Virus record (IMG/VR): IMGVR_UViG_3300035698_011578
Span: 31,477 to 95,476 of that record
Source: a virus
Strand: one strand, 5' to 3'
Length of the DNA stretch: 64,000 nt
The notes under the pieces are model-generated. The model had not been told where the DNA came from, made no database searches, and saw nothing but the letters and a program-made list of their open reading frames with translations. How positions within the stretch are numbered: position 1 is the stretch's first letter; every line of letters starts with the position of its first letter. A program made the position numbers and the translations under genes. This document shows positions 1 to 64,000 of the stretch, piece after piece.

Positions 1-339
1 TTTGGATTTTTCTAGAGATTTTATTCTCTCACTTACCATATCATAAATATATGAATTATCATCTTCAGACCCAGTAAAGACATTAGGAGAATCCACATCA
101 CCTAGTACCCCACGTAAATAATTCATTGATAAATCTAATTGTTCGTCATCTATATTTTCAAACATATTAGTTAAATAAAATGTACATTCATATATGTAAT
201 AATCACCGTGATCTATGAAATCATATTGGTAACATTGATCCGTTATTTCAAACATAACTGTTTTAAATTCATCGAAATCACAGTCATTGACAGGTAATGT
301 CGATTCATATAATTTATTATATAACTTTAAATGCCTCAT
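1..339 (-). CDS. Hypothetical protein, truncated by window edge; tandem paralog of 343..873
   Basis: ATG at 339 reads MRHLKLYNKLYESTLPVNDCDFDEFKTVMFEITDQC, matching CDFDEFKTVMFEITDQC of the neighbouring ORF. Confidence 0.75.
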   Translation of the reverse strand, partial: MRHLKLYNKLYESTLPVNDCDFDEFKTVMFEITDQCYQYDFIDHGDYYIYECTFYLTNMFENIDDEQLDLSMNYLRGVLGDVDSPNVFTGSEDDNSYIYDMVSERIKSLEKSK

Positions 340-342
340 TTT

Positions 343-873
343 TTACATATTTATTTTTTTAAAACTATGATAGAACTTTAGTGAAACATAACTATCAGCA
401 TCAAGTATAATTGAACATTCATCAAAGTTTTCATAGGACTTAAATCTAGGTATAATATATTCTTCTATATCCTTTATTATCTTTGAAAATTTCTTATTAA
501 CATCGATAATCGTATTTATTTCTTTTATAGCATTATCTAATTTCACTAATTTAGAATCTATACTATCATATATTTTAGAATTATCTTCTTCATCATCAAA
601 TACCTCCTCATCCTCATAAGTACTAAAAAATCCCTGTAAGTAATCAAATGATGATTCTATATTTACTTCATAGGCTACTTTACTAATATCAGTTACATAG
701 AATTCACACATATAATAAGGATTACCACGTTCATACTTATCAAAGAAATAATGTGAAAAACACTGGTCTGTTATTTCAAACATGACTGTTTTAAATTCAT
801 CGAAATCACAATTTCTCATACTTGTATCTAATCTTGCTTCATCTAAACGCTTATATGTTCTTAGATGTTTCAT
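343..873 (-). CDS. Hypothetical protein with MKHLRTY N-terminal motif
   Basis: 176-aa ORF, paralog of 1..339. Confidence 0.75.
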   Translation of the reverse strand: MKHLRTYKRLDEARLDTSMRNCDFDEFKTVMFEITDQCFSHYFFDKYERGNPYYMCEFYVTDISKVAYEVNIESSFDYLQGFFSTYEDEEVFDDEEDNSKIYDSIDSKLVKLDNAIKEINTIIDVNKKFSKIIKDIEEYIIPRFKSYENFDECSIILDADSYVSLKFYHSFKKINM

Positions 874-874
874 A

Positions 875-1561
875 TTATTTATTTTTTAATTTTTTATCTA
901 ATATACTAGCAATATTTGAACCTATTAAATAATGTATATTCTTAATAGATTCACTTCCTATTGTTTCAATTTCATCCATAAATTTATATTGAAATTTGTA
1001 ACTGACTTCTTTATCTTCCTCTTCTACTTTACGAATAGATAATTCCATATCATAGTTATTATTAATGTTAATTTTGAAGTCAAATGTCATCTTAGCACAT
1101 GGTGTAGTCTTGAATTTGGGCTCATAAATAACTTCGAATATAGAGTAGTCAGTGATATCACTTCTTCTCATATAGTAGTTTAAAAACATTGCAGGTGCTT
1201 CTATAAAATCAGATAATATTAATAAATCTTCACCGAAATCATTAGACTGTATTACATCTTCAACTTTCTTTTTCAAGTCATGTACGCTCTCAAATTCAAC
1301 TAAATGATAAACACAATTAATGTTGTATAGATATATAAATGTATTATCTTGTAGATTCCTCTTATTCTCATCCACTTTAAATATAAATTTGGTGTGTATT
1401 ATAGATGAGTCTTCAATTGATAATCCATGAATAGATATAACTAGTTTTAAAAAACCCTCAGCTTTAGGGGTTTCATAAAGAACTTCAATTGATTTAACCA
1501 TTCCTTCTTCTTCTTCGAATATATCTTTGAAGACTTGTTCTATTTCAGCTATTGATATCAT
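875..1561 (-). CDS. Hypothetical protein
   Basis: 228-aa ORF tightly packed in operon. Confidence 0.7.
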   Translation of the reverse strand: MISIAEIEQVFKDIFEEEEGMVKSIEVLYETPKAEGFLKLVISIHGLSIEDSSIIHTKFIFKVDENKRNLQDNTFIYLYNINCVYHLVEFESVHDLKKKVEDVIQSNDFGEDLLILSDFIEAPAMFLNYYMRRSDITDYSIFEVIYEPKFKTTPCAKMTFDFKININNNYDMELSIRKVEEEDKEVSYKFQYKFMDEIETIGSESIKNIHYLIGSNIASILDKKLKNK

Positions 1562-1562
1562 C

Positions 1563-2309
1563 TTATTTAAATTTATTTTGATATGACTTTTGTTTAAGTG
1601 TCAATATTTTACCTATGTAACCATTACGTCTTAATAGTTTGAAAACTAAATTACCTGTAGATAATTCACCACCCTCACTTGCCAATCCTGACTTTCTATA
1701 GTTTTTAATCTTTACCCAAACCTTTTTGATATTTTCTAAGTAATCTTCATGTGAGTGTTTATCCAGTTCACCTTCTAAATCATCAACTAACATCATAACA
1801 CCTTTACCCTTCTCTCTTATAGATTCCTCATCTGGTTCGAAATTAGCTTTAGTTGGTCTAATATTCCATTTGTCATTTAATATAGAATAAACACCAGATG
1901 CTATATGTATTTCACTAGCATCTTGGATATATACTTCAACTTCATAACCACCAATGGTTATATCATATTTTTTATTCCATATATTCTTAACCGCATCTAC
2001 AAATTTCTTAACCAATTCTAAATCATCATTAACATCTTTTAGATCAATTAATATATGTAAATCAAAATCAGAATATCTTTCTGACCAATTAAAATTAGAT
2101 AATGATCCTGTTAGGATAATATCTTTTATTTTAGCATCTAAATCGGTTGAGTTGTAAAAATCTTGTGCAATAGTTAATAATTGTTCTCGTATTTCTGGTT
2201 TAATTACAAAATCGTCCCAAACCTTAGGATTTAACTCGTCTTTCAATTTAAACGAATCAATTGGTTCAAAATCATCTTGCACAAATTCAAAGTGTTTAAT
2301 ATATTTCAT
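1563..2309 (-). CDS. Nucleotidyltransferase (Pol beta superfamily)
   Basis: ILTGSLSNFNWSERYSDFDLHILID = hGS...DxD motif; later acidic strand EVEVYIQD. Confidence 0.75.
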   Translation of the reverse strand: MKYIKHFEFVQDDFEPIDSFKLKDELNPKVWDDFVIKPEIREQLLTIAQDFYNSTDLDAKIKDIILTGSLSNFNWSERYSDFDLHILIDLKDVNDDLELVKKFVDAVKNIWNKKYDITIGGYEVEVYIQDASEIHIASGVYSILNDKWNIRPTKANFEPDEESIREKGKGVMMLVDDLEGELDKHSHEDYLENIKKVWVKIKNYRKSGLASEGGELSTGNLVFKLLRRNGYIGKILTLKQKSYQNKFK

Positions 2310-2319
2310 AACCTATATA

Positions 2320-2583
2320 TTAATTTAGTAATTCAGAAATTAAACTATCTCTTTTACATTCTAGTAGGTCAAATTCTGTTTTATAGTCAAAAAAATTCAA
2401 TGTATAGTATTCACAATATGGAGTACCATTCCCATAAATTATATTCTGAGTTAAAATTTTCTCATCAATTTTGAACCATAGATATAAATGTAATGGGTCT
2501 ATATACCAATTTTCCCAATAACCACCAACATATCTACGTATACACTCATAACCTGAAAAATAACGTATTAATATTTTCTTCAT
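2320..2583 (-). CDS. Hypothetical protein
   Basis: 87 aa, C-terminal RDSLISELLN motif. Confidence 0.6.
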   Translation of the reverse strand: MKKILIRYFSGYECIRRYVGGYWENWYIDPLHLYLWFKIDEKILTQNIIYGNGTPYCEYYTLNFFDYKTEFDLLECKRDSLISELLN

Positions 2584-2607
2584 ACAACAAAAAAGACTTT
2601 ATAATAA

Positions 2608-2934
2608 TTATAAAGTCTTTAGTGTGTTAAGTTTACTTTCGTAAAATTTAACCATATCTTCAGTTTTCTTAATTCGATTATCAACTTCTCTTTGTGTTAA
2701 AAAATCAAACACAACTGAATTCATATTCAAATTTGGATTTAAACCCATTTTATTAAGATCTTCAAAGCCTTGGTCAGTTAATTCTATTTTCTCATCATTT
2801 TTAGAAAACCAAGATTCTTTATCAGAAATTTTATAAATACCAGAACTTTCCCAATTGCGATATTTACCCTCTTCTAATTCATGTAACTCGATGTAAGATG
2901 CTTTTTTAAATTTTTTAGATTTCATAGATTTCAT
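2608..2934 (-). CDS. Hypothetical protein
   Basis: 108-aa ORF. Confidence 0.6.
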   Translation of the reverse strand: MKSMKSKKFKKASYIELHELEEGKYRNWESSGIYKISDKESWFSKNDEKIELTDQGFEDLNKMGLNPNLNMNSVVFDFLTQREVDNRIKKTEDMVKFYESKLNTLKTL

Positions 2935-3130
2935 TATTTTTATCTTTTATTTTTAAATAATATAAAAGTTTAAGTATGTATTTATTTAATTATTAAGAAA
3001 ATATCACTATCTTTGTTTTCAAGAGAATTTCGAAGGTTGATAAAAAATAAATTATAACTTTTTTACGATTTTCTTTCAAGACTAAATAACTTTTATTATA
3101 TTTGTAATTATTAATTAAAAATCAAAATCA

Positions 3131-4336
3131 ATGAATCTTAAATTATCCGAAGACTTTAAATTATTACTCACCAGAATAAAAAATAATAAAGTAGCTAATA
3201 AACTACTTAATTCAGAATTCGATACTAAAAAAATCAATTATAATTATATTGGTTTAGGAGATACTAATAAGTTAGTAAGTTTTACACCCGAAACTAAAGT
3301 AGAGAAAATACTGGAAGAACTACCGATGTATTTTACAATAAACGCAGTTAGAAATCTAACATATAACAATTCTAATAATGCAATATTTGAGGCATTGGGA
3401 TATGATAAAGATGCAAATGAATATTGGTACCCACAAGATCCAGCAACTGATAGAGGAACTATCTTGAGGGAAACTGTTAGTAAGTCAAGTGGCAGAACTT
3501 ATGTTTTATATAAATGTAATCGCACTGGTAGATTAGCAGTAATTAATAAAGAAGCTATAATCGAAAAACAAGAAGATGATTCCTTCTTATTTGAAACTAA
3601 CCGAAATTCTATTAAGGTTGGTCGTTTAGCATCACATATGCTAACCAGTATAGATTTTGATTATACAACAAAAGACATCGAAGATTTTGTTAATTTATAT
3701 AAAGCTTCTTATGACTTCATGGGAAATAAGAGTTTACAATTTGAGATAGTATCAGGTATGGATATTGCATGGTGGTACAATCATGAAAGATACCAATCCG
3801 GTGGTGGTGTGTTAAACAACTCTTGTATGAGTAGCAGACCAGATAGTACATTTGAACTATACACTGAAAATTCTTGCTGTAAGATGATTATCTTATATGC
3901 AGATGATGGTGAAATCGTTGGTGATTTATATAAAGCGATTAGAATTAAAGGTCGTGCCCTTTTATGGGATGTTAAATATAAAGGTGACTCTATTAAATTC
4001 ATGGATAGAGTTTATACTACTAACGATTCTGATGTCGAGCTCTTCAAGGAATATGCAAAGACAGAAGGATGGTGGTTCAAAGAAGAGCAAAGTATGTACC
4101 CTAATGCGAGAGTTACTGATGGTGAAACTATAACTGATGATAGATTCGAGGTTGTATTAGAAAAACCAGATTTTAAATACCATCCATATATGGACACTAT
4201 GTGCCATTGGGTAAATGGTTGCTTAACAAATAGTTTTGATAAGAAACACACAAAGACATTCAGATGTACTAACGGATCACATTGTATTTGTGAAGATGGT
4301 AGAGAAATTAGATATGCTGATATTTCTAATGTTTAA
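3131..4336 (+). CDS. Conserved phage protein (NSCM/GRALLW/FMDRVY/PYMDT family), paralog of 48768..50603
   Basis: Same ordered motifs in both ORFs; TATATTTG promoter upstream near 3098. Confidence 0.75.
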   Translation: MNLKLSEDFKLLLTRIKNNKVANKLLNSEFDTKKINYNYIGLGDTNKLVSFTPETKVEKILEELPMYFTINAVRNLTYNNSNNAIFEALGYDKDANEYWYPQDPATDRGTILRETVSKSSGRTYVLYKCNRTGRLAVINKEAIIEKQEDDSFLFETNRNSIKVGRLASHMLTSIDFDYTTKDIEDFVNLYKASYDFMGNKSLQFEIVSGMDIAWWYNHERYQSGGGVLNNSCMSSRPDSTFELYTENSCCKMIILYADDGEIVGDLYKAIRIKGRALLWDVKYKGDSIKFMDRVYTTNDSDVELFKEYAKTEGWWFKEEQSMYPNARVTDGETITDDRFEVVLEKPDFKYHPYMDTMCHWVNGCLTNSFDKKHTKTFRCTNGSHCICEDGREIRYADISNV

Positions 4337-4347
4337 ATATTTTAGAG

Positions 4348-4530
4348 ATGGAAGACGGAGATGATGGAATTATTAGAGATGGTATTTCGAGATGTGATTT
4401 TTGTGAAAAAAATATACCAATTTCAGACCTACAAGAAGTAAGAGTTCGTAAGTTCTTTATAACTAAGATAAAAAAAGGTTGCACTTCTTGTATTAGAGAA
4501 ATTCAATTAAAAAAAATAGGAATTAAATAG
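4348..4530 (+). CDS. Small Cys-motif protein
   Basis: CDFC and CTSC pairs; C-terminal IREIQLKKIGI motif. Confidence 0.55.
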   Translation: MEDGDDGIIRDGISRCDFCEKNIPISDLQEVRVRKFFITKIKKGCTSCIREIQLKKIGIK

Positions 4531-4537
4531 AAAAGAT

Positions 4538-4822
4538 ATGAAATGGATAGTTTCGGTTCATGAGAAAAATGGACATTTAGAAGAGTTTAGAGTATTAGGT
4601 TGGTCATTGGATAGACCAGATATTGAATTTCAATTCGATAAAAAAATAATTGTCAATGCCATAAAAAATGGTGCAGAATATAAAACTGCATATTTACAAT
4701 TTGGTAAATTTGTAGAAGGTTCAGAAGTTACTGTAATTGAAAATAGAGACGGTTCTTGTGAATTAAGGACAAAAAAGAACGATATGATTATCGACAATTT
4801 AGGTGAGATGAAAAGATTTTAG
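4538..4822 (+). CDS. DUF3892-like protein
   Basis: C-terminus LRTKKNDMIIDNLGEMKRF resembles the DUF3892 ending as I recall it. Confidence 0.5.
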   Translation: MKWIVSVHEKNGHLEEFRVLGWSLDRPDIEFQFDKKIIVNAIKNGAEYKTAYLQFGKFVEGSEVTVIENRDGSCELRTKKNDMIIDNLGEMKRF

Positions 4823-4920
4823 ATTAAATTTTTTACTATAAATATACCGGGATATTTGCATAACTGCATTTATTTCCGTATATTTGTATTATATAAATTA
4901 ATAACTTAAAAAAATATACT

Positions 4921-5310
4921 ATGCCAAGAATAGAAGCGTTTACTAGACCAGTTTTAACTAAATTTAGAAGTGAATTTAAAGAAAGTGTAAAAGAATTAGA
5001 AGCAAAATTTGGAGTAAAAATTGATTTAGGTAATATCTCATATGACAGTACACAATTTACGTCTAGAATAACAACTACTGTAGTTAGTGAAGGAGTAAAT
5101 CCAGAAATTGCAAAAGGTATAGCAATGTTGAAGAAATATGGATCTAGATACGGATTAACCGAGTCTGATTTTGGTAGAGTAATTAATGGTCAAAGAGAAG
5201 AATTTACTGTATTCAGTCTTGCACCAAGAAGTCCTAAATATCCAATCTTAGCAAAATCAACAAAGACTGGGAAAATTTATAAATTATCTGCATCAACTTT
5301 AAAAAGATAA
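4921..5310 (+). CDS. Hypothetical phage protein
   Basis: 129 aa; TTTG...TATATTTG promoter at 4855-4886. Confidence 0.7.
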   Translation: MPRIEAFTRPVLTKFRSEFKESVKELEAKFGVKIDLGNISYDSTQFTSRITTTVVSEGVNPEIAKGIAMLKKYGSRYGLTESDFGRVINGQREEFTVFSLAPRSPKYPILAKSTKTGKIYKLSASTLKR

Positions 5311-5351
5311 TTTATGTTCAGATATAAAGATGTAATTTAATTACATCTTTT

Positions 5352-5585
5352 TTATTTATAAAAGAATTCTAGATTCTTAAAACGATTTATATCCTCTTCT
5401 GATGCTTGTATTAAAACTTTATTAATATAAAGTTTATCACCTGATATTTTAATATTATCCTTATGTTTAACTAAATAAGCAAAGTCAACAACTCTGATAG
5501 ATTTTCTTTTCTTACCAATATCACTTAACCTATTCTTAGTTACGATAAGTTCATTGTATTGAATCCAACTTTGTAAATTTCTCAT
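5352..5585 (-). CDS. Hypothetical protein with MRNLQSW..YNE N-terminal motif
   Basis: 77 aa, TATATA motif upstream. Confidence 0.6.
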   Translation of the reverse strand: MRNLQSWIQYNELIVTKNRLSDIGKKRKSIRVVDFAYLVKHKDNIKISGDKLYINKVLIQASEEDINRFKNLEFFYK

Positions 5586-5604
5586 ATATACCTATATATA
5601 AAAA

Positions 5605-6189
5605 CTACCTTTTAACTTTACCCTCTTTAAAGTGTTTTCGACATAGTGATGTATAACTTTCATTACCACCAATAACTATTTGCTCACCAGAGGTTACTAT
5701 TTTACCATCCACTAATCGAGCATTCACTGTTGCTTTTTTTCCACACCAACAAATAGTTTTAAGTTCTTCTATTTCATCTGCTATCGCCATTAGATGTAAA
5801 CTTCCTTCAAACGGTTCTAATTTATAATCACTGCGTAGACCATAACAAATTACTGGGATATCTTCAAAATCAACTATCTCTGTTAATTGATGAATGTGTT
5901 CTTTTTTAAAAAATTGAATCTCATCACACAACACACAATCAATACCATTCTCACTTTCTCGTATTACAGTATCTAGTAAATCAACAATATTCGTATTCTC
6001 ATCAACTGAAATAGCTTCTCTTTGAATACCGACTCTTGATTTTATTACATTTTTGCCATATCTATCATCTGTTGCAGATGTTAATAAGAGAACACTCTGT
6101 CCTCTCTCTTCATAGTTGAAGCATGTTTTTAGTAAATCTAATGATTTACCTGCATTCATAGCTGAATACCTGAAAAATAATTTAGCCAT
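5605..6189 (-). CDS. tdk: Thymidine kinase
   Basis: YSAMNAGKS P-loop, DEIQF, YGLRSDY, C-terminal CWCG...CRKH zinc site. Confidence 0.95.
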   Translation of the reverse strand: MAKLFFRYSAMNAGKSLDLLKTCFNYEERGQSVLLLTSATDDRYGKNVIKSRVGIQREAISVDENTNIVDLLDTVIRESENGIDCVLCDEIQFFKKEHIHQLTEIVDFEDIPVICYGLRSDYKLEPFEGSLHLMAIADEIEELKTICWCGKKATVNARLVDGKIVTSGEQIVIGGNESYTSLCRKHFKEGKVKR

Positions 6190-6195
6190 TCATAT

Positions 6196-6636
6196 TTAAT
6201 CATTTTTTATTAAAATATCACTTAAATCTTTGACATCATAATTTCTCCATGTGTTGTTCTCAAGTTTTTTAATGTATTTTATTTCATCTCTTCTTAATTT
6301 TATATTATTCTTCCATAATGACTTGTGAAAATTATTACCACCTATTTTTAATGGTATAGCGTTAATAAATTCAACCCTGCTCAATATATGTAATATAAAA
6401 TTTTTATTATTCTTACTTAACTCTAATAAATGATTATTAACACCTGTTGGTGTTTTCCAAAACCTAGCACAACACAATCTATCAATTGTGTTACCCGAAC
6501 TACCAAAATAATATTTTTTGTGATAGGATGTAGATTCTCCTAAGACTTTTGATATATTCACATCTCTATTAGATTGTGTGTCTAAAATCTCAATATAATA
6601 AAAAGAATCACTTCTTGGGCATATATACTCACTCAT
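6196..6636 (-). CDS. Hypothetical protein
   Basis: 146-aa ORF. Confidence 0.6.
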   Translation of the reverse strand: MSEYICPRSDSFYYIEILDTQSNRDVNISKVLGESTSYHKKYYFGSSGNTIDRLCCARFWKTPTGVNNHLLELSKNNKNFILHILSRVEFINAIPLKIGGNNFHKSLWKNNIKLRRDEIKYIKKLENNTWRNYDVKDLSDILIKND

Positions 6637-6661
6637 TACTATTATAAATTTTTACCTAAGA

Positions 6662-7066
6662 TTAGTTTAGAATCGAGTTTAAAGTTTCATCACGATAAAC
6701 TGATTTTGTTATATCTGTAAATAATTTATATTTCAAACCTCTTTCTATCGAGAATCTTAACTTTTCATGCTTGAAATAAAAATTCTTATACTCATTAATA
6801 TTATTATTGTAGGGTGTTTTAATTACATCCGATTTACAACTGCTCCAAAGAGGGTGAAAGTCCCGTATAAGTAATAATATATCACTTATTTTCACAGATG
6901 GATCGAATAGATAAATATACCCGATGATTTTATCGACTACTATTATATCACCAATTTCTAAATCTATATTGAAATCGCTATTATTTTTATATAATTTAGC
7001 TTCTTCACGACCCAATCTATAAATAAGTTCGATATTGTGTGTACATTGTATGAAAGAATATCTCAT
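6662..7066 (-). CDS. Hypothetical protein
   Basis: 134 aa, C-terminal RDETLNSILN. Confidence 0.6.
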   Translation of the reverse strand: MRYSFIQCTHNIELIYRLGREEAKLYKNNSDFNIDLEIGDIIVVDKIIGYIYLFDPSVKISDILLLIRDFHPLWSSCKSDVIKTPYNNNINEYKNFYFKHEKLRFSIERGLKYKLFTDITKSVYRDETLNSILN

Positions 7067-7326
7067 ATTCCTAAATAGCTTAAATTATTCATTCTCGTAT
7101 TATACATAATTATTCTTGGGTCTTTTTCAATGGCACACCATGTGTCATCATCAATACTGATATTCAATTCCTTTTCTATCTGTAATAAAAGTTCTATACT
7201 ATCTAAATCATCTAAACCAACATAATCATAAAACCCACCACCATCATATTTAATGTGTAGTAATTCATAAAATATTCTACTAAAGTGTGTAATGGTTAAT
7301 TCATTTGGTATCTTTATATTTTTCAT
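7063..7326 (-). CDS. Acyl-carrier-protein-like protein
   Basis: GLDDLDSIELLLQIEKELNISIDD resembles ACP helix II (GxDSLDxxEL...EExFxIxI). Confidence 0.55.
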   Translation of the reverse strand: MKNIKIPNELTITHFSRIFYELLHIKYDGGGFYDYVGLDDLDSIELLLQIEKELNISIDDDTWCAIEKDPRIIMYNTRMNNLSYLGI

Positions 7327-7591
7327 CTAATAAATTTTTAATAATTAAATCTCTAACTTGTATTTTATTTTCACTCTCTGATAATTGCTCAAAGATGTGG
7401 TCCCAAAATTTATATACTTCACCAGTTAGAATATTTTTAAAATCACACTTAACTGTTATGGTATATGATTCAAAGTGTTCGCTACTGGTTGTGGTACTAG
7501 TGCTAAAATCAACATAGGTAATTACATATAAATAATTATTATAATAATCTTGTAAATTATATAGTGATTTCATTCGGTATAATTGTATCAT
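7301..7591 (-). CDS. Hypothetical protein
   Basis: 96 aa, RDLIIKNLL motif; TAnnTTTG promoter upstream. Confidence 0.55.
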   Translation of the reverse strand: MIQLYRMKSLYNLQDYYNNYLYVITYVDFSTSTTTSSEHFESYTITVKCDFKNILTGEVYKFWDHIFEQLSESENKIQVRDLIIKNLLDEKYKDTK

Positions 7592-7661
7592 AATTACAAA
7601 TATACAAAAAATTATTTAATTTTTTAATATATAAAGTAATTAAAAAAATAAACACATATAT

Positions 7662-8420
7662 ATGAGATATATTAAAGATTTTAAATTATTCGAGGCAGTT
7701 ATAATGCCTACTGTATTAGATAATAATTCTGTAGTCAATTCATTCGAATCCTTAGTTGAATATGGTATACAAAATGAGTTCGATGTTGTTGGTTATGATG
7801 ACTTTTATAATTCTATGTCAGAAGCCGATCAAAAAAATGCACCACCTAGATATGGTGTTCCATTTTTTGCATTGTTTCACCCAGAGAATAAAAGACCAAT
7901 GTTTGTATGTGTTGATGAGAATGCACCAAGATTTATCCCTGGATTTAAATCAATCGTTGATGATATAATTGGGCACGAAAAAGTACATGCAGAACAAAGT
8001 AGAAGAAAAGGTGATATTGATTATTCATTACCAGCACCAACTGATAGAAAAGCATACTTTGCTAATAAGGAAGAAATAATGGCATTTTCATGGACAATAG
8101 CAAATGGGTTATCAAAAACAAATAATAACACACAAGATGCAGTTAAAGATTTAGATTCTGAAGATGAGCCAATGCACCAACCAAGAGGTAGAAGAATGCC
8201 ACCACCTAGACCAGGAGGAGGAGGAAGACCAATGCCAGGTGGGATGCCTCGTCGTATGGATATGCCACCTCAAGGACCACCTCCAGGAATGCCACCTAGA
8301 AAACCAGAACATAAAATGATATGGAATGATATTAAAAGATTTTCAGACCAAAAAGTAATTAAAAGATACAGAAAATATATTTATATGTATTTAGAGGAAA
8401 TATTTAAAAATAACGACTAA
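7662..8420 (+). CDS. HExxH protein with Pro/Gly/Met-rich insert
   Basis: GHEKVH...EEIMAF; MRYIKDFKLFE N-terminus. Confidence 0.65.
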   Translation: MRYIKDFKLFEAVIMPTVLDNNSVVNSFESLVEYGIQNEFDVVGYDDFYNSMSEADQKNAPPRYGVPFFALFHPENKRPMFVCVDENAPRFIPGFKSIVDDIIGHEKVHAEQSRRKGDIDYSLPAPTDRKAYFANKEEIMAFSWTIANGLSKTNNNTQDAVKDLDSEDEPMHQPRGRRMPPPRPGGGGRPMPGGMPRRMDMPPQGPPPGMPPRKPEHKMIWNDIKRFSDQKVIKRYRKYIYMYLEEIFKNND

Positions 8421-8541
8421 AAATAATGTATATAAAACAATACGAATTCTTCACATTTAATAAAGATAAGAGGAAAGATAAGGGTGATAAGAAATTAATT
8501 TACTAATACACTAATTTGATATATAAAATAAAAATAAATTT

Positions 8542-9426
8542 ATGATTTTAAGAAAAGGAAGTAAAGGTTCGGAAGTTGCAAAATTACAAACGTTCCTAAA
8601 AATAGGTTCAGATGGCGACTTTGGTCCAAATACTGAAAAAGCTGTAAAGTCATGGCAAAGTGCAAATGGGTTATATCCAGATGGTGTAGTTGGTCCTCTG
8701 ACATGGGATGCTATGGGAATAGCAACAACTGATAATAGCGAATTAGTTTATGAAACAAGTAATGGTTTAATTATTAATAGACACTATCTACCAAAGGATG
8801 AGTATAGAAATGAGATAACTGAAAAAGATTATCTTTATCTACATCATACTGCTGGTTGGAACAACCCATTTAAGACTATTGATGACTGGGGTAGAGATAG
8901 TAGAGGTAAAATCGCTACGGAGTTTGTAGTTGGTGGACAATCTGTAACAGGTGATAATAATAAATATGATGGTGTAGTAGCACAAGCATTCCCAGAAGGA
9001 TGTTATGCATGGCACTTAGGACCAAATGGTAATCACTATATGCACACACATTCTGTTGGTGTAGAAATATGTAACTTTGGTTTCTTGAAAAATGGTAAGA
9101 CTTATTCAGGTGCAGTTGCAGCAGAGACACAAAAAGCAATATTAGAAGAATCTTATTATGGTTTTAAAGAATGGCACAGATATTCTGATGAACAATTAAA
9201 AAATACAAAACTTTTAATCCTACACGTAGCAGAAAGAGATAATATCGATGTTAGAAAAGGTATGATAGAATGGATTAAAAAAGATATAAAGAAAGCATTT
9301 ATGAAAATAGATGATGCATATTATGGTAGAGTAAAAGGTATGTGGATGCATAACAATAACTCATATCCAGATAAATCAGACCTATTTCCACAAGATGAAC
9401 TAATTGATATGCTATTAACAATATAA
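8542..9426 (+). CDS. N-acetylmuramoyl-L-alanine amidase with N-terminal peptidoglycan-binding domain (candidate endolysin)
   Basis: LRKGSKG..V..LQ..DGDFGPNTE..DGVVGP PG-binding domain; LHHTAG, AWHLG, SVGVEIC amidase_2 motifs. Confidence 0.85.
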   Translation: MILRKGSKGSEVAKLQTFLKIGSDGDFGPNTEKAVKSWQSANGLYPDGVVGPLTWDAMGIATTDNSELVYETSNGLIINRHYLPKDEYRNEITEKDYLYLHHTAGWNNPFKTIDDWGRDSRGKIATEFVVGGQSVTGDNNKYDGVVAQAFPEGCYAWHLGPNGNHYMHTHSVGVEICNFGFLKNGKTYSGAVAAETQKAILEESYYGFKEWHRYSDEQLKNTKLLILHVAERDNIDVRKGMIEWIKKDIKKAFMKIDDAYYGRVKGMWMHNNNSYPDKSDLFPQDELIDMLLTI

Positions 9427-9433
9427 TTATTTT

Positions 9434-10020
9434 ATGATACACATTAATAAATTTAAAATATTTGAGGAAAAACGTAGTGTAGAATCTATTTGCGATCAAT
9501 GGGATATTAAACATTATTCAATCAATCAAGATGGTAGTGTTGATGTTAATGGTAGTGAGATGAACTCCCAATTAAGTTTGGTAATGTTTCTGGATCATTC
9601 GATTGTACTGGGAATAGATTGACCAGTCTCGAAGGTTCACCAGATAGAGTAGGTGGGCATTATTATATTTATAATAACAGACTCACTTCTCTAAAAGGAT
9701 TTCCTAACTATGTTGGCGGGCAATGTGATTGTTTTGGTAATGAGATTACTAATTTAGAGGGATATACAACAGTTGTTGAAAATTTCCACTGTTCGCATAA
9801 TCCTATCTATAGTATAGTTAAACCGTTTACCAACGGTGTGTTTTTTTCTAGAGGTAGAGATAAAAATGAATTGATTGAATTATTTAATGATACTGATATG
9901 ATTAGAGGAACATCGGTTATTTTTGATAGATTAAAATGGTTTTATGAAGAAATTGGTAAAGAAGATTTATCAAGGGTGCGATTATTAGCAATTAAACATG
10001 ATTATAAAATAATAGAATAA
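9434..10020 (+). pseudogene. Frameshifted SLEGSP-repeat (LRR-like) gene, paralog of 52288..53136
   Basis: Frame switch near 9555; second frame reads DELPIKFGNVSGSFDCTGNRLTSLEGSP, collinear with the intact paralog. Confidence 0.75.
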
Positions 10021-10024
10021 GGTA

Positions 10025-10882
10025 ATGAGTATTTTAAATTGGCAATTATTTCTGGAACATATAGGTGAAAACCCAATATCTGATATACAAGCATATATTG
10101 ATGGCATGAATAAGACTATTAGTGATAAGCTTTTCTTTTTGGATAAGATAGATTTTGATGTCATTGTCGACTTTGGTTGTGCCGATGGTACTCTATTAGA
10201 AAGTATAATGAAATCAAATCCCGATATTAGAATAATTGGATATGATTTAGATGAGAGTATGTTATCACGAACAAGAAATAAATTAGGGTCTAGTGCCTTA
10301 TTAACAAGTAATTGGGCTGATGTTATAAATGAAATATCAAAATATAAAAGTCCATTATTAAATCTAAGTTCAGTTATACACGAAGTTTATTCATATTCAC
10401 ATGGACAAATTATTAAAAAATTCTGGGATGAACAAGTCTTTGGTGATCACTTCAAATGGATATCAATTAGAGATATGATTCCATCACTTAGCTTAGAAAG
10501 AGAAGAACAATCTTTATTTAAGAATGATGTTGAAAAAGTTAGATTAAGTGCTGATAAATTCTATTTAGATTCTTTTGAAGACCACTGGGGACCTATAGAT
10601 GTTAATTATAGAACATTTATGCACTATCTCCTAAAATATAGATATAAGAAAAACTGGGATAGAGAAGTAAAAGAGAATTATTTACCTGTTTCATTAGAGA
10701 CTGTTAAAAGTAAAATTCCTAATAGCTATGAAATTTTTTATGAAGAAGATTTTTTATTAGACTTTCTCAAGAAACAAGTTAAGATAGATTTCGATATCGA
10801 CTTGACACATTCAACACATTTAAAAATGATTCTAGAAAATAAAAATAAACTTAATCAATCAGACGAGGTTACAATGTTTTAA
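10025..10882 (+). CDS. SAM-dependent methyltransferase-like protein
   Basis: IVDFGCADG motif I, GYDLD, LSSVIHEVYSY. Confidence 0.75.
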   Translation: MSILNWQLFLEHIGENPISDIQAYIDGMNKTISDKLFFLDKIDFDVIVDFGCADGTLLESIMKSNPDIRIIGYDLDESMLSRTRNKLGSSALLTSNWADVINEISKYKSPLLNLSSVIHEVYSYSHGQIIKKFWDEQVFGDHFKWISIRDMIPSLSLEREEQSLFKNDVEKVRLSADKFYLDSFEDHWGPIDVNYRTFMHYLLKYRYKKNWDREVKENYLPVSLETVKSKIPNSYEIFYEEDFLLDFLKKQVKIDFDIDLTHSTHLKMILENKNKLNQSDEVTMF

Positions 10883-10892
10883 TATATAATAA

Positions 10893-11888
10893 ATGAAGAA
10901 ATATCATTATGTTTATAGATTAGAAAACATAGATAATAATAAATATTATATTGGTTGTCGAAGCTGTAGCTGTGATCCCAAGTCCGATAACTATTTTAGC
11001 TCATCTAAGTTAGTGAAGAAACTCATTAAGAACGGGAATATTTTCAATAAGACGATATTGAAAGTTTTCAATAATAGAGAAGATGCTATATTATATGAGA
11101 TGTTTTTACATGAAAAATATAATGTATCTTTAAATAAAAATTTTTATAATAAAGTTAAACAAACTAGTAAGTTCTTTGACACAAGTGGGTTATTATTTAT
11201 AGATGGTGAGGCAGTAACATTAGAAGATTATTATAAAAATGATTCTCTAAAATACCACACAACCGATAAAGTTTCGGTTAAAAATACTAATGGTGAGACA
11301 TTACAGATTGATAAAAATGATGATAGATATATTAATGGTGAGTTAAAACATGTATCATCTGGGAGCATGGCAGTGTATCAAGATGGTAGAATTCATTATA
11401 TAACTACCAAAGAATATTATAAAAATAAAAATAAATTCACACCTACTAACCTCAACAAGGTTGCAGTAAGGGATAAAGATAAAACATTTCTAATAGATAA
11501 AAACGATGAGAGATTTATTAATGGTGATTTGAAATCTGTACACCACGGGAAGGTTTTATGCAAGGACATAAACGGAAATATTCTATATGTTACAAAAAAA
11601 TATTTCTTAGAAAATAAATTAGTAGGGATAAACAAAGATAATATAAGTGGAAACAATAACCCAAATTCTAAAAAAATTGGAATATTTAATAATTTTGATG
11701 AGTTAATTTTTCTATGCGATGGTAACTTTGAAAAAATATGCAATGATAATGATTTACCATATAGTACACTAAAAAAATCCTATATAAAAAATGGTAAAAA
11801 AATTTATAATAGTAAAAGAGGAAAAACTGAAGCTATGAATAGAAATAACGAAAAATATATTAATTGGTATGCGAAAATACTAATTTAA
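10893..11888 (+). CDS. GIY-YIG homing-type endonuclease
   Basis: YVYRLENIDNNKYYIGCR; repeated IDKNDxRxINGxLK units; GNNNPNSK. Confidence 0.8.
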   Translation: MKKYHYVYRLENIDNNKYYIGCRSCSCDPKSDNYFSSSKLVKKLIKNGNIFNKTILKVFNNREDAILYEMFLHEKYNVSLNKNFYNKVKQTSKFFDTSGLLFIDGEAVTLEDYYKNDSLKYHTTDKVSVKNTNGETLQIDKNDDRYINGELKHVSSGSMAVYQDGRIHYITTKEYYKNKNKFTPTNLNKVAVRDKDKTFLIDKNDERFINGDLKSVHHGKVLCKDINGNILYVTKKYFLENKLVGINKDNISGNNNPNSKKIGIFNNFDELIFLCDGNFEKICNDNDLPYSTLKKSYIKNGKKIYNSKRGKTEAMNRNNEKYINWYAKILI

Positions 11889-12308
11889 TTCTTTTAAATA
11901 ATTTAAGTTTCTTTTAATTTTCTTCTTTCTTATAAGATTTTTAAATTCAATTAACATAGGTAAAGGGATATCAATATCTCTGTTCTTGAATTCTCCTAAT
12001 ATTTCTTCTTCTGTAAAACACCATTCGACAATTCCATCACTCCATTGGTCTAACCACAAACCCCATCCTTTTTTACCAATCAATACAGATTTTACAATGT
12101 TTGGGTGTCTGGTGATTATTTCACTATTCTTGTAACGACCATCTTCATATAATCTGAAACATTCTTTACAGTCTAAACCATTCACATCATATGTTACATC
12201 AGTTGAAGTTCCACAGAAATCAATTAACCCTCTTCTATTTAGAAGGAAGAAAAAATCGAACATTCTATTAAAATTCTCGGAATATTTTTTAACCTTTTTA
12301 TTTTTCAT
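11880..12308 (-). CDS. Hypothetical protein
   Basis: 142-aa ORF. Confidence 0.65.
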   Translation of the reverse strand: MKNKKVKKYSENFNRMFDFFFLLNRRGLIDFCGTSTDVTYDVNGLDCKECFRLYEDGRYKNSEIITRHPNIVKSVLIGKKGWGLWLDQWSDGIVEWCFTEEEILGEFKNRDIDIPLPMLIEFKNLIRKKKIKRNLNYLKELN

Positions 12309-12309
12309 A

Positions 12310-12513
12310 TTATTTACCTTTTACAGTTTTCATTGATTTTTCAACTTGCTTTCTTCTTGTTGCAATTCTTTGTAGTTCTTTCTCCACAAATTTTCTAATC
12401 TCCATATATTTACCAACTTTACAACCTTTCATTATTAAGATTGAAGTCATCGCGGCTAGTGACATTTGCTTAGAATAAAGCCCCTCTATTAATTTAACCC
12501 ATTTTTCTTCCAT
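12310..12513 (-). CDS. Hypothetical protein
   Basis: 67-aa ORF. Confidence 0.55.
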   Translation of the reverse strand: MEEKWVKLIEGLYSKQMSLAAMTSILIMKGCKVGKYMEIRKFVEKELQRIATRRKQVEKSMKTVKGK

Positions 12514-12580
12514 GATATTTAAGTTTTATAAAGATACGGAATATTATTTAATATTCAATAACTTTTGTTAATTTTTGCTT

Positions 12581-13633
12581 TCATAAAGATAAGGAATACA
12601 CCTCTTCTTTATCTAATATTAGTTTGAAGTTATACCCGTTCTCTTTGTATGACTTAATTTTATCCAACATATTCTGTTCATCATAAGTCCAAGAACTTTT
12701 TATTTCGACTAACTCATTTGTGTCTACTAAATAAAAGTCTGGTATAGAAGTTCTTTCGGTTTTTATATTTGTGTCGAAATATTGTATTCTTAAACTTTCA
12801 ACTTCATATTTTATTTTACCATCATCTAACAACTTAGCATATTCTAATTCATAAGAACTTCTTAACCAATATTTTTTACCTTCCCAACTAACATGATAGC
12901 AAGATTTATATGGATATATCGGTGTGTCAGAGAATGATTGTCTTCCTTTTTTAATAGCCAATCTACCACTCTCACTATTGTTTCTAGTTTTTATGTTTAG
13001 TCGTTTAAATAACATATATACTGTCTGGTAGTTAATATTATATTTTTCTCCTATTTCAACCATTGAATCAGTTTTATATTCATTTTTCAATTTCATAACT
13101 ATTCTATAATACTCATCATAAAAATATATAGTACCAACTTTTGTTAAATTAAAGCCAAATTTAATGAAGCTTTTTGATCCACCTTTATACCAAAATTTAC
13201 ACATATCTGGGTAAATACATTCTTCTTGACCACATATTTTGCAAATTTTCTTTTGACATTTACAACATTTACTATTATTTATACTAGCATTTAATTTTAT
13301 TTTCATATCAACTCCACACTTTTTACATTTAGATTGTTTAAAACAATCTCTATTCACAAAACTTTGAGAGTATTTTGATGAACAACTTTTACAACAACAT
13401 TTCCTATACTTATCTTTATTATACATATTCTCGCTAAGTCCTAATTCATATATTTTATTACAATATAAACATGTAATTTCATAAATTTTACAATTTAACT
13501 TTTTTGTTTCACTTCTTTTCTCTTTTATTTTTAGTTTTTTAGGATTCATATCACAATTTGTGAGATGTGCACCAAATTGTTGATGTTTTACATATTCAAT
13601 TTCACTATTACAATGTTTACATGTTTTTTTCAT
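12581..13633 (-). CDS. Cys-rich PD-(D/E)XK (TnsA-like) homing-type endonuclease
   Basis: Many CxxC; LRSSYE...YEVE...IPDFY...LVEIKS. Confidence 0.75.
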   Translation of the reverse strand: MKKTCKHCNSEIEYVKHQQFGAHLTNCDMNPKKLKIKEKRSETKKLNCKIYEITCLYCNKIYELGLSENMYNKDKYRKCCCKSCSSKYSQSFVNRDCFKQSKCKKCGVDMKIKLNASINNSKCCKCQKKICKICGQEECIYPDMCKFWYKGGSKSFIKFGFNLTKVGTIYFYDEYYRIVMKLKNEYKTDSMVEIGEKYNINYQTVYMLFKRLNIKTRNNSESGRLAIKKGRQSFSDTPIYPYKSCYHVSWEGKKYWLRSSYELEYAKLLDDGKIKYEVESLRIQYFDTNIKTERTSIPDFYLVDTNELVEIKSSWTYDEQNMLDKIKSYKENGYNFKLILDKEEVYSLSL

Positions 13634-13701
13634 ACTTTATATATTAAAATATCAAAGCGTTAAAATTGAAACGAACCAGTATTTTTCGTTTTAGTTTAGA
13701 G

Positions 13702-13772
13702 AGCAGGATACCTTAATCGAAAAGGCGACTCAATATTGGAAGTATCGTATGTTACCACTACACCAATCCTGC
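13702..13772 (-). tRNA. tRNA-Gly(TCC)
   Basis: Cloverleaf, stem CGATA/TATTG, loop CT-TCC-AA. Confidence 0.85.
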
Positions 13773-13780
13773 ATTTTTTG

Positions 13781-13852
13781 AGCAGTAAGGGAATTATGAT
13801 ATCCCGACCTCGACCTTGGCAAGGTCGCACTCTTCCTCTGAGCTATTACTGC
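13781..13852 (-). tRNA. tRNA-Gly(GCC)
   Basis: Stem CGACC/GGTCG, loop TT-GCC-AA; atypical T loop. Confidence 0.85.
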
Positions 13853-13866
13853 AATTTATTGTGTTA

Positions 13867-13915
13867 TGGCGCAGAGAGGAATCGAACCTCAACACACTCA
13901 CATTTCTTAGTAGAG
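13867..13915 (-). pseudogene. tRNA 3' remnant
   Basis: T-arm GAGG-TTCGATT-CCTC and 3' acceptor strand only; no 5' half found. Confidence 0.45.
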
Positions 13916-13938
13916 AAGTCAAAAAACGAACCCTCTAG

Positions 13939-14014
13939 TGGAAGCGATGGGAATCGAACCCACCAAACAATCTGGTTGCAAACCAAATTCGCCAGCCTTG
14001 GAACATGCGCCCCC
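13939..14014 (-). tRNA. tRNA-Ala(TGC)
   Basis: Loop TT-TGC-AA; G3:U70 pair in acceptor stem. Confidence 0.85.
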
Positions 14015-14024
14015 GTTTTATTAG

Positions 14025-14101
14025 TTGGTGAAGAGGGACTCGAACCCTCATGTGACCAATTACCATTTCAACACGATATAAGCGTGAGTGGATATTCACC
14101 A
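14025..14101 (-). tRNA. Atypical D-armless tRNA-Ile(TAT)-like RNA
   Basis: Acceptor TGGTGAA/TTCACCA, 8-nt linker, CACG-CTTATAT-CGTG, 22-nt extra region, canonical T arm. Confidence 0.65.
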
Positions 14102-14103
14102 AT

Positions 14104-14141
14104 AAAAAAAAGCAGTCACTTTTTGAAAGTGACTGCTTTTT
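14104..14141 (-). terminator. Attenuator terminator of Ile/Ala/Gly tRNA operon
   Basis: GCAGTCACTTT-caa-AAAGTGACTGC followed by T8 on minus strand. Confidence 0.85.
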
Positions 14142-14164
14142 AATTTTTTAATATTTCTGAGATA

Positions 14165-14245
14165 TTAAATAACATAATTCAGCCACCCGAAGTTCCCTCC
14201 TGCTATACCGTTGCCGTTTGCCGCTATGTTATTAATTGTTCTCAT
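14165..14245 (-). CDS. Leader peptide MRTINNIAANGNGIAGGNFGWLNYVI
   Basis: Hand translation; ATA GCG GCA AAC GGC AAC GGT ATA GCA GGA GGG; GTGGCTG pairs with terminator 5' arm CAGTCAC. Confidence 0.85.
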   Translation of the reverse strand: MRTINNIAANGNGIAGGNFGWLNYVI

Positions 14246-14346
14246 TGTTATAATTTTTCTTTTTACTGTTGTTATATATTAAAGTTTTATTCTCTCTTTT
14301 GTTGTTTTTCGTATTATCTTATGCAAATATAAGGCAAAAGTTTTAA

Positions 14347-15327
14347 TTATCCAAATTTATTTACACTTTTCTTCATAATTTTAAAATAATCTGATATAGT
14401 TTTTTCATAACTTTCCCTCTCTTTGTAATTCTCAACAATATAATTGTAGTTGTCTTTCAATTCTAATACACCGTTAATAACATTATCTATCCTAATACTA
14501 GGAACATTTTTCAAGAAACACATCCTATTAAAATCATTAATCATCACACCATTACCATTAACCAATTCAGGTAATCCACCAGATGATGTGTATAGAATAG
14601 GTAACTTACATTTAACTGCTTGACAAGTTACTTTAGAACCAGCATCTCTAAAAAATGGTGAGATGAATGCATCACACATACTAATAAGATTACACATCTC
14701 TGTCCTATCATCTATATAACCATATTTGATTATATTTTCAGGTAGTTCTTCAATATCACACTCACCTATCAGATAAAATAAATCATTGTCAAATATTTTT
14801 GACATGGCTATAATAGTTGATAAACGTTTACCCTCTCTCTCCCAATTACTACAAGAACTAATCCATTTAAACACCTGATTAGATTCCTTTTTATCCGGAT
14901 TATAATCTTCAGAATTATTTAATATGACAATATCATTATCATATTCTACATCATAAAGTTCTTTAAGTGTGTTCTTTGAATAATTTGATATAAATATAAC
15001 AAAATCTGATTGATAACCGGCATCTATATGTAACTTATTTTTATAATCGAATTCTTTTCTCCAATAAATACCATCCATTCTTTTAACTTTGGGTATATTA
15101 TTCAATTCAGACCACTCTAATACTTCTTTAGAATAAAATGTGTTTGTTATAATAATATCTGCTAATTTGTAATCAGATACACGATTAAACCCATAATTAC
15201 CTGCATACCTACACAAGTCGTGCATTATATCATTTTCTTTAGGCCCGAAAGATTTGACACTATGAAGTGTATTACTTACTCTATTATTTGAGCAATCATA
15301 ATAATTTTTAAGCATTTCTCTTTTCAT
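14347..15327 (-). CDS. Glycosyltransferase (GT-B, family 4-like)
   Basis: DAFISPFFRDAGSKVTCQAV..LPILYTSSGGLPELV C-terminal GT4 pattern. Confidence 0.75.
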   Translation of the reverse strand: MKREMLKNYYDCSNNRVSNTLHSVKSFGPKENDIMHDLCRYAGNYGFNRVSDYKLADIIITNTFYSKEVLEWSELNNIPKVKRMDGIYWRKEFDYKNKLHIDAGYQSDFVIFISNYSKNTLKELYDVEYDNDIVILNNSEDYNPDKKESNQVFKWISSCSNWEREGKRLSTIIAMSKIFDNDLFYLIGECDIEELPENIIKYGYIDDRTEMCNLISMCDAFISPFFRDAGSKVTCQAVKCKLPILYTSSGGLPELVNGNGVMINDFNRMCFLKNVPSIRIDNVINGVLELKDNYNYIVENYKERESYEKTISDYFKIMKKSVNKFG

Positions 15328-16081
15328 TTACCCACCAATCTGTTTTAATTTTCAACATAGTATCATCATCTTCGAAGTGTAATATCCAACCTTCTTTATT
15401 CTCTACATCCTTCTTCAATTCCAATATATCAGTTAATGAGTATGAATATTCATTAACAATTGGAACCTCATCTATATCTTTAATATCTAAGTACTTACCA
15501 GTTTTATTACATCTCAATTTAAGAAGAACCATATCCTCATAATCATACTCAACATATAATTTCTCACCTATTAATTCGAATATTGGTTGTTTATTTTGTA
15601 ATAAGCAAGATTCTATAAATTTATAATATTTAGGATTTTCTAAATATTTATTACCAGAAACATTTGTTTTAGTATAGAATCCCTTTTTTGTCTGTGATGT
15701 AATACTACCATCAGGTAACATGATGAAAGTTAATAAGAAACCATCTAACTTTTCAGTTATATTTTTAATTGGTTTATCTATAAATTTATCCAGTACACAA
15801 TGTTTATATTGATCTAATTCCCAGAATTTGCTTAACATTAAATTTCTACGAAATAAAGAACCATCATCATTAAATGTGAAGGATAGCCCTTTTAGTTCAA
15901 GTGCATTAATATTTGGTTTATCTATAATAGGTAATTTGAAATTATTATAAGTGGCATGTCTATAACCGAATATAGATAAATCATAACTATTTATTATGAA
16001 ATTACTTTCATAGAAATACATCTTAGGATTAGATTCAATTATTTCTAAACATTCTGTATATTCTGGTAGGTAAAAACTCAT
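15308..16081 (-). CDS. RNA ligase, T4 Rnl1-like (short)
   Basis: KFWE, EKLDG (motif I), FEL (III), EGWIL (IV), KIKTDW (V). Confidence 0.8.
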   Translation of the reverse strand: MSFYLPEYTECLEIIESNPKMYFYESNFIINSYDLSIFGYRHATYNNFKLPIIDKPNINALELKGLSFTFNDDGSLFRRNLMLSKFWELDQYKHCVLDKFIDKPIKNITEKLDGFLLTFIMLPDGSITSQTKKGFYTKTNVSGNKYLENPKYYKFIESCLLQNKQPIFELIGEKLYVEYDYEDMVLLKLRCNKTGKYLDIKDIDEVPIVNEYSYSLTDILELKKDVENKEGWILHFEDDDTMLKIKTDWWVNEKRNA

Positions 16082-16117
16082 TTATATTTTATTGATAAAA
16101 ACTAAATTTGTTTACTA

Positions 16118-17581
16118 CTAAAAGTTGTAACCACCATAATTATCATCTGATATCTCGTCCTGACTATAGTATTCATTCGATCCTATACCTCTACTTAAAT
16201 CATATAACTCGGTTATACTTAAACCATAATTACCAAGATATTGATTTAATTCTTTTTCACCAATATAAGAATCATTTCTTCTGTGTGCCGTATTATATCT
16301 ACCGCCATCATAAATTGTTAAACCAATTTTTCCCTCTACTGATGTTGCTGGCATTTCAGCATTAATTATTACTAATTGTATATTGTCATTACCAATATAA
16401 TCCATCCAATATGATAGACTGTCTTTTATACACCAACTTGTATCACCTGCGAAATTAGATAGTGATTCATAAGAAAGAACTCTAACTACAATTAATTCAC
16501 CGTCATCAAATACTAATTTTAACTGAGAATCATTATTGATGGTTGATCTAAGATTTTCTACTCCGGTATCACTAAATACAAATGATATTAATGAATCTAT
16601 TAAGTCCTGTTGTGTTTTATATCTAGATACTTTTTTTAACCAAAACTTACTATAAAGTGCTAATTTTTCTTCATCATCTACTAAGGTCTTAATAGCTTCG
16701 ATAAAATCTTCTTTTTTATTTAACCCTCTTTTAATAGAACCAGGGTATTCATCTGAGAATATTTTAGCCATCTGTGCTTCTTCAATTATTGTTAAATCAT
16801 CAGATAATTTCTCAAAATGTGTTGAATATGTCCTACCATCTTTAGCCGTGAATGATTGCTTTGTTCTGGACCTAGTCATATAATTAACTACACTGGTTTC
16901 TAATCTATCCAAGATATCATCATTACTTTGTATGCGTTTATATAAATTCTTTATTCTCTGAAAAGGGATTTCCTCTATTTTATTAAAAAATGTAAATACA
17001 CCTAAATATCCAGGATTATCTCTTAATAGATTTCTTAATCTAATATAAGTCTTATCAGTCTCATCCTCTTTTAAATGTCTTAAAATACGTCTAGCCTGAT
17101 CTCTATTTTCATAAACATATGATTTATAATCACTTATCGTGAAATTCTCATTTATGAATTTTCTTACTCTTCCAAGCAATAGAAATTTATTATCCTCTAA
17201 TAAAATATCACATTCCTTATCCAGTTGTTCTCTAGTCATTGAGTAATATGAACTAGGCATATCATATTTAAAGTTTAATTGCTCCTTAATATCATTTAAC
17301 ATATGATTATAAGTACGTTCTCTTTTTGGGTTACCATTTATTAGATTTCTAACAAAATTACCAAACCTATTATCACCCAATTCTAGGAATGCTTCATACA
17401 CTAATTTTAAAAGATTATTAGATGAATATACTTCACTATTATCTAGGATAAAGTCATTTAATTCAAATACTACCTCATCTGTTATATTCAATTTTCTATA
17501 TCTTTTTTCTAATAAAGAAGCCAATGGTTTATTATTAGAGTAACATTCATCTATTTTCAATTTTAATAATTCTTCGTACAT
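16118..17581 (-). CDS. Hypothetical protein with GDTSWCI motif
   Basis: Probable start ATG 17581 downstream of TTTTAATATATA; related to 53188..53853. Confidence 0.7.
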   Translation of the reverse strand: MYEELLKLKIDECYSNNKPLASLLEKRYRKLNITDEVVFELNDFILDNSEVYSSNNLLKLVYEAFLELGDNRFGNFVRNLINGNPKRERTYNHMLNDIKEQLNFKYDMPSSYYSMTREQLDKECDILLEDNKFLLLGRVRKFINENFTISDYKSYVYENRDQARRILRHLKEDETDKTYIRLRNLLRDNPGYLGVFTFFNKIEEIPFQRIKNLYKRIQSNDDILDRLETSVVNYMTRSRTKQSFTAKDGRTYSTHFEKLSDDLTIIEEAQMAKIFSDEYPGSIKRGLNKKEDFIEAIKTLVDDEEKLALYSKFWLKKVSRYKTQQDLIDSLISFVFSDTGVENLRSTINNDSQLKLVFDDGELIVVRVLSYESLSNFAGDTSWCIKDSLSYWMDYIGNDNIQLVIINAEMPATSVEGKIGLTIYDGGRYNTAHRRNDSYIGEKELNQYLGNYGLSITELYDLSRGIGSNEYYSQDEISDDNYGGYNF

Positions 17582-17630
17582 AAAACAAAATTTATATTTA
17601 ATACTATATATTAAAAAACAATTCCAAAAA

Positions 17631-18029
17631 ATGGATACGCTAATAAATGAACTGATTATTGATAAATATTTTGGCATCTATAATAGAAATGGATTTGAAT
17701 ATATTGTAAATAAAAACGAGAATAAAGATTTCAAGATTTATCTATTAGACTTTAATAGTGTTAAGAAAATGAATATTGAACTTGGTTATCTCTCCGTGAA
17801 TAATATATTCAAGAATGCGTTATCTGAGTTAAAGAATGATTATACAATAGGTCGTGCTTTCTCCGGTGATGAGATATTTTTCCTAACTGAAAGATTAGAT
17901 GATGATATAAATAAAATTGAAACCATTTGTAATAAAAATGGATTATATTTTGAATACATTGAATTTATTAATGATGGCGAAGATGAGTTGGAGGTTCTTT
18001 TAGAAAAAATGATAGACGATTTTAAATGA
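17631..18029 (+). CDS. Stand-alone degenerate GGDEF-like domain
   Basis: YNRNGF...LLDFNSVKKMNIELGY...GRAFSGDEIFF. Confidence 0.7.
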   Translation: MDTLINELIIDKYFGIYNRNGFEYIVNKNENKDFKIYLLDFNSVKKMNIELGYLSVNNIFKNALSELKNDYTIGRAFSGDEIFFLTERLDDDINKIETICNKNGLYFEYIEFINDGEDELEVLLEKMIDDFK

Positions 18030-18655
18030 TAGACAAATTAGAAAATATTGGATTTTATACTCTATATAATGATAGAGCTAAAAATGTATCAGAATCATCA
18101 CAGATGAAAAGATGCGAAATGATAATTACTGAATACTGTAATTTTAATTGCCCGTATTGTCGTGGATTATCGGAAGAGGTTTACGGTGATCGCAAATTCA
18201 AACAATTATCATTAGATGAGATTAAGAAAAATATAGATTATTGGTGTGAGAATACCCCACTTGAGAATATAAGATTTTCTGGCGGTGAACCAACAATGCA
18301 TAAAGATTTGAAAGAAATAGTAGAATATGCAAAAGAAAGTGGTATAGAAAGAATAGCCGTATCAACAAATGGTTCTAAAGATTATGAGTTATATGATGAA
18401 CTAATTGAAGCAGGTGTTAATGATTTTTCAATATCATTAGATGCTTGTTGTGCCGAAGATGGTGATAAACTAGCTGGTGATAAAAAGGGCTCGTGGGAAA
18501 TAGTAGTTGAAAATATTAGAAAATTATCAAGTAGAACTTATGTTACTGTTGGTGTAGTATTATCACCTGAAAATGTAGATAAAACTTTAGAAACTATTAG
18601 ATTTGCACACGACTTAGGTGTTTCTGATATAAGAATAATATCAGTGGCACAGTAA
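18026..18655 (+). CDS. Radical SAM protein, N-terminal part of split gene
   Basis: CNFNCPYC, FSGGEPT, STNGS, SISLD. Confidence 0.85.
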   Translation: MIDKLENIGFYTLYNDRAKNVSESSQMKRCEMIITEYCNFNCPYCRGLSEEVYGDRKFKQLSLDEIKKNIDYWCENTPLENIRFSGGEPTMHKDLKEIVEYAKESGIERIAVSTNGSKDYELYDELIEAGVNDFSISLDACCAEDGDKLAGDKKGSWEIVVENIRKLSSRTYVTVGVVLSPENVDKTLETIRFAHDLGVSDIRIISVAQ

Positions 18656-18687
18656 CTTTTTTAATATATAAAATAAAAAGTTTTAAA

Positions 18688-19542
18688 ATGTTAGAGAGTA
18701 AATTAGGTATTTATGCTATAATCAATATTATAAATGGTAAAAAATATATCGGTGGTACATCAAATTTAAGAATTAGAAAAAGCGCACATTTCAGAGAATT
18801 ATCAAAAGGTATACATCATTGTAATCATTTACAAAAATCATATAATAAATATGGTGTTGATAATTTCAAATGGGTAATAATTGAATATCTTGAAGAATAT
18901 GAGAATAGAGAGGTTTTGAAAAAAAATCTTTTAGAAAAAGAACAACATTGGATCGATAAGCATATCAATGATAAAGAGCTATTATATAATACTTGTTTGG
19001 TGGCTGGTAGTTGTTTAGGTATTAAATTAAGTAATGTTCATAAAAGAAAAATTAGTGAAGCCATGATGGGTGAAAATAACCCATGTTATGGTAAGAAATA
19101 TACTGATGAGGAGAAGGAAATATTAAGACAATATTCTTTAAATATGTCTGATGAAGCTAGACAAAAAATAAGCGAATCTAGTAAAGGAAATAAATATAGA
19201 CTTGGTTCAAAACACTCAGAAGAAACTAAAAAAAAGATAAGTGAGTCAAATAAAGGCAAACATGGTGGTAAGAGATCAGAAGAAACTAAGAAAAAAATTA
19301 GCGAAGCCAGTAAAGGTAGAATTTTTTCAGAAGAAACTCTTAAAAAGAAAAGCGATTCAATGAAAGGTAAAAACACAGATCCAGATAAAGTTAGAGCAAA
19401 TAAAACATTTAAGAAACTGAAAAAAATATTTAAAACTGAAAAATGTATTACACAAAAAGATTTAACCAAAGCTTCTGGTATGTCACTATCAACAATTAAA
19501 AAATACTGGAAGCATATTAAAAACAATGAAATTAATTATTAA
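18688..19542 (+). CDS. GIY-YIG homing endonuclease with NUMOD3 repeats
   Basis: GIYAIIN..KKYIGG; HSEETKKKISES repeats. Confidence 0.9.
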   Translation: MLESKLGIYAIINIINGKKYIGGTSNLRIRKSAHFRELSKGIHHCNHLQKSYNKYGVDNFKWVIIEYLEEYENREVLKKNLLEKEQHWIDKHINDKELLYNTCLVAGSCLGIKLSNVHKRKISEAMMGENNPCYGKKYTDEEKEILRQYSLNMSDEARQKISESSKGNKYRLGSKHSEETKKKISESNKGKHGGKRSEETKKKISEASKGRIFSEETLKKKSDSMKGKNTDPDKVRANKTFKKLKKIFKTEKCITQKDLTKASGMSLSTIKKYWKHIKNNEINY

Positions 19543-19545
19543 ATT

Positions 19546-19935
19546 ATGGAAAAAGAACAAATTGAAGAAATAATGAGGGTGAAAATATCTCAAATTGAAC
19601 AAGAAATATTAGATGCACACCCAATATTGGCTTATCGGGTTAAAAATATATTAGAAGGTAAATCAGTTAGAGGTATACAAGATGATGATTCTGAAAAATG
19701 TACTTTAGTTTTAGATGATAGTGTAATCGCAGGTGATTATCATTACCCATGTGTTATTTATATGAGAGAAGGTGGAGAACCAATTGGTAAGGTTAGTGGT
19801 GATATGAGAGAAGAAAGAGCTGAGTGGTTTAACAATCATAACACACATATAGATAAAATCTGTAGTAAAAACTGCTTAGATATCTGCATAGATTATAACA
19901 ACAAATGCGAATCATATAAAAATGAGACTATTTAA
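19546..19935 (+). CDS. Radical SAM C-terminal Cys-rich (SPASM/twitch-like) part of split gene
   Basis: C-x-...HYPC...PIGKV...CSKNCLDIC. Confidence 0.7.
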   Translation: MEKEQIEEIMRVKISQIEQEILDAHPILAYRVKNILEGKSVRGIQDDDSEKCTLVLDDSVIAGDYHYPCVIYMREGGEPIGKVSGDMREERAEWFNNHNTHIDKICSKNCLDICIDYNNKCESYKNETI

Positions 19936-20356
19936 AAAGGAGTGTGAGAGAAAATTTCTTGTAAAAGAATTACCAAGTGATTTCAATGATTATGATAAAG
20001 AAGATGTCCATCAATACTATCCGATTGTAAGTAAATATTTCTGCGTTAGAGTAAGGAAGTATAGCGAGACCAGAAAGTATTTGGATATCAAATTTGGATC
20101 AGGTAAAATAAAATTTAAGATTGGGTTAAGAATTAATTTTTTTCAGACAAATAAAAAGTGCCTAGTTAAAACCAGACACAAAAAGAGATTTAATAATCTA
20201 TTAATAGTAATTGATATTTTCGAAAGTGAGTTAAGATTAGTTGAGATAGAATCCTCTGATTGTTCAATAATAGATAATTATAAACTACCAGAATGGTTTG
20301 GAGAAGAAGTAACTAATGATAAAAAATATAGAAACCGATATTTAATCAAAAAGTAG
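19922..20356 (+). CDS. CYTH-domain protein
   Basis: ECERKFLV, RVRK, KTR, LVEIE, PEWFGEEVTNDKKYRN. Confidence 0.8.
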   Translation: MRLFKKECERKFLVKELPSDFNDYDKEDVHQYYPIVSKYFCVRVRKYSETRKYLDIKFGSGKIKFKIGLRINFFQTNKKCLVKTRHKKRFNNLLIVIDIFESELRLVEIESSDCSIIDNYKLPEWFGEEVTNDKKYRNRYLIKK

Positions 20357-21064
20357 TTTTGCAATATCTTCGCCTAGTAATCTTTCTAACAACTCATCGA
20401 TGTCAGTTGACATATCATTATCATACCTAAATAGATATAAAGAATCCTCTATACCATCTAAATTTAATTTGAAAATATAATAGAGAAATATATTTTGTGA
20501 CATTAAAACAATTTCCGGATTAGTTTTCAATACCGTTTTATAATCAGAACCAAATATATCTTTAGTGTATATCTCTGGATAAAAATCACGCATTATGTAA
20601 TTGTAAATATTACTACCAACTAATAATTCTGTTTCTCCGAATAGTTTTGTTAGTTTTTCTATTCTAGAAACAACATTAATAACATTGCCTAAGTATGTGA
20701 ATGTTCTACCATCTCGTAACATCTCTATTGTTTCACCACAATCGACACCAATACCAAATGAAATTTTCTCATCAAATTCTGCATTGAATTCATTAACCAT
20801 TTTTGTTAACTTTTTATGTAGTAAGATTGAGAATGCATAAGCATGTTTTGAATGATTAAGACCTTTAAATAGAAATACCATAGAATCACCTAAAGAATTG
20901 TACCAGTAATCTTTTGATATTTTACTAGCAATACTAATGTGTGCTTCATAAAAATCACTTATGAAATTTATAAAAGAATCATTATCCTTTTCTTGAAATC
21001 TCTCAAATGTTCCTGTGAAATTTCTGATATCTGATATCACTATGGCTGATTTAATTTTCTTCAT
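20342..21064 (-). CDS. Class III adenylate/guanylate cyclase
   Basis: SDIRNFT, LGDSM, FGIGVDCG, LGNVINVVSRIE. Confidence 0.85.
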   Translation of the reverse strand: MKKIKSAIVISDIRNFTGTFERFQEKDNDSFINFISDFYEAHISIASKISKDYWYNSLGDSMVFLFKGLNHSKHAYAFSILLHKKLTKMVNEFNAEFDEKISFGIGVDCGETIEMLRDGRTFTYLGNVINVVSRIEKLTKLFGETELLVGSNIYNYIMRDFYPEIYTKDIFGSDYKTVLKTNPEIVLMSQNIFLYYIFKLNLDGIEDSLYLFRYDNDMSTDIDELLERLLGEDIAKLLFD

Positions 21065-21154
21065 CTATATTATAATTTTAACTATATGCAAATATACTAA
21101 AAATTTCAATTACATATCAATTTTTAGTATATTATTTTTAGTTTATTATGTTTG

Positions 21155-21235
21155 TGGGTAAAGAGAGATTCGAACTCACAAACCCGAAGGCCACGGGGTT
21201 ACAACCCGCTAGGCAACCAACTGCCCAATTTACCC
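21155..21235 (-). tRNA. tRNA-Tyr(GTA)
   Basis: GCGGG-TT-GTA-AC-CCCGT, long variable arm. Confidence 0.8.
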
Positions 21236-21244
21236 AATTTTGAG

Positions 21245-21312
21245 AAGCACATAGGGGAATCGAACCCCCGTTTACTGAAAATCTGTCGTCCTAACCACTA
21301 GACGAATGCGCC
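21245..21312 (-). tRNA. tRNA-Glu(TTC), anticodon stem damaged (possible pseudo-tRNA)
   Basis: Glu-type D arm TTCGTCTAGTGGTTAGGAC; ACAGA-TTTTCAG with 3' stem strand mostly missing. Confidence 0.65.
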
Positions 21313-21319
21313 ATTTTTG

Positions 21320-21402
21320 TGGGCCGGGAGGGATTCGAACCCCCGAACTCGAAAGAGAGATGTTTTACAGACACCGTGCTTTAACCTCTTGCATACCGAC
21401 CC
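21320..21402 (-). tRNA. tRNA-Tyr(GTA)
   Basis: GGTGT-CT-GTA-AA-ACATC, long variable arm. Confidence 0.85.
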
Positions 21403-21415
21403 AGTTTTTTATAAC

Positions 21416-21453
21416 AAAAAAAACCAATCTAACATTTATGTCAGATTGGTTTT
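21416..21453 (-). terminator. Attenuator terminator of Tyr/Glu tRNA operon
   Basis: AACCAATCTGACA-taaa-TGTTAGATTGGTT followed by T run. Confidence 0.85.
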
Positions 21454-21477
21454 AAATTTCTATATAATTAAACACAG

Positions 21478-21543
21478 CTATCTATCTGACAAAATTTTCA
21501 TTTTCTCTTCATAATAATAAGCTATGTTTGTTATTGTTGTCAT
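21478..21543 (-). CDS. Leader peptide MTTITNIAYYYEEKMKILSDR
   Basis: TAT TAT TAT GAA GAG run; TGTCAGAT pairs with terminator 5' arm ATCTGACA. Confidence 0.85.
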   Translation of the reverse strand: MTTITNIAYYYEEKMKILSDR

Positions 21544-21638
21544 TGTCTTTATTGTTTCTTTATTGTTTCTTTCTAATTCTTTTACAAATATAAGGAAGAT
21601 ATTTTAAACCACCAAATATATTTTCATTTTTCTTTTTG

Positions 21639-21710
21639 TAGCGGGGACAGGACTCGAACCTGCGACCTCCGGGTTATGAGCCCGACGAGCTGCCTCTGCT
21701 CTACCCCGCA
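21639..21710 (-). tRNA. Initiator tRNA-fMet(CAT)
   Basis: GGG/CCC in anticodon stem, 1:72 mismatch, CT-CAT-AA loop. Confidence 0.9.
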
Positions 21711-22159
21711 ATATTGTATTTCTATATATTAAAAAGTTGGTCTCCCTTTTACAAAAGTAGTAAAAATTTATGAGAATATCAAACATTATTATATGCCCTC
21801 AGTGTAAATGGGAAATCAAATACGATAAATCCACCTGTTATTTCATCTTTTATGTCCAAATCATCATTAGCAAGTTTTGACATGTCACATCTTGTAAACG
21901 ACTCAGCATCTTTATAAAGATAATTATATGTTGATATATTTTCAATACCCACAAAATCTTTTATTCTATAAATTATATCAGATATTTCACTGAAATAATA
22001 AGGTTCAGAATACAATAAGAATGGAAGGATTATCTAAAGATATAGAAAAGAATTCCATCTCACAAAGAACTAGATTATATGTTCGCTATTTAAGTAGAAA
22101 TCCAATACCTAATTTTAAATTAGAGACCAATAGCAACACAATAAAATTAATTAAAAATA

Positions 22160-22510
22160 ATGACTATTAAAAAATTTGACGCATTTAGCGATTCTGATAT
22201 AGAGACAATAAAAGATATTATCTTAGAACTAAAACATGAATTTACAGAAATTGATGGTGAGATTTATAATAAAAAATATGACCGTGGTAATGTAACAATC
22301 ATCGAATTATCTCCAATGAAAGTTTACAATGAGAAATGTGTTACAATTGAAAATCTAGAAAAGAAGATGAAATATTATAACCTAATTATAGAAGTAGCAA
22401 CAAGAATTAAAGATGCAACGAAAAGAGACGTTAGAATAGTTGATTTATTTAATGAGAAGTTGGGTAGTGTTGAAATATGGATAGATGACATTAAAAACAA
22501 AACAAAATAA
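22160..22510 (+). CDS. Hypothetical protein with MTIKKFD motif
   Basis: 116-aa ORF. Confidence 0.65.
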   Translation: MTIKKFDAFSDSDIETIKDIILELKHEFTEIDGEIYNKKYDRGNVTIIELSPMKVYNEKCVTIENLEKKMKYYNLIIEVATRIKDATKRDVRIVDLFNEKLGSVEIWIDDIKNKTK

Positions 22511-22540
22511 TAATATGGAAAGACCACAGATTAGACAAAC
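22505..22540 (+). repeat. 36-bp direct repeat, second copy at 23010..23045
   Basis: AAATAATAATATGGAAAGACCACAGATTAGACAAAC identical at both sites. Confidence 0.9.
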
Positions 22541-22556
22541 GTTTTGTTAGTGATAA

Positions 22557-22882
22557 TTATGATTTAGATTTGTATTTTTTATATAATTTAAAAAATTCTT
22601 CATCATTCATACTAGAAAATTCTTCATCTGCTTTATTCTTCATATCTTGAGCATCCCAAAGTGATGGTTTTAAATGTTTTGTATCAAAAGATGTTTCAAC
22701 ACCATAATCTATTAATTCACATCGAAGTTTAAACATAATCCATTCAAAATCATGACTATCTTTTGAGTTTTTCTACTAATATATTCATATTCCATTGGTA
22801 AATCATAACTATCACTAACATCAGATATATTCAAGTTTTCTTTGAACTCACCGAAACCTTTTATGTGTCTTTCATTTTCCAT
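22557..22882 (-). pseudogene. Frameshifted gene MENERHIKGFGEFKENLNISDV...
   Basis: Start 22882; second frame DSHDFEWIMFKLRCEL...KYKSKS stops at 22557. Confidence 0.6.
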
Positions 22883-23019
22883 CTTCGTTTATTATTTTAG
22901 TATATATATTATATTTATAAGTTAAATATTATTCACCTTTAAAATTTCTAAAATTTTACACTTTTTGAATATTACACAAGTTTCTGTTTAATATATATTA
23001 GTAAATTATAAATAATAAT

Positions 23020-23376
23020 ATGGAAAGACCACAGATTAGACAAACAGAACAACAACATGTTGAGAGTGAACGAGAAATCGTTGGTTCGGAAGCAGAAGAA
23101 TTATTGCGTAAATATGGTTATTCCGAAGAATTTACAACTAGAGCAAATCCAACCAAAGAAGAAAGCAATCCTATAACATTTGAAGAAATGGTTAAACAGG
23201 AAGAAGCTAAAAAGAAAGCGTTAAGAGATCGAAGAAACCAGAAAATGAATGGCCCAAAACCAATAACATTTAGAGGTGATGAATATGATTCAAAAGTTAC
23301 TTATGGATCAGATGAGGAATCAGGATTAGGATTCAAAATAGAAATAACTTCTGATATGAAGTTGCCGAAATATTAA
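23020..23376 (+). CDS. Hypothetical protein
   Basis: 118-aa ORF. Confidence 0.7.
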   Translation: MERPQIRQTEQQHVESEREIVGSEAEELLRKYGYSEEFTTRANPTKEESNPITFEEMVKQEEAKKKALRDRRNQKMNGPKPITFRGDEYDSKVTYGSDEESGLGFKIEITSDMKLPKY

Positions 23377-23468
23377 CAATTTTTTAAACTTATAACTTAA
23401 TACAATTATAATTCATAACGATTAAAAATAGCGAGATAGGCTATTTCAAAAAATAATTATTCATATAT

Positions 23469-25991
23469 ATGATTACTAGCGAAATAAATAGTGACAAGAA
23501 ACAAACAGACTTTAAAAATGAATTTAGTAAAGAAATTTATGAACAAACATACAGATTTGGGAAAGAAAATATAAATAACACACTTTACAGAATTGCAAAC
23601 GAATTGGCTTCAGTCGAAACCGATAAAAAATCTTGGACAGAAAACTTTTTAGATCTTTTAACAGATTTTAAATTTGTACCAGGTGGTAGAATTATATCAA
23701 ATGCCGGTGTTCCATTAAGAGGAACTAGTATGATAAATTGCTTCGTCGATGGTTTTAAAGGAGGAGACCAAGACTCAATGGAAAGCATAATGGACACATT
23801 AAGGAGACAAGCGATGATACTTAAATCTGAAGGTGGTTATGGCTTTTGTGCAGATGTTATGAGACCAAGAGGTAGTTTCATTAGAGGTATCGGAAATGAA
23901 TCACCAGGATCAGTTAAAATGCTTGATATGTGGGACACACAATCCGCAGTTATTACTGAAGGAAGTGGTAAGAAGAGTGATAGAAAAGATGGTAAAGTTA
24001 AAATTCGTAAAGGTGCACAAATGGTGACTATGAGTTGCTGGCATCCCGATATTGAAGAATTTATAACTGCTAAACAAACACCAGGTAGATTGACAAAATT
24101 TAACATGTCTATTCTAGCATCTGATGAATTGATGAAGTGTGTTGAAAATAACTCACCATGGAATCTCGAATTCCCTGATTATGACACATTCCCAAATGAA
24201 TATAAAGAAGAGTGGAATGGTAATATTGCCGAGTGGAAAGAAAAAGGTTATACTACAATAGTCTATAAAACATTCGAAGATGCTAATGAACTATGGGATG
24301 TTATTATGATGTCTACATATAATAGAAATGAACCAGGTGTTTTATTCATAGATACAATCAACAAGCTAAACAATCTTAAATATTGTGAGTTCATCAACGC
24401 TACAAACCCTTGTGGGGAACAGGTATTACCAATTGGTGGTGTTTGCTTATTAGGTTCTATTAACTTAACACAATTTATTGATTTTAAAAATCAAAACTGG
24501 GATTATACTAAATTGAAAAAATATATTCCAAGTATTGTTAGATTGATGGATAATGTTAATGATAAAACTTATGTACCACTTGATTATCAAAGAGAAAATC
24601 TAGTTGATAAACGTAGAATTGGTTTAGGTATGATGGGATATGGTTCTGCATTGATGATGTTAAAACTAAAATATGGTTCAAAAGAAGCACTTAAATTAAC
24701 AGAAGAGTTAATGAGTTTTATCGCAAATAATGCTTATTCTGCTTCAGCAATGTTAGCAAAAGAAAAAGGGAAATTTAGATTATATGAGGAAAGCGAATAC
24801 TTAAATTCTAACTTTATCAAACAAGCACTGACAAAGGAGACGATAGAATTAATTAAAGAACATGGTATTAGAAATTCACATCTATTATCTATACAACCTA
24901 CTGGAAATAGTTCAATATTTGCAAACAATGTATCAGGTGGACTAGAACCATTATTTATGCCAGAATATATAAGAACTTCTATTATGCCTTATTCACCAGA
25001 AGGATTAGAAATTCCTAAGAATATTGACTGGGATAATAAATCTTATGTTTCAATGACTAACTGGGAGTGGATAAGAGAAGGTGATGAACCATTACTCGCA
25101 ACTACATTTGATAATTATAGATGGAAGTTTGATAAGAATAGAGGATTATTAAGAGAAACACTAGTTGAGGATTATGCAGTTTCTTTCTTAAAAGAAAAAG
25201 ATGAGTGGGATGCTGGTGCTGATTGGGCTGCAACTACTACAACTTTAAATATTAATGAACACATTGATACAATGGCAGTTATTGCTAAATATATTGACTC
25301 TGCGATTTCTAAAACAGTAAATTTACCAAATGAATATTCTTACGAAGATTTTAAAGACCTTTATAAGAAATTACACGATACTAAAACTATTAAAGGTGGT
25401 ACAACTTATAGAGCAGGTACAATGACTTCTGTATTATCCGGAAAAGATAAAGAAGAAAAGAGTGAAAACACACTTGCTAAAACAGAAGCACCTAGAAGAC
25501 CAAAGGTTTTAAACTGTGACATTCATCACGTTACTGTACAAGGTGATAAGTGGACTGTTATTATTGGATTATTTGGTGATAATAAAGATCCTTATGAAGT
25601 ATTTGCTTTCAAAAAGAAGAGCATTAGTATTTCTGCCTCAATAAAAGAAGGACAATTAACGAAAGTTAAGAAAGGAAGATATGATTTAGATTTAAATGGT
25701 GTTGTTATTGAAAATATCAAAGAACACTTTACATCTGATGAAGAAGAAGCTCTAACTAGAATGATATCTACTGCATTACGACATGGTGCTAATATCAATT
25801 TTATATATGACCAGTTACAAAAATCAGAGGGTAATATTGTATCATTCTCAAAAGCGGTATCAAGAACCTTGAAGAAATATTTAAGTGATGATAAAACAGA
25901 GGATTGTCCTAGTTGTAAAGCTGATAAAGCACTAGTATTACAAGAAGGGTGTTTTGTCTGTAAACATTGTGGATACAGTAAATGTTCTTAA
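23469..25991 (+). CDS. nrdJ: Ribonucleotide reductase, class II (B12-dependent) type
   Basis: PGGRI, NCFV, TNPCGEQ, CLLGSINL, QPTG, SKTVN, C-terminal CPSC...CKHCGYSKC; no beta subunit adjacent. Confidence 0.85.
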   Translation: MITSEINSDKKQTDFKNEFSKEIYEQTYRFGKENINNTLYRIANELASVETDKKSWTENFLDLLTDFKFVPGGRIISNAGVPLRGTSMINCFVDGFKGGDQDSMESIMDTLRRQAMILKSEGGYGFCADVMRPRGSFIRGIGNESPGSVKMLDMWDTQSAVITEGSGKKSDRKDGKVKIRKGAQMVTMSCWHPDIEEFITAKQTPGRLTKFNMSILASDELMKCVENNSPWNLEFPDYDTFPNEYKEEWNGNIAEWKEKGYTTIVYKTFEDANELWDVIMMSTYNRNEPGVLFIDTINKLNNLKYCEFINATNPCGEQVLPIGGVCLLGSINLTQFIDFKNQNWDYTKLKKYIPSIVRLMDNVNDKTYVPLDYQRENLVDKRRIGLGMMGYGSALMMLKLKYGSKEALKLTEELMSFIANNAYSASAMLAKEKGKFRLYEESEYLNSNFIKQALTKETIELIKEHGIRNSHLLSIQPTGNSSIFANNVSGGLEPLFMPEYIRTSIMPYSPEGLEIPKNIDWDNKSYVSMTNWEWIREGDEPLLATTFDNYRWKFDKNRGLLRETLVEDYAVSFLKEKDEWDAGADWAATTTTLNINEHIDTMAVIAKYIDSAISKTVNLPNEYSYEDFKDLYKKLHDTKTIKGGTTYRAGTMTSVLSGKDKEEKSENTLAKTEAPRRPKVLNCDIHHVTVQGDKWTVIIGLFGDNKDPYEVFAFKKKSISISASIKEGQLTKVKKGRYDLDLNGVVIENIKEHFTSDEEEALTRMISTALRHGANINFIYDQLQKSEGNIVSFSKAVSRTLKKYLSDDKTEDCPSCKADKALVLQEGCFVCKHCGYSKCS

Positions 25992-26187
25992 AAATATTTT
26001 AAGAATTATATTAAGCCAAAAAGTTATAAACTAATTTTTTGGCTTTTTCTATAATAGATATGTATTGGTATAGCGAAGAAATGTTCATTAAAGAACTCAA
26101 GGTATTAAATAGTAAGTTTAGAAGAAATAAGATACTTAAAATATTTAATATCAAAACTTAATATATAATACATAAAAATGATGAAAA

Positions 26188-26478
26188 ATGATGAGAAATA
26201 TTAAAGGATTTGAAAAATTTGAAGCTATTGGTTTTAAAACACCAAATGATAATAGAGATAGAGAAACTAAATCTGATGTTTACAAAGAAGTTGGTTATAA
26301 ACCAACAGAGAATAAAGAAAGAGAAATAGGATATTATTGGGTTTTATTAAAAGGTGATAGTAAATGGACAATAGGACTTTATGATGATTATAATGAATGG
26401 GAAATTATTGCTTGTGATGAAATACTTACTGATGATAGTTTTGACAAAATAGGTGATTTTATATCTAAACCAAGATAA
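26188..26478 (+). CDS. Hypothetical protein with MRNIKGFEKFE motif
   Basis: 96-aa ORF. Confidence 0.65.
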   Translation: MMRNIKGFEKFEAIGFKTPNDNRDRETKSDVYKEVGYKPTENKEREIGYYWVLLKGDSKWTIGLYDDYNEWEIIACDEILTDDSFDKIGDFISKPR

Positions 26479-26479
26479 A

Positions 26480-26998
26480 TTAAATTAATAATCTATTTAT
26501 TTGTATATCTCTTATTTCATCTATACTTCTGTAGAAATACCAAGTTCTTTCATATGCTTGTTTTAAAGTTGTGTAATCTGGTATAGAATCCCAAGACCCA
26601 TAAACGGTTATCTCATCATCCCACAGAATTGTTCTTTGAATTTCACTTTGACAATCATATAAATCCATTTCATAAAACTCTAAATCACTTTTACTGTTTT
26701 TTGTCTTTATCCTAAACTCAGTATTATATTCAATTGTTCGTCTACAATCCACGTATTCTATTTCAAGTGCTTGATCACACATTAAAGAGTTTAGATAAAT
26801 TGCAACTTTTGGATAGGACATCGAGTCGTTAGATAAAGTAAATTTCTCATATAAGAAAAATTGACCAACCTTAACTTTTGAGTCAATGAAATCATATTTA
26901 TTAAGATGTGCTGTTATGTTTTCTTCATCACCTCTTTCTAGTAAAACCTTTTTCTCAAGAGACTCTTTTGCCTCATCTATATTATTAAAAATCCTCAT
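26480..26998 (-). CDS. Hypothetical protein
   Basis: 172 aa, C-terminal IRDIQINRLLI. Confidence 0.65.
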   Translation of the reverse strand: MRIFNNIDEAKESLEKKVLLERGDEENITAHLNKYDFIDSKVKVGQFFLYEKFTLSNDSMSYPKVAIYLNSLMCDQALEIEYVDCRRTIEYNTEFRIKTKNSKSDLEFYEMDLYDCQSEIQRTILWDDEITVYGSWDSIPDYTTLKQAYERTWYFYRSIDEIRDIQINRLLI

Positions 26999-27383
26999 TA
27001 CATCTATAATTTCCTAAGTTTATTGAATCAAATTCATCTTTACCCTCATTTTTAACAATGCCTAATATTTTAAGCATCCCATTTATAGGACTACTTTTAA
27101 ATTTATGACCAACAAATTCACTACTGAAATCAAACACCTTTTCATTATTTACAAAAAGTTTAGCACTTTGGTGTCCAAATCCACCAAAATAATCAGTGCT
27201 TATTCTACCAATGGTTTTATTTTTACCAAATTTCTTAATATTCGGTATATAAGTTGTTGCCAAAATATTCTGTGGTAATTCTACCCATTTAATATCGGGT
27301 AATTCTTTATCTTCTATTATAGAGTCTATTTTACTTTCTCTAAGCTCGTCTTTATTTATTATAAATATTGATATACAATGCAT
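26985..27383 (-). CDS. Hypothetical protein
   Basis: 132 aa, TDYFGGFGHQSA. Confidence 0.65.
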   Translation of the reverse strand: MHCISIFIINKDELRESKIDSIIEDKELPDIKWVELPQNILATTYIPNIKKFGKNKTIGRISTDYFGGFGHQSAKLFVNNEKVFDFSSEFVGHKFKSSPINGMLKILGIVKNEGKDEFDSINLGNYRCNEDF

Positions 27384-27440
27384 GTCACAAATATAGTTAA
27401 AATATTTATATAATCCAATAATTTATTTTATATATAGTTT

Positions 27441-28292
27441 ATGAAACATCTCAAAGATTATATAATGTATGAAGCCCTTAGAAAAAGACGAAATTTATAC
27501 GATAAAGATGACGTGTCTAATTGGCATTATAAGGTAGTTGTTGAGTGGGGACATGGTGATGCCGATGGTTTAACTATTGAAAAATATCCATTTGAAACTG
27601 AAAAAGAAATGAAACTCTTTTTAGAATTTACTTGTGAATTAAGAGGTGGGTTTCTAGAAAATCAGGGACATGGTAAAATTGGATACTTCGGGAGAAATAG
27701 CAGATCTTATGAAGAAGCTAACAAAATTGCTAATAGATATAGTTCGAATTTTGAAGTTCCATATGATAAATTTAGTAATAGATGGTCGCCGTCTATTGAA
27801 CATATTTGGGTAGAAATAGATAATGTGATACATAATATTATTTGGGACAAGCCTTTAAAAACTAATCTTATTGAATTACCTAAAATAGGCGATAAAATCA
27901 TAACAAATACTGGACAAATATGTGGTAAAGGACCAAGACTTTGGAATAAACCAGAAAATTTCTTTTATTATTATTGGGATTTAAAATATATGGGTGATAC
28001 TGATGTAGATTCTGAAGGAAATCCTGGTAATGAATATATTTCTATTGAAGTCGAAGTAACCGATTGTAAGATAGGTTCAAGTATGAATTATGAAAGAACT
28101 GAGTGGAATCACGAAGAAGATAAAAAAACAGATTCATATTTTGTTTATTATGACCTTGTTGGATTTACTTATACATTATTATGTAAATTTATGGACAAAT
28201 ACATCACAACAAATATTTATGGATTCGATCCTAAATATTCATCAAAATATCACTATTCTTTATACGGAACTAATGATTATTATTTATACTAA
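27441..28292 (+). CDS. Hypothetical protein with MKHLKDY motif
   Basis: 283-aa ORF. Confidence 0.7.
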   Translation: MKHLKDYIMYEALRKRRNLYDKDDVSNWHYKVVVEWGHGDADGLTIEKYPFETEKEMKLFLEFTCELRGGFLENQGHGKIGYFGRNSRSYEEANKIANRYSSNFEVPYDKFSNRWSPSIEHIWVEIDNVIHNIIWDKPLKTNLIELPKIGDKIITNTGQICGKGPRLWNKPENFFYYYWDLKYMGDTDVDSEGNPGNEYISIEVEVTDCKIGSSMNYERTEWNHEEDKKTDSYFVYYDLVGFTYTLLCKFMDKYITTNIYGFDPKYSSKYHYSLYGTNDYYLY

Positions 28293-28372
28293 AAATTAAA
28301 TTTATTACACCAAATATTCCTTATTCATAAATATTTTCACTATATTTGTAATACAAATAATAATAGATAATT

Positions 28373-29455
28373 ATGAAAAAAAGATTTTTAGTAGCAGTCA
28401 CGGGTGGAATCTCAGCATATAAATCAGCAAGTATTATATCAGCACTGTTAATTAATGGTCACGATGTTAAAGTTATTGCTACTGATAATGCTTCCAATTT
28501 TGTAACAACAAATGTGTTGAATGTAATCAGCAAAGATAATTATATAACTGAAACACCAGGTGAAACAAAACATATAGATTTAGCTAAGTGGTGTGATATC
28601 TTCTTAATGGTCCCTGCTACTGCAAATACTATAGCGAAAATTAGTAACGGCTTAGCCGATAATTTAGTAACAACATCCTTTCTTGCATTACCTAAAGATA
28701 AGATTAAAATTATCTGTCCTGCTATGAACACAATGATGTGGGAGAACGAGGCAACAATTACAAACATCGAAAAGATTAAAAAGTTTTCGAACTTATATAT
28801 AATTGAACCTGCTTATGGTCAATTAGCTTGTGGTGATATTGGCGCAGGAAAACTCCCAAAAACTAGAGAAATTATATCAGAAATAACTAAAATGATTGAG
28901 GTGAAAACTTGGTCATTCCCATTGGTTAACCCAATGATTGGGCCAACAAAAGATTCTTTTTCATATCTTGATTTTGACTGGAGAAAAGAGGTTCAGATAC
29001 CCGTGAATAGTCATGTGGGCTCATTTGGGGTACGTAGGAAGCACGATATACACAAAGGTATAGATTTATACGCCGAAGTAGGAACCTCTGTGTACGCAGT
29101 CGAGGATGGCTTTGTGTGTGAGGTGTGTCCATTTACCGGTGAAATTGCCGGGTTCCCATGGTGGGAAAATACATATGGTGTTTACGTCGAAGGTGATAGC
29201 GGGGTCGTTGTTTATGGTGAAATATTACCAGAAGAAGGATTGAAAGAGGGAGATATTATTGAAAAAGGACAACTTATTGGTACTGTTCTAAGAGTACTTA
29301 AAAAAGATAATGGTAGACCACTTTCAATGTTACACTTAGAGTTACATAAGAGAACACATTTACATATAGGTAGATGGGAAATCGGAGAGGAATTACCAGA
29401 GGGATATATCAACCCAACAGAATTTTTATTAAAATCAACTAAACTGACAAAGTAA
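28373..29455 (+). CDS. coaC: CoaC-like flavoprotein (HFCD) fused to M23 peptidase domain
   Basis: VTGGISAYK, HIDLAKW, PATANTIAK, PAMNTMMW, LACGDIGAGK; then HKGIDLYA...HLELH. Confidence 0.8.
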   Translation: MKKRFLVAVTGGISAYKSASIISALLINGHDVKVIATDNASNFVTTNVLNVISKDNYITETPGETKHIDLAKWCDIFLMVPATANTIAKISNGLADNLVTTSFLALPKDKIKIICPAMNTMMWENEATITNIEKIKKFSNLYIIEPAYGQLACGDIGAGKLPKTREIISEITKMIEVKTWSFPLVNPMIGPTKDSFSYLDFDWRKEVQIPVNSHVGSFGVRRKHDIHKGIDLYAEVGTSVYAVEDGFVCEVCPFTGEIAGFPWWENTYGVYVEGDSGVVVYGEILPEEGLKEGDIIEKGQLIGTVLRVLKKDNGRPLSMLHLELHKRTHLHIGRWEIGEELPEGYINPTEFLLKSTKLTK

Positions 29456-29620
29456 TGAGGAAAATATTTTATGATTGGGTATCATATGAATGGTGGAGGT
29501 GGTTTTTGGAAATTCAACACTAAGCGATTATTAAAATTTTTATTAATAATCAATTTTACCACATTGTTAATCGTAGCAGCTTTATTATTAAAAAGTTATT
29601 ATTAAAAAGTTAAAAAAAAT

Positions 29621-30337
29621 ATGAAAAAAATATTAATCACATCAGGTGGAACTAGAGAATATATTGATTCAGTAAGAGTCTTAACTAATATTAGCACAGG
29701 TAAATTGGGTGCCAAAATTGCTAATAAATTTTTATCAGAAAATGCAAGTGATAAATTTATTTTTGTTGATAAAGAAGGGTTTTTCCTTAATAGGAAACAA
29801 GATATTAAATATAAAGTTTATTATGTTGCGCCTAAATCGGCTAAGCAACCAGAACTAATGGAATTTGTAAAGGATAATGAGTTCTCTTATATTGAGATAA
29901 CAGATGTGAATTCTGTTTGTAAAGTAATGGAAGAACTTGTTCCTGAAATGGATGTTGTTATCCACTTAATGGCAGTTTCAGATTTCGGTTTCAAACCAGC
30001 ATCTACCAAACTAAAAAGTTCAGACCCAATTGCATTCATTGAGTCTTTGAAAGATAGAGTATATCAAACACCAAAGATTTTACCTTTAATCAAAAAGTGG
30101 AATCCTCTTTGTAAATTAGTATCATTCAAATTTGAAGTTGGTTTAGAGCACGAAGATTTAGTTAGTATTGCTAGAAAATCTATGAAAGGTGGTAGTTCTG
30201 ATTTAGTCATAGCAAATGATAAAGTTGAAATGGTCGAAAACAATTCACATATTGCTTATGCAATAACTGAAGACAATGAGACTAAATTAAACTCAAAAGA
30301 TGAGATTGTTGAATATTTATATCTTAATTTAATCTAA
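29621..30337 (+). CDS. coaB: Phosphopantothenate-cysteine ligase
   Basis: ITSGGTREYIDSVRVLTNISTGKLG, MAVSDF, SFKFE, VIAND. Confidence 0.85.
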   Translation: MKKILITSGGTREYIDSVRVLTNISTGKLGAKIANKFLSENASDKFIFVDKEGFFLNRKQDIKYKVYYVAPKSAKQPELMEFVKDNEFSYIEITDVNSVCKVMEELVPEMDVVIHLMAVSDFGFKPASTKLKSSDPIAFIESLKDRVYQTPKILPLIKKWNPLCKLVSFKFEVGLEHEDLVSIARKSMKGGSSDLVIANDKVEMVENNSHIAYAITEDNETKLNSKDEIVEYLYLNLI

Positions 30338-30983
30338 TAATAATTGATTTAAGATCTTCATATAGTTTTATTTCGATTAAATGACCATATTTAAATAACG
30401 ATCTTCTAATAAATACATATGTTTCTTCTAAATTATATTTAGATGATCGTTGTTTACGCTTAATTTCTATATTATTCTCATATTTATAGATGTTTGCTAT
30501 TTTTGAAAAATTTTCAATTAAAGTTAAATTGACTTCTTCTAAAATATCCTTACCCTTTGTTGATTCAGGTATAAATATTTTTTTATCAATCACATCATCT
30601 GGGTGTCGAAGTGAGATTATAGTTTGATAATGATTTTGTTCATATTTCATTTCAAATCCCATTTCTTGGAGTCTTTTTAATAGAGTAATCTCAGAGTCTC
30701 TCATCTCTATTATTGTCTCTATATCTGATTTAGAAAGATGTCTAAACCCAATAACAATTCGATAAGATTTAAATAAATTAAGATTAAAATTCATATAATC
30801 ACTAATTCTACCTAAGTTACGTGAATAATCACTGCGACCTATAAATGTTTCCACATCGACTTTACCAATATCAATAAAATCATAAAGAAGTCCTTTAATG
30901 TCATGTACCCTCTCATACTCAACGACTATATCATCGGCCCAGTGAGATTCTTCAAAAACTTTAAATAATTTAATATTCTTCAT
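30324..30983 (-). CDS. Hypothetical protein with MKNIKLFKVFE motif
   Basis: 219-aa ORF. Confidence 0.7.
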   Translation of the reverse strand: MKNIKLFKVFEESHWADDIVVEYERVHDIKGLLYDFIDIGKVDVETFIGRSDYSRNLGRISDYMNFNLNLFKSYRIVIGFRHLSKSDIETIIEMRDSEITLLKRLQEMGFEMKYEQNHYQTIISLRHPDDVIDKKIFIPESTKGKDILEEVNLTLIENFSKIANIYKYENNIEIKRKQRSSKYNLEETYVFIRRSLFKYGHLIEIKLYEDLKSIIIRLN

Positions 30984-31002
30984 AGACTATATATATTAAA
31001 AG

Positions 31003-31671
31003 TTAATATATTTTTTTAGAAACTTCTATACTTGCTTTTATATCATTTTCACAATATTCCGCTATCTTTCCTGTCTTATTTTCCCAGTAAGCTAAATGTA
31101 CTTCAGAACCATTCATATCCACCTTTGGTGAGTCTATATCTAATTCATATGCTACTTCATCAAATGAGAATGCCCATGCGAATTTTTGTTTCCAATCCTC
31201 GGATAAATCTGTTATTCTAGCATCCCATGGCTTCTTATCATACATATAAATAATATTAGCAGGTTCTATTCCATATTTATGTAACTTGTGTAACACCCAA
31301 GGGATATCAAAGTAAAGGATTCTAAATCCACATAAGTTAAAGTTCTTTTTCTCTATCTTCTTTAATAGGTTATTGAAAGATTCAACAATAAGTTTTTCAT
31401 CATCACCATAAAATGATCGTATTTGACTAACTTCACTGTTATCAATATAACCAAAAGCTATACATACGATTTTACCAAATGTTGAAACAATTCCCGCATT
31501 ATCTAAATATGCCTCATCTATTGATGAATATTTATCTACCCAATTTAATTTATTATATTTCTTCTCGAATAATTTAGCACCTCTTTCATCATTTAGTTTA
31601 AATCTATTATAATCTGGGTGTGCACCGGCAGTCTCTATATCAAAATGGAATAAGTCGTTAGTCATCATCAT
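31003..31671 (-). CDS. 3'-5' exonuclease (PolB-like DEDD)
   Basis: FDIET, FDIPW, YCENDI. Confidence 0.85.
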   Translation of the reverse strand: MMMTNDLFHFDIETAGAHPDYNRFKLNDERGAKLFEKKYNKLNWVDKYSSIDEAYLDNAGIVSTFGKIVCIAFGYIDNSEVSQIRSFYGDDEKLIVESFNNLLKKIEKKNFNLCGFRILYFDIPWVLHKLHKYGIEPANIIYMYDKKPWDARITDLSEDWKQKFAWAFSFDEVAYELDIDSPKVDMNGSEVHLAYWENKTGKIAEYCENDIKASIEVSKKIY

Positions 31672-31882
31672 CTATTATTAATTTTATTTTATTGTTTCGT
31701 TTAATGTCTTCTGTTAATGTTGTTAACCTTCTTTGGTCAGCACATAGATAGCATCTACTGCCTTGAAATGGGTAATGTAGTGAAAATATATATGAACATT
31801 CTTCACAATAATAATTACCACAAATATCACATACCGAATCTTCTTCGATATATCTATTATAACATATATAACAATGACACAT
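31658..31882 (-). CDS. Small Cys-rich protein
   Basis: Four CxxC pairs; RNNKIKLII tail. Confidence 0.6.
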   Translation of the reverse strand: MCHCYICYNRYIEEDSVCDICGNYYCEECSYIFSLHYPFQGSRCYLCADQRRLTTLTEDIKRNNKIKLIIDDDD

Positions 31883-31948
31883 ATTTATTTTAGTGAAAAA
31901 ACTTAATATGTTTACATAAAAAACATTTTTAAAAATAATATATAGATT

Positions 31949-33028
31949 ATGAAATATTTAAATGGTTATCGATTGTTTGAAGCTAAGAAATTGAATGAAT
32001 ACGATAATTTAATGGGTAAGATGTTGCACCTTTACGGCTCAATACCATTGGAGAAGGAAAAAGCATCAATTGTTATTGCTAAAATTATATATGGCCCTAC
32101 TCATGGTGAGTATTACAGATTAGGACAAGATGTTGATATTAAAAATCAAAAAGACCACGATAAGGTCAGATTTAAAGATTATTTTGATTCTTTATTAAAA
32201 TCAAAAGATTCTAGAGGTCATAACTTTGAGGGAACAATAGCCGGGTTATATGATGGTGAGTTAGCAAAACGTGGTGAGAAATGGGACCTAGTTATAGGTG
32301 GTGAAACATGGAGTCTTAAATTTGTTGATCAAGCATCTAAGGCACCTGAAATTGGGAGCTTTAAGAAAACCATTTTAATATATGATAGGAAAAGACTAGA
32401 GGTTTATGCAGAAGAATTAGGACTTAAAAAAAGAATAGATTATAAAGCATCAACTAAAAACCAAGACTTACTAAAAAAATTAATAGAATTAGATACAGAC
32501 TCAGAGTTAGAAGGGTTTTATTTATTAGAAGATAAAATAGTAGAAAATGGTGGGTTAACTTACTTATTTAGATCAGACAAAGATGATCTCAAAGAAATCG
32601 CTTTTAATGTAATATCAGAAGGTATTACAGGTGGGTGGATAATTGCTTACCCAGTAAAAGATGATAATGGTGAAATCAATATAAGACAACATATTATAGA
32701 TATAGATGAGATGAGGGACCTTTTCATGAAAGGTTATAGTGTTTCTCCAAAAGGTGGGTTAAAGTATCACCTTAAACTAGCACTAAGTTCAAGGTTTGTA
32801 CATATGAGTGATTACCATGTTGTATCAAATATCATAATACCAAAATTAAGATTAAGTGAATTGAGAAGAATATCTAGAAATTCAACAGAAGATACTTGGG
32901 CTGAAAATGTTTTTGGTGAGTATGGTTCTAAGATAAGACCCGATGTGTTGAGATATATTAAAGGAGATTCTGAAAATATATCTAAACGATTAATAACATT
33001 TAATAACTTTAGAAAAAAAATAGATTAA
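31949..33028 (+). CDS. Hypothetical protein, possible PD-(D/E)XK-like fold
   Basis: RGHNFEG...KWDL...WSLK; MKYLNGYRLFE N-terminus. Confidence 0.6.
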   Translation: MKYLNGYRLFEAKKLNEYDNLMGKMLHLYGSIPLEKEKASIVIAKIIYGPTHGEYYRLGQDVDIKNQKDHDKVRFKDYFDSLLKSKDSRGHNFEGTIAGLYDGELAKRGEKWDLVIGGETWSLKFVDQASKAPEIGSFKKTILIYDRKRLEVYAEELGLKKRIDYKASTKNQDLLKKLIELDTDSELEGFYLLEDKIVENGGLTYLFRSDKDDLKEIAFNVISEGITGGWIIAYPVKDDNGEINIRQHIIDIDEMRDLFMKGYSVSPKGGLKYHLKLALSSRFVHMSDYHVVSNIIIPKLRLSELRRISRNSTEDTWAENVFGEYGSKIRPDVLRYIKGDSENISKRLITFNNFRKKID

Positions 33029-33033
33029 AAATT

Positions 33034-33420
33034 ATGAAACATATTAAGAAATTTAATGAAGAGGCTTGGTTACCATTCTCAATTGCTAGAAAAGAAAAAG
33101 AATTCAATGCAGAGTCAATAAGGAGAAGACTTAAAAACGAAGAAGATTCTAAAAAAGAGCAGCTTGAAAGAGACTCAAAAAAGATTTTTGATAATGGCAG
33201 GCTTATAAAATATATAAAATCTGAAATTTTAAAGAAGGAACGAAAAGGAAGTGAATATACTGAGATAAAGCATGATAAATTCAAAACCAAAAATAGTGAG
33301 GGAAGAATCAATAATTTCTTATTTGAGAAAATAAAAGAATATTTCGAAGAATTGGGATTTATTGTTGATTTAAATATTGGACAAAGGTTTGTATCATTTA
33401 ATGCACTTGAAAGATCCTAA
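33034..33420 (+). CDS. Hypothetical protein with MKHIKKFNE motif
   Basis: 128-aa ORF. Confidence 0.7.
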   Translation: MKHIKKFNEEAWLPFSIARKEKEFNAESIRRRLKNEEDSKKEQLERDSKKIFDNGRLIKYIKSEILKKERKGSEYTEIKHDKFKTKNSEGRINNFLFEKIKEYFEELGFIVDLNIGQRFVSFNALERS

Positions 33421-33485
33421 TTATTCTAGAACACAACAGGCATTCCCAAAGAATCCTGCCAAATCCTAAAAAATAATAGTGAAAG

Positions 33486-33891
33486 ATGAGAATTATTAAA
33501 ACTTTTGAAAATTTTAAACACATACCAATGGTGTCTAAACATAGACCTAACTCAGATGATAATAATGGTATTCAAGGTGCAATGAATTTTATGCTTGATA
33601 TAATCCGAGATTGTAAGACATCTAAAATAATAGATGGTGATACTCATGTAGGGGGGTGGTGACATATCTATTAAATTTGAAGATATGAGCAATGGTGCAA
33701 TAACTGAACTATTATCAAATATTAAAAAACATGATGATGTAAGAGATTTTGAATGTGACGATTTTGATATAGATAATAGTGATGAATTATATGGTGATAT
33801 AACATTTTATCACGATGATTACTTTTTCTGTTTAGATGGATTTCATTTTAGTGATGATGGGAAATATATAAATTTTCATTTTGATAATTAG
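33486..33891 (+). pseudogene. Gene broken at a G6 tract
   Basis: MRIIKTFENF...HVGGW*; removing one G at 33651-33656 joins it in frame to 33685..33891. Confidence 0.7.
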
Positions 33892-33940
33892 AAACGTAGC
33901 GTATATACTTTTATATATAAGGTAAATTAATTATAAATAT

Positions 33941-34105
33941 ATGCCACCTGTAAAAAATAAAATGTTCGCACTTAGAATCTCAGAAAAATTATTAAATGAG
34001 TATCGTGAATTCTGTGAAGAGAATTCAATAAACATATCAAAACGACTTAGGAAATTCATGGAAAGAGATTTAGAAGCTTGGAAACAAAGAAAAAGAGAAA
34101 AATAA
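33941..34105 (+). CDS. Ribbon-helix-helix-like DNA-binding protein (54 aa, not in ORF track)
   Basis: MPPVKNKMFALRISEKLLNEYREFCEENSINISKRLRKFMERDLEAWKQRKREK. Confidence 0.7.
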   Translation: MPPVKNKMFALRISEKLLNEYREFCEENSINISKRLRKFMERDLEAWKQRKREK

Positions 34106-34113
34106 GAAATTAT

Positions 34114-34419
34114 ATGAAAGATTTAAGACACATCAAAAGTTTCAATGAAGGAACAGAAAATCAATATTTACTTATAGTACACTATGAAGGTGGTGATGAG
34201 ATACATTTTAATGTTATCGATTATTCATTATATCCTCAAATTAGTAAAATTATAAATGATGGATTAAACACACAAGAAGCAGTGAATGATATGTTAACTA
34301 TTATATATGATAATACATTAGAACAATTAATGTGCCAAACTTATGTTTTAGAGGATTATACTAAAATCGATAAATATAATATCGTAAAATGTATACATCT
34401 TATGGAATTAGGTAGTTAA
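34114..34419 (+). CDS. Hypothetical protein with MKDLRHIKSFNE motif
   Basis: Probable ATG at 34114. Confidence 0.65.
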   Translation: MKDLRHIKSFNEGTENQYLLIVHYEGGDEIHFNVIDYSLYPQISKIINDGLNTQEAVNDMLTIIYDNTLEQLMCQTYVLEDYTKIDKYNIVKCIHLMELGS

Positions 34420-34516
34420 AGTATTTTTTATTACAAAAATTTTATTACCTTTGTGGTAAAGAGTTAAGAATGTGCTTAAAATGAACAAAATTCAAACTTT
34501 TTTAAAAATAAACGAT

Positions 34517-34575
34517 AATAAATTTGGATAATTAAAACTTTTACCGTATATTTGTATAAGATAATGAGAAAATAA
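34517..34575 (+). promoter_or_regulatory. Bacteroidota-type promoter block; identical 59-bp copy at 43217..43275
   Basis: TTTG-N20-TATATTTG; followed in both copies by TTTTAATATATA and a leader ORF. Confidence 0.8.
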
Positions 34576-34610
34576 CAAAAACAGAGAATAAACTTTTAAT
34601 ATATAAAACA

Positions 34611-34721
34611 ATGAAAAACAGAAATCTAAATATGAACACGAATTTAACACTCAACGTAGTGAATATTACTTTATGTAATATTAGACGAACTGAGGGTTGT
34701 GATCAATTTAGACTTTATTGA
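34611..34721 (+). CDS. Leader peptide MKNRNLNMNTNLTLNVVNITLCNIRRTEGCDQFRLY
   Basis: Residues 3-27 use only N,R,L,M,T,V,I,C; CTGAGGGTT (34690-34698) pairs with terminator 5' arm. Confidence 0.85.
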   Translation: MKNRNLNMNTNLTLNVVNITLCNIRRTEGCDQFRLY

Positions 34722-34748
34722 AAGAAATAAAAAGACTAAACATAAATC

Positions 34749-34784
34749 AAACCCTCAGAAATAAAAAATTCTGAGGGTTTTTTT
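34749..34784 (+). terminator. Attenuator terminator of 15-tRNA operon
   Basis: AAACCCTCAGAA-ataaaaaa-TTCTGAGGGTTT followed by TTTT. Confidence 0.9.
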
Positions 34785-34799
34785 ATGTAATGAAAAATT

Positions 34800-34872
34800 G
34801 GATTAGTAGCTCAGTTGGTAGAGCAATTGTTTGTTAAACAAAAGGTCGCTGGATCGTGCCCAGCCTAGTCCG
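34800..34872 (+). tRNA. tRNA-Asn(GTT)
   Basis: Loop TT-GTT-AA; acceptor GGATTAG/CTAGTCC. Confidence 0.8.
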
Positions 34873-34880
34873 CAACAAAA

Positions 34881-34892
34881 TGTTCTTTGACG
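34881..34892 (+). promoter_or_regulatory. boxA-like antitermination site
   Basis: TGTTCTTTGACG resembles rrn boxA TGCTCTTTAACA. Confidence 0.55.
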
Positions 34893-34916
34893 TATTGGGA
34901 TATAAAAATTAAAAAC

Positions 34917-35003
34917 GATTGTGTTGCCGTAGTTGGTCGAACGGTCCAGACTGTTAATCTGGTGAGTTAAACTCCACCGTAGGTTCGAATCCTACCACAA
35001 TCG
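34917..35003 (+). tRNA. tRNA-Asn(GTT), long variable arm
   Basis: CCAGA-CT-GTT-AA-TCTGG. Confidence 0.85.
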
Positions 35004-35066
35004 CTTAATAAACTTCGTTAATATGAAGTTGTGTAGTTTTAATATATAAAAGAAAATATTAAAATT

Positions 35067-35765
35067 ATGAGTGAATTAAGAAATAAAATAATAGAATTAA
35101 GAATTAATGGTAAAAAATATACAGAAATAAGTGAGATATTAGGATGTTCTAAATCAACGATAAGTTATCACTGTAAACGAAATAAAAAAATAATTTATAT
35201 CGAGAATGTTGATATTGAATCACAGACAGAAATAGTAGAATATCGAGAAATTGGTTTAAGATTAATAGAAATATATGAAAAATTAGAAAAAAGAATAACT
35301 AAAGAAAATATTAAAATAATATGTAGAAAAAATGGATTATCTTATTTAGATAGATTAAATGAAGAAGATATAAATAAGATTCGTGAGAAATATAAAGAAA
35401 TAGGTAAACTTAGAAAAGTTGCCAGAATATTAGGATATAGTTTTAGCACAGTTAAAAAAAATGTTATTGATTTAATTGAAGATTTTAATAAAAATAAGAA
35501 AAATATAAGTAATTCAGAATCTGTTATAAATTGGAGAAAAAGAGTTAAAATAAAATTAGTAGAATATAAGGGAGGGAAATGTGAAAGATGTGGTTATAAT
35601 AAGTACGTGGAAGTCTTAGAATTCCACCATAGAGATGAGTATGAAAAAGATTTTACAATATCAGGTAAATCTTGGTCATATGAAAGATTAAAAAATGAAG
35701 TTGATAAATGCATTATGCTATGTTCAAATTGTCATAAAGAAATGCATATAGAGAATAAAAATTAA
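35067..35765 (+). CDS. HNH homing endonuclease with HTH repeats, inside tRNA array
   Basis: CERCGY...LEFHH...LCSNCHKEMH. Confidence 0.85.
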   Translation: MSELRNKIIELRINGKKYTEISEILGCSKSTISYHCKRNKKIIYIENVDIESQTEIVEYREIGLRLIEIYEKLEKRITKENIKIICRKNGLSYLDRLNEEDINKIREKYKEIGKLRKVARILGYSFSTVKKNVIDLIEDFNKNKKNISNSESVINWRKRVKIKLVEYKGGKCERCGYNKYVEVLEFHHRDEYEKDFTISGKSWSYERLKNEVDKCIMLCSNCHKEMHIENKN

Positions 35766-35771
35766 TAAAAT

Positions 35772-35856
35772 ACCGGGGTGTCGTAATTGGTAGCCGAGAC
35801 AGACTTAAACTCTGTTGATCCTTGTGGTCGTGAGGGTTCAAATCCCTTCCCCGGTA
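35772..35856 (+). tRNA. tRNA-Leu(TAA)
   Basis: ACAGA-CT-TAA-AC-TCTGT, long variable arm. Confidence 0.85.
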
Positions 35857-35864
35857 CAATACAA

Positions 35865-35936
35865 GGTTCCTTCGTCCAACGGATAGGACTTCAGTCTTCT
35901 AAACTGATAATATGGGTTCGAGTCCCGTAGGAATCT
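35865..35936 (+). tRNA. tRNA-Arg(TCT)
   Basis: TCAGT-CT-TCT-AA-ACTGA. Confidence 0.85.
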
Positions 35937-35949
35937 CAAAATATAAAAT

Positions 35950-36030
35950 ACCTCTGTGGCGAAATGGTTCACGCAGCATGTTTAGAACTTGTCTCCGAGA
36001 GGACTGTCGGTTCGACTCCGACCAGAGGTA
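35950..36030 (+). tRNA. tRNA-Leu(TAG)
   Basis: Loop TT-TAG-AA, weak anticodon stem, long variable arm. Confidence 0.7.
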
Positions 36031-36038
36031 CAAAAAAT

Positions 36039-36121
36039 AGGACTATGGTGTAATTGGCAACATCCCACTGTTACATGGTGGAGACGTGAAGTAAATCTCG
36101 GTTCGAGTCCGAGTAGTCCTA
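36039..36121 (+). tRNA. tRNA-Val(TAC), enlarged variable region
   Basis: CCACT-GT-TAC-AT-GGTGG. Confidence 0.8.
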
Positions 36122-36126
36122 CAAAA

Positions 36127-36203
36127 CGGTGTGTATACCCTCCGGCTGATACCCGGTTGAAAGGTTAATTGGTTACACGTAGGTTCAATTCCTACCTCAC
36201 CGA
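36127..36203 (+). tRNA. Atypical D-armless tRNA-Ile(GAT)-like RNA
   Basis: CCGG-CT-GAT-AC-CCGG after an 8-nt linker; same layout as 14025..14101. Confidence 0.7.
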
Positions 36204-36212
36204 CAAAAACAC

Positions 36213-36284
36213 GTACCTGTGACCGAGTGATTTAGGTAGGCGGCTGCAACCCGTCTTACGGGGGTTTGAATCCCTCCAGGTACT
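36213..36284 (+). tRNA. tRNA-Cys(GCA)
   Basis: GGCGG-CT-GCA-AC-CCGTC, U73. Confidence 0.85.
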
Positions 36285-36292
36285 CTAAATTT

Positions 36293-36364
36293 TGGAGATT
36301 AGCTCAGTGGAAGAGTAATTCCTTGACGTGGAATAGGTCAACAGTTCAATTCTGTTATCTCCAA
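36293..36364 (+). tRNA. tRNA-Val(GAC)
   Basis: ATTCC-TT-GAC-GT-GGAAT. Confidence 0.85.
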
Positions 36365-36370
36365 CAAAAT

Positions 36371-36453
36371 GCCTTCTTCGCATAGTGGCTATTGCACCTG
36401 ACTTTAATCAGGCGAGGTAAAACTCATCGTGGGTCCGAGTCCCACAGAAGGCT
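36371..36453 (+). tRNA. tRNA-Thr-like gene with 6-nt anticodon loop
   Basis: CCTGA-CTTTAA-TCAGG; equals CTTGTAA (Thr TGT) minus G; GCC-starting acceptor. Confidence 0.6.
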
Positions 36454-36466
36454 CAAAATTTAATAT

Positions 36467-36535
36467 TGCGAGAGATTCGGCAATCGTCATCGGCTCATAT
36501 CCTTTGACAAGTGGGGTCGGCACCCATTCTCGCAA
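36467..36535 (+). tRNA. Degenerate tRNA-Met(CAT)-like gene
   Basis: Acceptor TGCGAGA/TCTCGCA, loop CT-CAT-AT, reduced D arm. Confidence 0.55.
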
Positions 36536-36542
36536 CAACAAT

Positions 36543-36615
36543 GGCGCTTAAACATTTACTGGATGATGTCTAGTCTTGTAAACTAGGTAAGTGGGATCGT
36601 TACCCTCAAGTGCCT
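36543..36615 (+). tRNA. tRNA-Thr(TGT)
   Basis: CTAGT-CT-TGT-AA-ACTAG. Confidence 0.8.
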
Positions 36616-36622
36616 CAAAAAT

Positions 36623-36693
36623 GCTTTCATAATTCAATGGCAGAATACTAGCTTGGTATGTTAGATATAGCAGTTCGAGTCTGCTTGAAAGCT
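36623..36693 (+). tRNA. tRNA-Thr(GGT)
   Basis: CTAGC-TT-GGT-AT-GTTAG. Confidence 0.85.
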
Positions 36694-36700
36694 CAAAAAT

Positions 36701-36772
36701 GTCGCAGAAGTTCAATGGATGAATAAGGCTCTTCTAAAGCTTTGGTTGTGGGTTCGAGTCCCACCTGTGACT
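36701..36772 (+). tRNA. tRNA-Arg(TCT)
   Basis: AGGCT-CT-TCT-AA-AGCTT. Confidence 0.8.
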
Positions 36773-36780
36773 CTAGATTT

Positions 36781-36862
36781 GCATTGATGGTGGAATTGGT
36801 AGACACGCTGGCCTAAGAAGTCAGTGCCGAGAGGTGTAAGAGTTCGAATCTCTTTCTTTGCA
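36781..36862 (+). tRNA. tRNA-Leu(AAG)
   Basis: CTGGC-CT-AAG-AA-GTCAG, Leu-type D loop and long variable arm. Confidence 0.8.
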
Positions 36863-37249
36863 CAAAAAATAAAAAATTCATCAAATTTATGAAACAAAGC
36901 AGTATGTATTGGATATATACTGTATAAATCATTTGGTTTTGTTAGTTTCGAGTCTTATTTTAGGCTTCCAAATTGTTTAACAGCAATAAAGAAATTCGCA
37001 ATTCAAAAATAAAAATAAATAAAGATGATGAAAAAATGGTCTCTATCCGAGATTTGTGAATATATTAATTTATATAACCCAATCGTAATTTTACTTAGAA
37101 TTCCTATAGATCTTTTTAAATCTAAAAAGATAACTCATCATCATAACTTAATTTTAAACTTTAAGCATGAATATAGTCATGCTATATAAATAATTTTGGT
37201 AATGTTTTTAACTGAGCATTTCAAAAATAAAAATAAAAAATTAATTATT

Positions 37250-38032
37250 ATGAGTCATTACAGATTATTAGACAAAAACCCATCTGCTATAATCACCGTA
37301 GCAGGTAGCGAGAAGAAAATTTATCAAAACAATGAAATTTTTCTTAACGATGGTGAAAATTTTGAATTTAGATTCTTCAATCCACTACAAGTGAAAATTG
37401 GAATTGAGATTATTTTCGATGGTGTTAAAAAGAACAATGGATACCTAGTGTTAAAACCAGGACAAGACATCGTTCTAGATAGATTCATCGATGAACAAAG
37501 AAAGATGAAGTATGAAACATACACCATTGATTCTAACAACTCCGATGCGGTTCAAGCAGCTGCTATGAATGGTGTTATTGAAATCAAATTTTATACTGAG
37601 GAAGTTTATAGACCAAAACCAGTTATGAGAGGTCGTAAATTATCAAAAAGTAAAAGTTGTGGGTCAAATTTTAATTCAAGGATGTATTCATCACCAGGTG
37701 TATACACAAATGAATTAGACCAAAGTACTTCTGCTGATGTAAACTATTCAGATTATTCTACACTTAGTTGTTGTTCTGGAATGGGTTCCATTGATTACTC
37801 ACCAGAGGAAACCGGAAGAATAGAAAAGGGTGAAGATTCTGATCAAGAGATGAAAACTGTAAATGTTGAATTTGGTAACAGACCAATACATTCAATTGTT
37901 TATAGACTAAAACCAACTTCACAATTAAATGAAGGAGTTTCTGAAATCAGACAATATTGCTCAAGCTGTGGTTATAGATTGCGTAAACAAACATGGCAAT
38001 ATTGCCCAAAATGTGGCGAAAAATTAGATTAA
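37250..38032 (+). CDS. Hypothetical protein with C-terminal zinc ribbon
   Basis: YCSSCG...YCPKCG; probable ATG 37250. Confidence 0.7.
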   Translation: MSHYRLLDKNPSAIITVAGSEKKIYQNNEIFLNDGENFEFRFFNPLQVKIGIEIIFDGVKKNNGYLVLKPGQDIVLDRFIDEQRKMKYETYTIDSNNSDAVQAAAMNGVIEIKFYTEEVYRPKPVMRGRKLSKSKSCGSNFNSRMYSSPGVYTNELDQSTSADVNYSDYSTLSCCSGMGSIDYSPEETGRIEKGEDSDQEMKTVNVEFGNRPIHSIVYRLKPTSQLNEGVSEIRQYCSSCGYRLRKQTWQYCPKCGEKLD

Positions 38033-38062
38033 ATCTGATTTATAAAAAATAAAAATAAAAAT

Positions 38063-38683
38063 ATGAAAACAAAAATTATATGCATTTTAGATAAATCAGG
38101 TTCAATGTCATCAATTATAAGTGATGCGATTGGAGGATTTAATAGTTTCTTAGAGGAACAACAACAAATAGATGAGGTAGCGAGTATGGATATTATTCTA
38201 TTCAGCAACATCTATGAAAAAATAGTTGATAATATCGACATAAGAGAAGTTAGCAAACTAGATAGAGAATCTTATAGGACTAGTGGAACAACTGCACTTT
38301 ATGATGCAATTGGTAGAACAATAGAACATGAGTTAGATTTATATGGTGATTCCCCAGAAAATAGACCAGATAAGACATTATGTGTTATTTTAACTGATGG
38401 TGATGAAAACTCTAGTAGAATGTTTAATAAAGAAAAAATTAAACTAATGATTGAAGAAATGAAAGAAGACTTTAAGTGGGATTTCATATTCTTAGCAGCT
38501 AACCAAGATGCTTGTTTAACAGCAGATGGTATAGGAATATCACGAGGTAATTCCATGGATTTCTCTGGTGATAGTGAAGGAATTAAAGTAGCTTATAGTA
38601 GTATGAGTAGTGTTGCTTCATATTATCGAACAAGTAGTGTTGTCGAAAATAGCAATAATCTATTTGAAGATAGTAGAAAATAA
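38063..38683 (+). CDS. von Willebrand factor A domain protein
   Basis: ILDKSGSM, GTTALYDAIG, ILTDGDENSS (MIDAS). Confidence 0.9.
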   Translation: MKTKIICILDKSGSMSSIISDAIGGFNSFLEEQQQIDEVASMDIILFSNIYEKIVDNIDIREVSKLDRESYRTSGTTALYDAIGRTIEHELDLYGDSPENRPDKTLCVILTDGDENSSRMFNKEKIKLMIEEMKEDFKWDFIFLAANQDACLTADGIGISRGNSMDFSGDSEGIKVAYSSMSSVASYYRTSSVVENSNNLFEDSRK

Positions 38684-38690
38684 TTTAATG

Positions 38691-38725
38691 AAAACCCACT
38701 TTAATGTAAAGTGGGTTTTCTCTTT
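38691..38725 (+). terminator. Intrinsic terminator (AAAACCCACTT/AAGTGGGTTTT family)
   Basis: Same stem at 39131-39165 and 43175-43203. Confidence 0.8.
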
Positions 38726-38755
38726 TAATATATATGTAAAATAAAGAAATTTAAA

Positions 38756-39115
38756 ATGGTACATATTAAAAAATTAAATGAAAATTCACTCGCAGATAGA
38801 TTATCAAACTTTTATAGCGAATATAGAGAATTGTGTAATGTTGAAGACTATGATAATCATGAATTGTGGACAGAAATAGGACAATTAACTCTTAAATATA
38901 AACTAACAAAGAGTGAAGTTAAGCATGTATTAGAAAATTTCAATTGTAGATTTGATGTCAATAGATTTTTAGAACAAACGTTAAAAGATTGGGATAAAAA
39001 TGTTGATGAATCTTGGGACAGTATATTTCAAGAAGTTCTCGATAATAATATTAGAATTCCAATGGAATTAAGAACATACTTAAAGAAAAGTTATAAAGTA
39101 CCAGTTAAGAAATAA
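38756..39115 (+). CDS. Hypothetical protein with MVHIKKLNE motif
   Basis: 119-aa ORF. Confidence 0.7.
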   Translation: MVHIKKLNENSLADRLSNFYSEYRELCNVEDYDNHELWTEIGQLTLKYKLTKSEVKHVLENFNCRFDVNRFLEQTLKDWDKNVDESWDSIFQEVLDNNIRIPMELRTYLKKSYKVPVKK

Positions 39116-39130
39116 ATAAATTTATTAATA

Positions 39131-39165
39131 AAAAAACCCACTTGATAAAAGTGGGTTTTTGTTTT
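39131..39165. terminator. Bidirectional intrinsic terminator
   Basis: A-run-CCCACTT-gataa-AAGTGGG-T-run between convergent genes. Confidence 0.8.
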
Positions 39166-39569
39166 TATGATTCTTCTTCTTCTTCTTCATTATCAATTGT
39201 AGGAAGTTCCATTTTCCTAATAGTGCTAACATCACCATCTTTTAATTCGAGTTCTGTTATCTCTTCTAATAATTTAACAATATAATCATCTGCAGCAATA
39301 CTCTCTCTTTCTATTTGAAGACAAAATTGTGCAAGTATGCCTATTTCATCTTTTTTCTGTGCCATTTTGAAGATTTCTGAATTTAGTTTATATTTAGATA
39401 ATCCTCTAAACTTTCTACGAGTATAGAAATCATAAAAATCTTGATTCTGTCTTGAGATTACATAAGACGGTCTTCTAGAAGTACCAAACAATTCGGTCCT
39501 AGCTTTTTCATTCATTTCTTTAGAGTTACTACCATCATCTTCAAATTCATCAAATCTTTTAATTTCCAT
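39165..39569 (-). CDS. Hypothetical protein with MEIKRFDEFE motif
   Basis: 134-aa ORF. Confidence 0.7.
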   Translation of the reverse strand: MEIKRFDEFEDDGSNSKEMNEKARTELFGTSRRPSYVISRQNQDFYDFYTRRKFRGLSKYKLNSEIFKMAQKKDEIGILAQFCLQIERESIAADDYIVKLLEEITELELKDGDVSTIRKMELPTIDNEEEEEES

Positions 39570-39589
39570 AGCTTATATATTAAATTTAT

Positions 39590-41857
39590 TTATTCATAAT
39601 TTAATGGGAATTTACTTAAATAAATTCTAGTTGTTGCGTTATCACCAAATATTAAATATTTAGAATCATCACCTATTATATACTGATTTAGTATTTTATT
39701 CTGAACATTTTCCGGTATAACATCACTGAATAATCTTATATTAGTTATCTTCATATCAGATGCTAATATAACTGGGTTAATATCAAGATTTTGAATTCTA
39801 TATTCAATTGGTGTCATATCAATTTTTTCTTGATACAATTTTCTTAATACAGTACTACCTAATTTATCTGCATCCTCTTCATAATCAACATCTCTTTTGT
39901 ATATGAATTGCTCTATGTGTCTTTGTCTTTGATTTATATTTAATACATAACAATGCCAAACATCTTCTTCAAGGGCTACTGGTTCACCAGATTGATCATA
40001 TCCTAATAAATCAAATGTATAAGTGTCATCATTTAAAACAACTGATATTTTATCATTTGATAAATAGGATTTCCATCCTATTGATTTGTCAGCATCATAG
40101 AATTGTAGGAAATTATAAACCTCATCTCTAAGATAATTATGTATATTGAACCAAATTTGTAGAGAAATATTATCAGACACCTTAAACACTGGGTTTAAGT
40201 TCTTATAAGAAACTGCAACACCACCATAAGGGATGGATGCTAAATCATAGTTTGACTTGCTTATGATAGTAGATGAATTTTCAAGCAATTCTTTATCTAT
40301 CTCTGCAAAATATTCTAATCTAATAGGGTCTTTTGTTAATGGTGTTAATTGTTGCTTGTTAGCAATTGATTTTTTATCCTCTGCTATTTCAACACCAAAC
40401 AATTCATCAATTGTTGTATTCTTAGTAAGTTTATCCAAGTAATTCTTAATTTCTGGATTATCAGTTTGTACATTTGCTTTTTGTGTGAATTTTTTCAATA
40501 TCAATTTGTAATAGACTGCTGAGTTATTAAACCCTCTAAATTGTTGTGCGTGTTCTATCTGATACATTCTATTTACTTGACAGAAATAAAGAAAATCTTC
40601 CTTTGCCGGTCTTCTCTGAACTCCAAATATTTGTTTAAATTGTTGCTTGGTAACATGTGCTTCCATAGTATCAAATAAATCCAAGTCAAAAATATTCATT
40701 TTAATCTGTGAGTCTGGGAAATTATTACCTTCAATTGAAACCTTTAAATCACCTTTACATGCGATGTTAAATAATTGGAATTCATTTAAAGTGTGGTCTT
40801 GTCCTTTTTTATCAGCATCAGTTGCGAAATAAAACACCTTGTGTCCAAAAATTTGTTCTGAATCCGCACTTAATTTTTCTAATAAATTTACTGCCGTATT
40901 CTGTGCATATGGATTGTATAGATTTGCTTTCTCATCATCAGTCATTGGGTCAAATACATTACTATCACATACTCCACTTCCACCAGTACCATCACCACTT
41001 CCACTACCAGTAGAATCCATTGTTGTATTAGGATGATAATTACCATCTGAATCATAATATCCCCATTGGTTAGACTGGCAACACGTTCTTATACCAAACA
41101 AGTTACTTTTTTGATAATCTTTAGTAACATTTTGAAAATCTCCAATTAGATTAATATCTCTAATACTTATTGGTGATCTTGATGTGTTCGTAACTGAATA
41201 TTCAATTTGAAAGAACCTAATAGGATTTATCCTAACTGTTGTTATATTTTCTTTAGTTAAAGGTTCCCATTCTGCCCAAGTTTTTGTGCTATCTTGTGAA
41301 TATCTATATTTTATATCTACACTATCTAAATCAACTTCTGGTATAATCTCAATGTCAGTTATACCAAATACCTTAAATATAAATGGTGACCTCATTATCT
41401 TAGTTTCTGATGGGCCAATTATCATAGTAGTAGATTCATTCATTATGAAATCATTTCTCAATAATTCACCATAAATTTTATATTCTAATAATCGAATAGA
41501 GTCATCTTCTGATTCTCCACTTCTAACCCATTTTATTTCAACATATAGAGGGTCTAGTGGATCTATCTTTGGGAAATTGTCGATATTAATATTAAGATCA
41601 AACCAATCTGTCCAAGATGTACCATTTCTAGATATTCTATAATATTGTAGTAAAAATCTGTCACTATTTAATCCCAGAGTATCATAAGTAAATTTGGTTA
41701 AGTCAGAAACTTTTTGTAAATTTGCTATATTGATTACATACTCATCACCGATATTATTAAAATAAGGTGTGGAATCTTCGGTCCCTTGTTGTGATACATC
41801 AAAATTATCATAAATGATTATTGTGCCGTTGTCTAAATTTGTAGTTACTTCATACAT
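39590..41857 (-). CDS. Probable virion protein: neck (T4 gp14-like) middle region plus LamG-like C-terminus
   Basis: FKQIFGVQRRPAKEDFLYFCQVNRMYQI resembles gp14 RP..GDLIYF; WHCYVLN...ITNIRLFS LamG-like strands; TATATA motif upstream. Confidence 0.5.
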   Translation of the reverse strand: MYEVTTNLDNGTIIIYDNFDVSQQGTEDSTPYFNNIGDEYVINIANLQKVSDLTKFTYDTLGLNSDRFLLQYYRISRNGTSWTDWFDLNINIDNFPKIDPLDPLYVEIKWVRSGESEDDSIRLLEYKIYGELLRNDFIMNESTTMIIGPSETKIMRSPFIFKVFGITDIEIIPEVDLDSVDIKYRYSQDSTKTWAEWEPLTKENITTVRINPIRFFQIEYSVTNTSRSPISIRDINLIGDFQNVTKDYQKSNLFGIRTCCQSNQWGYYDSDGNYHPNTTMDSTGSGSGDGTGGSGVCDSNVFDPMTDDEKANLYNPYAQNTAVNLLEKLSADSEQIFGHKVFYFATDADKKGQDHTLNEFQLFNIACKGDLKVSIEGNNFPDSQIKMNIFDLDLFDTMEAHVTKQQFKQIFGVQRRPAKEDFLYFCQVNRMYQIEHAQQFRGFNNSAVYYKLILKKFTQKANVQTDNPEIKNYLDKLTKNTTIDELFGVEIAEDKKSIANKQQLTPLTKDPIRLEYFAEIDKELLENSSTIISKSNYDLASIPYGGVAVSYKNLNPVFKVSDNISLQIWFNIHNYLRDEVYNFLQFYDADKSIGWKSYLSNDKISVVLNDDTYTFDLLGYDQSGEPVALEEDVWHCYVLNINQRQRHIEQFIYKRDVDYEEDADKLGSTVLRKLYQEKIDMTPIEYRIQNLDINPVILASDMKITNIRLFSDVIPENVQNKILNQYIIGDDSKYLIFGDNATTRIYLSKFPLNYE

Positions 41858-41958
41858 ATCACTATATATTAAAATATGCTTCTGATAATTTGGTAAATTG
41901 AAAAATTTTCCTTATATTTGTATGTAAACAATGAAATATTCATTTAAACCTATTTATA

Positions 41959-43167
41959 ATGAACGATATTAAAAATAAATTTTTAGAACTAACAAGCAGA
42001 ACTTACCCACACGGAACAGAGAAAGATCTTTATTCTCTTTTAGGTGATGGGTTAACTCAAGATAAATACGATAACCTTTTCATAAAAATTGGTGATAGTG
42101 ATACTATGTTTACTGCACACTTAGATACTGCAACATCTTCATTAGTTGATATAAACCACGTAATTGATGGTGATATAATCAAGACTGATGGTAAATCAAT
42201 ACTTGGTGCAGATGATAAAGCTGGTGTAGCAATCATGTTATATATGATAGATAAAAAAGTTCCTGGTTTATATTACTTTTTCGTAGGTGAAGAAGTAGGA
42301 TGTGTAGGTTCGAAGAAAGTAGCAGATGAGCACAAAAAAGAAAAAATAGAAGGAATTTCAAAAGTTGTTTCTTTTGACCGAAGAGGTACTAAGTCAGTTA
42401 TTACTTATCAATGTAGTAAAAGATGTGCTTCTGATGAATTTGCAAAAGCGTTAGCATTACAATTTAACACAGTTGAAGATACTTTCAAATATGATACTGA
42501 TGAAGGTGGTGTTTTAACAGACTCTATACAATTCACAAGTATTTATCCGGAATGTACAAATATATCAGTTGGTTATCAATCAGAACACACACACAGTGAA
42601 TCACAAAATATTGCACACCTTGAAAAATTAGCTATTGCTTGTGTAAAAGTTGATTGGGTTGCACTTCCAGTGAAAAGAGATCCTTCAAAAACAGAATATC
42701 GTTCTTACGGTGGAGGATATGGATGTGGTTATGGATACGGTGATGATTGGAGTGATAATGATTTTGGTTATACAAAGAGAAATTATAAATACAATTCTTC
42801 TTCTTGGAAAGGTAACCACAAATCTAGCAAAGATACTACTTATACAAGCCCAAAAAGCAAATATGCAACTGAACAAATTTGGTTCGTTGATAGTGGATGT
42901 GATTATATCTCATTCGTTGAAGTAGATAAAGCTACTAGAAAATATATAAGTGTAGATTTACACCCTGATAGAGTAGCAAAAGAGGAAATCACAATTGGTA
43001 ATTTCTTACAATCACTAGACCTTAAATATAAGAAAATTACATGGGATGGTTTCAACTTGTTAGTTGATTATAATGGTAAGGGTCACACATCAACTGCTGA
43101 TAGAAATGATTTAGTTGAGTATTTACGCTCAATAGATTACCAAAAGCTAGATGGTGATTTAGTTTAA
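41959..43167 (+). CDS. M20/M28-family zinc peptidase
   Basis: AHLDT, LGADDKAG, GEEVG, FDR, TD, NISVGY..EHT. Confidence 0.85.
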   Translation: MNDIKNKFLELTSRTYPHGTEKDLYSLLGDGLTQDKYDNLFIKIGDSDTMFTAHLDTATSSLVDINHVIDGDIIKTDGKSILGADDKAGVAIMLYMIDKKVPGLYYFFVGEEVGCVGSKKVADEHKKEKIEGISKVVSFDRRGTKSVITYQCSKRCASDEFAKALALQFNTVEDTFKYDTDEGGVLTDSIQFTSIYPECTNISVGYQSEHTHSESQNIAHLEKLAIACVKVDWVALPVKRDPSKTEYRSYGGGYGCGYGYGDDWSDNDFGYTKRNYKYNSSSWKGNHKSSKDTTYTSPKSKYATEQIWFVDSGCDYISFVEVDKATRKYISVDLHPDRVAKEEITIGNFLQSLDLKYKKITWDGFNLLVDYNGKGHTSTADRNDLVEYLRSIDYQKLDGDLV

Positions 43168-43174
43168 AAAATAA

Positions 43175-43203
43175 AAAAACCCACTTTAATTAGTGGGTTT
43201 TTT
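43175..43203 (+). terminator. Intrinsic terminator
   Basis: AAACCCACT-ttaatt-AGTGGGTTTTTT. Confidence 0.8.
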
Positions 43204-43216
43204 AAATAAAAGTGAA

Positions 43217-43275
43217 AATAAATTTGGATAATTAAAACTTTTACCGTATATTTGTATAAGATAATGAGAAAATAA
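43217..43275 (+). promoter_or_regulatory. Bacteroidota-type promoter block, identical to 34517..34575
   Basis: 59-bp exact match. Confidence 0.8.
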
Positions 43276-43309
43276 TAAAAGGAAGAACAAATTTTTAATA
43301 TATAGGATA

Positions 43310-43408
43310 ATGAAAAAAGTAAATGTAAATATAACAGTAGTAAATCAACCGCAAGTTGATCAAGATCCGATTTTAATCAGGACTAGCCGTGCTTTGCAAA
43401 TAACTTAA
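43310..43408 (+). CDS. Leader peptide MKKVNVNITVVNQPQVDQDPILIRTSRALQIT
   Basis: CAA CCG CAA GTT GAT CAA GAT CCG block matches downstream Gln/Pro/Asp tRNAs. Confidence 0.8.
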   Translation: MKKVNVNITVVNQPQVDQDPILIRTSRALQIT

Positions 43409-43430
43409 GTTAAAAAGTTAAAAACAAATA

Positions 43431-43462
43431 AAACCCAGTTAGTTAATTCTAACTGGGTTTTT
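43431..43462 (+). terminator. Attenuator terminator of Asp/Gln/Pro tRNA operon
   Basis: AAACCCAGTTAG-ttaatt-CTAACTGGGTTTTT. Confidence 0.85.
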
Positions 43463-43528
43463 CTATATTGTAACAATAAATGTCAGTTTTTGGTGTTCGG
43501 ATTTCAATATATAAAAATAAAAGAGAAT

Positions 43529-44215
43529 ATGAGAAATAGATATGAGAAAGAATATTTTACTGAAGTAATAAAAAACTCCCAAAACTTATCAGATGTTTGT
43601 AGAAATATAGGATTAAAGAGTTTTTATGGTAATAGACAAACAGTTAAGAAAAATATTGAAAAATATAAACTTGATATAAGTCATTTTAGATACCACAAAA
43701 GTGGTGGTAGAATAAAAATACCAACAAGAGATATATTAGTTGAAAATTCTACTTATAGCAGCACTACCTGTATTAAAGAAAGGTTATATGAAGAGGGCTA
43801 TAAAGAAAGAAAGTGTGAATTATGTGGACAAGGAGAAAATTGGAATAATATGAAGATTAGTTTAATTTTAGATCACATAAATGGGATAAATAATGATAAT
43901 AGAATAGAAAATCTTAGAATAGTTTGCCCAAATTGTAATGCTGGTTTAGATACTCATGGTGGTAAAAATATATCAAAAAACAGTAAGTATAATTATTCAG
44001 AAGATTTAGTTAATAAGAAGTATTATTGTGATTGTGGTAATGAAATGTGGAAAAATTCGAAGTGTTGTAAAGTATGTTTTGATATAAAACAAAGAAGAGT
44101 TAAAAGACCAGATAAAGAAATATTATTAAAAGATGTAGAAAAATTAGGCTATACTGGAACAGGAAGAAAATATAATGTTAGTGATAATACTATTAGAAAA
44201 TGGTTAAAAAAGTAG
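43529..44215 (+). CDS. HNH homing endonuclease
   Basis: CELCG...LDHINGINNDNRIENLRIVCPNCN. Confidence 0.9.
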   Translation: MRNRYEKEYFTEVIKNSQNLSDVCRNIGLKSFYGNRQTVKKNIEKYKLDISHFRYHKSGGRIKIPTRDILVENSTYSSTTCIKERLYEEGYKERKCELCGQGENWNNMKISLILDHINGINNDNRIENLRIVCPNCNAGLDTHGGKNISKNSKYNYSEDLVNKKYYCDCGNEMWKNSKCCKVCFDIKQRRVKRPDKEILLKDVEKLGYTGTGRKYNVSDNTIRKWLKK

Positions 44216-44233
44216 ATGAGTAAAATATAAATT

Positions 44234-44307
44234 GGTTTATTGGGCCCGTGGAGAGGAACTACGCTGTCACCGTAGTAAAATAGACGGATCGTAACCGTTG
44301 TAGACCG
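44234..44307 (+). tRNA. tRNA-Asp(GTC), degenerate D arm
   Basis: CTACG-CT-GTC-AC-CGTAG. Confidence 0.7.
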
Positions 44308-44340
44308 CAAAAATACACTAGAACTAGTGAGAAAATATAT

Positions 44341-44412
44341 TGGTCTGTGGTATAACGGTAATTACACTAGGTTTTGATCCTAGTAATTCCAGTTCGATTC
44401 TGGGCAGACCAT
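44341..44412 (+). tRNA. tRNA-Gln(TTG)
   Basis: CTAGG-TT-TTG-AT-CCTAG. Confidence 0.85.
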
Positions 44413-44422
44413 CAAAAAAATT

Positions 44423-44493
44423 GGCCTATTGGGGTATGGGTATCCTTTCACACTATCACTGTGAAGAACCGAGTTCGAGTCTCGGATAGGCCG
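44423..44493 (+). tRNA. tRNA-Asp(ATC)
   Basis: TCACA-CT-ATC-AC-TGTGA, G73. Confidence 0.75.
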
Positions 44494-44504
44494 CAAAAAT
44501 ATAA

Positions 44505-44580
44505 CTACGAGTAGAGGAGTCCGGTTTATCTCGCTACTTTTGGAAAGTAGAGCACGTTGGTTCAAATCCAGCCTCGTAGA
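44505..44580 (+). tRNA. tRNA-Pro(TGG)
   Basis: CTACT-TT-TGG-AA-AGTAG. Confidence 0.8.
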
Positions 44581-44594
44581 CAAAAAAATAAATT

Positions 44595-44669
44595 ACCCCC
44601 GTAGGCTCCTTGGTGGAGAACTAGACTGTCACTCTAGTAAAATAGACGGATCGTAACCGTTCGAGGGTG
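44595..44669 (+). tRNA. tRNA-Asp(GTC)
   Basis: CTAGA-CT-GTC-AC-TCTAG. Confidence 0.8.
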
Positions 44670-44687
44670 CTAATAAAATATAATAAT

Positions 44688-44760
44688 CTGGGTGTAGCTC
44701 AGTTGGTAGAGTACTGCATTTGGGATGCAGATGTCGTAGGTTCGAGCCCTGCCACTCAGA
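44688..44760 (+). tRNA. tRNA-Pro(TGG)
   Basis: CTGCA-TT-TGG-GA-TGCAG. Confidence 0.9.
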
Positions 44761-44769
44761 CAAATATAA

Positions 44770-44852
44770 TGAGAGTTGGTAGAGTGGTCAATTACGGTAG
44801 GTTTTGAACCTACTTTCGAAAGATGTCGTGGGTTCGAATCACACACTCTCAT
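44770..44852 (+). tRNA. tRNA-Gln(TTG), long variable arm
   Basis: GTAGG-TT-TTG-AA-CCTAC. Confidence 0.8.
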
Positions 44853-44908
44853 CAAAGATTTTCCCAATTTTTAAACTTAATATATAATAGAAACAAAGTT
44901 ATTATAAA

Positions 44909-45370
44909 ATGGGAATTAAAAACTGGGAACAATTTAACGAATCTATATTTACAAAAGATAAAGATGTTGATATAATCAATATAATCAAAAGAGAATTAGA
45001 TGATGTAAATACAAAAGTAGATTCATTTCATAGAGATACTTTATACACATATAAATCAGATACATTGGGTGAAACGATTACCTTTGATTTCCACCAAATA
45101 GCAGATTATGAAATAACAATAGGTAATGGCGCTTCAACTAATTTTACTAACTCACCATCAGGCTATGTGTTAAAATTAAATTTTATAACTGCAAGAAAAT
45201 TATACAACTCTGCAAAAAGAAGACATAAAGAAGGGTTAGAAGATGAAAAAAGAGATGCCATAAACAATGTTAGAAACAATATTGGTAATAGAAACAATAT
45301 AGACAATGTTGATGATGGAAATATCAACAATGGGGAAGAATTATTTAGAAATAACACCAATTTATTGTAA
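44909..45370 (+). CDS. Hypothetical protein with MGIKNWEQFNE motif
   Basis: 153-aa ORF. Confidence 0.7.
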   Translation: MGIKNWEQFNESIFTKDKDVDIINIIKRELDDVNTKVDSFHRDTLYTYKSDTLGETITFDFHQIADYEITIGNGASTNFTNSPSGYVLKLNFITARKLYNSAKRRHKEGLEDEKRDAINNVRNNIGNRNNIDNVDDGNINNGEELFRNNTNLL

Positions 45371-45425
45371 CATTTTATAATAACCCACGTATATAATAAT
45401 AGAAGGTATAACCTAAAATCCACTA

Positions 45426-45800
45426 ATGAAACAAATAAACTATGATGTTGTTAATGACTTGTATAACCAATACATACAAGAGTTATCTAAAGATGATGTG
45501 TGTAAATTAGAAACGAAAGTTGAAAATTTCTCAGAAGAAACTAAAATTCTAAATAAAGAAGAAACTGTATTAAAATATGTTTTAATAGTAGGAATATTAA
45601 TGTTAATAATATCTTTAAGTATTTCAAGTTTAATAGTTCCGATATTTATGGCATTATTATTAGGACTTGGGTTTATACGAAAATTGATTTTGTCTAAAAA
45701 AATAAAAGTCAATAATATTATTATTGACGGAATCGAATCTGATATTAAAGCGTATAAAGAATATAGTTTAGATAATTCTTCTACATTCGAGATGAAATAG
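45426..45800 (+). CDS. Membrane protein (two TM helices)
   Basis: Hydrophobic stretch YVLIVGILMLIISL...IFMALLLGLGFI. Confidence 0.7.
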   Translation: MKQINYDVVNDLYNQYIQELSKDDVCKLETKVENFSEETKILNKEETVLKYVLIVGILMLIISLSISSLIVPIFMALLLGLGFIRKLILSKKIKVNNIIIDGIESDIKAYKEYSLDNSSTFEMK

Positions 45801-45851
45801 AAAAAGCCCGAACTTTAAATTCAGGATTTTCTTATATCATGTTTGTGAAAA

Positions 45852-46277
45852 TTATTTACTTCCACCACCAGTAGCAATACCACCACCAAATGATTTAGCA
45901 CCGAAATTTGATTGATTTCTAAATTTTGCTAAGTTGCTATCCCATACTATAGGCTTACCATCTTTTCTAACAGAAACTGCATAATAAATACTATCTTCTG
46001 CTGATAAATAATCATCACCTTGTATTTCTTTTGCTCTCTTAACATTTTCAGGGTTAGAATCAAATTTCTTAGCATTCTTAATTTGGCTAGCATATCTTTC
46101 TTCTGCTATTTCCTTAGCATCTTCGATAGAAATCTCACCTACGAGTTTACCTAATCCTTTTTCTACTCCTTTTTTAAGATAATCTATACCATCTTTAATT
46201 CTACCTTCATTGATTTGTAAATCTTCGTAACCATCATAATAGTTGTCAAATGCTTCAAATGTTTTAATATGTTCCAT
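45852..46277 (-). CDS. Hypothetical protein, tandem paralog of 46301..46684
   Basis: MEHIKTFE; shared GEISIEDAKEIAE. Confidence 0.8.
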   Translation of the reverse strand: MEHIKTFEAFDNYYDGYEDLQINEGRIKDGIDYLKKGVEKGLGKLVGEISIEDAKEIAEERYASQIKNAKKFDSNPENVKRAKEIQGDDYLSAEDSIYYAVSVRKDGKPIVWDSNLAKFRNQSNFGAKSFGGGIATGGGSK

Positions 46278-46300
46278 AATTTTTAATTATTTTTTATTTT

Positions 46301-46684
46301 TTATTTTCCCCCAGGTATGTCTACACCATATCTTTTCTGGTTTCTATAAATACCTAAGTTTTGATCCCAAGACATTTTAACGTCCTTTTCTAAAGAAATT
46401 GCTTTATACACACTATCTTCTGCTGACATATAATTATCACCTTGTTCTTCTTTTGCTCTCTTAACCTTTTCAGGGTCAGAATCGAATTTCTTAGCATTTT
46501 TAATTTGTGAAGAATATCTCTTTTCTGCTATTTCCTTAGCATCTTCGATAGAAATTTCACCGGCTAGTTTACCTAATTTTCTTTCTACACCTTTCTTAAA
46601 ATCACTAATAAGACCTTCGTCTATCTGTAAATCTTCGTAACCTTCATAATTATCAAATGTTTCAAATGTTTTAATATGTTCCAT
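46301..46684 (-). CDS. Hypothetical protein, tandem paralog of 45852..46277
   Basis: MEHIKTFE; shared GEISIEDAKEIAE. Confidence 0.8.
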   Translation of the reverse strand: MEHIKTFETFDNYEGYEDLQIDEGLISDFKKGVERKLGKLAGEISIEDAKEIAEKRYSSQIKNAKKFDSDPEKVKRAKEEQGDNYMSAEDSVYKAISLEKDVKMSWDQNLGIYRNQKRYGVDIPGGK

Positions 46685-46822
46685 ATTTTTAATTATTTTT
46701 TCTTATTCTATATATTAAATAATAAAACACTTTTTTCTCAAATAATATCTTATCTTTAACTAATCTATATATTAAATAATAAAACACAAATATCTTTCAA
46801 CTCTAAAAAATTATCCGTATAT

Positions 46823-47302
46823 TTGTATATTACTAAAAGAAATATAATGATATCAATGACTAAAAAACAAGTATATAAAATAATCTTCAATAATAATTTT
46901 TCAGTTTTAGGAGGAGAATTAGATCATGTATCAACAGAAGATAAATTGAAAATTTTAAACATGCCAATAGAATCATATTTTGATTGTTTCGGTGACGATA
47001 AGATATTATATATCATATCAACATTAGATACTTTTGAGCGATATTTAAATAATCTTCAGGTAAATAGAATTGAATTTAAATCTATGAATATTTCAACCGA
47101 TATTCTATCATATTCAGAACCAATACTTAGACCAAAAATCACACAAACTATTAAATGGGGAATGTTTAGTAAAGATTTAAACGATTGGGTCAGAACTAAT
47201 ATAAGTATAGATTCATTAGTAAGTAAAGTATGCACTAAAGATGGATATAGAAGTCTATCTGATTTAGAAAAGGAAATATTTACAGAGTATACCGATTGTT
47301 AA
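46823..47302 (+). CDS. Hypothetical protein
   Basis: ORF; real start probably an ATG near 46847-46856. Confidence 0.6.
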   Translation: MYITKRNIMISMTKKQVYKIIFNNNFSVLGGELDHVSTEDKLKILNMPIESYFDCFGDDKILYIISTLDTFERYLNNLQVNRIEFKSMNISTDILSYSEPILRPKITQTIKWGMFSKDLNDWVRTNISIDSLVSKVCTKDGYRSLSDLEKEIFTEYTDC

Positions 47303-47321
47303 AAAAGAAATAAAAAGAAAT

Positions 47322-47726
47322 ATGAATGTATTTTTAGATGATATAAGAACACCAAACATGTCACATAACTATAATCGTGGATTAGGAACTGATTATGAAT
47401 GGGTTATAATTAGAGACTATTTTGAGTTTGTTAAGTTTGTAAAATCAAATTTTGACGAAATAGAACTAATCTCATTTGACCATGACTTAGCTTGTTATAA
47501 TAATAATGGGGTAGAATTTACAGGTAAAGATGCTGCAGATTTTTTAGTTAATTTTTGCTTAGATAACCATAAAAAATTCCCAAATTGGTATGTACACTCT
47601 GATAATACACCTGGTAAAGCTAATATAATTGGCACAATCTTGAATTATTTGAGAGTTATTGAATATATAGATACGAGTACATTTAGGTATTATAATTGTG
47701 GTTTAATAAATAATAGACCTGTATGA
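47322..47726 (+). CDS. Cyclic-phosphate processing receiver-like domain protein
   Basis: VFLDDIR, ISFDHDL, TGKD, VHSDN..G. Confidence 0.7.
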   Translation: MNVFLDDIRTPNMSHNYNRGLGTDYEWVIIRDYFEFVKFVKSNFDEIELISFDHDLACYNNNGVEFTGKDAADFLVNFCLDNHKKFPNWYVHSDNTPGKANIIGTILNYLRVIEYIDTSTFRYYNCGLINNRPV

Positions 47727-48067
47727 ATTTTATAAAAGAACACCTTGTCAAACAAATAAAGAGTGAATATAGTGGAAAGCGAAATAGTTGTGATGATATA
47801 TTAAACCAAAATCATAAAGATGAGTTTAGTGGTTACTTTTATTTTGATATGCTAATTAAATGTCCATATGATGAATTTGATGAACATATTTACATAGAAA
47901 GAATTAACAGAAGTGCCGTTTTTGGGCGCAATAAAAAACATCTATTGCATCTTAATGAAATACCAGGTAATATATTAATTAAGATTTATAGAAAATTAAA
48001 AAATAATGAATTTTATTTTTACGACAAAATAGATAAAAAATCATATAAACTTAGAATAAAAAAATAA
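47723..48067 (+). CDS. Hypothetical protein
   Basis: 114-aa ORF. Confidence 0.6.
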   Translation: MNFIKEHLVKQIKSEYSGKRNSCDDILNQNHKDEFSGYFYFDMLIKCPYDEFDEHIYIERINRSAVFGRNKKHLLHLNEIPGNILIKIYRKLKNNEFYFYDKIDKKSYKLRIKK

Positions 48068-48771
48068 TGAGAGATATAAATTTTGAATATTGCGTTTCTA
48101 TTAACTATAATAGAGGATATCACTGTGAAGAGCAGGGGTGTGATTCTATATGTAGATGTAGTACACTTGAAAGTGTGGCAATAACCGATGTTGATATTAA
48201 TCAAATAACAAAGAAAATTTATGATTTTTACTTTGATGATTCGAGAGAAACAAAAAGAGATATTTTACTAAATTCTATTTTATTTGATACTAATAAAGAA
48301 GTGTGCAACTATATCATTGATAGAATAATCAGATATCACAAAGTGTGGGATGCTGATAATTGGTATGCAGAGATTGAAAATGGATATTATGGTGAAGAAA
48401 TAGAAGGTGTCTTTATGAAAAATGATTTCCGAAGTGAAGTAGAATATAACATAGAAACTGTATTATCGATGGAAGAATTAAGTAAGAAAATTAATTTCTT
48501 ATTAAAACTTGAATATGGAATCATATTACCAAAGCTAAAGAATAAAAATTACAAATTAGAAACTGTTTTAAAATCAGATTTAATATTTGGGAACATATCA
48601 CACCATGATAATGTTAAAGAGAAAGATTTAAAATTCTATTCAGATTCAAATTATAATGGTATTAGAGGTATTGTTATCAAAAAAGATGATGATAAGTATA
48701 AAATAATAGATGGTTATCATAGGTGTTACTCAACCAATAAAGAAGAGGTTACCGTTTTAGTAGCATATTAA
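48067..48771 (+). CDS. Protein with C-terminal ParB/Srx-like motif
   Basis: YKIIDGYHR. Confidence 0.6.
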   Translation: MRDINFEYCVSINYNRGYHCEEQGCDSICRCSTLESVAITDVDINQITKKIYDFYFDDSRETKRDILLNSILFDTNKEVCNYIIDRIIRYHKVWDADNWYAEIENGYYGEEIEGVFMKNDFRSEVEYNIETVLSMEELSKKINFLLKLEYGIILPKLKNKNYKLETVLKSDLIFGNISHHDNVKEKDLKFYSDSNYNGIRGIVIKKDDDKYKIIDGYHRCYSTNKEEVTVLVAY

Positions 48772-50603
48772 TCATCATCCTCTTCGTCATCAAGAATATC
48801 TTCATCACAGAATACACCATCTTCAATTTCAGATTTCCTATCAGAAAGTTTTAAACCATACTCTGATTCATCATCATCTTTAGCCATAGCTTTAATTAAT
48901 GTATATATCTCAAGTAAAAGAGAATTACCAAGACTTTCATTATAGTTAAATTTATCAGTTAATTTAGGATTGGCTAAGTCTTCTAGCTCATATCCTAAAA
49001 TCTTAGCATCTGTTGATGTTAGATATGAAACCTCATTAACCTCATCATCTTTATCAACTACTCTAAACACATTAATACTAAACATAGATAATATATAATT
49101 ACCCTCATAATCCCTACTAAGTAAATCTTTACAAATATAATTATAATCATCCCAAGTAGACCATAAATTTGATAATTTTATAAACCAATTTGTTTCTGAA
49201 TAATGACCTTTTAATAATATTCTTCTAGTATCATTTTCATGGTGAAAATCATCAGGTTCCTCAGGATCACCATCATCAGCAATTTCAGCAATTGCTAACA
49301 CCGCAGAATCGGAACGAATATAAGAATCGTATATTTCACTATATTCCGCCTCATTTTTTAATAAATACTCATCATCCCATTCTGAATAAGCAACATCATC
49401 ACAATTTTCTGGATACCACCTACCATTAATGTTTACTGCATCATCACAATGTAAATAACTATCTGCCCAATCTGAATAAACTGCCTCATCTTCATTAATA
49501 TCACAATCATCCCATTCTGAATAAACAGTACCATCATCCCCATCAGCACTCTCAAAACCACCATTAGTATCACATAATAAATATTCACCATTATCGGCAT
49601 TATCATTATTATATAGAATTCCTGTCTCTGGATCATATTTTCTGAATGTGTCCATGTATGGGAAGTTATTATACCTATACTCATCACTTTCACTAACCTT
49701 ATCTAATTTAACAGTCATATCGACAACATCGGCTTTATTAACATAAGTAACATATCTAAAAGAATTATAATCATTATGAGTTTTATGTGCCCAGCCTTGT
49801 TCTTTAGCATAATTCTTAAATTTATCAATATCAGAATCTTTAGTTGCATAAATCCTATCCATGAAAAATTCTGGATATCCTTCTTTACTATAACTTTCAG
49901 GTTTCCATATAATAGCTCTACCTAATAATTTACCATCCTCAACTAGGATTAACATTTTACAAACTTGTGGATTGTGTGTGTATATTTTAAATACGGAAGC
50001 AGATCGGTTTCTCATACAGGAGTTATTTAAATTACCACCGCCACTTGCATAAGTCGCACCTTTATACCATTTAGCAATTTCATCACCCTCAATAATACTG
50101 AATTTTTCAGAAGTACTATCTATCATTGCTTTAAATTGATTGGTGAATTTTTCTATATCACTTGCATTATACTTACCCGGTAATACCTTATTTACAAATT
50201 TACCAATTTTTAATGAATTTCTTGATTGTGAATATACTTTACCATAATCTTCTGCATAAATTCTATCTGCTAAACCTTTTCTTTCAGGTTTATGGTAATT
50301 TGGATCATCTGTCTTTTTAATATACACGATGCCATCATTATTCATTTTTTTCCAGGCATTCTTCATCGTTATAAAAGTTACATAACCTGGTTCAGATGGT
50401 GCATCAAGCTTCTCATTATCAATACCAACAAAGGTAATATCTGGTTTTATATCATCCGCCTCAACTTCCAATAATTCTTTTGATATTGGGCTATCGGTCT
50501 TTTTCAAAATAGATCTTAGCTTTGGTGTAAAATAAATAACTGATTCATTTATAGCCTTTTCTAAAATTAATTCGCTTGTGAAATTTGAATATTTTGTAAT
50601 CAT
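48768..50603 (-). CDS. Conserved phage protein, paralog of 3131..4336 with acidic repeats
   Basis: NSCM, GRAIIW, FMDRIY, PYMDT; repeated YSEWDD units. Confidence 0.75.
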   Translation of the reverse strand: MITKYSNFTSELILEKAINESVIYFTPKLRSILKKTDSPISKELLEVEADDIKPDITFVGIDNEKLDAPSEPGYVTFITMKNAWKKMNNDGIVYIKKTDDPNYHKPERKGLADRIYAEDYGKVYSQSRNSLKIGKFVNKVLPGKYNASDIEKFTNQFKAMIDSTSEKFSIIEGDEIAKWYKGATYASGGGNLNNSCMRNRSASVFKIYTHNPQVCKMLILVEDGKLLGRAIIWKPESYSKEGYPEFFMDRIYATKDSDIDKFKNYAKEQGWAHKTHNDYNSFRYVTYVNKADVVDMTVKLDKVSESDEYRYNNFPYMDTFRKYDPETGILYNNDNADNGEYLLCDTNGGFESADGDDGTVYSEWDDCDINEDEAVYSDWADSYLHCDDAVNINGRWYPENCDDVAYSEWDDEYLLKNEAEYSEIYDSYIRSDSAVLAIAEIADDGDPEEPDDFHHENDTRRILLKGHYSETNWFIKLSNLWSTWDDYNYICKDLLSRDYEGNYILSMFSINVFRVVDKDDEVNEVSYLTSTDAKILGYELEDLANPKLTDKFNYNESLGNSLLLEIYTLIKAMAKDDDESEYGLKLSDRKSEIEDGVFCDEDILDDEEDDD

Positions 50604-50683
50604 GTTTATTTTCAAATGTTTTATAACTCTATATATTAAAAACATATTACAAAAAAAACCAGAATTTAAAATTCTGGTTTTTC

Positions 50684-51190
50684 TTATAGTGAAATAATCT
50701 TATCGAAACCTTCAGTTTCCCGTATTGGTTGATAATTTTCCATCATGTTTTTTATTACATGATTTGGTATAAATTTATTCTCCTTTTCTTTTCTAATAGC
50801 ATTTCTTCTACGAATCTCATCCTCACTTATGTGTGGGAACATAACACCTAACTTATAATATTCCTTACTGAAATAATTTAGATGAACTCTTCTTCTCTTA
50901 GAGTATAGATGTGTCATATCAACAATTACATTTCTGCCATGTTTAGCCGCTTCACATAATTGTCTATTCAATTCTCTTTTGACCTCTGTCTCATTTACAC
51001 TTCTAAAGGCTTCAGTATAATTTCTAGAACCATACTTATCCATTAGTATATCATCTCTGTTTATGATAACTACATTCTCGTCAATCTCTGTTTTAAATCT
51101 ATCACAGAAATAACTTTTACCAACTAATGGTGCACCAATTAAGAGCATCACATATGGTGATTTTAACCTTTTAAATTTATTTAAATTCAT
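50684..51190 (-). CDS. P-loop kinase (AAA_33 / polynucleotide kinase-like)
   Basis: LIGAPLVGKS, INRDD, VIVDMT, RNAIR, EGFD. Confidence 0.8.
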   Translation of the reverse strand: MNLNKFKRLKSPYVMLLIGAPLVGKSYFCDRFKTEIDENVVIINRDDILMDKYGSRNYTEAFRSVNETEVKRELNRQLCEAAKHGRNVIVDMTHLYSKRRRVHLNYFSKEYYKLGVMFPHISEDEIRRRNAIRKEKENKFIPNHVIKNMMENYQPIRETEGFDKIISL

Positions 51191-51314
51191 AATTCATTAT
51201 ATTTATTTCTACTTGATGACACCATCTTAATTACTATTATTACCTCGGTAAATAGACATATCAAAAATAAAAATACTATTATTAATAGAATATAAATAAA
51301 TATCATAAATATAT

Positions 51315-51548
51315 TTATCCAATTTCTTCTATTCTTTCTTCAACTATCATTTCGTTGATTCTGTTTGTAACAATTTGAGAAAGTTCACTTTCATCCCTCA
51401 TGTTATTAAGTTTATTTCTTATTAACACAGTATTAGAATTGAATTTACCTTCAATTTCACCAAGACGATCACCTACTATTTTTTGGTTTTCTGCCTCAGA
51501 TTTATTCTCTTTTAACATTTTCTCAACAAGTTTTAATTTCTTTTCCAT
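51315..51548 (-). CDS. Hypothetical protein
   Basis: 77-aa ORF, TAnnTTTG promoter upstream. Confidence 0.6.
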   Translation of the reverse strand: MEKKLKLVEKMLKENKSEAENQKIVGDRLGEIEGKFNSNTVLIRNKLNNMRDESELSQIVTNRINEMIVEERIEEIG

Positions 51549-51609
51549 AGTGTCAAATTTATTTAATTCTTACAAATATAATAATAATATTTTAGATAAA
51601 AAAATATAT

Positions 51610-52275
51610 TTAGTCCCATTTTGCATTTGGGAACATTTTTTTACCGGATTCAATCAATTTATCTTTTACAATATCATAATCTTCTTCATCACCGAAGAAC
51701 CAATTTCTTCTACCTTCTAAAAAGTCTTCAATAACTTTCGTCATGCTAATCTTCTTGAATTTAGCATTTGCTAAGAATCCCTGTAGATGTGCTGGTAATT
51801 CAGTTGATGATAGGATATACATCGCATATGTTATTCTATCCTTCTTTTTTTTATCAGAACTCTTCTTTTTCTTATATAAAAATCCTTTGTGTTTGTTAGA
51901 TTTTTGCGCAACATGTTCAAGTTCATGTCTTATGACATCTCTCATTTCTGCTATAAAATCATTAAATGCCATTGGGAAAAATTCACCATTAATAGTAACA
52001 TCTATTGTTAAAACATCCCATGACTCATCCTCATCCCAATCAACATTCGCTTCTGTGTCAAATGCGAAATCTATCTTACTCTTATTTAAAGTATTAATAA
52101 TAATTGGCGTTGTTATTTCAGACATTTCAAAATATCTTTTAAATTTAAATGACTCATCACCACTATCTAGGAATTCTTTAAATTCATTTATATACTCTCT
52201 ACTTAAATTAAGCAACAATGAACTATATCTACCCTCATTTATAAACATGTCGAAATCAAATATCTGTCTTATCAT
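51610..52275 (-). CDS. HExxH protein
   Basis: IRHELEHVAQ...ELPAHLQG. Confidence 0.65.
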   Translation of the reverse strand: MIRQIFDFDMFINEGRYSSLLLNLSREYINEFKEFLDSGDESFKFKRYFEMSEITTPIIINTLNKSKIDFAFDTEANVDWDEDESWDVLTIDVTINGEFFPMAFNDFIAEMRDVIRHELEHVAQKSNKHKGFLYKKKKSSDKKKKDRITYAMYILSSTELPAHLQGFLANAKFKKISMTKVIEDFLEGRRNWFFGDEEDYDIVKDKLIESGKKMFPNAKWD

Positions 52276-52287
52276 AACTCTATATAT

Positions 52288-53136
52288 TTATTTTATTACT
52301 CTATAATATTCTTCAATAACTTTCAAAGAAAATTCATCTAATTCTCTACCCGTCTCTTCACAAAACCATTTAAGTCTATCATAGATAATAACAGGTTTAT
52401 TTATCTTAATATCATCGGTATCACTATCAAACCTGATTATATCAGCATCATTGAACAACTCTCTATCGTTACTATTTCGTCCTATTATATAATATATTGG
52501 GTTATCATCATAGTTAAAATTCCCACCAATTTTTGGTATGAACTCTAATGAAACTATTGTGTTACCAATACAAGATAAATCACCATGTATATCTGGACAA
52601 CCCTTTAAAGTGGTCAATTCATTGCAATCACACCAAAAATTTTCTGTAATAATAGTAGAACAACCAACCAAAGTAGTTAATTCATTATAACCACAATCAA
52701 AAGTTCTAACTTTCTTGGGACCATATTTTAATGATGTTATACTATTATCTTCACAATTAAAAGTTTGACCAACTACTTCCGGGCTACCCTTTAATGTTTT
52801 TAATGTGTTTTGATAACAAAAATACCCACCACTCACTCTAATAGGCCCACCTTCCAATGAACTTAACTTATTATTATCACATGAGAAATCACCAATTACG
52901 TCTGTTGGTGAACCTTCTAAGGTTATCAATCTATTACCATCACATGCGAAATCCCCATTTACTCTACCAAATTTAATCGGTAATTTAGATAAACCCTTTT
53001 TATACAAATTAACATAATTACCCACATCAATAGAACCATCAGTATTAATAGTATAATCCTTTATGTGATATTTCTTACATATTGAATCAATATCTGATTT
53101 ATTTTCATATATCTCATAACCTTTTAAGAATCTCAT
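52288..53136 (-). CDS. SLEGSP-repeat (LRR-like) protein
   Basis: About 22-aa repeats F.C..N.L.SLEG.P..V. Confidence 0.8.
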   Translation of the reverse strand: MRFLKGYEIYENKSDIDSICKKYHIKDYTINTDGSIDVGNYVNLYKKGLSKLPIKFGRVNGDFACDGNRLITLEGSPTDVIGDFSCDNNKLSSLEGGPIRVSGGYFCYQNTLKTLKGSPEVVGQTFNCEDNSITSLKYGPKKVRTFDCGYNELTTLVGCSTIITENFWCDCNELTTLKGCPDIHGDLSCIGNTIVSLEFIPKIGGNFNYDDNPIYYIIGRNSNDRELFNDADIIRFDSDTDDIKINKPVIIYDRLKWFCEETGRELDEFSLKVIEEYYRVIK

Positions 53137-53187
53137 ATAATCTTATATATTAAAAATATAATAATAGATTTTAATATATAATCACAT

Positions 53188-54484
53188 ATGAAATATCTAT
53201 CAAAATTTGACCAATTAAACGAAAACGTAGCACAATCTAAAGCTCTTTTAAAGAAACTTAATATCGAAGAAGTAGATGGTGATTACTTGAAAATCAGAGA
53301 GATGATTAAAGGTAATGAGGGATATGCTTTCTGGTTTACAAAATTAAGATTCCAAGATGATATTTCAATGGATGAACTCAAAAACGTTTGGGATATTATT
53401 AAAGATAAAAATGGCTTAATTAGATATTTTAGCAAACCAGTTGTTAAGTTGGAAACATTAGAAGATTTTTTAGATGAAGCTGAAAAAGCTAAGATTAAAA
53501 GGTCGGTTAAAAGAGTGATAAATCAATTCCCATCAAGTCAGAAGAAATTCTTTGATTTAAAAAATCAAAATGATATAGACCTACTTAAAGAATTGAGTAA
53601 GAACAAATCACTACCAGCTCTTATTAAAAAAATATCATCGTTCAAAGACAAACCATCATTTATAAAAGCAGCAAATAGATTATTAACAACTGATTTAGAT
53701 AACAGTTTTCATAAACTATTATCACATGTTGAAAAAACGGGTGCAAGTGTTAAAGTAGAAGATGAGGAAAATAATATTATTATATGTGAAGTTGATTATC
53801 CACAATTGAAAAACCTAGGTGGTGATACATCATGTCTTCAATTTTGCAACTGATGAAAGTCGTGGATTATCATTTGATGATAACTTGATACAAAGTTTTG
53901 CTAAAATAATAAATAGGGCAGGACATAAATATGAAAGATCATTCAGAAAAGAGAAATATACTGATGAACAGATGAAAAATCTATATAATTGGTTGTTAAC
54001 AAAGGTTGATCAGACTAAAAATTCGGTTAAGAAATATCTAGCCGTTTGTTATTATAAATATGATAAGAAGAAATATAATGAATTTTTAGAATCAACATGG
54101 TCAATAAAAAATAATTATAAAACTTATAAAACTGATAGAAAGACAGGTAAACAGGAAGATATATACAAAACTATAAGAATTGTTAATCTGAAATATATTC
54201 TAAAATATTTTGCAACTATAGGTAAATTCGATGAGTATGAAGAACTTGTGAAAAAACTATTTACATTCAGAAAAACAGGAACACCAAGAGCACTTAAAAT
54301 GAACAACCCAGAGTATAAGAGCACACTTCGTGTAATGGATAATATCAGAATTGATTCAAATATGGCAGAGGAAGGTGTTAGTAAAAAATATTCAATCTTC
54401 AGAGCTAACCTTTTGAAAGAAATTGAGGATTTGAAAGAATCTAGATTATTAAAATGGAATGATTGGGTGAAAATAAACAGTTAA
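53188..54484 (+). pseudogene. Large gene broken by apparent internal deletion and frameshift (ORFs 53188..53853 and 53819..54484)
   Basis: First ORF derails at GGDTS, where the paralog continues WCI. Confidence 0.55.
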
Positions 54485-54540
54485 GCACATTTTTAGTTTT
54501 TGAAAAATAATATATAAATAAATAAAAATAAAGAACTTAT

Positions 54541-56595
54541 ATGTCTAAAATAGAAAAGAAATATTCAGACTTCAGAATTGTTGAATTAAAGACGAATACC
54601 GACGAAGAGAAAAAAGTAGCACCAGATTTACTTGACTCAATAGGTAAAGATTTAACTAAGATGGCAGAAGATGGTAAATTAGATCCAATTATTGGTAGAG
54701 AAGATGAGATAGATGAGACAATTACTATTTTAGCACGAAAGAGAAAAAACAACCCAGTTCTAATTGGTAACCCAGGTATTGGTAAAACCGCTATCGTTGA
54801 AGGCATCGCACAAATGATAGTTGATAAGAAATGTCCTGATTTATTATTCGATAAAAGAATAATTGAACTTGATTTATCTTCAATTATGGCAGGAACATCC
54901 GCACAAGGTGATTTAGAGAAAAAGGTTAAGAGAATAATTTATGAATTAGAGAACAATGATGATATTATCCTTTTTATCGATGAGATTCACATGATAGTAG
55001 ATGAAAACAAACCAGTTGATGTATCAAATATGTTTAAACCTGCTTTAGCAAGAGGTAGTATGAGATGTATCGGTGCAACTACTGATAAAGAATATAGAAA
55101 AATTGAAAAAGATGGTGCTTTAGAAAGAAGATTTCAAAAAGTTCAAATAGAAGAACCATCAGAAGCTAAGACTATTGAAATTTTAAATAGAATAAAAGGA
55201 AGTTATGAAAAATTTCATAGTGTTAAGTATACAGATGAATCTATTAGAGCATGTGTTAAATTAGCAGGTAAATATTTTACAGATAGATTCTTCCCAGATA
55301 AAGCTATTGACTTATTGGATGAAGTTGGTGCTAGAATCAGAGTTAGAAAAACTAAATCAAAAGATGTTAAAGCCGCAGAAATTAAATTACATAAAGTTCG
55401 TGAGGCAAAAATAAAAGCAACTGCTGATCAAGAGTTCGAAAACGCTTCTGAGTTAAGAAAAGAAGAATTAAAACTACAAGATGAATTAGAAGCTATTTCT
55501 GTTAAAACTGAAAATGTTACAGAAGTTACTAAACAACAAGTTGAAGCAATTATGTCTAGAAAAATGGATGTACCTGAATTGAAAACTGATGATAATGATC
55601 TTAAAAAATATATCGATTTAGAATCAAATATGAAAATAGATGTCATCGGACAAGATGAAGTTGTTAAAAAGATTAGTAAATCATTAAGAAGAAATGTCGC
55701 CGGGTTAAAAGATCCAAATAGACCTAGTGGTGTATTTTTATTCTTAGGATCAACTGGTGTTGGTAAAACACATACAGTTAAAACTTTAGCTAAACACTTA
55801 TTCGGATCAGAATCAGATATAATTAGAATTGATATGTCTGAATATGCAGAGAAGCATAACGTAGCTAGAATGATTGGGTCACCTCCTGGTTATGTAGGTT
55901 ATGGTGAAGGTGGTCAATTAACTGAAAAGGTTAGAAAGAAACCATATTCTATCCTATTATTAGATGAGTTAGAGAAAGCACATCCAGATGTATTAAATAT
56001 TTTATTACAAGTATTTGAAGATGGTCAATTAACTGATGGTGAAGGTAGAAAAGTTAACTTTAAAAACACTATTATAATTATGACTTCTAATATTGGTAGT
56101 AGAGAAGCAGCACAGATAGTAGCACCTGTTGGATTTGGTAATAAAGAAAAAATGCAAGAAGAGAAAACTAAAGACACAATAAAGACAGAATTACATAAAA
56201 GATTAGCACCTGAATTCATAAATCGTATAGATGATATTATAATATTCAAATCTTTAAGTAAAGATAATATTTATCATATAATTGATGTTGAAATTAAAAA
56301 ACTATCTAAAAAAGTAGAAGAGTTAGGATTTACACTTGAAATAACTGATAGCTTAAAAGAATTACTAAATGAAAAGGGATATGATGCTAAATTAGGTGCA
56401 AGACCTCTTAAAAGAGCAATTGTTAAATATATTGAAGACCCAATTTCAGAGGAATTGCTTAGAAAGACTATTAAAGATAAAATTGTAGTTGATTGGAATA
56501 AGGAATCAGATAAGATTTTAATAAATGGATCACCTATTATAGAGAAATTTGTTAAATCATGGAATAAATTTAATAAACTATGGCTAAACCAATAA
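54541..56595 (+). CDS. ClpC/ClpB-family double AAA+ ATPase without N-domain
   Basis: GNPGIGKT, FIDEIH, GSTGVGKT, IDMSEY, GSPPGYVGY, GARPLKR. Confidence 0.9.
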   Translation: MSKIEKKYSDFRIVELKTNTDEEKKVAPDLLDSIGKDLTKMAEDGKLDPIIGREDEIDETITILARKRKNNPVLIGNPGIGKTAIVEGIAQMIVDKKCPDLLFDKRIIELDLSSIMAGTSAQGDLEKKVKRIIYELENNDDIILFIDEIHMIVDENKPVDVSNMFKPALARGSMRCIGATTDKEYRKIEKDGALERRFQKVQIEEPSEAKTIEILNRIKGSYEKFHSVKYTDESIRACVKLAGKYFTDRFFPDKAIDLLDEVGARIRVRKTKSKDVKAAEIKLHKVREAKIKATADQEFENASELRKEELKLQDELEAISVKTENVTEVTKQQVEAIMSRKMDVPELKTDDNDLKKYIDLESNMKIDVIGQDEVVKKISKSLRRNVAGLKDPNRPSGVFLFLGSTGVGKTHTVKTLAKHLFGSESDIIRIDMSEYAEKHNVARMIGSPPGYVGYGEGGQLTEKVRKKPYSILLLDELEKAHPDVLNILLQVFEDGQLTDGEGRKVNFKNTIIIMTSNIGSREAAQIVAPVGFGNKEKMQEEKTKDTIKTELHKRLAPEFINRIDDIIIFKSLSKDNIYHIIDVEIKKLSKKVEELGFTLEITDSLKELLNEKGYDAKLGARPLKRAIVKYIEDPISEELLRKTIKDKIVVDWNKESDKILINGSPIIEKFVKSWNKFNKLWLNQ

Positions 56596-56937
56596 ACTAA
56601 ATTAATTTTGCGTATATACATTAAAAGTATTGTATAGCAAAAGAAGATATCAATGTTAATAATACGTTCTATTTTAAAAAAGATAGAGCGTATTTTTATA
56701 AAGTAACGAAGCATGAAGATACTGGTATTAAATTAATTTATGTGTATCATAAAGATGATATAGATAGTGACTCCTTTTTAGATGGATACCCATTTGTAGA
56801 ATATAGTTTCAATTCTAAGTTTACTGATAAGCAACAACATCGTATAAAGCAACTTGAAAAAATTGGAATTTAAGTAAGAGAAAATTTGGATAAGTGAATA
56901 TTTTACCCTATCTTTGTATCAACAAAATTAAGAAAAC

Positions 56938-56948
56938 GTTCTTTAACA
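56938..56948 (+). promoter_or_regulatory. boxA-like site after TTTG...TATCTTTG promoter
   Basis: GTTCTTTAACA. Confidence 0.55.
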
Positions 56949-56964
56949 TATTGAAAAAAATATT

Positions 56965-57076
56965 GGGGAGAGTACCAAAGTGGTCAAATGGAGTCACGAT
57001 GCTGAGTATTAATAATACAAAGCTATGTAACGTGATCGGCTTGTAGTCTTCGGGGGTTCGAATCCTTCTTCTTGTA
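56965..57076 (+). tRNA. Tyr/Ser-type tRNA-like gene with about 25-nt insert in anticodon loop
   Basis: D arm TACCAAAGTGGTCAAATGG, stem TCACG/CGTGA enclosing 32 nt, variable arm, GGTTCGAATCC; imperfect acceptor. Confidence 0.5.
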
Positions 57077-57127
57077 AAACAATTGGGATAGACAACGATT
57101 CAGATACAAGTCCCTTTTTCACAACAT

Positions 57128-57198
57128 GGTCGGTTCGTCTAGTGGTTAGGACGGTTGCTTCACAGTGATTACAGAGTGTTCGACTCCTCTACCGACTA
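57128..57198 (+). tRNA. Glu-type tRNA body with aberrant anticodon loop
   Basis: GGTCGGTTCGTCTAGTGGTTAGGAC...GTTGC-TTCACA-GTGAT. Confidence 0.55.
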
Positions 57199-57283
57199 CA
57201 AGTTTTCGTAGTGGTTAACTTCTCTATTTTATAGAGGGTCTGTGCAATGCAGTAAAGGTTACCATAACACCTTTTTTGATTTC

Positions 57284-57315
57284 TAACCTCTCACATATTC
57301 GTGGGAGGTTTTTTT
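57284..57315 (+). terminator. Intrinsic terminator
   Basis: AACCTCTCAC-atattc-GTGGGAGGTTTTTTT. Confidence 0.8.
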
Positions 57316-57383
57316 ATATAAAAATAAATTTGGATAATTAATAAATTAGAATTATATTTGCATCAATAAACAATTAAATACAT

Positions 57384-57887
57384 ATGAATGTAGAAATAGA
57401 AAGAAAGTACTTATTAAAATCAATTCCAAATAAAAGACCGGCTGAGACTATTCAGATAGAACAATGGTATTTTAAAAATGATGATGGTATTTGGGAAAGG
57501 GCTAGGTCTTGCCATTCCGACATTAACGGGTTTTATTTCATACACACGATAAAAACCCATATTTCAGATAAATCTAATATGGAAGATGAGTGTTCAATGA
57601 CACTTGAAGATTTCAATCAATTTGTGAAAAATTGTAAAAAAACTCCAAAAGAATCAACAGTTATATCAAAAACGAGATATGTAATCCCTCACAATAAAGA
57701 TGGGTTATATTGGGAAGTTGATGTATTCAAAAATAATCATCATTTAATAGTGGCAGAAATAGAAATACCTAGTGAAGATTATGAAGTTAAATTACCAAAA
57801 TTTATTAAGAAGAAATTGTTACTAGATGTAACTGGTATGAAACAGTTTACCAATAGAAGTCTTTCTGATAAAGTTAAAACTTTATAA
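57384..57887 (+). CDS. CYTH-domain protein
   Basis: VEIERKYLL, KTRY, WEVDVF, VAEIE, DVTG. Confidence 0.85.
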   Translation: MNVEIERKYLLKSIPNKRPAETIQIEQWYFKNDDGIWERARSCHSDINGFYFIHTIKTHISDKSNMEDECSMTLEDFNQFVKNCKKTPKESTVISKTRYVIPHNKDGLYWEVDVFKNNHHLIVAEIEIPSEDYEVKLPKFIKKKLLLDVTGMKQFTNRSLSDKVKTL

Positions 57888-57907
57888 TATGTCACGGTAT
57901 AAAATAA

Positions 57908-58300
57908 ATGAGGGATATTTGGATAGATCAAAAACATTTTAAAGCAAATGTCGATATATATTACACACTAGATTTCAATAACCGTGATACCAAAGAAGGT
58001 GAAGTAATTATTTATTTAGGTGTGATTTGTGAAAATGATATTAATTTTTTACACGGTATCATGAATAATAGATTTCTAATAGAAATGGAGAAAAATTTAT
58101 TAGACAGTTGTCAACTACAGGAAATTAATTATGAATTTGATTATGATAACAACAACACTAAAACTAATATCATTGTATATTGTGATTATATAAAGGAAAA
58201 GTCAGAGGGAATAAGAGATAGAAGAGATAGAATAATTGATGAAATTTTAAAACAAAATAAGAAAATAGAGTATAACGAATATAATTTAAACGAAAAATAA
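57908..58300 (+). CDS. Hypothetical protein
   Basis: 130 aa, RDRIIDEIL motif. Confidence 0.6.
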   Translation: MRDIWIDQKHFKANVDIYYTLDFNNRDTKEGEVIIYLGVICENDINFLHGIMNNRFLIEMEKNLLDSCQLQEINYEFDYDNNNTKTNIIVYCDYIKEKSEGIRDRRDRIIDEILKQNKKIEYNEYNLNEK

Positions 58301-58305
58301 TAATT

Positions 58306-60450
58306 ATGAAAAACAACGAGTATCTAAAAAATCTACCAGATGTTAAAGCATCAATTAACAGTGATGATGAACCAGACAGTGATGATAGAGATTTTAAAAT
58401 ACCTAAGAACTCTAAATCTAAAACACCAGTTTTAGATACATATAGTCGTGATTTGACTAAAATGGCAGAAGAGGGTAAATTAGACACAATCGTGGGTCGT
58501 GGAAAAGAAATCGAAAGAGTATCACAGATACTTTCTCGTAGAAAGAAGAATAATCCAATTTTAATTGGTGAACCTGGTGTTGGTAAATCTTCTATTGCAG
58601 AAGGCTTAGCAAGTAGAATCGTTGAAAGAAAAGTTAGCCGTGCTCTTTTTGGGAAAAGAATCGTACTTCTTGATTTAGCAGCTATGGTAGCTGGTACAAA
58701 ATATCGTGGTCAGTTTGAAGAAAGAGTTAAATCATTAATGAATGAATTAGAGAATGAAAGGGACGTTATTCTTTTCATCGACGAAATTCATACTATAATT
58801 GGTGCCGGTGGTGCATCTGGGTCATTGGACGCATCTAATATGTTCAAACCAGCTCTCTCAAGAGGAGAGTTACAAATTATCGGTGCGACAACACTAGACG
58901 AGTATAGAAAACATATCGAAAAAGATGGTGCATTGGAAAGACGTTTCCAAAAAGTTCTAATCGAACCTACAAGTGAGGAAGAATCCATTGAAATTCTTAA
59001 TAACATAAAAGATAGATATGAAGAACATCACAATGTAAATTATACCGATGATGCAATTACTGCTTGTGTTGAGTTGACAAGTAGATACATGGCAGATAGG
59101 TTTTTACCGGACAAAGCTATTGATGCATTGGATGAAGCAGGTGCTAGAGTACATATTAGTAATATAGTTGTACCTAAGGAGATTACTGATATTGAAAAAA
59201 AGATTGTTGAGATTAAAGAAACAAAGACTAATGTAATTCGTGCTCAAAAATATGAAGAAGCAGCAAGACTTCGTGATGTAGAGAAAGAATTAAATATCAA
59301 TCTAGCATTAGCTAGAGAGAAGTGGGAAGACGATTCGAAAAATAATCGACAAACTGTTTCAGAAGAAGATGTTGCTAGTGTAGTTTCTATGATAACAGGA
59401 ATACCTGTTTCTAAAGTTAATCAGAACGAGAATGAGAAACTATCTAAAATGTTTACGGGGATTTCTACTAACATCGTCGGCCAGGATGAAGCTGTTAAAA
59501 AAGTTGTTAAAGCTATACAGCGAGGGCGTGTTGGTATGAAAGACCCAAACAAACCAGTCTTTTCAGGTATCTTAATAGGAAATAGTGGAGTTGGTAAAAC
59601 TGAATTAGCTAAACAAATTGCTAAGTATATGTTTGATGATGAAGATGCTTTGATTAGATTAGATATGTCAGAATATATGGAGAAAATCTCTTTAACTAGA
59701 ATTCAAGGTGCTGCACCTGGGTATGTTGGTTATGAAGATGCTAACTTTCTTGATAAAATTAAAAGAAAGCCATATTCAGTAGTTCTCTTTGATGAAATCG
59801 AAAAAGCACACACTGATATTTTCAATATCTTTTTACAGATGCTTGATGATGGGGTAGTAACTGATTCACACGGTAGAAAGATATCATTCAAAAATTGTGT
59901 TATCTTAATGACTTCAAATGTTGGGACCAAATTAATCAAAGACTTTGGAAGTGGTATTGGGTTTAGCACTAAAGCTAAATTAGAACGTAAAGATGATGAT
60001 AACAAATCTATTTTAGAGAAGGAACTAAAAAAGAAATTTGCACCCGAATTCATCAATCGTTTAGATGAGATTATTTATTTCAAAGACCTTGGACGTGAGG
60101 AAATTTTAAAGATTGTTGATTTAGAATTAGCTAAAACGACTAAGAGAGCAACACAAATTGGGTTTAACCTAACAGTAACAAAACAACTAAAAGAACACTT
60201 AGTTGATGTAGGATTTGATCCAAAATTTGGAGCAAGACCATTGAAAAGAGCAATTCAAAGATGGGTTGATGATTATGTGACTGAATTTATATTGGAGCAT
60301 TCACCTAAAGAAGGTTCTAAATTAAAGATTACTTATGATAAAGAGAAAGATCTATCAGTTGTCTCTTTAGTAAAAGTAAGAAGAGTTGCTAAGAAGAAGA
60401 AAGAAGATGACATTGTTCAAAATGATTTACCAGAAGATTTGAAATCATAA
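58306..60450 (+). CDS. clpC: ClpC-family double AAA+ ATPase without N-domain
   Basis: GEPGVGKS, AGTKYRGQFEER, UVR-like QKYEEAARLRD, GNSGVGKT, GARPLKR. Confidence 0.85.
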   Translation: MKNNEYLKNLPDVKASINSDDEPDSDDRDFKIPKNSKSKTPVLDTYSRDLTKMAEEGKLDTIVGRGKEIERVSQILSRRKKNNPILIGEPGVGKSSIAEGLASRIVERKVSRALFGKRIVLLDLAAMVAGTKYRGQFEERVKSLMNELENERDVILFIDEIHTIIGAGGASGSLDASNMFKPALSRGELQIIGATTLDEYRKHIEKDGALERRFQKVLIEPTSEEESIEILNNIKDRYEEHHNVNYTDDAITACVELTSRYMADRFLPDKAIDALDEAGARVHISNIVVPKEITDIEKKIVEIKETKTNVIRAQKYEEAARLRDVEKELNINLALAREKWEDDSKNNRQTVSEEDVASVVSMITGIPVSKVNQNENEKLSKMFTGISTNIVGQDEAVKKVVKAIQRGRVGMKDPNKPVFSGILIGNSGVGKTELAKQIAKYMFDDEDALIRLDMSEYMEKISLTRIQGAAPGYVGYEDANFLDKIKRKPYSVVLFDEIEKAHTDIFNIFLQMLDDGVVTDSHGRKISFKNCVILMTSNVGTKLIKDFGSGIGFSTKAKLERKDDDNKSILEKELKKKFAPEFINRLDEIIYFKDLGREEILKIVDLELAKTTKRATQIGFNLTVTKQLKEHLVDVGFDPKFGARPLKRAIQRWVDDYVTEFILEHSPKEGSKLKITYDKEKDLSVVSLVKVRRVAKKKKEDDIVQNDLPEDLKS

Positions 60451-60718
60451 ACACCACCATATTTTGAAATATTGGAGCATGACCGGAAAGCGAGTTAGTT
60501 TTACTACGACTCGCTTTTCTTATTTTATCAGCATTCAATACTGTATTCATTTCATCTGGAAATTCATTAAAATATTTTATCATAGCCTGTATGTTATCAT
60601 CTTCTGATAATTCTTTATCCCACAGATCAGGTAGATTATATTTATTGATATCAACATAATCTTTAACCACTTTATCAAGACCAGGATCAAATTCATTCCA
60701 TTCTTTTATAAATTCCAT
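60389..60718 (-). CDS. Hypothetical protein with MEFIKEWNEF motif
   Basis: 109-aa ORF. Confidence 0.6.
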   Translation of the reverse strand: MEFIKEWNEFDPGLDKVVKDYVDINKYNLPDLWDKELSEDDNIQAMIKYFNEFPDEMNTVLNADKIRKASRSKTNSLSGHAPIFQNMVVFMISNLLVNHFEQCHLLSSS

Positions 60719-60751
60719 ATAAACTATATATTAATTTCCAATATAATTAAT

Positions 60752-61111
60752 ATGGAAGAAAATACGAAATTAAGACCACCAGAAGCTCCATTAGGTAGAG
60801 TTTACCGAGAGGGTGGAAGTAGATATCATTGTAACAACTGTGGTTCAACAATGACAAGAAATGGCTTTCTAAGACTATTTGGTGAATATTTATGTGATAA
60901 CAAGAAATGTGCTATTAATTTTAAATATTTAGAACCTGTTTTCGATAAAGAATTCCAAACCACTAACTTACTCAATGATACAATAATACATATGTGGCAC
61001 CAGAGAGAAAGATGGTCGAAAAATGTTGTATCAACTGCACATACTATGCCAAATAAAGATAGATTTGATGGTATGGTTACCAAAATAAATAAAATTTTAG
61101 ATAATGAATAA
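60752..61111 (+). CDS. Hypothetical Cys-motif protein
   Basis: CNNCGS...CDNKKC. Confidence 0.6.
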   Translation: MEENTKLRPPEAPLGRVYREGGSRYHCNNCGSTMTRNGFLRLFGEYLCDNKKCAINFKYLEPVFDKEFQTTNLLNDTIIHMWHQRERWSKNVVSTAHTMPNKDRFDGMVTKINKILDNE

Positions 61112-61811
61112 AAAGGATATATTAGTATGTATTACTAATCATAACAGTAATGAAAATGCTATCAAATTAAAAGAAGAATTCTCCAAATATTTTGACACTA
61201 TTATAATTGATTCTAAATCAGATACGATAGAAGAGGAGTTTGATGTTAAGATAGATAACTTATTTTACACCGGACTATTCAATGAAAGTATTAAACAAAC
61301 TAAATTGAGAGGCAAAAAATATTGTTATTTCATAGCATCTGATGTGTTTATAGAGGATTATGAAAAAATACCATCTATTATAGAAACATTGGGTGATGAT
61401 ATTTATCTTTGGGCACCAAGTACCAGAGGACAATCGCACACCCATTGTAAAAATGCTAAATCAGGTAATTATAGAGAGGTTCCATACTTAGAAGGTTTTA
61501 CATTCCTAGCACATATAAATTTGTGTGATGGTGTATATCCTGTTTCTTTGAAAGAAAACTTATATGGATATGGTATTGATTTAACACTGGGTTATACCTG
61601 TATTAAAAAAATGAGGAAGAAGTGTGTTGTTGATGATAGAGTTGAAGTATATCATAAAGAAGGAACTGGTTATGACCAAGGAAAAGCTTTAAATGATATG
61701 TATAAATGGATGATATCATCAAGAGATGATAATTTCAAATATTACACATTTCTATACAGTAGGTCACCTGGTTGGGTAAAACTATTAGAGTTTCTTAAAA
61801 ATAATATATAA
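61104..61811 (+). CDS. Glycosyltransferase-like protein (GT-A)
   Basis: ITNHN, IIDS, ASDV, YGID, VVDD...H. Confidence 0.6.
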   Translation: MNKKDILVCITNHNSNENAIKLKEEFSKYFDTIIIDSKSDTIEEEFDVKIDNLFYTGLFNESIKQTKLRGKKYCYFIASDVFIEDYEKIPSIIETLGDDIYLWAPSTRGQSHTHCKNAKSGNYREVPYLEGFTFLAHINLCDGVYPVSLKENLYGYGIDLTLGYTCIKKMRKKCVVDDRVEVYHKEGTGYDQGKALNDMYKWMISSRDDNFKYYTFLYSRSPGWVKLLEFLKNNI

Positions 61812-61814
61812 ATA

Positions 61815-62546
61815 GTGAAATTAGCAATTATAACACCAACATATAGAAAGTTAGATGGGTCAACATATACACACTTACGAAATGCATTAGAATCTATTAA
61901 GAATCAAACACACCAGGATTATAAATTATTTTTAATTGGTGATGATTATACCGATAATGATGAATTGATGGAACTATCAAAAATAATCACATCAGAAAAA
62001 ATATATGTTGAGAATTTACCAGTAGCAATTGAACGTTTAAAATTTATTGAAGGTGCATATTCTAAATTTGACTTATGGAGAACCGGTGGGGTAAATGCGA
62101 TGAATACTGCGATTATAAAAGCACTCGAAGAAGGTTATGAATATATCTGTCACTTAGATCATGATGATTTGTTTTTAGAAAATCATTTAGAGATAATATC
62201 AGAGTGTATAGAGAAAACCGGGTCAAATTTTATTACTACAAAATGTGGTTGTTATCCAAATATCACACCTGTTAAGTATTACACCAACTATAGACCTGTT
62301 CCTTCTAGATTATATAAAGTTGGTTGCTGTGTGAACCACAAATATTTTGAGAATATTTTATTCAAAAATTTGATAGAAGAAGAAGGAAGGTCATATGCCG
62401 CGGATGCCGACTTATGGATTCGGATTAGTAAAATTTTATCAAATAAAAATGAGTATGGGATATTTATAAATGAAACAACTTGTAGACATATAAATGGTGG
62501 TATTACATTAAATAAACCAGAAATAATAAAAGAAAAAGAAAAATAA
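61815..62546 (+). CDS. Glycosyltransferase family 2
   Basis: IITPTY, SIKNQT, IGDD, HLDHDD, DADLW. Confidence 0.85.
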   Translation: MKLAIITPTYRKLDGSTYTHLRNALESIKNQTHQDYKLFLIGDDYTDNDELMELSKIITSEKIYVENLPVAIERLKFIEGAYSKFDLWRTGGVNAMNTAIIKALEEGYEYICHLDHDDLFLENHLEIISECIEKTGSNFITTKCGCYPNITPVKYYTNYRPVPSRLYKVGCCVNHKYFENILFKNLIEEEGRSYAADADLWIRISKILSNKNEYGIFINETTCRHINGGITLNKPEIIKEKEK

Positions 62547-62547
62547 T

Positions 62548-63180
62548 ATGGCAAATGGAGTTTATAAAATAACAGAAGATTTTGAAAATGAGGTTGGTAG
62601 GTACACTGGGGCACCTTATGTAATCACAGTCGATAATATGAGCAATGCTTTATTTTTATCACTAATGTATGAGGGTGTTAAAGGTAAGGAAATAACAATA
62701 CCTTCCAGAACTTACCCATCTGTACCATGTGAAATAATTCACGCAGGTGCAAAAGTTAAATTCAAAACAACAAAGGGAGAAACATTAAAAGGTGCTTATC
62801 AATTAGAAGGCACAAGAACATGGGATTCCGCACTAAGATTCACACACAATATGTATATACCTAACACATTCATGTGTGTTAGTTTCACTGGTCCATACAA
62901 ACACTTGAAACTAAGTAAAGGTGGGGCAATATTAACAGATGATTATGAGGCTATGCTTTGGTTAAAACGTGCTAGGTTTTCTGGTAGAAGAGAGTGTTCA
63001 TACCATACTGATAATTTTGATATGATAGGATGGAATATGTATATGATGCCAGAACTTGCAGCTAGAGGCTTATTAATGATGAGTCAATTTTATGATAATA
63101 TCACAAACAAACCAAAGGAAATAGCAGATTTAGAATTACCATACCCAGATTTATCAAAATTTGAAATATATAAAAGTTAA
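62548..63180 (+). CDS. DegT/DnrJ-family PLP sugar aminotransferase (short)
   Basis: DFENEV..YTG, DSA, SFTGPYKHL..KGGAILTDD, GWNMYM. Confidence 0.75.
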   Translation: MANGVYKITEDFENEVGRYTGAPYVITVDNMSNALFLSLMYEGVKGKEITIPSRTYPSVPCEIIHAGAKVKFKTTKGETLKGAYQLEGTRTWDSALRFTHNMYIPNTFMCVSFTGPYKHLKLSKGGAILTDDYEAMLWLKRARFSGRRECSYHTDNFDMIGWNMYMMPELAARGLLMMSQFYDNITNKPKEIADLELPYPDLSKFEIYKS

Positions 63181-63181
63181 A

Positions 63182-63754
63182 ATGAAAAGAGCATTAATAG
63201 GAGCAAGTGGTCATGCAAGAGAGGTCAACTCACAAATGGGTAATAAACTACCAATGTTTGTCGATGATGAATACTCAACAAGTGAGACACAACCAATATC
63301 AAAATTAGATTTCAATGAGTATGAAATAATGGTTGCCGTTGCAAACCCAATCGATAGGGAAAGAATTATAGAAAGGTTGCCAAAAAATGCAGTCTTTTTT
63401 ACATATATTCACCCAACGGCTTTAATATTAGGAAATATTGAGATACCTGAAGGGTGTTTCGTTGGTGCATATTCTATAATAACCTGTGATATTAAAATAG
63501 GCAAACATTCTATTCTAAACAGAATGTGTCAAATAGGACATGATTGTATTATTGGTGATTACCTTAGTATGATGCCTGGATCTATTATTTCGGGTAATTG
63601 TGATATTGGTACTTGTTTTTATATAGGGAATAATTCAAGTGTTAAGGAAAAAATCAAAATTTGTAATGATGTAACAATAGGTTTATTGAGTGGTGTAGTC
63701 AAAAATATTGAAGAACCAGGAATTTATATAGGAACACCATGTGTGAGAATTTAA
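63182..63754 (+). CDS. NeuD/PglD-like sugar acetyltransferase
   Basis: IGASGHAREV, IHPTA, hexapeptide repeats, IGHDC, GTP. Confidence 0.85.
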   Translation: MKRALIGASGHAREVNSQMGNKLPMFVDDEYSTSETQPISKLDFNEYEIMVAVANPIDRERIIERLPKNAVFFTYIHPTALILGNIEIPEGCFVGAYSIITCDIKIGKHSILNRMCQIGHDCIIGDYLSMMPGSIISGNCDIGTCFYIGNNSSVKEKIKICNDVTIGLLSGVVKNIEEPGIYIGTPCVRI

Positions 63755-64000
63755 TAATCTAAAACATTCTTGAGCTCTATTATAAAATCAGTATCTATTC
63801 TCATAAGAGTTTTTTTATCAAAAGTATAATTATTTTTCTCCAAAGTTAAATAATGACCACCTTTAGATCTACTCAATCCTTGATCCCACGCTTTTCTGCG
63901 TCTGTTTAATGTTTCATGTAATCTAGATTCACCACGAGTGCCTCCATAATTTATAAAAAACCCATAATTAAAAGGATTCAAATTATCCCTTATTAAGAAA

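What the first reader, a model, noticed from the sequence alone, without database searches (positions are those of the whole stretch)
13702..44852. Leader-peptide attenuators control four phage tRNA operons, each leader spelling out the tRNAs it controls
Seen: four separate tRNA clusters share the layout promoter, then a 21-36 codon ORF, then an intrinsic terminator with T run, then tRNAs. Leader codons match the cluster each time: 14245 (Ile-ATA, Ala, Gly) for Ile(TAT)/Ala/Gly/Gly; 21543 (YYYEE) for Tyr/Glu/Tyr; 34611 (25 consecutive residues from N,R,L,M,T,V,I,C only) for exactly those eight isotypes; 43310 (QPQVDQDP) for Asp/Gln/Pro. In three leaders a segment just after the control codons copies the terminator 3' arm and can sequester the 5' arm. 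Established: this is the layout of trp/his/thr ribosome-mediated attenuation, known for amino-acid biosynthesis and some synthetase operons. Inference: stalling on codons whose tRNA is scarce, uncharged or cleaved switches on the matching phage tRNAs, a demand-driven supply circuit that may counter host anticodon nucleases. I am not aware of this being described for tRNA genes or phages, but could not search the literature.
Basis: partly seen in the sequence, partly recalled or inferred. Interest (0 to 1): 0.97.

Follow-up and report, generated by a model that had tools for sequence, protein, structure and literature searches.

The report
Leader-peptide attenuators gating phage tRNA clusters
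A fragment of a giant salt-lake phage puts a tiny "test" gene and a switchable transcription stop in front of each of its four tRNA gene blocks, each test gene written in the codons that its own block's tRNAs read, so the phage most likely makes a tRNA block only when ribosomes read those codons slowly, a control I found described in no paper.

Summary
All four tRNA blocks (13701-14101, 21155-21402, 34800-36863, 44234-44853) are preceded by a Bacteroidota-type promoter, an ATG ORF of 26, 21, 36 or 32 codons, and a strong intrinsic terminator. Each ORF holds a block of codons read by the tRNAs behind it. The match exists only in the ORF frame and covers 21 of 22 distinct anticodons (P = 2e-4).

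In units 1-3 a segment just after the control codons pairs with the terminator's 5' arm (shuffle P 0.004, 0.006, <0.002). Unit 4 has no significant antiterminator.

The design recurs. An automatic scan found 18 units in nine records, and none of 200,000 shuffles of cluster labels reached the true pairing. Those records include the public 635-kb, 735-kb and 462-kb huge phages. The cultured Cellulophaga phage phi4:1 has a unit before each of its three tRNA blocks. In one relative, the antiterminator and both terminator arms changed together.

Ribosome-mediated attenuation of tRNA genes is the best reading (0.8). No expression or translation data exist, and the anti-nuclease role is a guess. This scan has noted the same design before on other DNA. 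Seven literature searches found no published description.

The parts
14324..14355 (-). Unit 1 promoter P1: TTTG (14355-14352), 20-nt spacer, TATATTTG (14331-14324), a Bacteroidota-type consensus
   Evidence: Read. The 20-mer TTTGGATAATTAAAACTTTT is exact in units 1, 3 and 4, with 0.26 expected by chance.
14273..14283 (-). Unit 1 second promoter-like motif TTTAATATATA (P2)
   Evidence: The motif occurs 20 times in the window against 1.1 expected, almost always 4-28 nt before a start codon.
14165..14245 (-). Leader ORF 1, 26 codons. The control block (codons 7-20) holds ATA x2, GCG, GCA x2 and GGC, GGT, GGA, GGG x2.
   Evidence: 12/25 residues in {I,A,G}, P = 4e-4; 10 codons readable by the downstream anticodons; ORF frame only.
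14179..14189 (-). Unit 1 antiterminator strand (region 2), CGGGTGGCTGA, which pairs with the terminator 5' arm
   Evidence: -12.4 kcal/mol against shuffles at -6.8 +/- 1.6, P = 0.004. The core GTGGCTG:CAGTCAC is kept in the LR745206 homologue.
14100..14141 (-). Unit 1 intrinsic terminator, 16 pairs plus T run
13701..14101 (-). tRNA block 1: D-armless Ile(TAT)-like 14101-14025, Ala(TGC) 14012-13938, a 3'-half tRNA remnant at about 13937-13860, Gly(GCC) 13852-13781, Gly(TCC) 13772-13701
21585..21616 (-). Unit 2 promoter P1: TTTG (21616-21613), 20-nt spacer, TATATTTG (21592-21585)
   Evidence: Read
21478..21543 (-). Leader ORF 2, 21 codons. The control block is TAT TAT TAT GAA GAG (codons 9-13).
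   Evidence: (a run of 5 occurs at 7e-5 of proteome starts)
21483..21492 (-). Unit 2 antiterminator strand, TTGTCAGATA, overlapping the last codons of the ORF
   Evidence: -11.1 kcal/mol, shuffle P = 0.006. One pair is changed on both sides in the LR745206 homologue.
21412..21453 (-). Unit 2 intrinsic terminator, 15 pairs plus T run
21155..21402 (-). tRNA block 2: Tyr(GTA) 21402-21320, Glu-type 21312-21245 (UUC in the loop but the anticodon stem is unpaired), Tyr(GTA) 21235-21155
21639..21733 (-). Initiator-type tRNA-Met(CAT) with its own TTTAATATATA motif. It lies upstream of the unit 2 promoter and is the only tRNA gene with no leader.
   Evidence: (1:72 mismatch; three G-C pairs next to the anticodon loop). 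The same arrangement occurs in LR745206.
34523..34554 (+). Unit 3 promoter P1 (TTTG 34523-34526, TATATTTG 34547-34554). P2 motif at 34595-34605.
34611..34721 (+). Leader ORF 3, 36 codons. The control block (codons 3-27) uses only N, R, L, M, T, V, I, C.
   Evidence: (a run of 25 occurs at 0 of 26,983 proteome starts; 27/35 codons readable)
34662..34682 (+). Conserved 8-bp hairpin inside leader 3 (AATATTAC / GTAATATT), a candidate RNA polymerase pause hairpin (inferred)
   Evidence: It is the most conserved stretch among seven homologues, including synonymous sites.
34689..34699 (+). Unit 3 antiterminator strand, ACTGAGGGTTG, a copy of the terminator 3' arm
   Evidence: -16.0 kcal/mol, 0 of 500 shuffles; 96.8% of cells paired in 7 homologues, with 3 pairs changed on both sides.
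34749..34785 (+). Unit 3 intrinsic terminator
34800..36863 (+). tRNA block 3: Asn x2, an HNH ORF at 35067-35765, then Leu(TAA), Arg(TCT), Leu(TAG), Val(TAC), D-armless Ile(GAT) 36127-36203, Cys, Val(GAC), an odd class-II tRNA with a 6-nt loop at 36371-36454, a degenerate CAT element at about 36466-36535, Thr(TGT), Thr(GGT), Arg(TCT), Leu(AAG)
43223..43254 (+). Unit 4 promoter P1 (TTTG 43223-43226, TATATTTG 43247-43254). P2 motif at 43294-43304. The terminator of the preceding gene lies at 43174-43203.
43310..43408 (+). Leader ORF 4, 32 codons. The control block is CAA CCG CAA GTT GAT CAA GAT CCG (codons 13-20).
   Evidence: (7 of 8 in {D,Q,P} occurs in 0 of 26,983 proteome windows)
43430..43466 (+). 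Unit 4 intrinsic terminator. The only candidate antiterminator is a weak 6-bp pairing (ACUAGC:GUUAGU).
   Evidence: (-3.9 kcal/mol, shuffle P = 0.54)
43529..44215 (+). HNH homing-endonuclease ORF inserted between the unit 4 terminator and its tRNAs. It is absent from the LR745206 homologue.
44234..44853 (+). tRNA block 4: Asp(GTC), Gln(TTG), Asp(ATC), Pro(TGG), Asp(GTC), Pro(TGG), Gln(TTG)

Best explanation
Each tRNA block is a transcription unit gated by a ribosome-mediated (leader-peptide) attenuator.

Proposed mechanism. Transcription starts at a host-type promoter, and probably also at a phage motif just before the ORF. A ribosome translates the short ORF. If it slows on the control codons, which are the codons read by the tRNAs encoded downstream, the RNA segment just after the control block stays free. 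That segment pairs with the 5' arm of the terminator as it emerges, and the polymerase reads on into the tRNA genes. If decoding is fast, the ribosome covers that segment or has passed it, the terminator hairpin forms 21-27 nt beyond the stop codon, and transcription ends.

Because the phage's own tRNAs decode the control codons, the circuit is a negative feedback that holds each tRNA set at the level translation needs.

Shown here: the anatomy, the codon-anticodon match, the alternative pairing and its covariation, and recurrence in other phages. Inferred: translation of the ORF, transcription-translation coupling, regulated readthrough, and the physiological signal (host tRNA scarcity, loss of charging or cleavage).
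For: 1. ORFs by design. An ATG ORF in the right place arises in 4-5% of shuffles per unit, yet four of four units have one. The other two frames carry 2-7 stops and lose the match.

2. Codon match within the window.
- Leader 3 has a run of 25 cognate residues, seen at 0 of 26,983 proteome starts.
- Leader 4 has 7 of 8 residues in {D,Q,P}, seen in 0 of 26,983 windows.
- YYYEE-type runs occur at 7e-5 of starts.
- Leader 1 has 12 of 25 residues in its set (P = 4e-4).
- The own-cluster cell is the highest in every row and column of the 4x4 matrix.
- 21 of 22 distinct anticodons have a cognate codon in their own leader, against 13.7 +/- 2.1 at random (P = 2e-4).

3. Antiterminator. 9-bp duplexes form between the leader and the 5' arm in units 1-3 (P = 0.004, 0.006, <0.002). 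Folding with a ribosome footprint masked gives sequestration of the 5' arm while the A site is on the control codons, and none once the ribosome has moved past them.

4. Replication. An automatic pipeline found 18 units in the window plus 8 other records. The true pairing scored 56.7 summed z against 0 +/- 6.4 for shuffled cluster labels (maximum 36.1), reached by 0 of 200,000 shuffles. The 15 non-window units alone also gave 0 of 200,000. Eleven of 18 leaders rank their own cluster first.
- VHIIHIWEHLLEEV precedes His, Glu, Val, Trp.
- QQIQQQQINQ precedes three tRNA-Gln.
- SKHSKHFSSSSKWF precedes Trp, His, His, Phe, Lys, Ser.
- All three tRNA blocks of cultured Cellulophaga phage phi4:1 have a unit. 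The first 14 leader residues match their own block at 11, 12 and 10 of 14, against 0-4 for the other blocks.

5. Evolution. In unit 3 against its LR745206 homologue, the control block has 6 synonymous and 5 replacement changes, and all 5 replacements stay within the cognate set. In relative L026, region 2 and both terminator arms changed together while the peptide there was not conserved.

6. The only tRNA gene without a leader is the initiator type, which an elongating ribosome cannot test.

7. The gaps of 21-27 nt from stop codon to stem lie where E. coli terminators escape most repression by a terminating ribosome (PMC4824070).
Against: - There are no RNA, Ribo-seq or Term-seq data. No RNA run holds this phage.
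- Unit 4 has no significant antiterminator.
- Without a ribosome, units 1, 3 and 4 fold into the antiterminated state. Untranslated transcripts would therefore read through, unlike trp.
- TTTAATATATA-type motifs at 35038 and near 43505 (read) could transcribe most of blocks 3 and 4 without passing the attenuator.
- If a phage polymerase uses that motif, it may ignore intrinsic terminators.
- With an ATG only 5 nt after the motif, leaders 3 and 4 would be nearly leaderless mRNAs.
- Several 'matched' tRNAs are aberrant: Glu-type, the CAT element, and the D-armless Ile genes.
- The N-terminal parts of all leaders are rich in N, I, T and K whatever the block.
- Not every relative or cluster has a unit (L007, L013, L016, L017, and several LR756501 clusters).
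- Whether the host couples transcription and translation is unknown.
Confidence: 0.8

Rival explanations
1. Same parts, opposite logic. Efficient translation of the leader, made possible by the phage tRNAs, lets a closely following ribosome suppress the terminator. This would be a feed-forward or timing switch of the pyrBI type: stalling would end transcription and smooth decoding would allow it.
For: The codon-tRNA match alone does not give the sign of the regulation. Terminators close to stop codons can be repressed by ribosomes (PMC4824070). Gaps of 21-27 nt lie in the range where repression is partial and sequence-dependent.
Against: The ORFs stop 21-27 nt before the stem rather than running into it. 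A conserved and covarying segment that copies the 3' arm lies directly after the control block, which only makes sense if stalling upstream frees it. A positive feedback on tRNA supply would have no set point.
Confidence: 0.08
2. The terminators are constitutive insulators or targets of a phage antitermination factor, and the short ORFs and their codon content are incidental.
For: Short ORFs and T runs are common in 28% G+C DNA. No expression data exist. Some related phages and clusters lack such units.
Against: - ORFs of this kind arise in 4-5% of shuffles per unit, yet all four units have one.
- The concordance is frame-specific.
- The true pairing beats all 200,000 label shuffles over 18 units.
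- Replacements stay within the cognate set.
- The antiterminator covaries with the terminator.
Confidence: 0.03
3. The leader products act in trans, as micropeptides or as terminated leader RNAs working as small RNAs, and readthrough control is secondary. Attenuator-derived peTrpL and rnTrpL of Sinorhizobium are known examples.
For: Terminated leader RNAs would be abundant. Trans-acting attenuator products are documented (abstracts of PMC7298713 and PMC7968998, seen).
Against: Peptide sequences are not conserved position by position among homologues. Only membership of the cognate set and the RNA pairings are kept. A trans role would not explain why each leader matches its own downstream block.
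Confidence: 0.04

Closest known systems
Multivalent leader-peptide attenuators of enterobacterial amino-acid operons (thrL for Thr+Ile; ilvL of ilvGMEDA for Ile+Leu+Val; also trpL, hisL, leuL, pheL)
   Same: Promoter, short ORF with clustered regulatory codons, then antiterminator and terminator alternatives with a T run. A ribosome stalled on the regulatory codons frees the antiterminator. The theory is set out in PMC1183508 (seen) and the pheL scheme in PMC3082878.
   Different: - The regulated genes are tRNA genes, not enzymes.
- The product that relieves the stall is the tRNA itself, giving a direct feedback.
- Up to eight amino acids and 11-12 anticodons are tested by one leader, against two or three.
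- The system is carried by a phage.
- It uses Bacteroidota-type promoters and has no Shine-Dalgarno sequence.
- No Rfam leader family matches.
pheST (pheM leader) attenuation in E. coli, a translation-apparatus gene under leader-peptide control (from my own knowledge, not checked here)
   Same: Attenuation tunes the supply of a component of aminoacyl-tRNA formation in response to decoding of its own codons.
   Different: The target is a synthetase, with one amino acid, in a cellular genome. E. coli tRNA-Phe genes themselves have leaders of only 3-4 nt (PMC7049720).
T-box riboswitches of Firmicutes
   Same: A 5' leader with terminator and antiterminator alternatives that reports the state of a specific tRNA and controls genes of tRNA charging.
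   Different: A T-box binds uncharged tRNA directly, with no ORF. Here no T-box model matches and the sensor is a translated ORF.
Units of the same design noted earlier in this scan on other phage DNA (for example e1-3411523, e1-5368892, e1-5890974)
   Same: Promoter, codon-matched short ORF, terminator, tRNA block, in flavobacterial-type and huge Bacteroidota phages.
   Different: They lie on other genomes and are unchecked AI notes. Here the claim was tested independently, with its own pipeline, permutation test and covariation analysis.

Membership tests
Leader-peptide (ribosome-mediated) transcription attenuator, trp/his/thr/ilv type | Short ORF in the 5' leader between the promoter and the regulated genes | tested here: met
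   ORFs of 26, 21, 36 and 32 codons. The chance expectation is 4-5% per unit. The other frames are closed by stops. Translation itself was not testable.
Leader-peptide (ribosome-mediated) transcription attenuator, trp/his/thr/ilv type | Clustered regulatory codons cognate to what the operon supplies | tested here: met
   for the window. for 18 units, where 0 of 200,000 label shuffles reached the true pairing.
Leader-peptide (ribosome-mediated) transcription attenuator, trp/his/thr/ilv type | Intrinsic terminator between the ORF and the regulated genes | tested here: met
   stems of 12-16 pairs with T runs, lying 21-27 nt after the stop codons.
Leader-peptide (ribosome-mediated) transcription attenuator, trp/his/thr/ilv type | Antiterminator mutually exclusive with the terminator, freed by a ribosome stalled on the regulatory codons | tested here: met
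   Met in units 1-3, with covariation in unit 3 homologues. Unit 4 is inconclusive (-3.9 kcal/mol, P = 0.54).
Leader-peptide (ribosome-mediated) transcription attenuator, trp/his/thr/ilv type | Regulated genes encode amino-acid biosynthesis enzymes or synthetases | tested here: not met
   The downstream genes are tRNAs and inserted HNH ORFs only. It is therefore a new variant, not a member of any described leader family.
Leader-peptide (ribosome-mediated) transcription attenuator, trp/his/thr/ilv type | Readthrough rises when the cognate charged tRNA is limiting | not testable with these tools
   No RNA run holds the phage.
T-box riboswitch | Match to the T-box covariance model (Stem I specifier and T-box antiterminator bulge) | tested here: not met
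   The Rfam scan of the whole window at gathering scores returned tRNA only. Nothing T-box-like appeared in unit 1 at E up to 10.
pyrBI-type coupling attenuator | Leader ORF runs into or over the terminator so that a coupled ribosome melts it | tested here: not met
   Stop codons lie 21-27 nt upstream of the stem.
Bacteroidota primary-sigma promoter (TTTG / TAnnTTTG; consensus recalled from the literature) | TTTG about 19-21 nt upstream of TAnnTTTG | tested here: met
   All four units have TTTG, a 20-nt spacer, then TATATTTG (read). Promoter activity was not tested.

The most novel reading that the evidence does not exclude
Huge Bacteroidota phages (Mahaphage clade) and flavobacterial phages such as phi4:1 run a self-regulating tRNA supply. 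Each tRNA block is switched on by ribosome stalling on a 'checklist' ORF that tests nearly every anticodon of the block. The phage would thereby sense loss of host tRNAs, including cleavage by anticodon nucleases or other tRNA-depleting defences, and replace exactly what is missing. This would be the first attenuation control of tRNA genes and a new kind of counter-defence sensor.
Probability: 0.3. Interest if true: 0.95.

Novelty: new variant of a known kind. Interest (0 to 1): 0.86.

Why it matters
How phages regulate their often large tRNA sets is unknown. The usual view is constitutive or stage-timed expression. A codon-matched attenuator would mean the phage measures decoding speed codon family by codon family and tops up only what is short. 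That has three consequences.

- It gives a direct read-out of which host tRNAs become limiting during infection.
- It extends leader-peptide attenuation to RNA genes and to eight-amino-acid multivalency.
- It offers compact parts for building codon-specific translation sensors.

The idea is directly testable, because a cultured phage-host pair (Cellulophaga baltica with phage phi4:1) carries three such units.

Tried and rejected
- Relatives sought through neighbouring proteins gave little. The M28 peptidase gave no locus. The ribonucleotide reductase gave one locus (L005) with no tRNA within 10 kb, and its record holds a single tRNA.
- Exact promoter and leader patterns found nothing in IMG/VR.
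- The megablast search against phages gave only tRNA-sized hits.
- No RNA holder was listed for the phage.
- Laying contigs of four salt-lake DNA runs on 34400-44900 showed the phage at low depth. It gave no informative variants in the leaders. Most differences came from other organisms' tRNA and HNH genes.
- Loci L007, L013, L016 and L017, which carry the odd Ile tRNA, have scattered tRNAs between ORFs and no recognisable units. Several LR756501 clusters showed no clear leader in the 260 nt before the first ARAGORN-called tRNA.
- Weak Rfam hits at the terminators (microRNA families, Thr_leader at 22.7 bits against a cut-off of 55) are hairpin-only chance matches.
- Recoding of TAG was considered because the phage is huge and AT-rich. 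It was rejected: 78% of the contig is covered by long ORFs under table 11, and TAG ends six of them.
- Literature searches found no paper on attenuation of tRNA genes. The huge-phage paper does not contain 'attenuat' or 'leader'.

Full report
**What the window is.** The window is bases 31477-95476 of a 95.5-kb IMG/VR virus contig that CheckV rates 13% complete, so the phage is very large. G+C is about 28%. The standard bacterial code fits: 78% of the contig is covered by long ORFs, and TAG ends six of them. The DNA occurs in several salt-lake metagenomes. The nearest public relatives found through shared tRNA sequences are the uncultured huge phages LR745206 (634,780 bp), LR756501 (735,411 bp) and LR756500 (462,018 bp). 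The paper that reported the huge phages places genomes above 634 kb in the Mahaphage clade, with predicted Bacteroidetes hosts (PMC7162821). All 25-29 tRNA genes of the contig lie in the window.

**Checking the observation.** Four tRNA blocks are each preceded by the same layout.

- Strong intrinsic terminators lie at 14141-14107(-), 21453-21420(-), 34749-34780(+) and 43430-43461(+).
- ATG ORFs of 26, 21, 36 and 32 codons end 23, 24, 27 and 21 nt before those stems.
- Upstream of each ORF is TTTG, a 20-nt spacer, then TATATTTG. I recall this as the Bacteroidota primary-sigma promoter consensus (read).
- The promoter and 5' UTR are almost identical in units 1, 3 and 4.
- A second motif, TTTAATATATA, lies between the promoter and the ORF in units 1, 3 and 4. 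It occurs 20 times in the window against 1.1 expected, nearly always 4-28 nt before a start codon. It is probably a phage-specific promoter.
- An ATG ORF of at least 21 codons ending 15-40 nt before the stem arises in only 4-5% of dinucleotide shuffles of each upstream region, so four of four is not chance.

**The codon match.** Against the contig's own proteome composition, the results are as follows.

| Leader | Result |
|---|---|
| 1 | 12 of 25 residues in {I,A,G}; P = 4e-4 |
| 2 | YYYEE, a run seen at 7e-5 of proteome starts |
| 3 | Run of 25 residues drawn only from its block's eight isotypes; 0 of 26,983 proteome starts |
| 4 | QPQVDQDP, 7 of 8 in {D,Q,P}; 0 of 26,983 proteome windows |

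- In the 4x4 matrix of leaders against blocks, the own-block cell is the highest in every row and column.
- At codon level the control blocks are read almost entirely by the downstream anticodons. Leader 1 uses all four Gly codons for Gly(GCC) and Gly(TCC), GCA and GCG for Ala(TGC), and ATA for the TAT gene.
- In all, 21 of 22 distinct anticodons are 'tested' by at least one codon of their own leader, against 13.7 +/- 2.1 for random proteome segments (P = 2e-4).
- The match exists only in the ORF frame. The other frames score lower and carry 2-7 stops.

**Caveats on the tRNAs.**

- The Ile(TAT) gene (14101-14025) and the Ile(GAT) gene (36127-36203) lack a D arm and carry an 18-nt extra region (Rfam 29.8 and 27.4 bits). 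Their signature sequence recurs in 12 IMG/VR contigs, so the form is conserved rather than decayed.
- The Glu-type gene (21312-21245) has UUC in loop context, but its anticodon stem does not pair.
- The 'Met' element of block 3 is detected by neither tool. It shares only 15 nt of anticodon arm with the LR745206 tRNA-Met.
- With ARAGORN calls alone, leader 3 still scores 25 of 35.

**Alternative RNA structures.**

- In units 1, 2 and 3 the segment just after the control codons forms a 9-bp duplex with the 5' arm of the terminator. The energies are -12.4, -11.1 and -16.0 kcal/mol, against shuffled leaders at about -6 +/- 1.7 (P = 0.004, 0.006, <0.002).
- Unit 4 has only a weak 6-bp candidate (P = 0.54).
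- I folded the nascent RNA with a ribosome footprint masked. The 5' arm is sequestered while the A site sits on any control codon, and is released once the ribosome has moved past the block. This is the geometry of trp/his/ilv attenuators.
- That model allows pairs across the ribosome when it sits at the stop codon, which is physically unlikely.
- Without any ribosome, units 1, 3 and 4 default to the antiterminated fold, a difference from trp.
- The gaps of 21-27 nt between stop and stem rule out a pyrBI-type design. They lie where E. coli terminators mostly escape repression by a terminating ribosome (PMC4824070).

**Replication outside the window.** I wrote a fixed pipeline. It looks for a terminator ending at most 150 nt before an ARAGORN tRNA, takes the longest ATG ORF ending 10-60 nt before the stem, and defines the cluster as the following same-strand tRNAs.

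- It returned 18 units: 3 in the window (unit 4 is missed because of its HNH insert) and 15 in eight other records.
- I scored each leader against each cluster, using the pooled composition of all leaders as background. The true pairing gives a summed z of 56.7. Over 200,000 permutations of cluster labels the mean was 0, the sd 6.4 and the maximum 36.1.
- The 15 non-window units alone also beat all 200,000 permutations. Eleven of 18 leaders rank their own cluster first.

Examples:

- VHIIHIWEHLLEEV precedes His, Glu, Val, Trp in LR756500.
- THKNFSKSHKWFS precedes His, Phe, His, Phe, Trp and four Lys tRNAs in LR745206.
- SKSSSRSSS precedes Arg and Ser in LR745206.
- QQIQQQQINQ precedes three tRNA-Gln in LR745206.
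- SKHSKHFSSSSKWF precedes Trp, His, His, Phe, Lys, Ser in LR756501.

LR745206 carries homologues of all four window units.

**A cultured phage has it too.** In Cellulophaga phage phi4:1 (NC_021788) all three tRNA blocks are preceded by a promoter, a short ORF and a terminator.

- IQRLHLQELEQP precedes Pro, Glu, Gln, His, Leu, Leu, Arg.
- TKTGITVIDKTKGARA precedes Ala, Lys, Ile, Gly, Met, Asp, Thr, Val, Arg, Met. This ORF is annotated as gp075 and has a non-ATG start.
- NYCTYNNSNWSFSY precedes Tyr, Ser, Asn, Trp, Phe.

The first 14 leader residues match their own block at 11, 12 and 10 of 14, against 0-4 for the other blocks.

**Evolutionary signatures.**

- Between unit 3 and its LR745206 homologue, the control block differs at 11 codons. 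Six changes are synonymous, and all five replacements land on residues of the cognate set.
- Seven homologues of unit 3 keep the antiterminator helix paired in 96.8% of cells, against at most 57% when the 3' partner is slid. Three pairs are changed on both sides.
- All three of those changes come from one lineage, L026, so they count as one event. In that phage, region 2 and both arms of the terminator changed together, while the peptide encoded over region 2 is not conserved.
- Unit 2 and its homologue show one further compensatory pair.
- An 8-bp hairpin inside leader 3 (34662-34682) is the most conserved stretch, including synonymous sites. It is a candidate pause hairpin, by inference only.

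**A telling exception.** The only tRNA gene in the window without a leader is an initiator-type tRNA-Met (21710-21639; 1:72 mismatch, three G-C pairs next to the anticodon loop). It has its own TTTAATATATA motif and lies upstream of the unit 2 promoter. The arrangement is the same in LR745206. An elongating ribosome cannot test an initiator tRNA, so this fits the model.

**Interpretation.** The best-supported reading (0.8) is ribosome-mediated attenuation of tRNA operons. Slow decoding of the control codons frees the antiterminator and lets the polymerase read into the tRNA genes. Fast decoding lets the terminator form. Because the phage tRNAs themselves decode the test codons, the loop is a negative feedback. 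Rivals are an opposite-sign coupling switch (0.08), trans-acting leader products (0.04) and incidental ORFs (0.03).

Not shown:

- translation of the ORFs;
- coupling of transcription and translation in the host;
- regulated readthrough;
- which signal is sensed.

There are also complications. Promoter-like motifs inside blocks 3 and 4, associated with the HNH inserts, could bypass the attenuators. A phage polymerase might not obey the terminators. Not all related phages or clusters have such units.

**Comparison with what is known.** The mechanism class is that of the multivalent enterobacterial attenuators (thr, ilvGMEDA). It differs in four ways. The targets are RNA genes. One leader tests up to eight amino acids and 11-12 anticodons. 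The carrier is a phage. No Rfam leader or T-box family matches. E. coli tRNA genes checked in the literature have leaders of only a few nucleotides (PMC7049720). Seven full-text searches found no description of attenuation of tRNA genes. This scan has noted the same design before on other phage DNA and in first-reader notes on this genome. Those notes are unchecked and were not used as evidence. I rate this a new variant of a known kind, of high interest, and directly testable in phi4:1.

Noticed in passing
window, 20 sites, e.g. 7623, 10878, 13648(-), 18660, 22987, 31000(-), 35038, 38724, 39584(-), 41873(-), 53154(-)/53170: TTTAATATATA occurs 20 times against 1.1 expected, almost always 4-28 nt before a start codon and often only 4-7 nt before it. 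It is probably a phage-specific promoter giving leaderless or near-leaderless mRNAs. The same motif precedes leaders in LR745206 and LR756500.
   Followed up: partly
window 14025-14101(-) and 36127-36203(+): Two Ile tRNA-like genes (anticodons TAT and GAT) lack a D arm and carry an 18-nt extra region after the anticodon arm. Their signature GTTGAAAKGKTAATTGGTYACAYG recurs in 12 IMG/VR contigs, many above 400 kb, so this is a conserved non-canonical tRNA form.
   Followed up: partly
window 36371-36454(+); also L026 about 1675 nt after the leader hairpin: A class-II (long variable arm) tRNA has a 6-nt anticodon loop, CTTTAA, which ARAGORN calls '???(tt)'. The same odd call appears in relative L026, so it may be a conserved unusual decoder (Leu-like, or a frameshift or stop reader) rather than a pseudogene.
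   Followed up: no
window 21245-21312(-): The Glu-type tRNA has a typical Glu D arm and UUC flanked by U and A, but the anticodon stem cannot pair. Rfam aligns it with a 3-nt loop. It is either a pseudogene or a non-canonical tRNA.
   Followed up: partly
window 35067-35765(+) and 43529-44215(+): Two HNH homing-endonuclease ORFs are inserted in tRNA blocks 3 and 4, each behind its own TATATA-type motif. The unit 4 insert is absent from the LR745206 homologue.
   Followed up: partly
window 44423-44494(+): A tRNA-Asp has anticodon ATC (A at position 34) and a 6-bp anticodon stem, alongside two ordinary Asp(GTC) genes.
   Followed up: no
window 13860-13937(-): A remnant of a tRNA 3' half (T arm plus acceptor strand ending TGCGCCA) lies between Ala and Gly(GCC).
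   Followed up: no
window 34608 to 34799: In two salt-lake runs (X3, X4) one contig each joins 34608 to 34799. That would put the TATATA motif directly before tRNA-Asn, without leader or terminator. The evidence is weak: only 26 letters on the shorter side, at 80% likeness. It may come from another phage.
   Followed up: no
L019 (LR745206) 39518-39640: A 16-codon leader with seven Gln codons precedes three tRNA-Gln genes. It looks like hisL and is the cleanest single-amino-acid example seen.
   Followed up: partly
L021 (LR756500) 23592: ARAGORN calls a tRNA with anticodon CTA, which reads TAG, in this 462-kb phage. It is a possible suppressor or recoding tRNA.
   Followed up: no

What the first reader, a model, noticed from the sequence alone, without database searches (positions are those of the whole stretch)
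14025..14101. Two Ile tRNA-like RNAs share a D-armless, rearranged architecture
This gene (TAT) and 36127..36203 (GAT) both have a normal acceptor and T arm, only 8 nt before the anticodon stem, and a 22-nt extra region TTGAAA(T/G)G(G/T)TAATTGGT(C/T)ACA(C/T) containing a D-loop-like AATTGG. Stems differ but layout is kept, which argues against random decay. Both sit in operons whose leaders hold cognate Ile codons. A UAU anticodon is itself rare in bacteria, which normally use lysidine-modified CAU.
Basis: partly seen in the sequence, partly recalled or inferred. Interest (0 to 1): 0.75.

Follow-up and report, generated by a model that had tools for sequence, protein, structure and literature searches.

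The report
Rewired non-cloverleaf phage isoleucine tRNAs
Two genes in this huge phage's tRNA clusters are very probably working isoleucine tRNAs whose D-arm is wired in a different strand order around the anticodon arm, members of a large, almost unannotated phage family that breaks the rule that every tRNA used in bacteria is a cloverleaf.

Summary
Window 14025-14101 (-, anticodon UAU) and 36127-36203 (+, GAU) have a normal acceptor stem, anticodon arm and T arm, but no D hairpin. ARAGORN and the Rfam gathering scan miss both.

They are not decayed genes. Pattern and covariance-model searches found over 200 phage contigs and cultured phages (Streptomyces Samistivirus, Microbacterium, crAss-like Kehishuvirus, Maribacter) with the same layout, almost always unannotated or misannotated. 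Only 4 stretches turned up in 185,579 prokaryote genomes, all on MAG contigs; three are 217-400 kb.

A 3-bp helix (positions 11-13 with 37-39) encloses the anticodon hairpin. It pairs in 37 of 37 sequences, and all three pairs show compensatory changes. The 3' strand runs into UAAUUGG, which behaves like A14-R15...G18-G19:
- The R15-like base covaries perfectly with the base before the T stem (A:U 83/83; G:C or G:G 19/19), as a Levitt pair would.
- The base after GG is A in 33 of 34 Arg-anticodon relatives (the ArgRS A20 determinant) and U in most Ile ones.
- Ile members always have A73.

In a complete 405-kb phage, 39 canonical tRNAs cover every amino acid except Ile. The rewired genes supply Ile(UAU), Ile(GAU) and the missing Arg(UCU).

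There are no expression or charging data. I found no paper describing this layout. The scan has found this class before on other phage DNA.

The parts
14025..14101 (-). c1: rewired tRNA-Ile(UAU) gene, 77 nt, no encoded CCA
   Evidence: Sequence. R1 94.7 bits. Independent model R2 40.9 bits. RF00005 29.8 bits. Missed by ARAGORN.
14095..14101 (-). c1 acceptor stem, 5' strand (RNA 1-7), pairs with 14026-14032
   Evidence: 7/7 pairs. All seven acceptor pairs covary in the family.
14089..14091 (-). c1 long-range helix, 5' strand (RNA 11-13, CCA). Equivalent to D-stem strand 23-25.
   Evidence: Pairs with UGG at 14063-14065. c2 has ACC/GGU at the same columns. 100% paired in 37 sequences and all 3 pairs compensatory.
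14071..14087 (-). c1 anticodon arm (RNA 15-31). Anticodon UAU at 14078-14080.
   Evidence: U.U plus 4 Watson-Crick pairs, and loop C-U-UAU-A-U with U33 and A37.
14063..14065 (-). c1 long-range helix, 3' strand (RNA 37-39, UGG). Equivalent to D-stem strand 10-12.
14053..14062 (-). c1 D-loop-like segment UAAUUGGUCA (RNA 40-49). Proposed A14, A15, G18, G19, U20, A21.
   Evidence: Invariant in the family, partly because the search pattern fixed it. The 15:48-like covariation and the isotype-specific base after GG support the assignment.
14033..14049 (-). c1 T arm (RNA 53-69), GAGGG-UUCGAGU-CCCUC
   Evidence: Canonical T loop. 4 of 5 stem pairs covary in the family.
36127..36203 (+). c2: rewired tRNA-Ile(GAU) gene, 77 nt, no encoded CCA. 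It fills a tRNA-sized slot between tRNA-Val (ends 36122) and tRNA-Cys (starts 36213).
   Evidence: R1 94.7 bits. R2 29.0 bits.
36137..36139 (+). c2 long-range helix, 5' strand (ACC)
   Evidence: Pairs with GGU at 36163-36165.
36141..36157 (+). c2 anticodon arm. Anticodon GAU at 36148-36150.
36163..36165 (+). c2 long-range helix, 3' strand (GGU)
36166..36175 (+). c2 D-loop-like segment UAAUUGGUUA
36179..36195 (+). c2 T arm, GUAGG-UUCAAUU-CCUAC
13701..14101 (-). tRNA cluster headed by c1: c1, an Ala-like tRNA, an odd T-arm fragment, one tRNA seen only by Rfam, and tRNA-Gly
34800..36863 (+). tRNA array that contains c2: 13 ARAGORN tRNAs plus an HTH-HNH endonuclease ORF at 35067-35765
14107..14141 (.). 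Bidirectional terminator-like hairpin, 16 pairs, 5 nt upstream of c1

Best explanation
c1 and c2 are functional elongator tRNA-Ile genes of a huge, AT-rich phage from salt-lake metagenomes. c1 (UAU) would read AUA. c2 (GAU) would read AUU and AUC. They belong to a phage-borne superfamily of Ile and Arg tRNAs whose core is topologically rewired. The strand that normally forms the 5' half of the D-stem, together with the D-loop, lies 3' of the anticodon arm instead of 5' of it. As a result the D-stem equivalent is a long-range 3-bp helix (plus a U.U or A:U layer) whose strands run straight into the anticodon stem. Together they give roughly the ten stacked layers of the normal anticodon/D domain. 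The helix's 3' strand then runs into UAAUUGG, which I read as A14, R15, G18 and G19, docking on an unchanged T loop to form the elbow. The base before the T stem would close a 15:48 Levitt-type pair. I infer the rest of the pathway. The genes would be transcribed with their arrays and cut out by RNase P and the 3' processing enzymes. A CCA-adding enzyme would add CCA, which is not encoded in c1 or c2. Host IleRS would charge them through the anticodon, A37 and A73, and the ribosome would use them. The family, its helices, the tertiary covariation, the isotype-specific nucleotides, the array context and the gap-filling are shown computationally. Expression, the fold, charging and decoding are inferred. 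Why the rewired form persists is speculation: escape from tRNA-targeting nucleases, or simply a frozen rearrangement.
For: (1) It is a real family. The search motif left the 3-nt helix columns free and found 35 distinct members in viral contigs. Members outside the model score 92-97 bits.
(2) Structure. The acceptor, anticodon and T stems and the 11-13:37-39 helix are 96.6% paired. 17 of 19 pairs show double changes, against 37-47% pairing when the partners are slid by 1-3 columns. The long-range helix is 100% paired, with pair types CG/AU/UA, CG/UA/GC/AU and CG/GC/AU/UG. The same helix holds in 28 Arg-type relatives: 89% paired, 2 of 3 pairs compensatory.
(3) Tertiary mapping. With both positions left free in parallel scans, UAA goes with U before the T stem in 83 of 83 sequences. 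UAG goes with C (13) or G (6) and never U (Fisher 5e-21). Both states occur in Ile and in Arg lineages.
(4) Identity elements. The base after GG is A in 33 of 34 Arg members and in 2 of 34 Ile members (p 1.4e-15, not corrected for phylogeny). A20 is the established ArgRS determinant. The discriminator is A in 34 of 34 Ile B-type members and in 37 of 37 family-A members. The two A-type Arg genes of Mildred21 also have A after GG.
(5) Anticodons are confined to the Ile box (GAU, UAU, CAU) and the Arg boxes (UCU, UCG, ACG, CCU), with three exceptions, and U33 and R37 are kept.
(6) Context. Most of the 63 A-type members lie within about 250 nt of canonical tRNAs (a few as far as about 940 nt; one locus had no ARAGORN tRNA). 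c2 fills a tRNA-sized slot.
(7) Gap-filling. Complete phage G003 has 39 canonical tRNAs for 19 amino acids, no Ile and no Arg(UCU). Its rewired genes are Ile(UAU), Ile(GAU) and Arg(UCU). G002 (96% complete) also lacks canonical Ile and carries a rewired GAU. The window has 25 canonical tRNAs and none for Ile, although Ile takes 88 of every 1000 codons and ATA 39.
(8) 28 of 70 B-type members encode CCA right after the discriminator, against 1.6% expected by chance.
(9) E. coli HisRS, EF-Tu and the ribosome accept even a tRNA with no D-arm at all (PMC11551756).
Against: There is no RNA evidence of any kind, and no RNA run holding the locus was listed. The 3D fold is argued from sequence only. 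The members were collected with sequence patterns, so the invariance of UUGAAA and UAAUUGG is partly by construction, and the association statistics are not corrected for phylogeny. Gap-filling is not universal: Mildred21 and G001 also carry canonical Ile tRNAs with the same anticodon as their rewired one. Some canonical 'Met(CAU)' genes could be lysidine-type Ile tRNAs, so 'no canonical Ile' is strict only for AUU/AUC. c2 has a U.U mismatch in the acceptor stem, and 8 of 15 GAU members have pyrimidine mismatches at 5:68 or 6:67. An unmodified UAU anticodon could misread AUG.
Confidence: 0.8

Rival explanations
1. The RNAs are made but are not used in translation. They would act as tRNA-like decoys or regulators, for example as sponges for a host tRNA-targeting nuclease or for a modification enzyme such as TilS.
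For: They differ from canonical tRNAs exactly where many enzymes make contact, the D-arm. Several phages keep a canonical Ile tRNA with the same anticodon next to the rewired one. Phage tRNAs are known to counter tRNA-cleaving defences (PMC10264068 and PMC11464382, listed). An RNA-ligase-like ORF lies near c1.
Against: A decoy would not need a full set of isoacceptors (GAU, UAU, CAU; UCU, UCG, ACG, CCU), synthetase determinants kept at equivalent positions (A20-like for Arg, A73 for Ile), an encoded CCA, or to be the only source of Ile decoders in otherwise complete tRNA sets.
Confidence: 0.1
2. They are functional tRNAs, but truly D-armless, like mitochondrial tRNA-Ser(AGY). The 22-nt region would form its own hairpin in the variable position, and the molecule would be a flexible Y or boomerang shape with no long-range helix.
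For: A stem U32-G33-A34 with U47-Y48-A49 can be drawn. Some divergent GAU relatives can form a 4-bp hairpin there: L084:4553-4629 with CUCA/UGAG and L096:1501-1579 with ACCA/UGGU. An earlier first-reader note, e1-5983142, drew it this way.
Against: The hairpin shows no compensatory change, and 3 of 37 sequences have G.G or G.A in its middle pair. The 11-13:37-39 helix, by contrast, has three covarying pairs and is 100% paired, and it recurs in Arg relatives. The conserved GG, the canonical T loop and the 15:48-like covariation point to a normal elbow, which D-armless mitochondrial tRNAs lack.
Confidence: 0.06
3. The genes are precursors that are rearranged at the RNA level into an ordinary cloverleaf, by cutting and religation as with the permuted tRNA genes of red algae.
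For: The segment order looks like a transposition of two blocks. RNA-ligase-like genes occur in the window and in Mildred21, which has an RNA ligase and a polynucleotide kinase.
Against: The 5' and 3' acceptor strands are already in normal order, so no circular intermediate is needed. I saw no bulge-helix-bulge motif. The long-range helix, which covaries, would serve no purpose in a molecule destined for re-cutting. No such pathway is known in bacteria (my own knowledge).
Confidence: 0.02
4. They are decaying tRNA pseudogenes or chance look-alikes.
For: Gene finders reject them.
Against: There are hundreds of homologues with compensatory changes in every stem.
Confidence: 0.01

Closest known systems
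Canonical class I bacterial and phage tRNA-Ile and tRNA-Arg (Rfam RF00005). An example is the cloverleaf tRNA-Ile(GAU) of Streptomyces phage Mildred21 at NC_042008 90283-90358.
   Same: 7-bp acceptor stem, 7-nt anticodon loop with U33 and A37, GUUCRANNC T loop, A73 for Ile, an A20-like base for Arg, a 15:48-like pair, a GG that can dock on the T loop, a length of 77-80 nt, and a position inside tRNA arrays.
   Different: There is no D hairpin between positions 10 and 25. The D-stem equivalent is formed by strands lying 5' and 3' of the anticodon arm. The D-loop motif lies where the variable region normally is. ARAGORN misses them, and RF00005 scores them at or below its threshold.
D-arm-lacking mitochondrial tRNAs (mammalian mt-tRNA-Ser(AGY), nematode mt-tRNAs) and the engineered mini HisT of E. 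coli (PMC11551756)
   Same: [quoted passage not shown] Mini HisT shows that bacterial translation tolerates departures from the cloverleaf.
   Different: Those molecules have lost the D-stem and the D-loop/T-loop contact and are short and flexible. Here the D-stem and D-loop equivalents are kept and relocated, the T loop is canonical, the length is normal, and the genes are natural and phage-encoded.
Circularly permuted tRNA genes of Cyanidioschyzon merolae
   Same: The gene order of tRNA segments differs from the textbook order.
   Different: In those genes the 3' half precedes the 5' half and the mature tRNA is an ordinary cloverleaf after processing. Here the ends are normal and the internal order itself is changed in what I predict to be the mature RNA.
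allo-tRNAs and 8/4 or 9/3 tRNAs (Mukai et al., PMC5389517)
   Same: Non-standard tRNAs found by mining metagenomes and phages.
   Different: Those are still four-arm cloverleaves with altered stem lengths. The paper does not describe this layout.

Membership tests
tRNA (Rfam RF00005, canonical cloverleaf) | 7-bp acceptor stem closing the molecule, with an unpaired discriminator | tested here: met
   c1 pairs 7/7. c2 pairs 6/7. All 7 pairs covary in the family.
tRNA (Rfam RF00005, canonical cloverleaf) | Anticodon arm with a 7-nt loop, U33 and purine 37 | tested here: met
   Loops CUUAUAU and CUGAUAC. The stem has 4 Watson-Crick pairs plus a conserved U.U.
tRNA (Rfam RF00005, canonical cloverleaf) | T arm with a 5-bp stem and a UUCRANY loop | tested here: met
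   (98.4% paired).
tRNA (Rfam RF00005, canonical cloverleaf) | [quoted passage not shown] | tested here: not met
   [quoted passage not shown] ARAGORN makes no call.
tRNA (Rfam RF00005, canonical cloverleaf) | Score at or above the family's gathering threshold (29 bits) | tested here: inconclusive
   c1 scores 29.8 bits but is absent from the cmscan runs. c2 is never reported. Family-A relatives score 21.6 and 27.8 bits.
Functional elongator tRNA (by activity) | Expressed, end-processed, carrying CCA, aminoacylated and used on the ribosome | not testable with these tools
   No RNA holder was listed. The indirect support is identity elements, gap-filling and encoded CCA in relatives.
Rewired phage Ile/Arg tRNA superfamily (defined here by models R1 and R2) | A long-range 3-bp helix enclosing the anticodon arm, with its 3' strand followed directly by UAR-YUGG, then a canonical T arm | tested here: met
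   c1 has CCA/UGG and c2 has ACC/GGU. R1 gives 94.7 bits to each, though both are in that model. The independent model R2 gives 40.9 and 29.0 bits.
D-arm-lacking mitochondrial-type tRNA | Loss of the D-stem and of the G18G19/T-loop contact, with a degenerate T loop | tested here: not met
   A covarying D-stem equivalent, an invariant GG and a canonical T loop are all present.
Permuted tRNA gene (red-alga type) | 3' half encoded upstream of the 5' half, with the acceptor ends internal to the gene | tested here: not met
   The acceptor strands are at the two ends of the gene, in normal order.

The most novel reading that the evidence does not exclude
These would be the first natural non-cloverleaf tRNAs to work in bacterial cytosolic translation: a phage-specific class for Ile and Arg that reaches the L shape through a different chain topology. 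Phages would keep it because the re-threaded core makes the tRNAs invisible to host or rival-phage enzymes that recognise the canonical D-arm, such as tRNA-cleaving defence nucleases or decay pathways. That would make them naturally orthogonal adaptors.
Probability: 0.25. Interest if true: 0.95.

Novelty: new variant of a known kind. Interest (0 to 1): 0.85.

Why it matters
[quoted passage not shown] A large natural family that keeps the tertiary contacts but threads the chain differently would have several consequences.
- It would show that the L shape, not the cloverleaf connectivity, is what translation selects for.
- It would expose a systematic blind spot in tRNA gene finders. Phage tRNA complements, codon-usage arguments and genetic-code predictions are all affected. 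In the cultured phage Mildred21, one member is annotated as tRNA-Phe, one as tRNA-OTHER, and two are not annotated at all.
- It would give testable material on how IleRS, ArgRS, RNase P, EF-Tu and modification enzymes read the tRNA core.
- It would offer natural scaffolds for orthogonal tRNA engineering.
- It may bear on the arms race around tRNA-targeting antiphage systems.
Cultured hosts and phages exist (Streptomyces, Bacteroides cellulosilyticus, Maribacter), so the question can be tested directly.

Tried and rejected
- RNA evidence: one search for sequencing runs listed 14 DNA-type holders, mostly labelled salt lake metagenome, and no RNA holder. I did not use read laying, because DNA contigs cannot show expression.
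- Minimum-free-energy folding of single sequences was uninformative (z -1.3 and -0.6).
- The alternative hairpin 32-34:47-49 was tested and is not supported.
- One viral scan was wasted on a pattern with one N too many before GTTC.
- Literature: eight full-text searches and three papers read found no description of this layout. The library lacks most subscription journals, so this is absence in what I could search.
- Cellular genomes: the family-A motif gave only 4 stretches.
- BLAST of a B1 Ile member against cultured phages gave only partial hits.
- Neither R1 nor R2 found further rewired genes in the window.
- I looked for a canonical reading of the T-arm fragment at 13866-13937(-) and found none.

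Full report
WHAT IS THERE. The window is the 3' two-thirds of a 95.5-kb IMG/VR virus record. CheckV rates it 13% complete, so it is a fragment of a huge phage. It has 28% GC, and its nearest DNA match is a 635-kb uncultured phage. The runs that hold it are mostly labelled salt lake metagenome. ARAGORN finds 25 tRNAs, in clusters, and none is for isoleucine.

The two reported elements are at the stated coordinates. c1 is 14025-14101(-), with anticodon loop CUUAUAU. c2 is 36127-36203(+), with loop CUGAUAC. Both are 77 nt and have the same layout:
- an acceptor stem of 7 bp;
- UAU;
- three variable bases and a C;
- an anticodon arm of one U.U layer plus four Watson-Crick pairs and a 7-nt loop;
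- UGAAA;
- three variable bases;
- UAAUUGGU-Y-ACA-Y;
- a standard T arm;
- the acceptor 3' strand;
- discriminator A.
ARAGORN misses both, and so does Rfam's gathering scan. RF00005 gives c1 a borderline 29.8 bits in another run.

IT IS A FAMILY, NOT DECAY. I scanned the viral contig collection with the 17-base motif, leaving the three variable bases free. It hit 83 stretches. The hits that were tRNA-like collapsed to 35 distinct 77-nt sequences with the same layout and anticodons GAU, UAU or CAU, plus one UAC.

On the ungapped 37-sequence alignment A2, my proposed structure pairs 96.6% of cells. It pairs only 37-47% when the 3' partners are slid by 1 to 3 columns. 17 of the 19 pairs show changes on both sides.

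The key element is a 3-bp helix between positions 11-13 and 37-39. It pairs in all 37 sequences, and every pair has compensatory variants (CG/AU/UA; CG/UA/GC/AU; CG/GC/AU/UG). c1 has CCA/UGG there and c2 has ACC/GGU. The rival drawing, in which the 22-nt region forms its own hairpin (32-34:47-49), shows no compensatory change and has three mismatches.

Model R1 then found members that had not been used to build it, at 92-97 bits.

WHERE THE FAMILY LIVES. Among cultured phages it occurs in four groups:
- 77 Streptomyces phages (Samistivirus, for example Mildred21);
- two Microbacterium phages;
- the crAss-like Kehishuvirus 'tikkala' of Bacteroides cellulosilyticus;
- Maribacter phage Panino (an Arg type).
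The gene always sits in or beside a tRNA array. It is either unannotated or wrongly annotated. In Kehishuvirus it fills a 90-nt gap between tRNA-Trp and tRNA-Met.

The same motif, extended by four T-arm bases, hit only 4 stretches in one genome from each of 185,579 prokaryote species. All four are MAG contigs: three of 217-400 kb and one of 25 kb. One has exactly the length of an IMG/VR phage contig, so these are probably misbinned phages.

THE CLASS IS WIDER THAN ILE. Weaker R1 hits led to a second form, the 'B' form. In it the helix's 3' strand and UAAYUGG are followed by 0-4 nt, then UUGAAAAU and the T arm. Three further scans gave about 100 distinct members.

Among the 70 clean B-type members, the anticodons are Arg UCU (20), ACG (10), UCG (3) and CCU (1), and Ile GAU (24), UAU (8) and CAU (2). 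There is also one CUU and one UGU. ARAGORN called none of those I checked.

In 28 aligned Arg members, the helix that encloses the anticodon arm is again supported. It is 89% paired, two of its three pairs are compensatory, and the recurrent exception is A.C.

Mildred21 alone has four rewired genes:
- Ile GAU at 73703-73779, unannotated;
- Arg UCU at 86379-86453, annotated 'tRNA-OTHER';
- Arg UCG at 91367-91442, annotated tRNA-Phe(gaa);
- Arg ACG at 94857-94933, unannotated.

Model R2 was built only from Arg B-type sequences. It still detects c1 (40.9 bits) and c2 (29.0 bits) and nothing else that is new in the window.

HOW IT PROBABLY FOLDS (inference, with two sequence tests). In a normal tRNA the D-stem stacks on the anticodon stem, giving about ten layers. 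In this family the same stack can be built from one long hairpin:
- four Watson-Crick pairs;
- the U15.U31 layer, equivalent to 27:43;
- possibly C14:G33, equivalent to 26:44;
- an AAA bulge;
- the three covarying pairs;
- U10.U40, which is A:U in three members.

The 5' strand of the helix therefore takes the place of D-stem strand 22-25, and the 3' strand takes the place of 10-13. In family A the pair next to the anticodon stem is C13:G37 in 29 of 37 sequences, matching the usual C25:G10. After the 3' strand the chain continues as UAAUUGGUYA, which reads as A14, A15, U16, U17, G18, G19, U20 ... A21. Three more bases then lead into the T stem.

In other words, block [10-21] and block [22-44] have swapped order.

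Test 1 concerns the Levitt pair. If the second purine of UAR is position 15, the base before the T stem should behave as position 48. I ran two parallel scans that fixed A or G at the first site and left the second free. They gave A with U in 83 of 83 sequences. They gave G with C in 13 and with G in 6, and never with U (Fisher 5e-21). Both states occur within the Ile and the Arg lineages. A15:U48, G15:C48 and G15:G48 are the Levitt pairs known from canonical tRNAs (my own knowledge). In family A the same site is U in 34 sequences and C in 3, always with A at position 42. The one UAG variant I saw has G.

Test 2 concerns position 20. If GG is G18G19, the next base is position 20, and A20 is the major ArgRS identity element in E. 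coli (established knowledge). That base is A in 33 of 34 Arg-anticodon members and in 2 of 34 Ile members (p 1.4e-15, not corrected for phylogeny). It is also A in both A-type Arg genes of Mildred21.

EVIDENCE THAT THEY WORK AS tRNAs.
- Ile members have A73 without exception: 37 of 37 in family A and 34 of 34 in the B form.
- 28 of 70 B-type genes encode CCA directly after the discriminator, against 1.6% expected by chance. Family A mostly does not (3 of 37), and c1 and c2 do not.
- Most of the 63 A-type genes lie within about 250 nt of canonical tRNAs, and a few are as far as about 940 nt. c2 is separated from its neighbours by 4 nt and 9 nt, like the other genes in its array.
- The strongest test is the complement of complete genomes. 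G003 (405 kb, terminal repeats, 100% complete) has 39 canonical tRNAs for 19 amino acids plus a CUA suppressor. Isoleucine is the only amino acid missing, and canonical Arg lacks UCU. Its three rewired genes are Ile UAU, Ile GAU and Arg UCU.
- G002 (429 kb, 96% complete) has 26 canonical tRNAs, none for Ile, and a rewired Ile GAU.
- Kehishuvirus has a canonical Ile UAU and a rewired GAU.
- In the window itself, Ile takes 88 of every 1000 codons in long ORFs (ATT 39, ATA 39, ATC 10). The only Ile decoders found are c1 and c2.

There are counter-examples. G001 and Mildred21 carry canonical Ile tRNAs with the same anticodon as their rewired one. These arrays are redundant for other isotypes as well.

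SURROUNDINGS. c1 heads a minus-strand tRNA run (13701-14101) and lies 5 nt downstream of a 16-bp bidirectional terminator-like hairpin. Upstream on the same strand are three ORFs:
- a glycosyltransferase-like ORF;
- an ORF with weak RNA-ligase hits, below Pfam's cut-offs;
- a weak topoisomerase-like ORF.
c2 lies in a plus-strand array (34800-36863) that also holds an HTH-HNH endonuclease ORF. I found no evidence for leader peptides.

WHAT IS NOT SHOWN. Transcription, processing, CCA addition, charging, decoding and the 3D fold are not shown. The collecting patterns fix much of the D-loop-like region. The statistics treat related sequences as independent. Canonical Met(CAU) genes might include lysidine-type Ile tRNAs.

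KNOWN OR NEW. I found no description in eight full-text searches or in the reviews of non-canonical tRNAs. A 2024 paper states that all known bacterial tRNAs are cloverleaves. It also shows that E. coli HisRS, EF-Tu and the ribosome accept a tRNA with no D-arm (PMC11551756), which makes function plausible here.

The scan itself has met this class before on other phage DNA. Eight earlier follow-up notes reached the same reading, and I read them only after reaching mine. They are AI notes and I do not count them as evidence.

VERDICT. Best explanation, at 0.8: these are working Ile tRNAs of a rewired, phage-specific Ile/Arg tRNA class. The class is a new variant of a known kind, of high interest, and directly testable in cultured phage-host pairs.

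Noticed in passing
window 13938-14014 (-): An Ala(UGC) tRNA with G3:U70 and two G.U pairs in the acceptor stem, but an irregular D region (3-bp stem TTC/GAA, 4 nt after the acceptor stem). ARAGORN calls it. Rfam RF00005 does not, even at E 10.
   Followed up: partly
window 13866-13937 (-): A good T arm followed by ...CUGCGCCA, with no matching 5' acceptor strand within 80 nt. There is a weak hit to permuted tmRNA (15.8 bits). It could be a tRNA 3' fragment, a split gene or something else. Unexplained.
   Followed up: partly
window 34917-35004, 36039-36122, 36371-36454, 44770-44853, 36781-36863, 44423-44494: Other odd tRNAs in the same arrays. Asn (88 nt), Val (84 nt) and Gln (84 nt) have long variable regions, although these isotypes are normally short-armed. 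One 84-nt tRNA has a 2-base 'anticodon' call. Leu(AAG) and Asp(AUC) have A34.
   Followed up: no
window 15308-16081 (-): An ORF with weak RNA-ligase hits (RNA_lig_T4_1 26.8 bits, RNA_ligase 23.5 bits, both below the cut-offs), 1.2 kb upstream of the c1 tRNA cluster. It may be a tRNA-repair function.
   Followed up: no
window 35067-35765 (+): An HTH-HNH endonuclease ORF inside the tRNA array. Its DNA is 68-72% identical to HNH endonuclease genes of Yersinia, Aeromonas, Hafnia and Lak phages. It is a likely homing element that could move tRNA blocks between phages.
   Followed up: no
window 14107-14141: A perfect 16-bp bidirectional terminator-like hairpin, only 5 nt upstream of c1. The cluster's promoter must therefore lie upstream of the hairpin, or transcription must read through it.
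   Followed up: no
L193 (Streptomyces phage Mildred21, NC_042008): 73703-73779, 86379-86453, 91367-91442, 94857-94933: Four rewired tRNAs in a cultured phage. Ile GAU and Arg ACG are unannotated. Arg UCG is annotated as tRNA-Phe(gaa). Arg UCU is annotated as tRNA-OTHER. The only annotated tRNA-Arg in the 44-kb tRNA region examined is CCU. A tRNA nucleotidyltransferase gene ends 14 nt before the rewired Ile gene.
   Followed up: yes
PP540027.1 28066-28145 (Maribacter phage Panino): A rewired Arg(UCU)-type tRNA, 90% identical to L109, lies under a CDS annotated 'hypothetical protein'.
   Followed up: no
alignment A2, acceptor pairs 5:68 and 6:67 (c2: U6.U67, window 36132 and 36197): 8 of 15 GAU members of family A, but only 2 of 15 UAU members, have pyrimidine-pyrimidine mismatches at acceptor pairs 5:68 and/or 6:67. 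This is a recurrent feature rather than an error.
   Followed up: partly
L084-L087 (GTDB MAG contigs JANQLV010000051, CADBGE010000001, CALIAG010000499, JBAZIW010000001): The only 'cellular' hits are on MAG contigs, three of them 217-400 kb, carrying dense tRNA arrays. The 'Paceibacterota' contig has exactly the length (362,763 bp) of IMG/VR phage contig 3300029288_000055. These are probably huge phages binned as bacteria.
   Followed up: partly
G001, G002, G003 (L194-L205): All three huge phages carry a CUA-anticodon tRNA (ARAGORN calls it 'Pyl'), which suggests TAG suppression or recoding. In the window itself, long ORFs end in TAA 42 times, TAG 3 times and TGA 2 times.
   Followed up: no
L065:10637-10713 (-): One family-A member has anticodon loop UUUACAU (UAC, Val) instead of an Ile anticodon. 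This may be an identity switch within the rewired scaffold.
   Followed up: no

Follow-up and report, generated by a model that had tools for sequence, protein, structure and literature searches.

The locus analyzed here raises the question of why a phage would place a short open reading frame (ORF) and a strong intrinsic terminator between a promoter and an array of tRNA genes. Our answer is that this unit is probably a ribosome-mediated (leader-peptide) transcription attenuator in the style of trp, which would gate the phage tRNA operon according to demand; the anatomy, the codon match between ORF and array, the alternative RNA pairings and their conservation are all present in the sequence itself. 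The window, i.e., the whole 64-kb stretch of DNA that was analyzed, is part of a 95-kb IMG/VR virus record that is 13% complete by CheckV, which suggests a whole genome of several hundred kb, and its G+C content is ~28%. The sequencing runs containing this stretch are salt-lake metagenomes comprising DNA only; contigs from four DNA runs were short and of low depth, lying over the tRNAs with none spanning the leader, and yielded no strain variants of the leader.

The whole unit is encoded on the minus strand, proceeding from promoter to 26-codon ORF, terminator and tRNA array, with the following parts:

14355-14324, minus strand: promoter of Bacteroidota type (TTTG, 20 nt, TAtaTTTG), from a regex scan
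14282-14273, minus strand: TTAATATATA box, 27 nt 5' of the ATG
14245-14165, minus strand: leader ORF with ATG start, 26 codons and TAA stop, read from the sequence
14233-14220, minus strand: region 1 (codons 5-9), pairing with region 2 in the full-length fold
14227-14195, minus strand: control codons 7-17, of which 9/11 are read by the array anticodons TAT, TGC, GCC and TCC
14188-14168, minus strand: region 2, with GGGUGGCUG (14188-14180) as the antiterminator strand
14141-14126, minus strand: region 3, the terminator 5' arm, containing CAGUCAC (stem call, duplex and alignment)
14122-14104, minus strand: region 4, the terminator 3' arm and T-run (stem call)
14101-14025, minus strand: D-armless tRNA-like RNA with anticodon UAU in the loop CUUAUAU (Rfam tRNA, 29.8 bits)
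14012-13938, minus strand: tRNA-Ala(TGC) with a G3:U70 pair (tRNA call and sequence)
13852-13781, minus strand: tRNA-Gly(GCC) (Rfam, 47.3 bits; anticodon taken from alignment)
13772-13701, minus strand: tRNA-Gly(TCC) (tRNA call; Rfam, 53.1 bits)

This layout, with a promoter, an ORF bearing a start codon, a terminator abutting the first tRNA and an antiterminator strand within the 3' end of the ORF, supports the attenuator that the earlier note had proposed from this DNA. The promoter opens a block of ~100 nt that is repeated upstream of three other leaders in the window (83% identity at 34528-34625 and 43228-43304; 76% at 21548-21607); an exact scan of IMG/VR with the block gave no match, and no relatives of the upstream 326-aa ORF were found in IMG/VR. 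The second upstream element, TTAATATATA, occurs in 27 copies in the window vs. 5.8 expected, a roughly five-fold excess, and is also found immediately upstream of tRNA-Met and of many ORFs; it is probably a phage-specific promoter element. Those sites that were checked, e.g., 13638-13647 (minus), 21723-21732 (minus), 34596-34605 (plus) and 43295-43304 (plus), lie a few nt 5' of a start codon or of tRNA-Met, and in two sister leaders the box is just 5 nt from the ATG, such that their mRNAs would be nearly leaderless. The region upstream of the leader ORF is A-rich and lacks a Shine-Dalgarno sequence.

The leader ORF is unusual in its codons. Codons 7-17 comprise two ATA, GCG, two GCA, GGC, GGT, GGA and GGG plus two AAC, exactly as the earlier note had listed them, and its description of a GC-rich patch in an AT-rich genome holds as well, since this 33-nt control block has 58% G+C vs. 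~28% for the window. The fifth Gly codon of the leader is codon 20 (GGG), and the three AAC codons within or beside the patch have no cognate tRNA in the leader's own array. Codons readable by the four array anticodons make up 11% of the phage's long ORFs vs. 9/11 in this block. In a window scan, the leader scored 6.9 (-log10) against its own array, a value reached by 0/20,000 random 25-codon windows drawn from the phage's own long ORFs, so that the proposed match to the downstream Ile-like, Ala and Gly anticodons is borne out; against the other three arrays in the window, the same leader scored at most 2.2. When all four leaders were set against all four arrays, the diagonal of the 4x4 matrix read 6.9/4.4/8.6/5.8, with off-diagonal scores not exceeding 2.8. 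Counts of matching codons over whole leaders were dropped in favor of this window scan, being too diluted for short leaders.

Downstream of the ORF, after an A/T-rich spacer of 23 nt, is an intrinsic terminator (14141-14107) with a 16-bp stem, a 3-nt loop and a run of 8 T ending at 14104, and the end of this run is followed ~3 nt later by the first tRNA-type gene. A motif scan between the leader ORF and the first tRNA found no promoter, and this, together with the ~3-nt gap, indicates that the array is transcribed only by read-through of the terminator. The terminator stem carries two compensatory pair changes between this phage and its relatives. In two relatives, the terminator is duplicated in tandem with a near-identical stem before the D-armless UAU RNA (L012 at ~3190-3262 and L016 at ~135-210).

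The first gene of the array is atypical, lacking the D arm and carrying an insert of 18 nt, and its score lies just above the Rfam tRNA gathering score of 29. The earlier note had matched the leader's ATA codons to this TAT RNA, in keeping with which we found the anticodon loop CUUAUAU and the Rfam tRNA hit; furthermore, its position in the array is that of a canonical tRNA-Ile(TAT) in relatives, and similar D-armless copies are present in L008, L012, L016 and L018. The presence of ATA codons in the leader argues that this odd RNA is a working decoder of ATA. As to the design itself, it recurs in the window at 14025-14101 (minus) and 36127-36203 (plus), and in relatives at ~24980-25062 in L008, ~3267-3350 in L012, ~215-298 in L016 and ~2617-2703 in L018, with a 7-bp acceptor stem, 4-8 nt replacing the D arm, an anticodon stem-loop with UAU (once GAU), an extra region of 22-26 nt that often contains GTAGCGG, and a T arm of normal form. 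Between copies, compensating changes are seen by eye in the acceptor and anticodon stems, suggesting that they are working genes and not products of decay. A further element in the spacer between tRNA-Ala(TGC) and tRNA-Gly(GCC), at 13858-13935 (minus), combines a well-formed T arm with a 3' acceptor strand and CCA and has no matching 5' half; called by neither ARAGORN nor Rfam, it may be what is left of a tRNA or else an RNA of unrecognised kind.

What would allow the polymerase to pass the terminator is an alternative pairing. As the earlier note had pointed out, GTGGCTG at 14186-14180, near the 3' end of the ORF, is able to pair with CAGTCAC (14135-14129) in the terminator 5' arm, forming six Watson-Crick pairs and one G-U pair; RNAduplex extends this antiterminator to 9 bp at -12.4 kcal/mol, a value matched by 26/2000 codon shuffles. 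The helix is short, with 7 bp plus two G-U pairs. When ORFs and terminator arms were permuted among units, the cognate pairing ranked 1/24 in this phage, 1/120 in the uncultured phage LR745206 and 11/120 in LR756502. Within region 2, GCUGAAUUAUGUUAUU, which overlaps GGGUGGCUG, is in turn the partner of region 1, and the full transcript (minimum free energy -40.1 kcal/mol; z -6.35) folds into 1:2 plus 3:4. We found the equilibrium fold to be uninformative as a test of the switch since the terminator always wins, and we replaced it with transcripts truncated before region 4. A weak GGCGC:GUGGC helix, suggested by RNAalifold in relatives, was rejected, being absent from this phage and containing a mismatch.

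In the truncated transcripts, cut before the 3' arm, a ribosome was represented by a mask from -18 to +12 around the A site, with these limits being approximate. With the A site at codons 2-15, the terminator 5' arm was predicted to be paired upstream with a probability of 0.65-0.68, falling to 0.02-0.17 at codons 16-23, with 0.29 at the stop; a comparable drop was seen in 14/14 leaders of the family described below, the weakest being L008_EY. Codons 16-17 (GGA, GGG) lie at or beyond the point where a stalled ribosome covers the antiterminator, and if no ribosome is present, only about half of the truncated transcript is predicted to adopt the antiterminator. This profile is the behavior expected of a trp-type attenuator, with a stall in the control block giving read-through and smooth translation giving termination.

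An alternative is that the terminator is constitutive and somewhat leaky, following a short ORF that is untranslated or irrelevant, and serves either to end upstream transcription or to fix a low tRNA level. The stem is indeed very strong (16 bp plus 8 T) and at equilibrium always beats the 7-9-bp alternative, as this explanation would have it, but it leaves unexplained the preference of the ORF's 3' end for the arm of its own terminator over those of other units. In view of this and of the codon and frame evidence taken up below, we consider a leaky terminator to be improbable.

For an attenuator, we infer that the ORF is translated, that stalling leads to read-through and that the phage tRNAs are the relevant ones. 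Transcription would start at the Bacteroidota-type promoter and/or the TTAATATATA box, and a ribosome would translate the 26-codon leader as RNA polymerase nears the terminator. If decoding is fast, the ribosome would enter codons 16-26 up to the stop and cover region 2 (GGGUGGCUG...), upon which the 16-bp terminator would form and the transcript would end 3 nt before the first tRNA gene. If charged Ile(UAU), Ala(UGC) or Gly(GCC/UCC) is scarce, the ribosome would wait at ATA, GCR or GGN (approximately codons 7-15), thereby occupying region 1 and leaving region 2 free to pair with the terminator 5' arm; with the 2:3 pairing in place, the polymerase would read through into the four tRNA genes. 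The new tRNAs would then accelerate decoding and turn the unit off, amounting to negative feedback on the supply of those same tRNAs. A stalled ribosome does not distinguish a missing from an uncharged tRNA.

Relatives of this unit provide a view of which parts are retained. A BLAST search with the region matched only the tRNA-Ala of two uncultured phages, LR756502.1 and LR745206.1 (642 and 635 kb). Both harbor homologous leaders with the same N-terminal codons, an ATA/GCG/GGN block, GTGGCTG and CAGTCAC, and in both the terminator lies 7-13 nt before Ile(TAT), Gly(TCC), Gly(GCC) and Ala(TGC); as these phages were retrieved through the tRNA, the conservation of their leaders is an independent observation. 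GTGGCTGA..TATG is invariant in the relatives retrieved via tRNA-Ala and not via the motif (L008 and L009). Seven further non-identical versions came from IMG/VR and metagenome contigs, one of which was retrieved via its tRNA-Ile and has TTGGCTG as region 2. Ten non-identical versions, sharing ancestry and hence not independent in count, with 6/10 retrieved by a pattern demanding regions 2-4, keep the start codon, the control-codon frame, region 2 and the terminator before Ile(UAU)/Gly/Ala arrays, and the leader ORF is intact in all of them. Retention of the control-codon frame in relatives was the check that the earlier note had named beforehand, and the frame is kept in 10/10 versions. A leaky terminator behind an irrelevant ORF does not account for the survival of a start codon and a control frame in ten diverged versions with indels right behind them.

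The indels in question are found in L012, L016, L013 and L019, where they lie just after the control block and shift the frame, with the stop becoming the TGA inside GGCTGA. They bear on another explanation, namely that the ORF encodes a functional Gly/Ala-rich micropeptide and that the terminator merely ends its gene. The ORF is conserved, and an N-terminal N-I as well as a tail of W-L-x-Y-V recur in several relatives, as one would expect of a micropeptide; nevertheless, the four relatives read GTGGCTGA..TATG in another frame with the stop inside, resulting in loss of the tail, and conserved nucleotides that are read in two frames argue against a functional peptide tail. In addition, the codons for the conserved N-I and Y-V are complementary as RNA (AACATA / TATGTT) and form the base of the long 1:2 helix in this phage, a pairing that is kept in 5/9 aligned leaders, with the 1:2 helix itself being absent from the RNAalifold consensus. 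The peptides of paralogous leaders, moreover, are unrelated and track their arrays. Taken at the level of sequence, the conserved entity is the RNA and not the peptide, and we regard a functional micropeptide as very unlikely.

The attenuator reading gains further support from homologues in independent huge-phage contigs, as given above, and from sister leaders that match their own arrays. In the window, there are three sister units, each of which has, behind a copy of the promoter block, a short ORF, then a strong terminator and finally a tRNA array: a Y-Y-Y-E-E leader precedes Tyr/Glu-like/Tyr tRNAs, a leader rich in Asn/Leu/Thr/Val/Arg/Cys precedes exactly those tRNAs, and a Q-P-Q-V-D-Q-D-P leader precedes Gln/Pro/Asp tRNAs. 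LR756502.1 and LR745206.1 have five units each within fifty kb around the tRNA-Ala matches, including types without a counterpart in the window, i.e., an F/H/K/W leader before Phe, His, Trp and Lys tRNAs and an R/S leader before Arg(ACG), Arg(TCG) and Ser(TGA, GCT, GGA). Altogether, the family comprises 14 units across three phages, with a stop-to-stem distance of 19-33 nt. The leaders share an N-terminal scaffold and the promoter, and paralogous leader peptides are otherwise unrelated to one another, their content tracking their own array. That each of the 14 leaders harbors codons of its own array is again left unexplained by a leaky terminator.

One sister unit stands apart. For the Gln/Pro/Asp leader at 43310-43465 (plus), we found no convincing antiterminator, with the best duplex at -3.9 kcal/mol being reached by 1565/2000 shuffles; it has a strong terminator, and an HNH-like gene lies between the leader and the tRNAs. 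This unit may work differently or may be in decay.

Several other observations were made on the arrays. At 21245-21312 (minus), between two Tyr tRNAs, is a Glu-like tRNA (Rfam, 45 bits) in which the 3' strand of the anticodon stem is apparently missing and which ARAGORN detects only at a lowered threshold, as Cys(ACA). A tRNA at 36371-36454 (plus), with a long variable arm and an anticodon loop of 6 nt, is given no isotype by ARAGORN, and the anticodon of a tRNA-Asp at 44423-44494 (plus) is the unusual ATC (A34). Several ORFs, most having HNH-like Cys/His motifs and one, in LR756502, being GIY-YIG-like, as judged by eye, are found in or beside tRNA arrays, between an attenuator and its tRNAs; they lie at 35067-35770 (plus), 43521-44215 (plus) and 12581-13633 (minus) in the window and at ~24100-24790 in L008. 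Finally, at 56885-57300 (plus), a Bacteroidota-type promoter lies directly before tRNA-like sequences and a terminator without a leader ORF, indicating that attenuation does not extend to all of this phage's tRNA clusters; the tRNA-like sequence at 57128-57198 scores 26.8 bits on Rfam tRNA, and ARAGORN finds none there.

How specific would such sensing be? The earlier note had emphasized that the leader uses all four Gly codons and had proposed that tRNA species are sensed and not only amino acids. The former is correct for this phage, with a P of ~0.035 for having all four among five codons under genome usage (GGT 63%, GGA 24%, GGG 9%, GGC 4%), but we rejected it as a conserved design feature because the relatives use GGC, GGA and GGG, with GGT being 1/29 Gly codons. 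What is conserved in each leader is at least one GGY plus at least one GGR codon, and hence both Gly isoacceptors are sampled. Codons were counted for each amino acid over nine non-identical leaders of the Ile/Ala/Gly type, which share ancestry and are not independent: Ile was encoded by ATA in 13/15 cases (phage usage: ATA 44%, ATT 44%, ATC 12%), Ala by GCA or GCG in 23/25 and never by GCT (phage usage: GCA 52%, GCT 35%, GCC 7%, GCG 6%), and Gly by GGC, GGA or GGG in 28/29, with GGT appearing once. ATA and GCR are the codons to be expected for anticodons UAU and UGC. Anticodon matching does not explain why GGC is favored over GGT, and GCG over GCA, and this bias may serve RNA pairing or slow decoding.

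A comparison of leader types is more informative. Ile is ATA here, before the TAT RNA, vs. ATT in the sister leader type with a GAT-type tRNA (Fisher p = 0.0014), and Arg is CGN before Arg(ACG/TCG) vs. AGA before Arg(TCT) (Fisher p = 0.015), with AGA making up 76% of Arg codons. Over the 14 leaders, which include related sequences and therefore do not yield independent counts, 167/174 array-served codons are readable by the anticodons of the leader's own array vs. 154.7 expected from synonymous usage, with 0/20,000 simulations reaching 167. Matching at the codon level is supported for Ile (ATA), Ala (GCA/GCG) and Arg in the sister leaders, and was overstated for the four Gly codons.

These choices also bear on the possibility that a translated leader senses general translation capacity or the coupling of transcription to translation, responding to any slowdown instead of to particular tRNA species. 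A stall anywhere in codons 2-15 would trigger this architecture, the N-terminal scaffold and promoter are common to the leaders, and a tRNA operon in Anabaena answers to general translational stress (PMC8421152). A general sensor, on the other hand, needs neither array-specific codon content nor synonymous choices that track anticodons (ATA vs. ATT, CGN vs. AGA), and we judge it to be unlikely, marginally more so than the leaky terminator.

If the leaders are attenuators specific for their arrays, a broader picture may be drawn. We surmise, at about even chances of being right, that Bacteroidota huge phages possess a codon-resolved tRNA homeostat, with a translated 'dipstick' before every accessory array and each set of tRNAs being transcribed only on stalling for it. 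Ribosomes could stall as host tRNAs decay or when an anticodon-nuclease defence strikes, suggesting a link to host defences that target tRNA. If the homeostat is real, the leaders would be sensors of demand and possibly triggers of counter-defence, and they would indicate which codons are decoded by atypical tRNAs, the D-armless UAU RNA being an example.

Among known systems, leader-peptide attenuation is the textbook control of amino-acid operons, with enterobacterial examples in trpL, hisL, leuL and pheL and in the multivalent thrL and ilvL of ilvGMEDA. As in these, the ORF of the phage unit is short, contains a run of control codons with rare synonymous choices among them (cf. CUA in leuL) and lies between a promoter and an intrinsic terminator; its stop codon is so located that region 2 would be covered by a ribosome terminating there. 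The 2:3 and 3:4 helices exclude each other, and a 1:2 helix, which would compete with 2:3, is predicted in this phage and only partly kept in relatives. The phage unit differs in that it would regulate tRNAs instead of biosynthetic enzymes, with the loop closing on tRNA supply, in that its leader samples three amino acids via four anticodons, and in being phage-borne, with a Bacteroidota-type promoter, without a Shine-Dalgarno sequence and without sequence or Rfam similarity. No match to the Rfam Trp, His, Leu or Thr leader families was found over the leader, and the downstream genes are tRNAs; the phage unit is not a member of any Rfam leader family. Closer in target is the E. coli pheST operon with its pheM leader, an attenuator of phenylalanyl-tRNA synthetase. 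There too, attenuation by a leader peptide is directed at the decoding machinery, with charged-tRNA levels as the signal, but pheST controls a synthetase and responds to a single amino acid, whereas the product of the phage unit is the tRNA itself.

The T-box presents a different kind of likeness, as tRNA status likewise selects between terminator and antiterminator before translation-related genes, and one may ask whether the leader RNA senses tRNA directly in this manner, without translation. Both the output (terminator/antiterminator) and the signal (tRNA status) resemble T-box logic. A T-box, however, binds uncharged tRNA directly via a specifier codon and the T-box motif with no ribosome involved, whereas a start codon, an open frame and many in-frame codons cognate to four anticodons are features of decoding and not of a single specifier loop. 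Furthermore, no T-box or other Rfam family was found at even a weak score: the leader and array gave no T-box match even at E ≤ 1 to 10, and at permissive thresholds only tRNA came near any gathering score. Of the explanations considered, direct sensing appears to us the least likely.

In a full-text literature search, we found no account of leader-peptide attenuation of tRNA genes. The nearest published case is the trn operon (L-array) of Anabaena sp. PCC 7120, a tRNA array that is induced under translational stress (PMC8421152) and controlled by promoter repeats and the repressor TrcR (PMC8421152; PMC10272220); the words attenuator, leader and terminator are absent from PMC8421152. As proposed for the phage, the accessory tRNA array remains off until translation falters, with the difference that the signal in Anabaena is general stress and is not codon-specific. 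If our reading of the phage unit is correct, it would represent a new use of leader-peptide attenuation, acting on tRNA genes themselves, and the first cis-acting feedback known for tRNA supply; phages would then meter tRNAs by codon family, beyond merely carrying them, and the leaders would provide a sequence-readable record of the codons that a phage treats as limiting as well as compact, modular parts for synthetic sensors of tRNA availability. By analogy, we postulate that the unit would work like the multivalent attenuators of thr and ilvGMEDA, with the pheST leader as its nearest counterpart in target.
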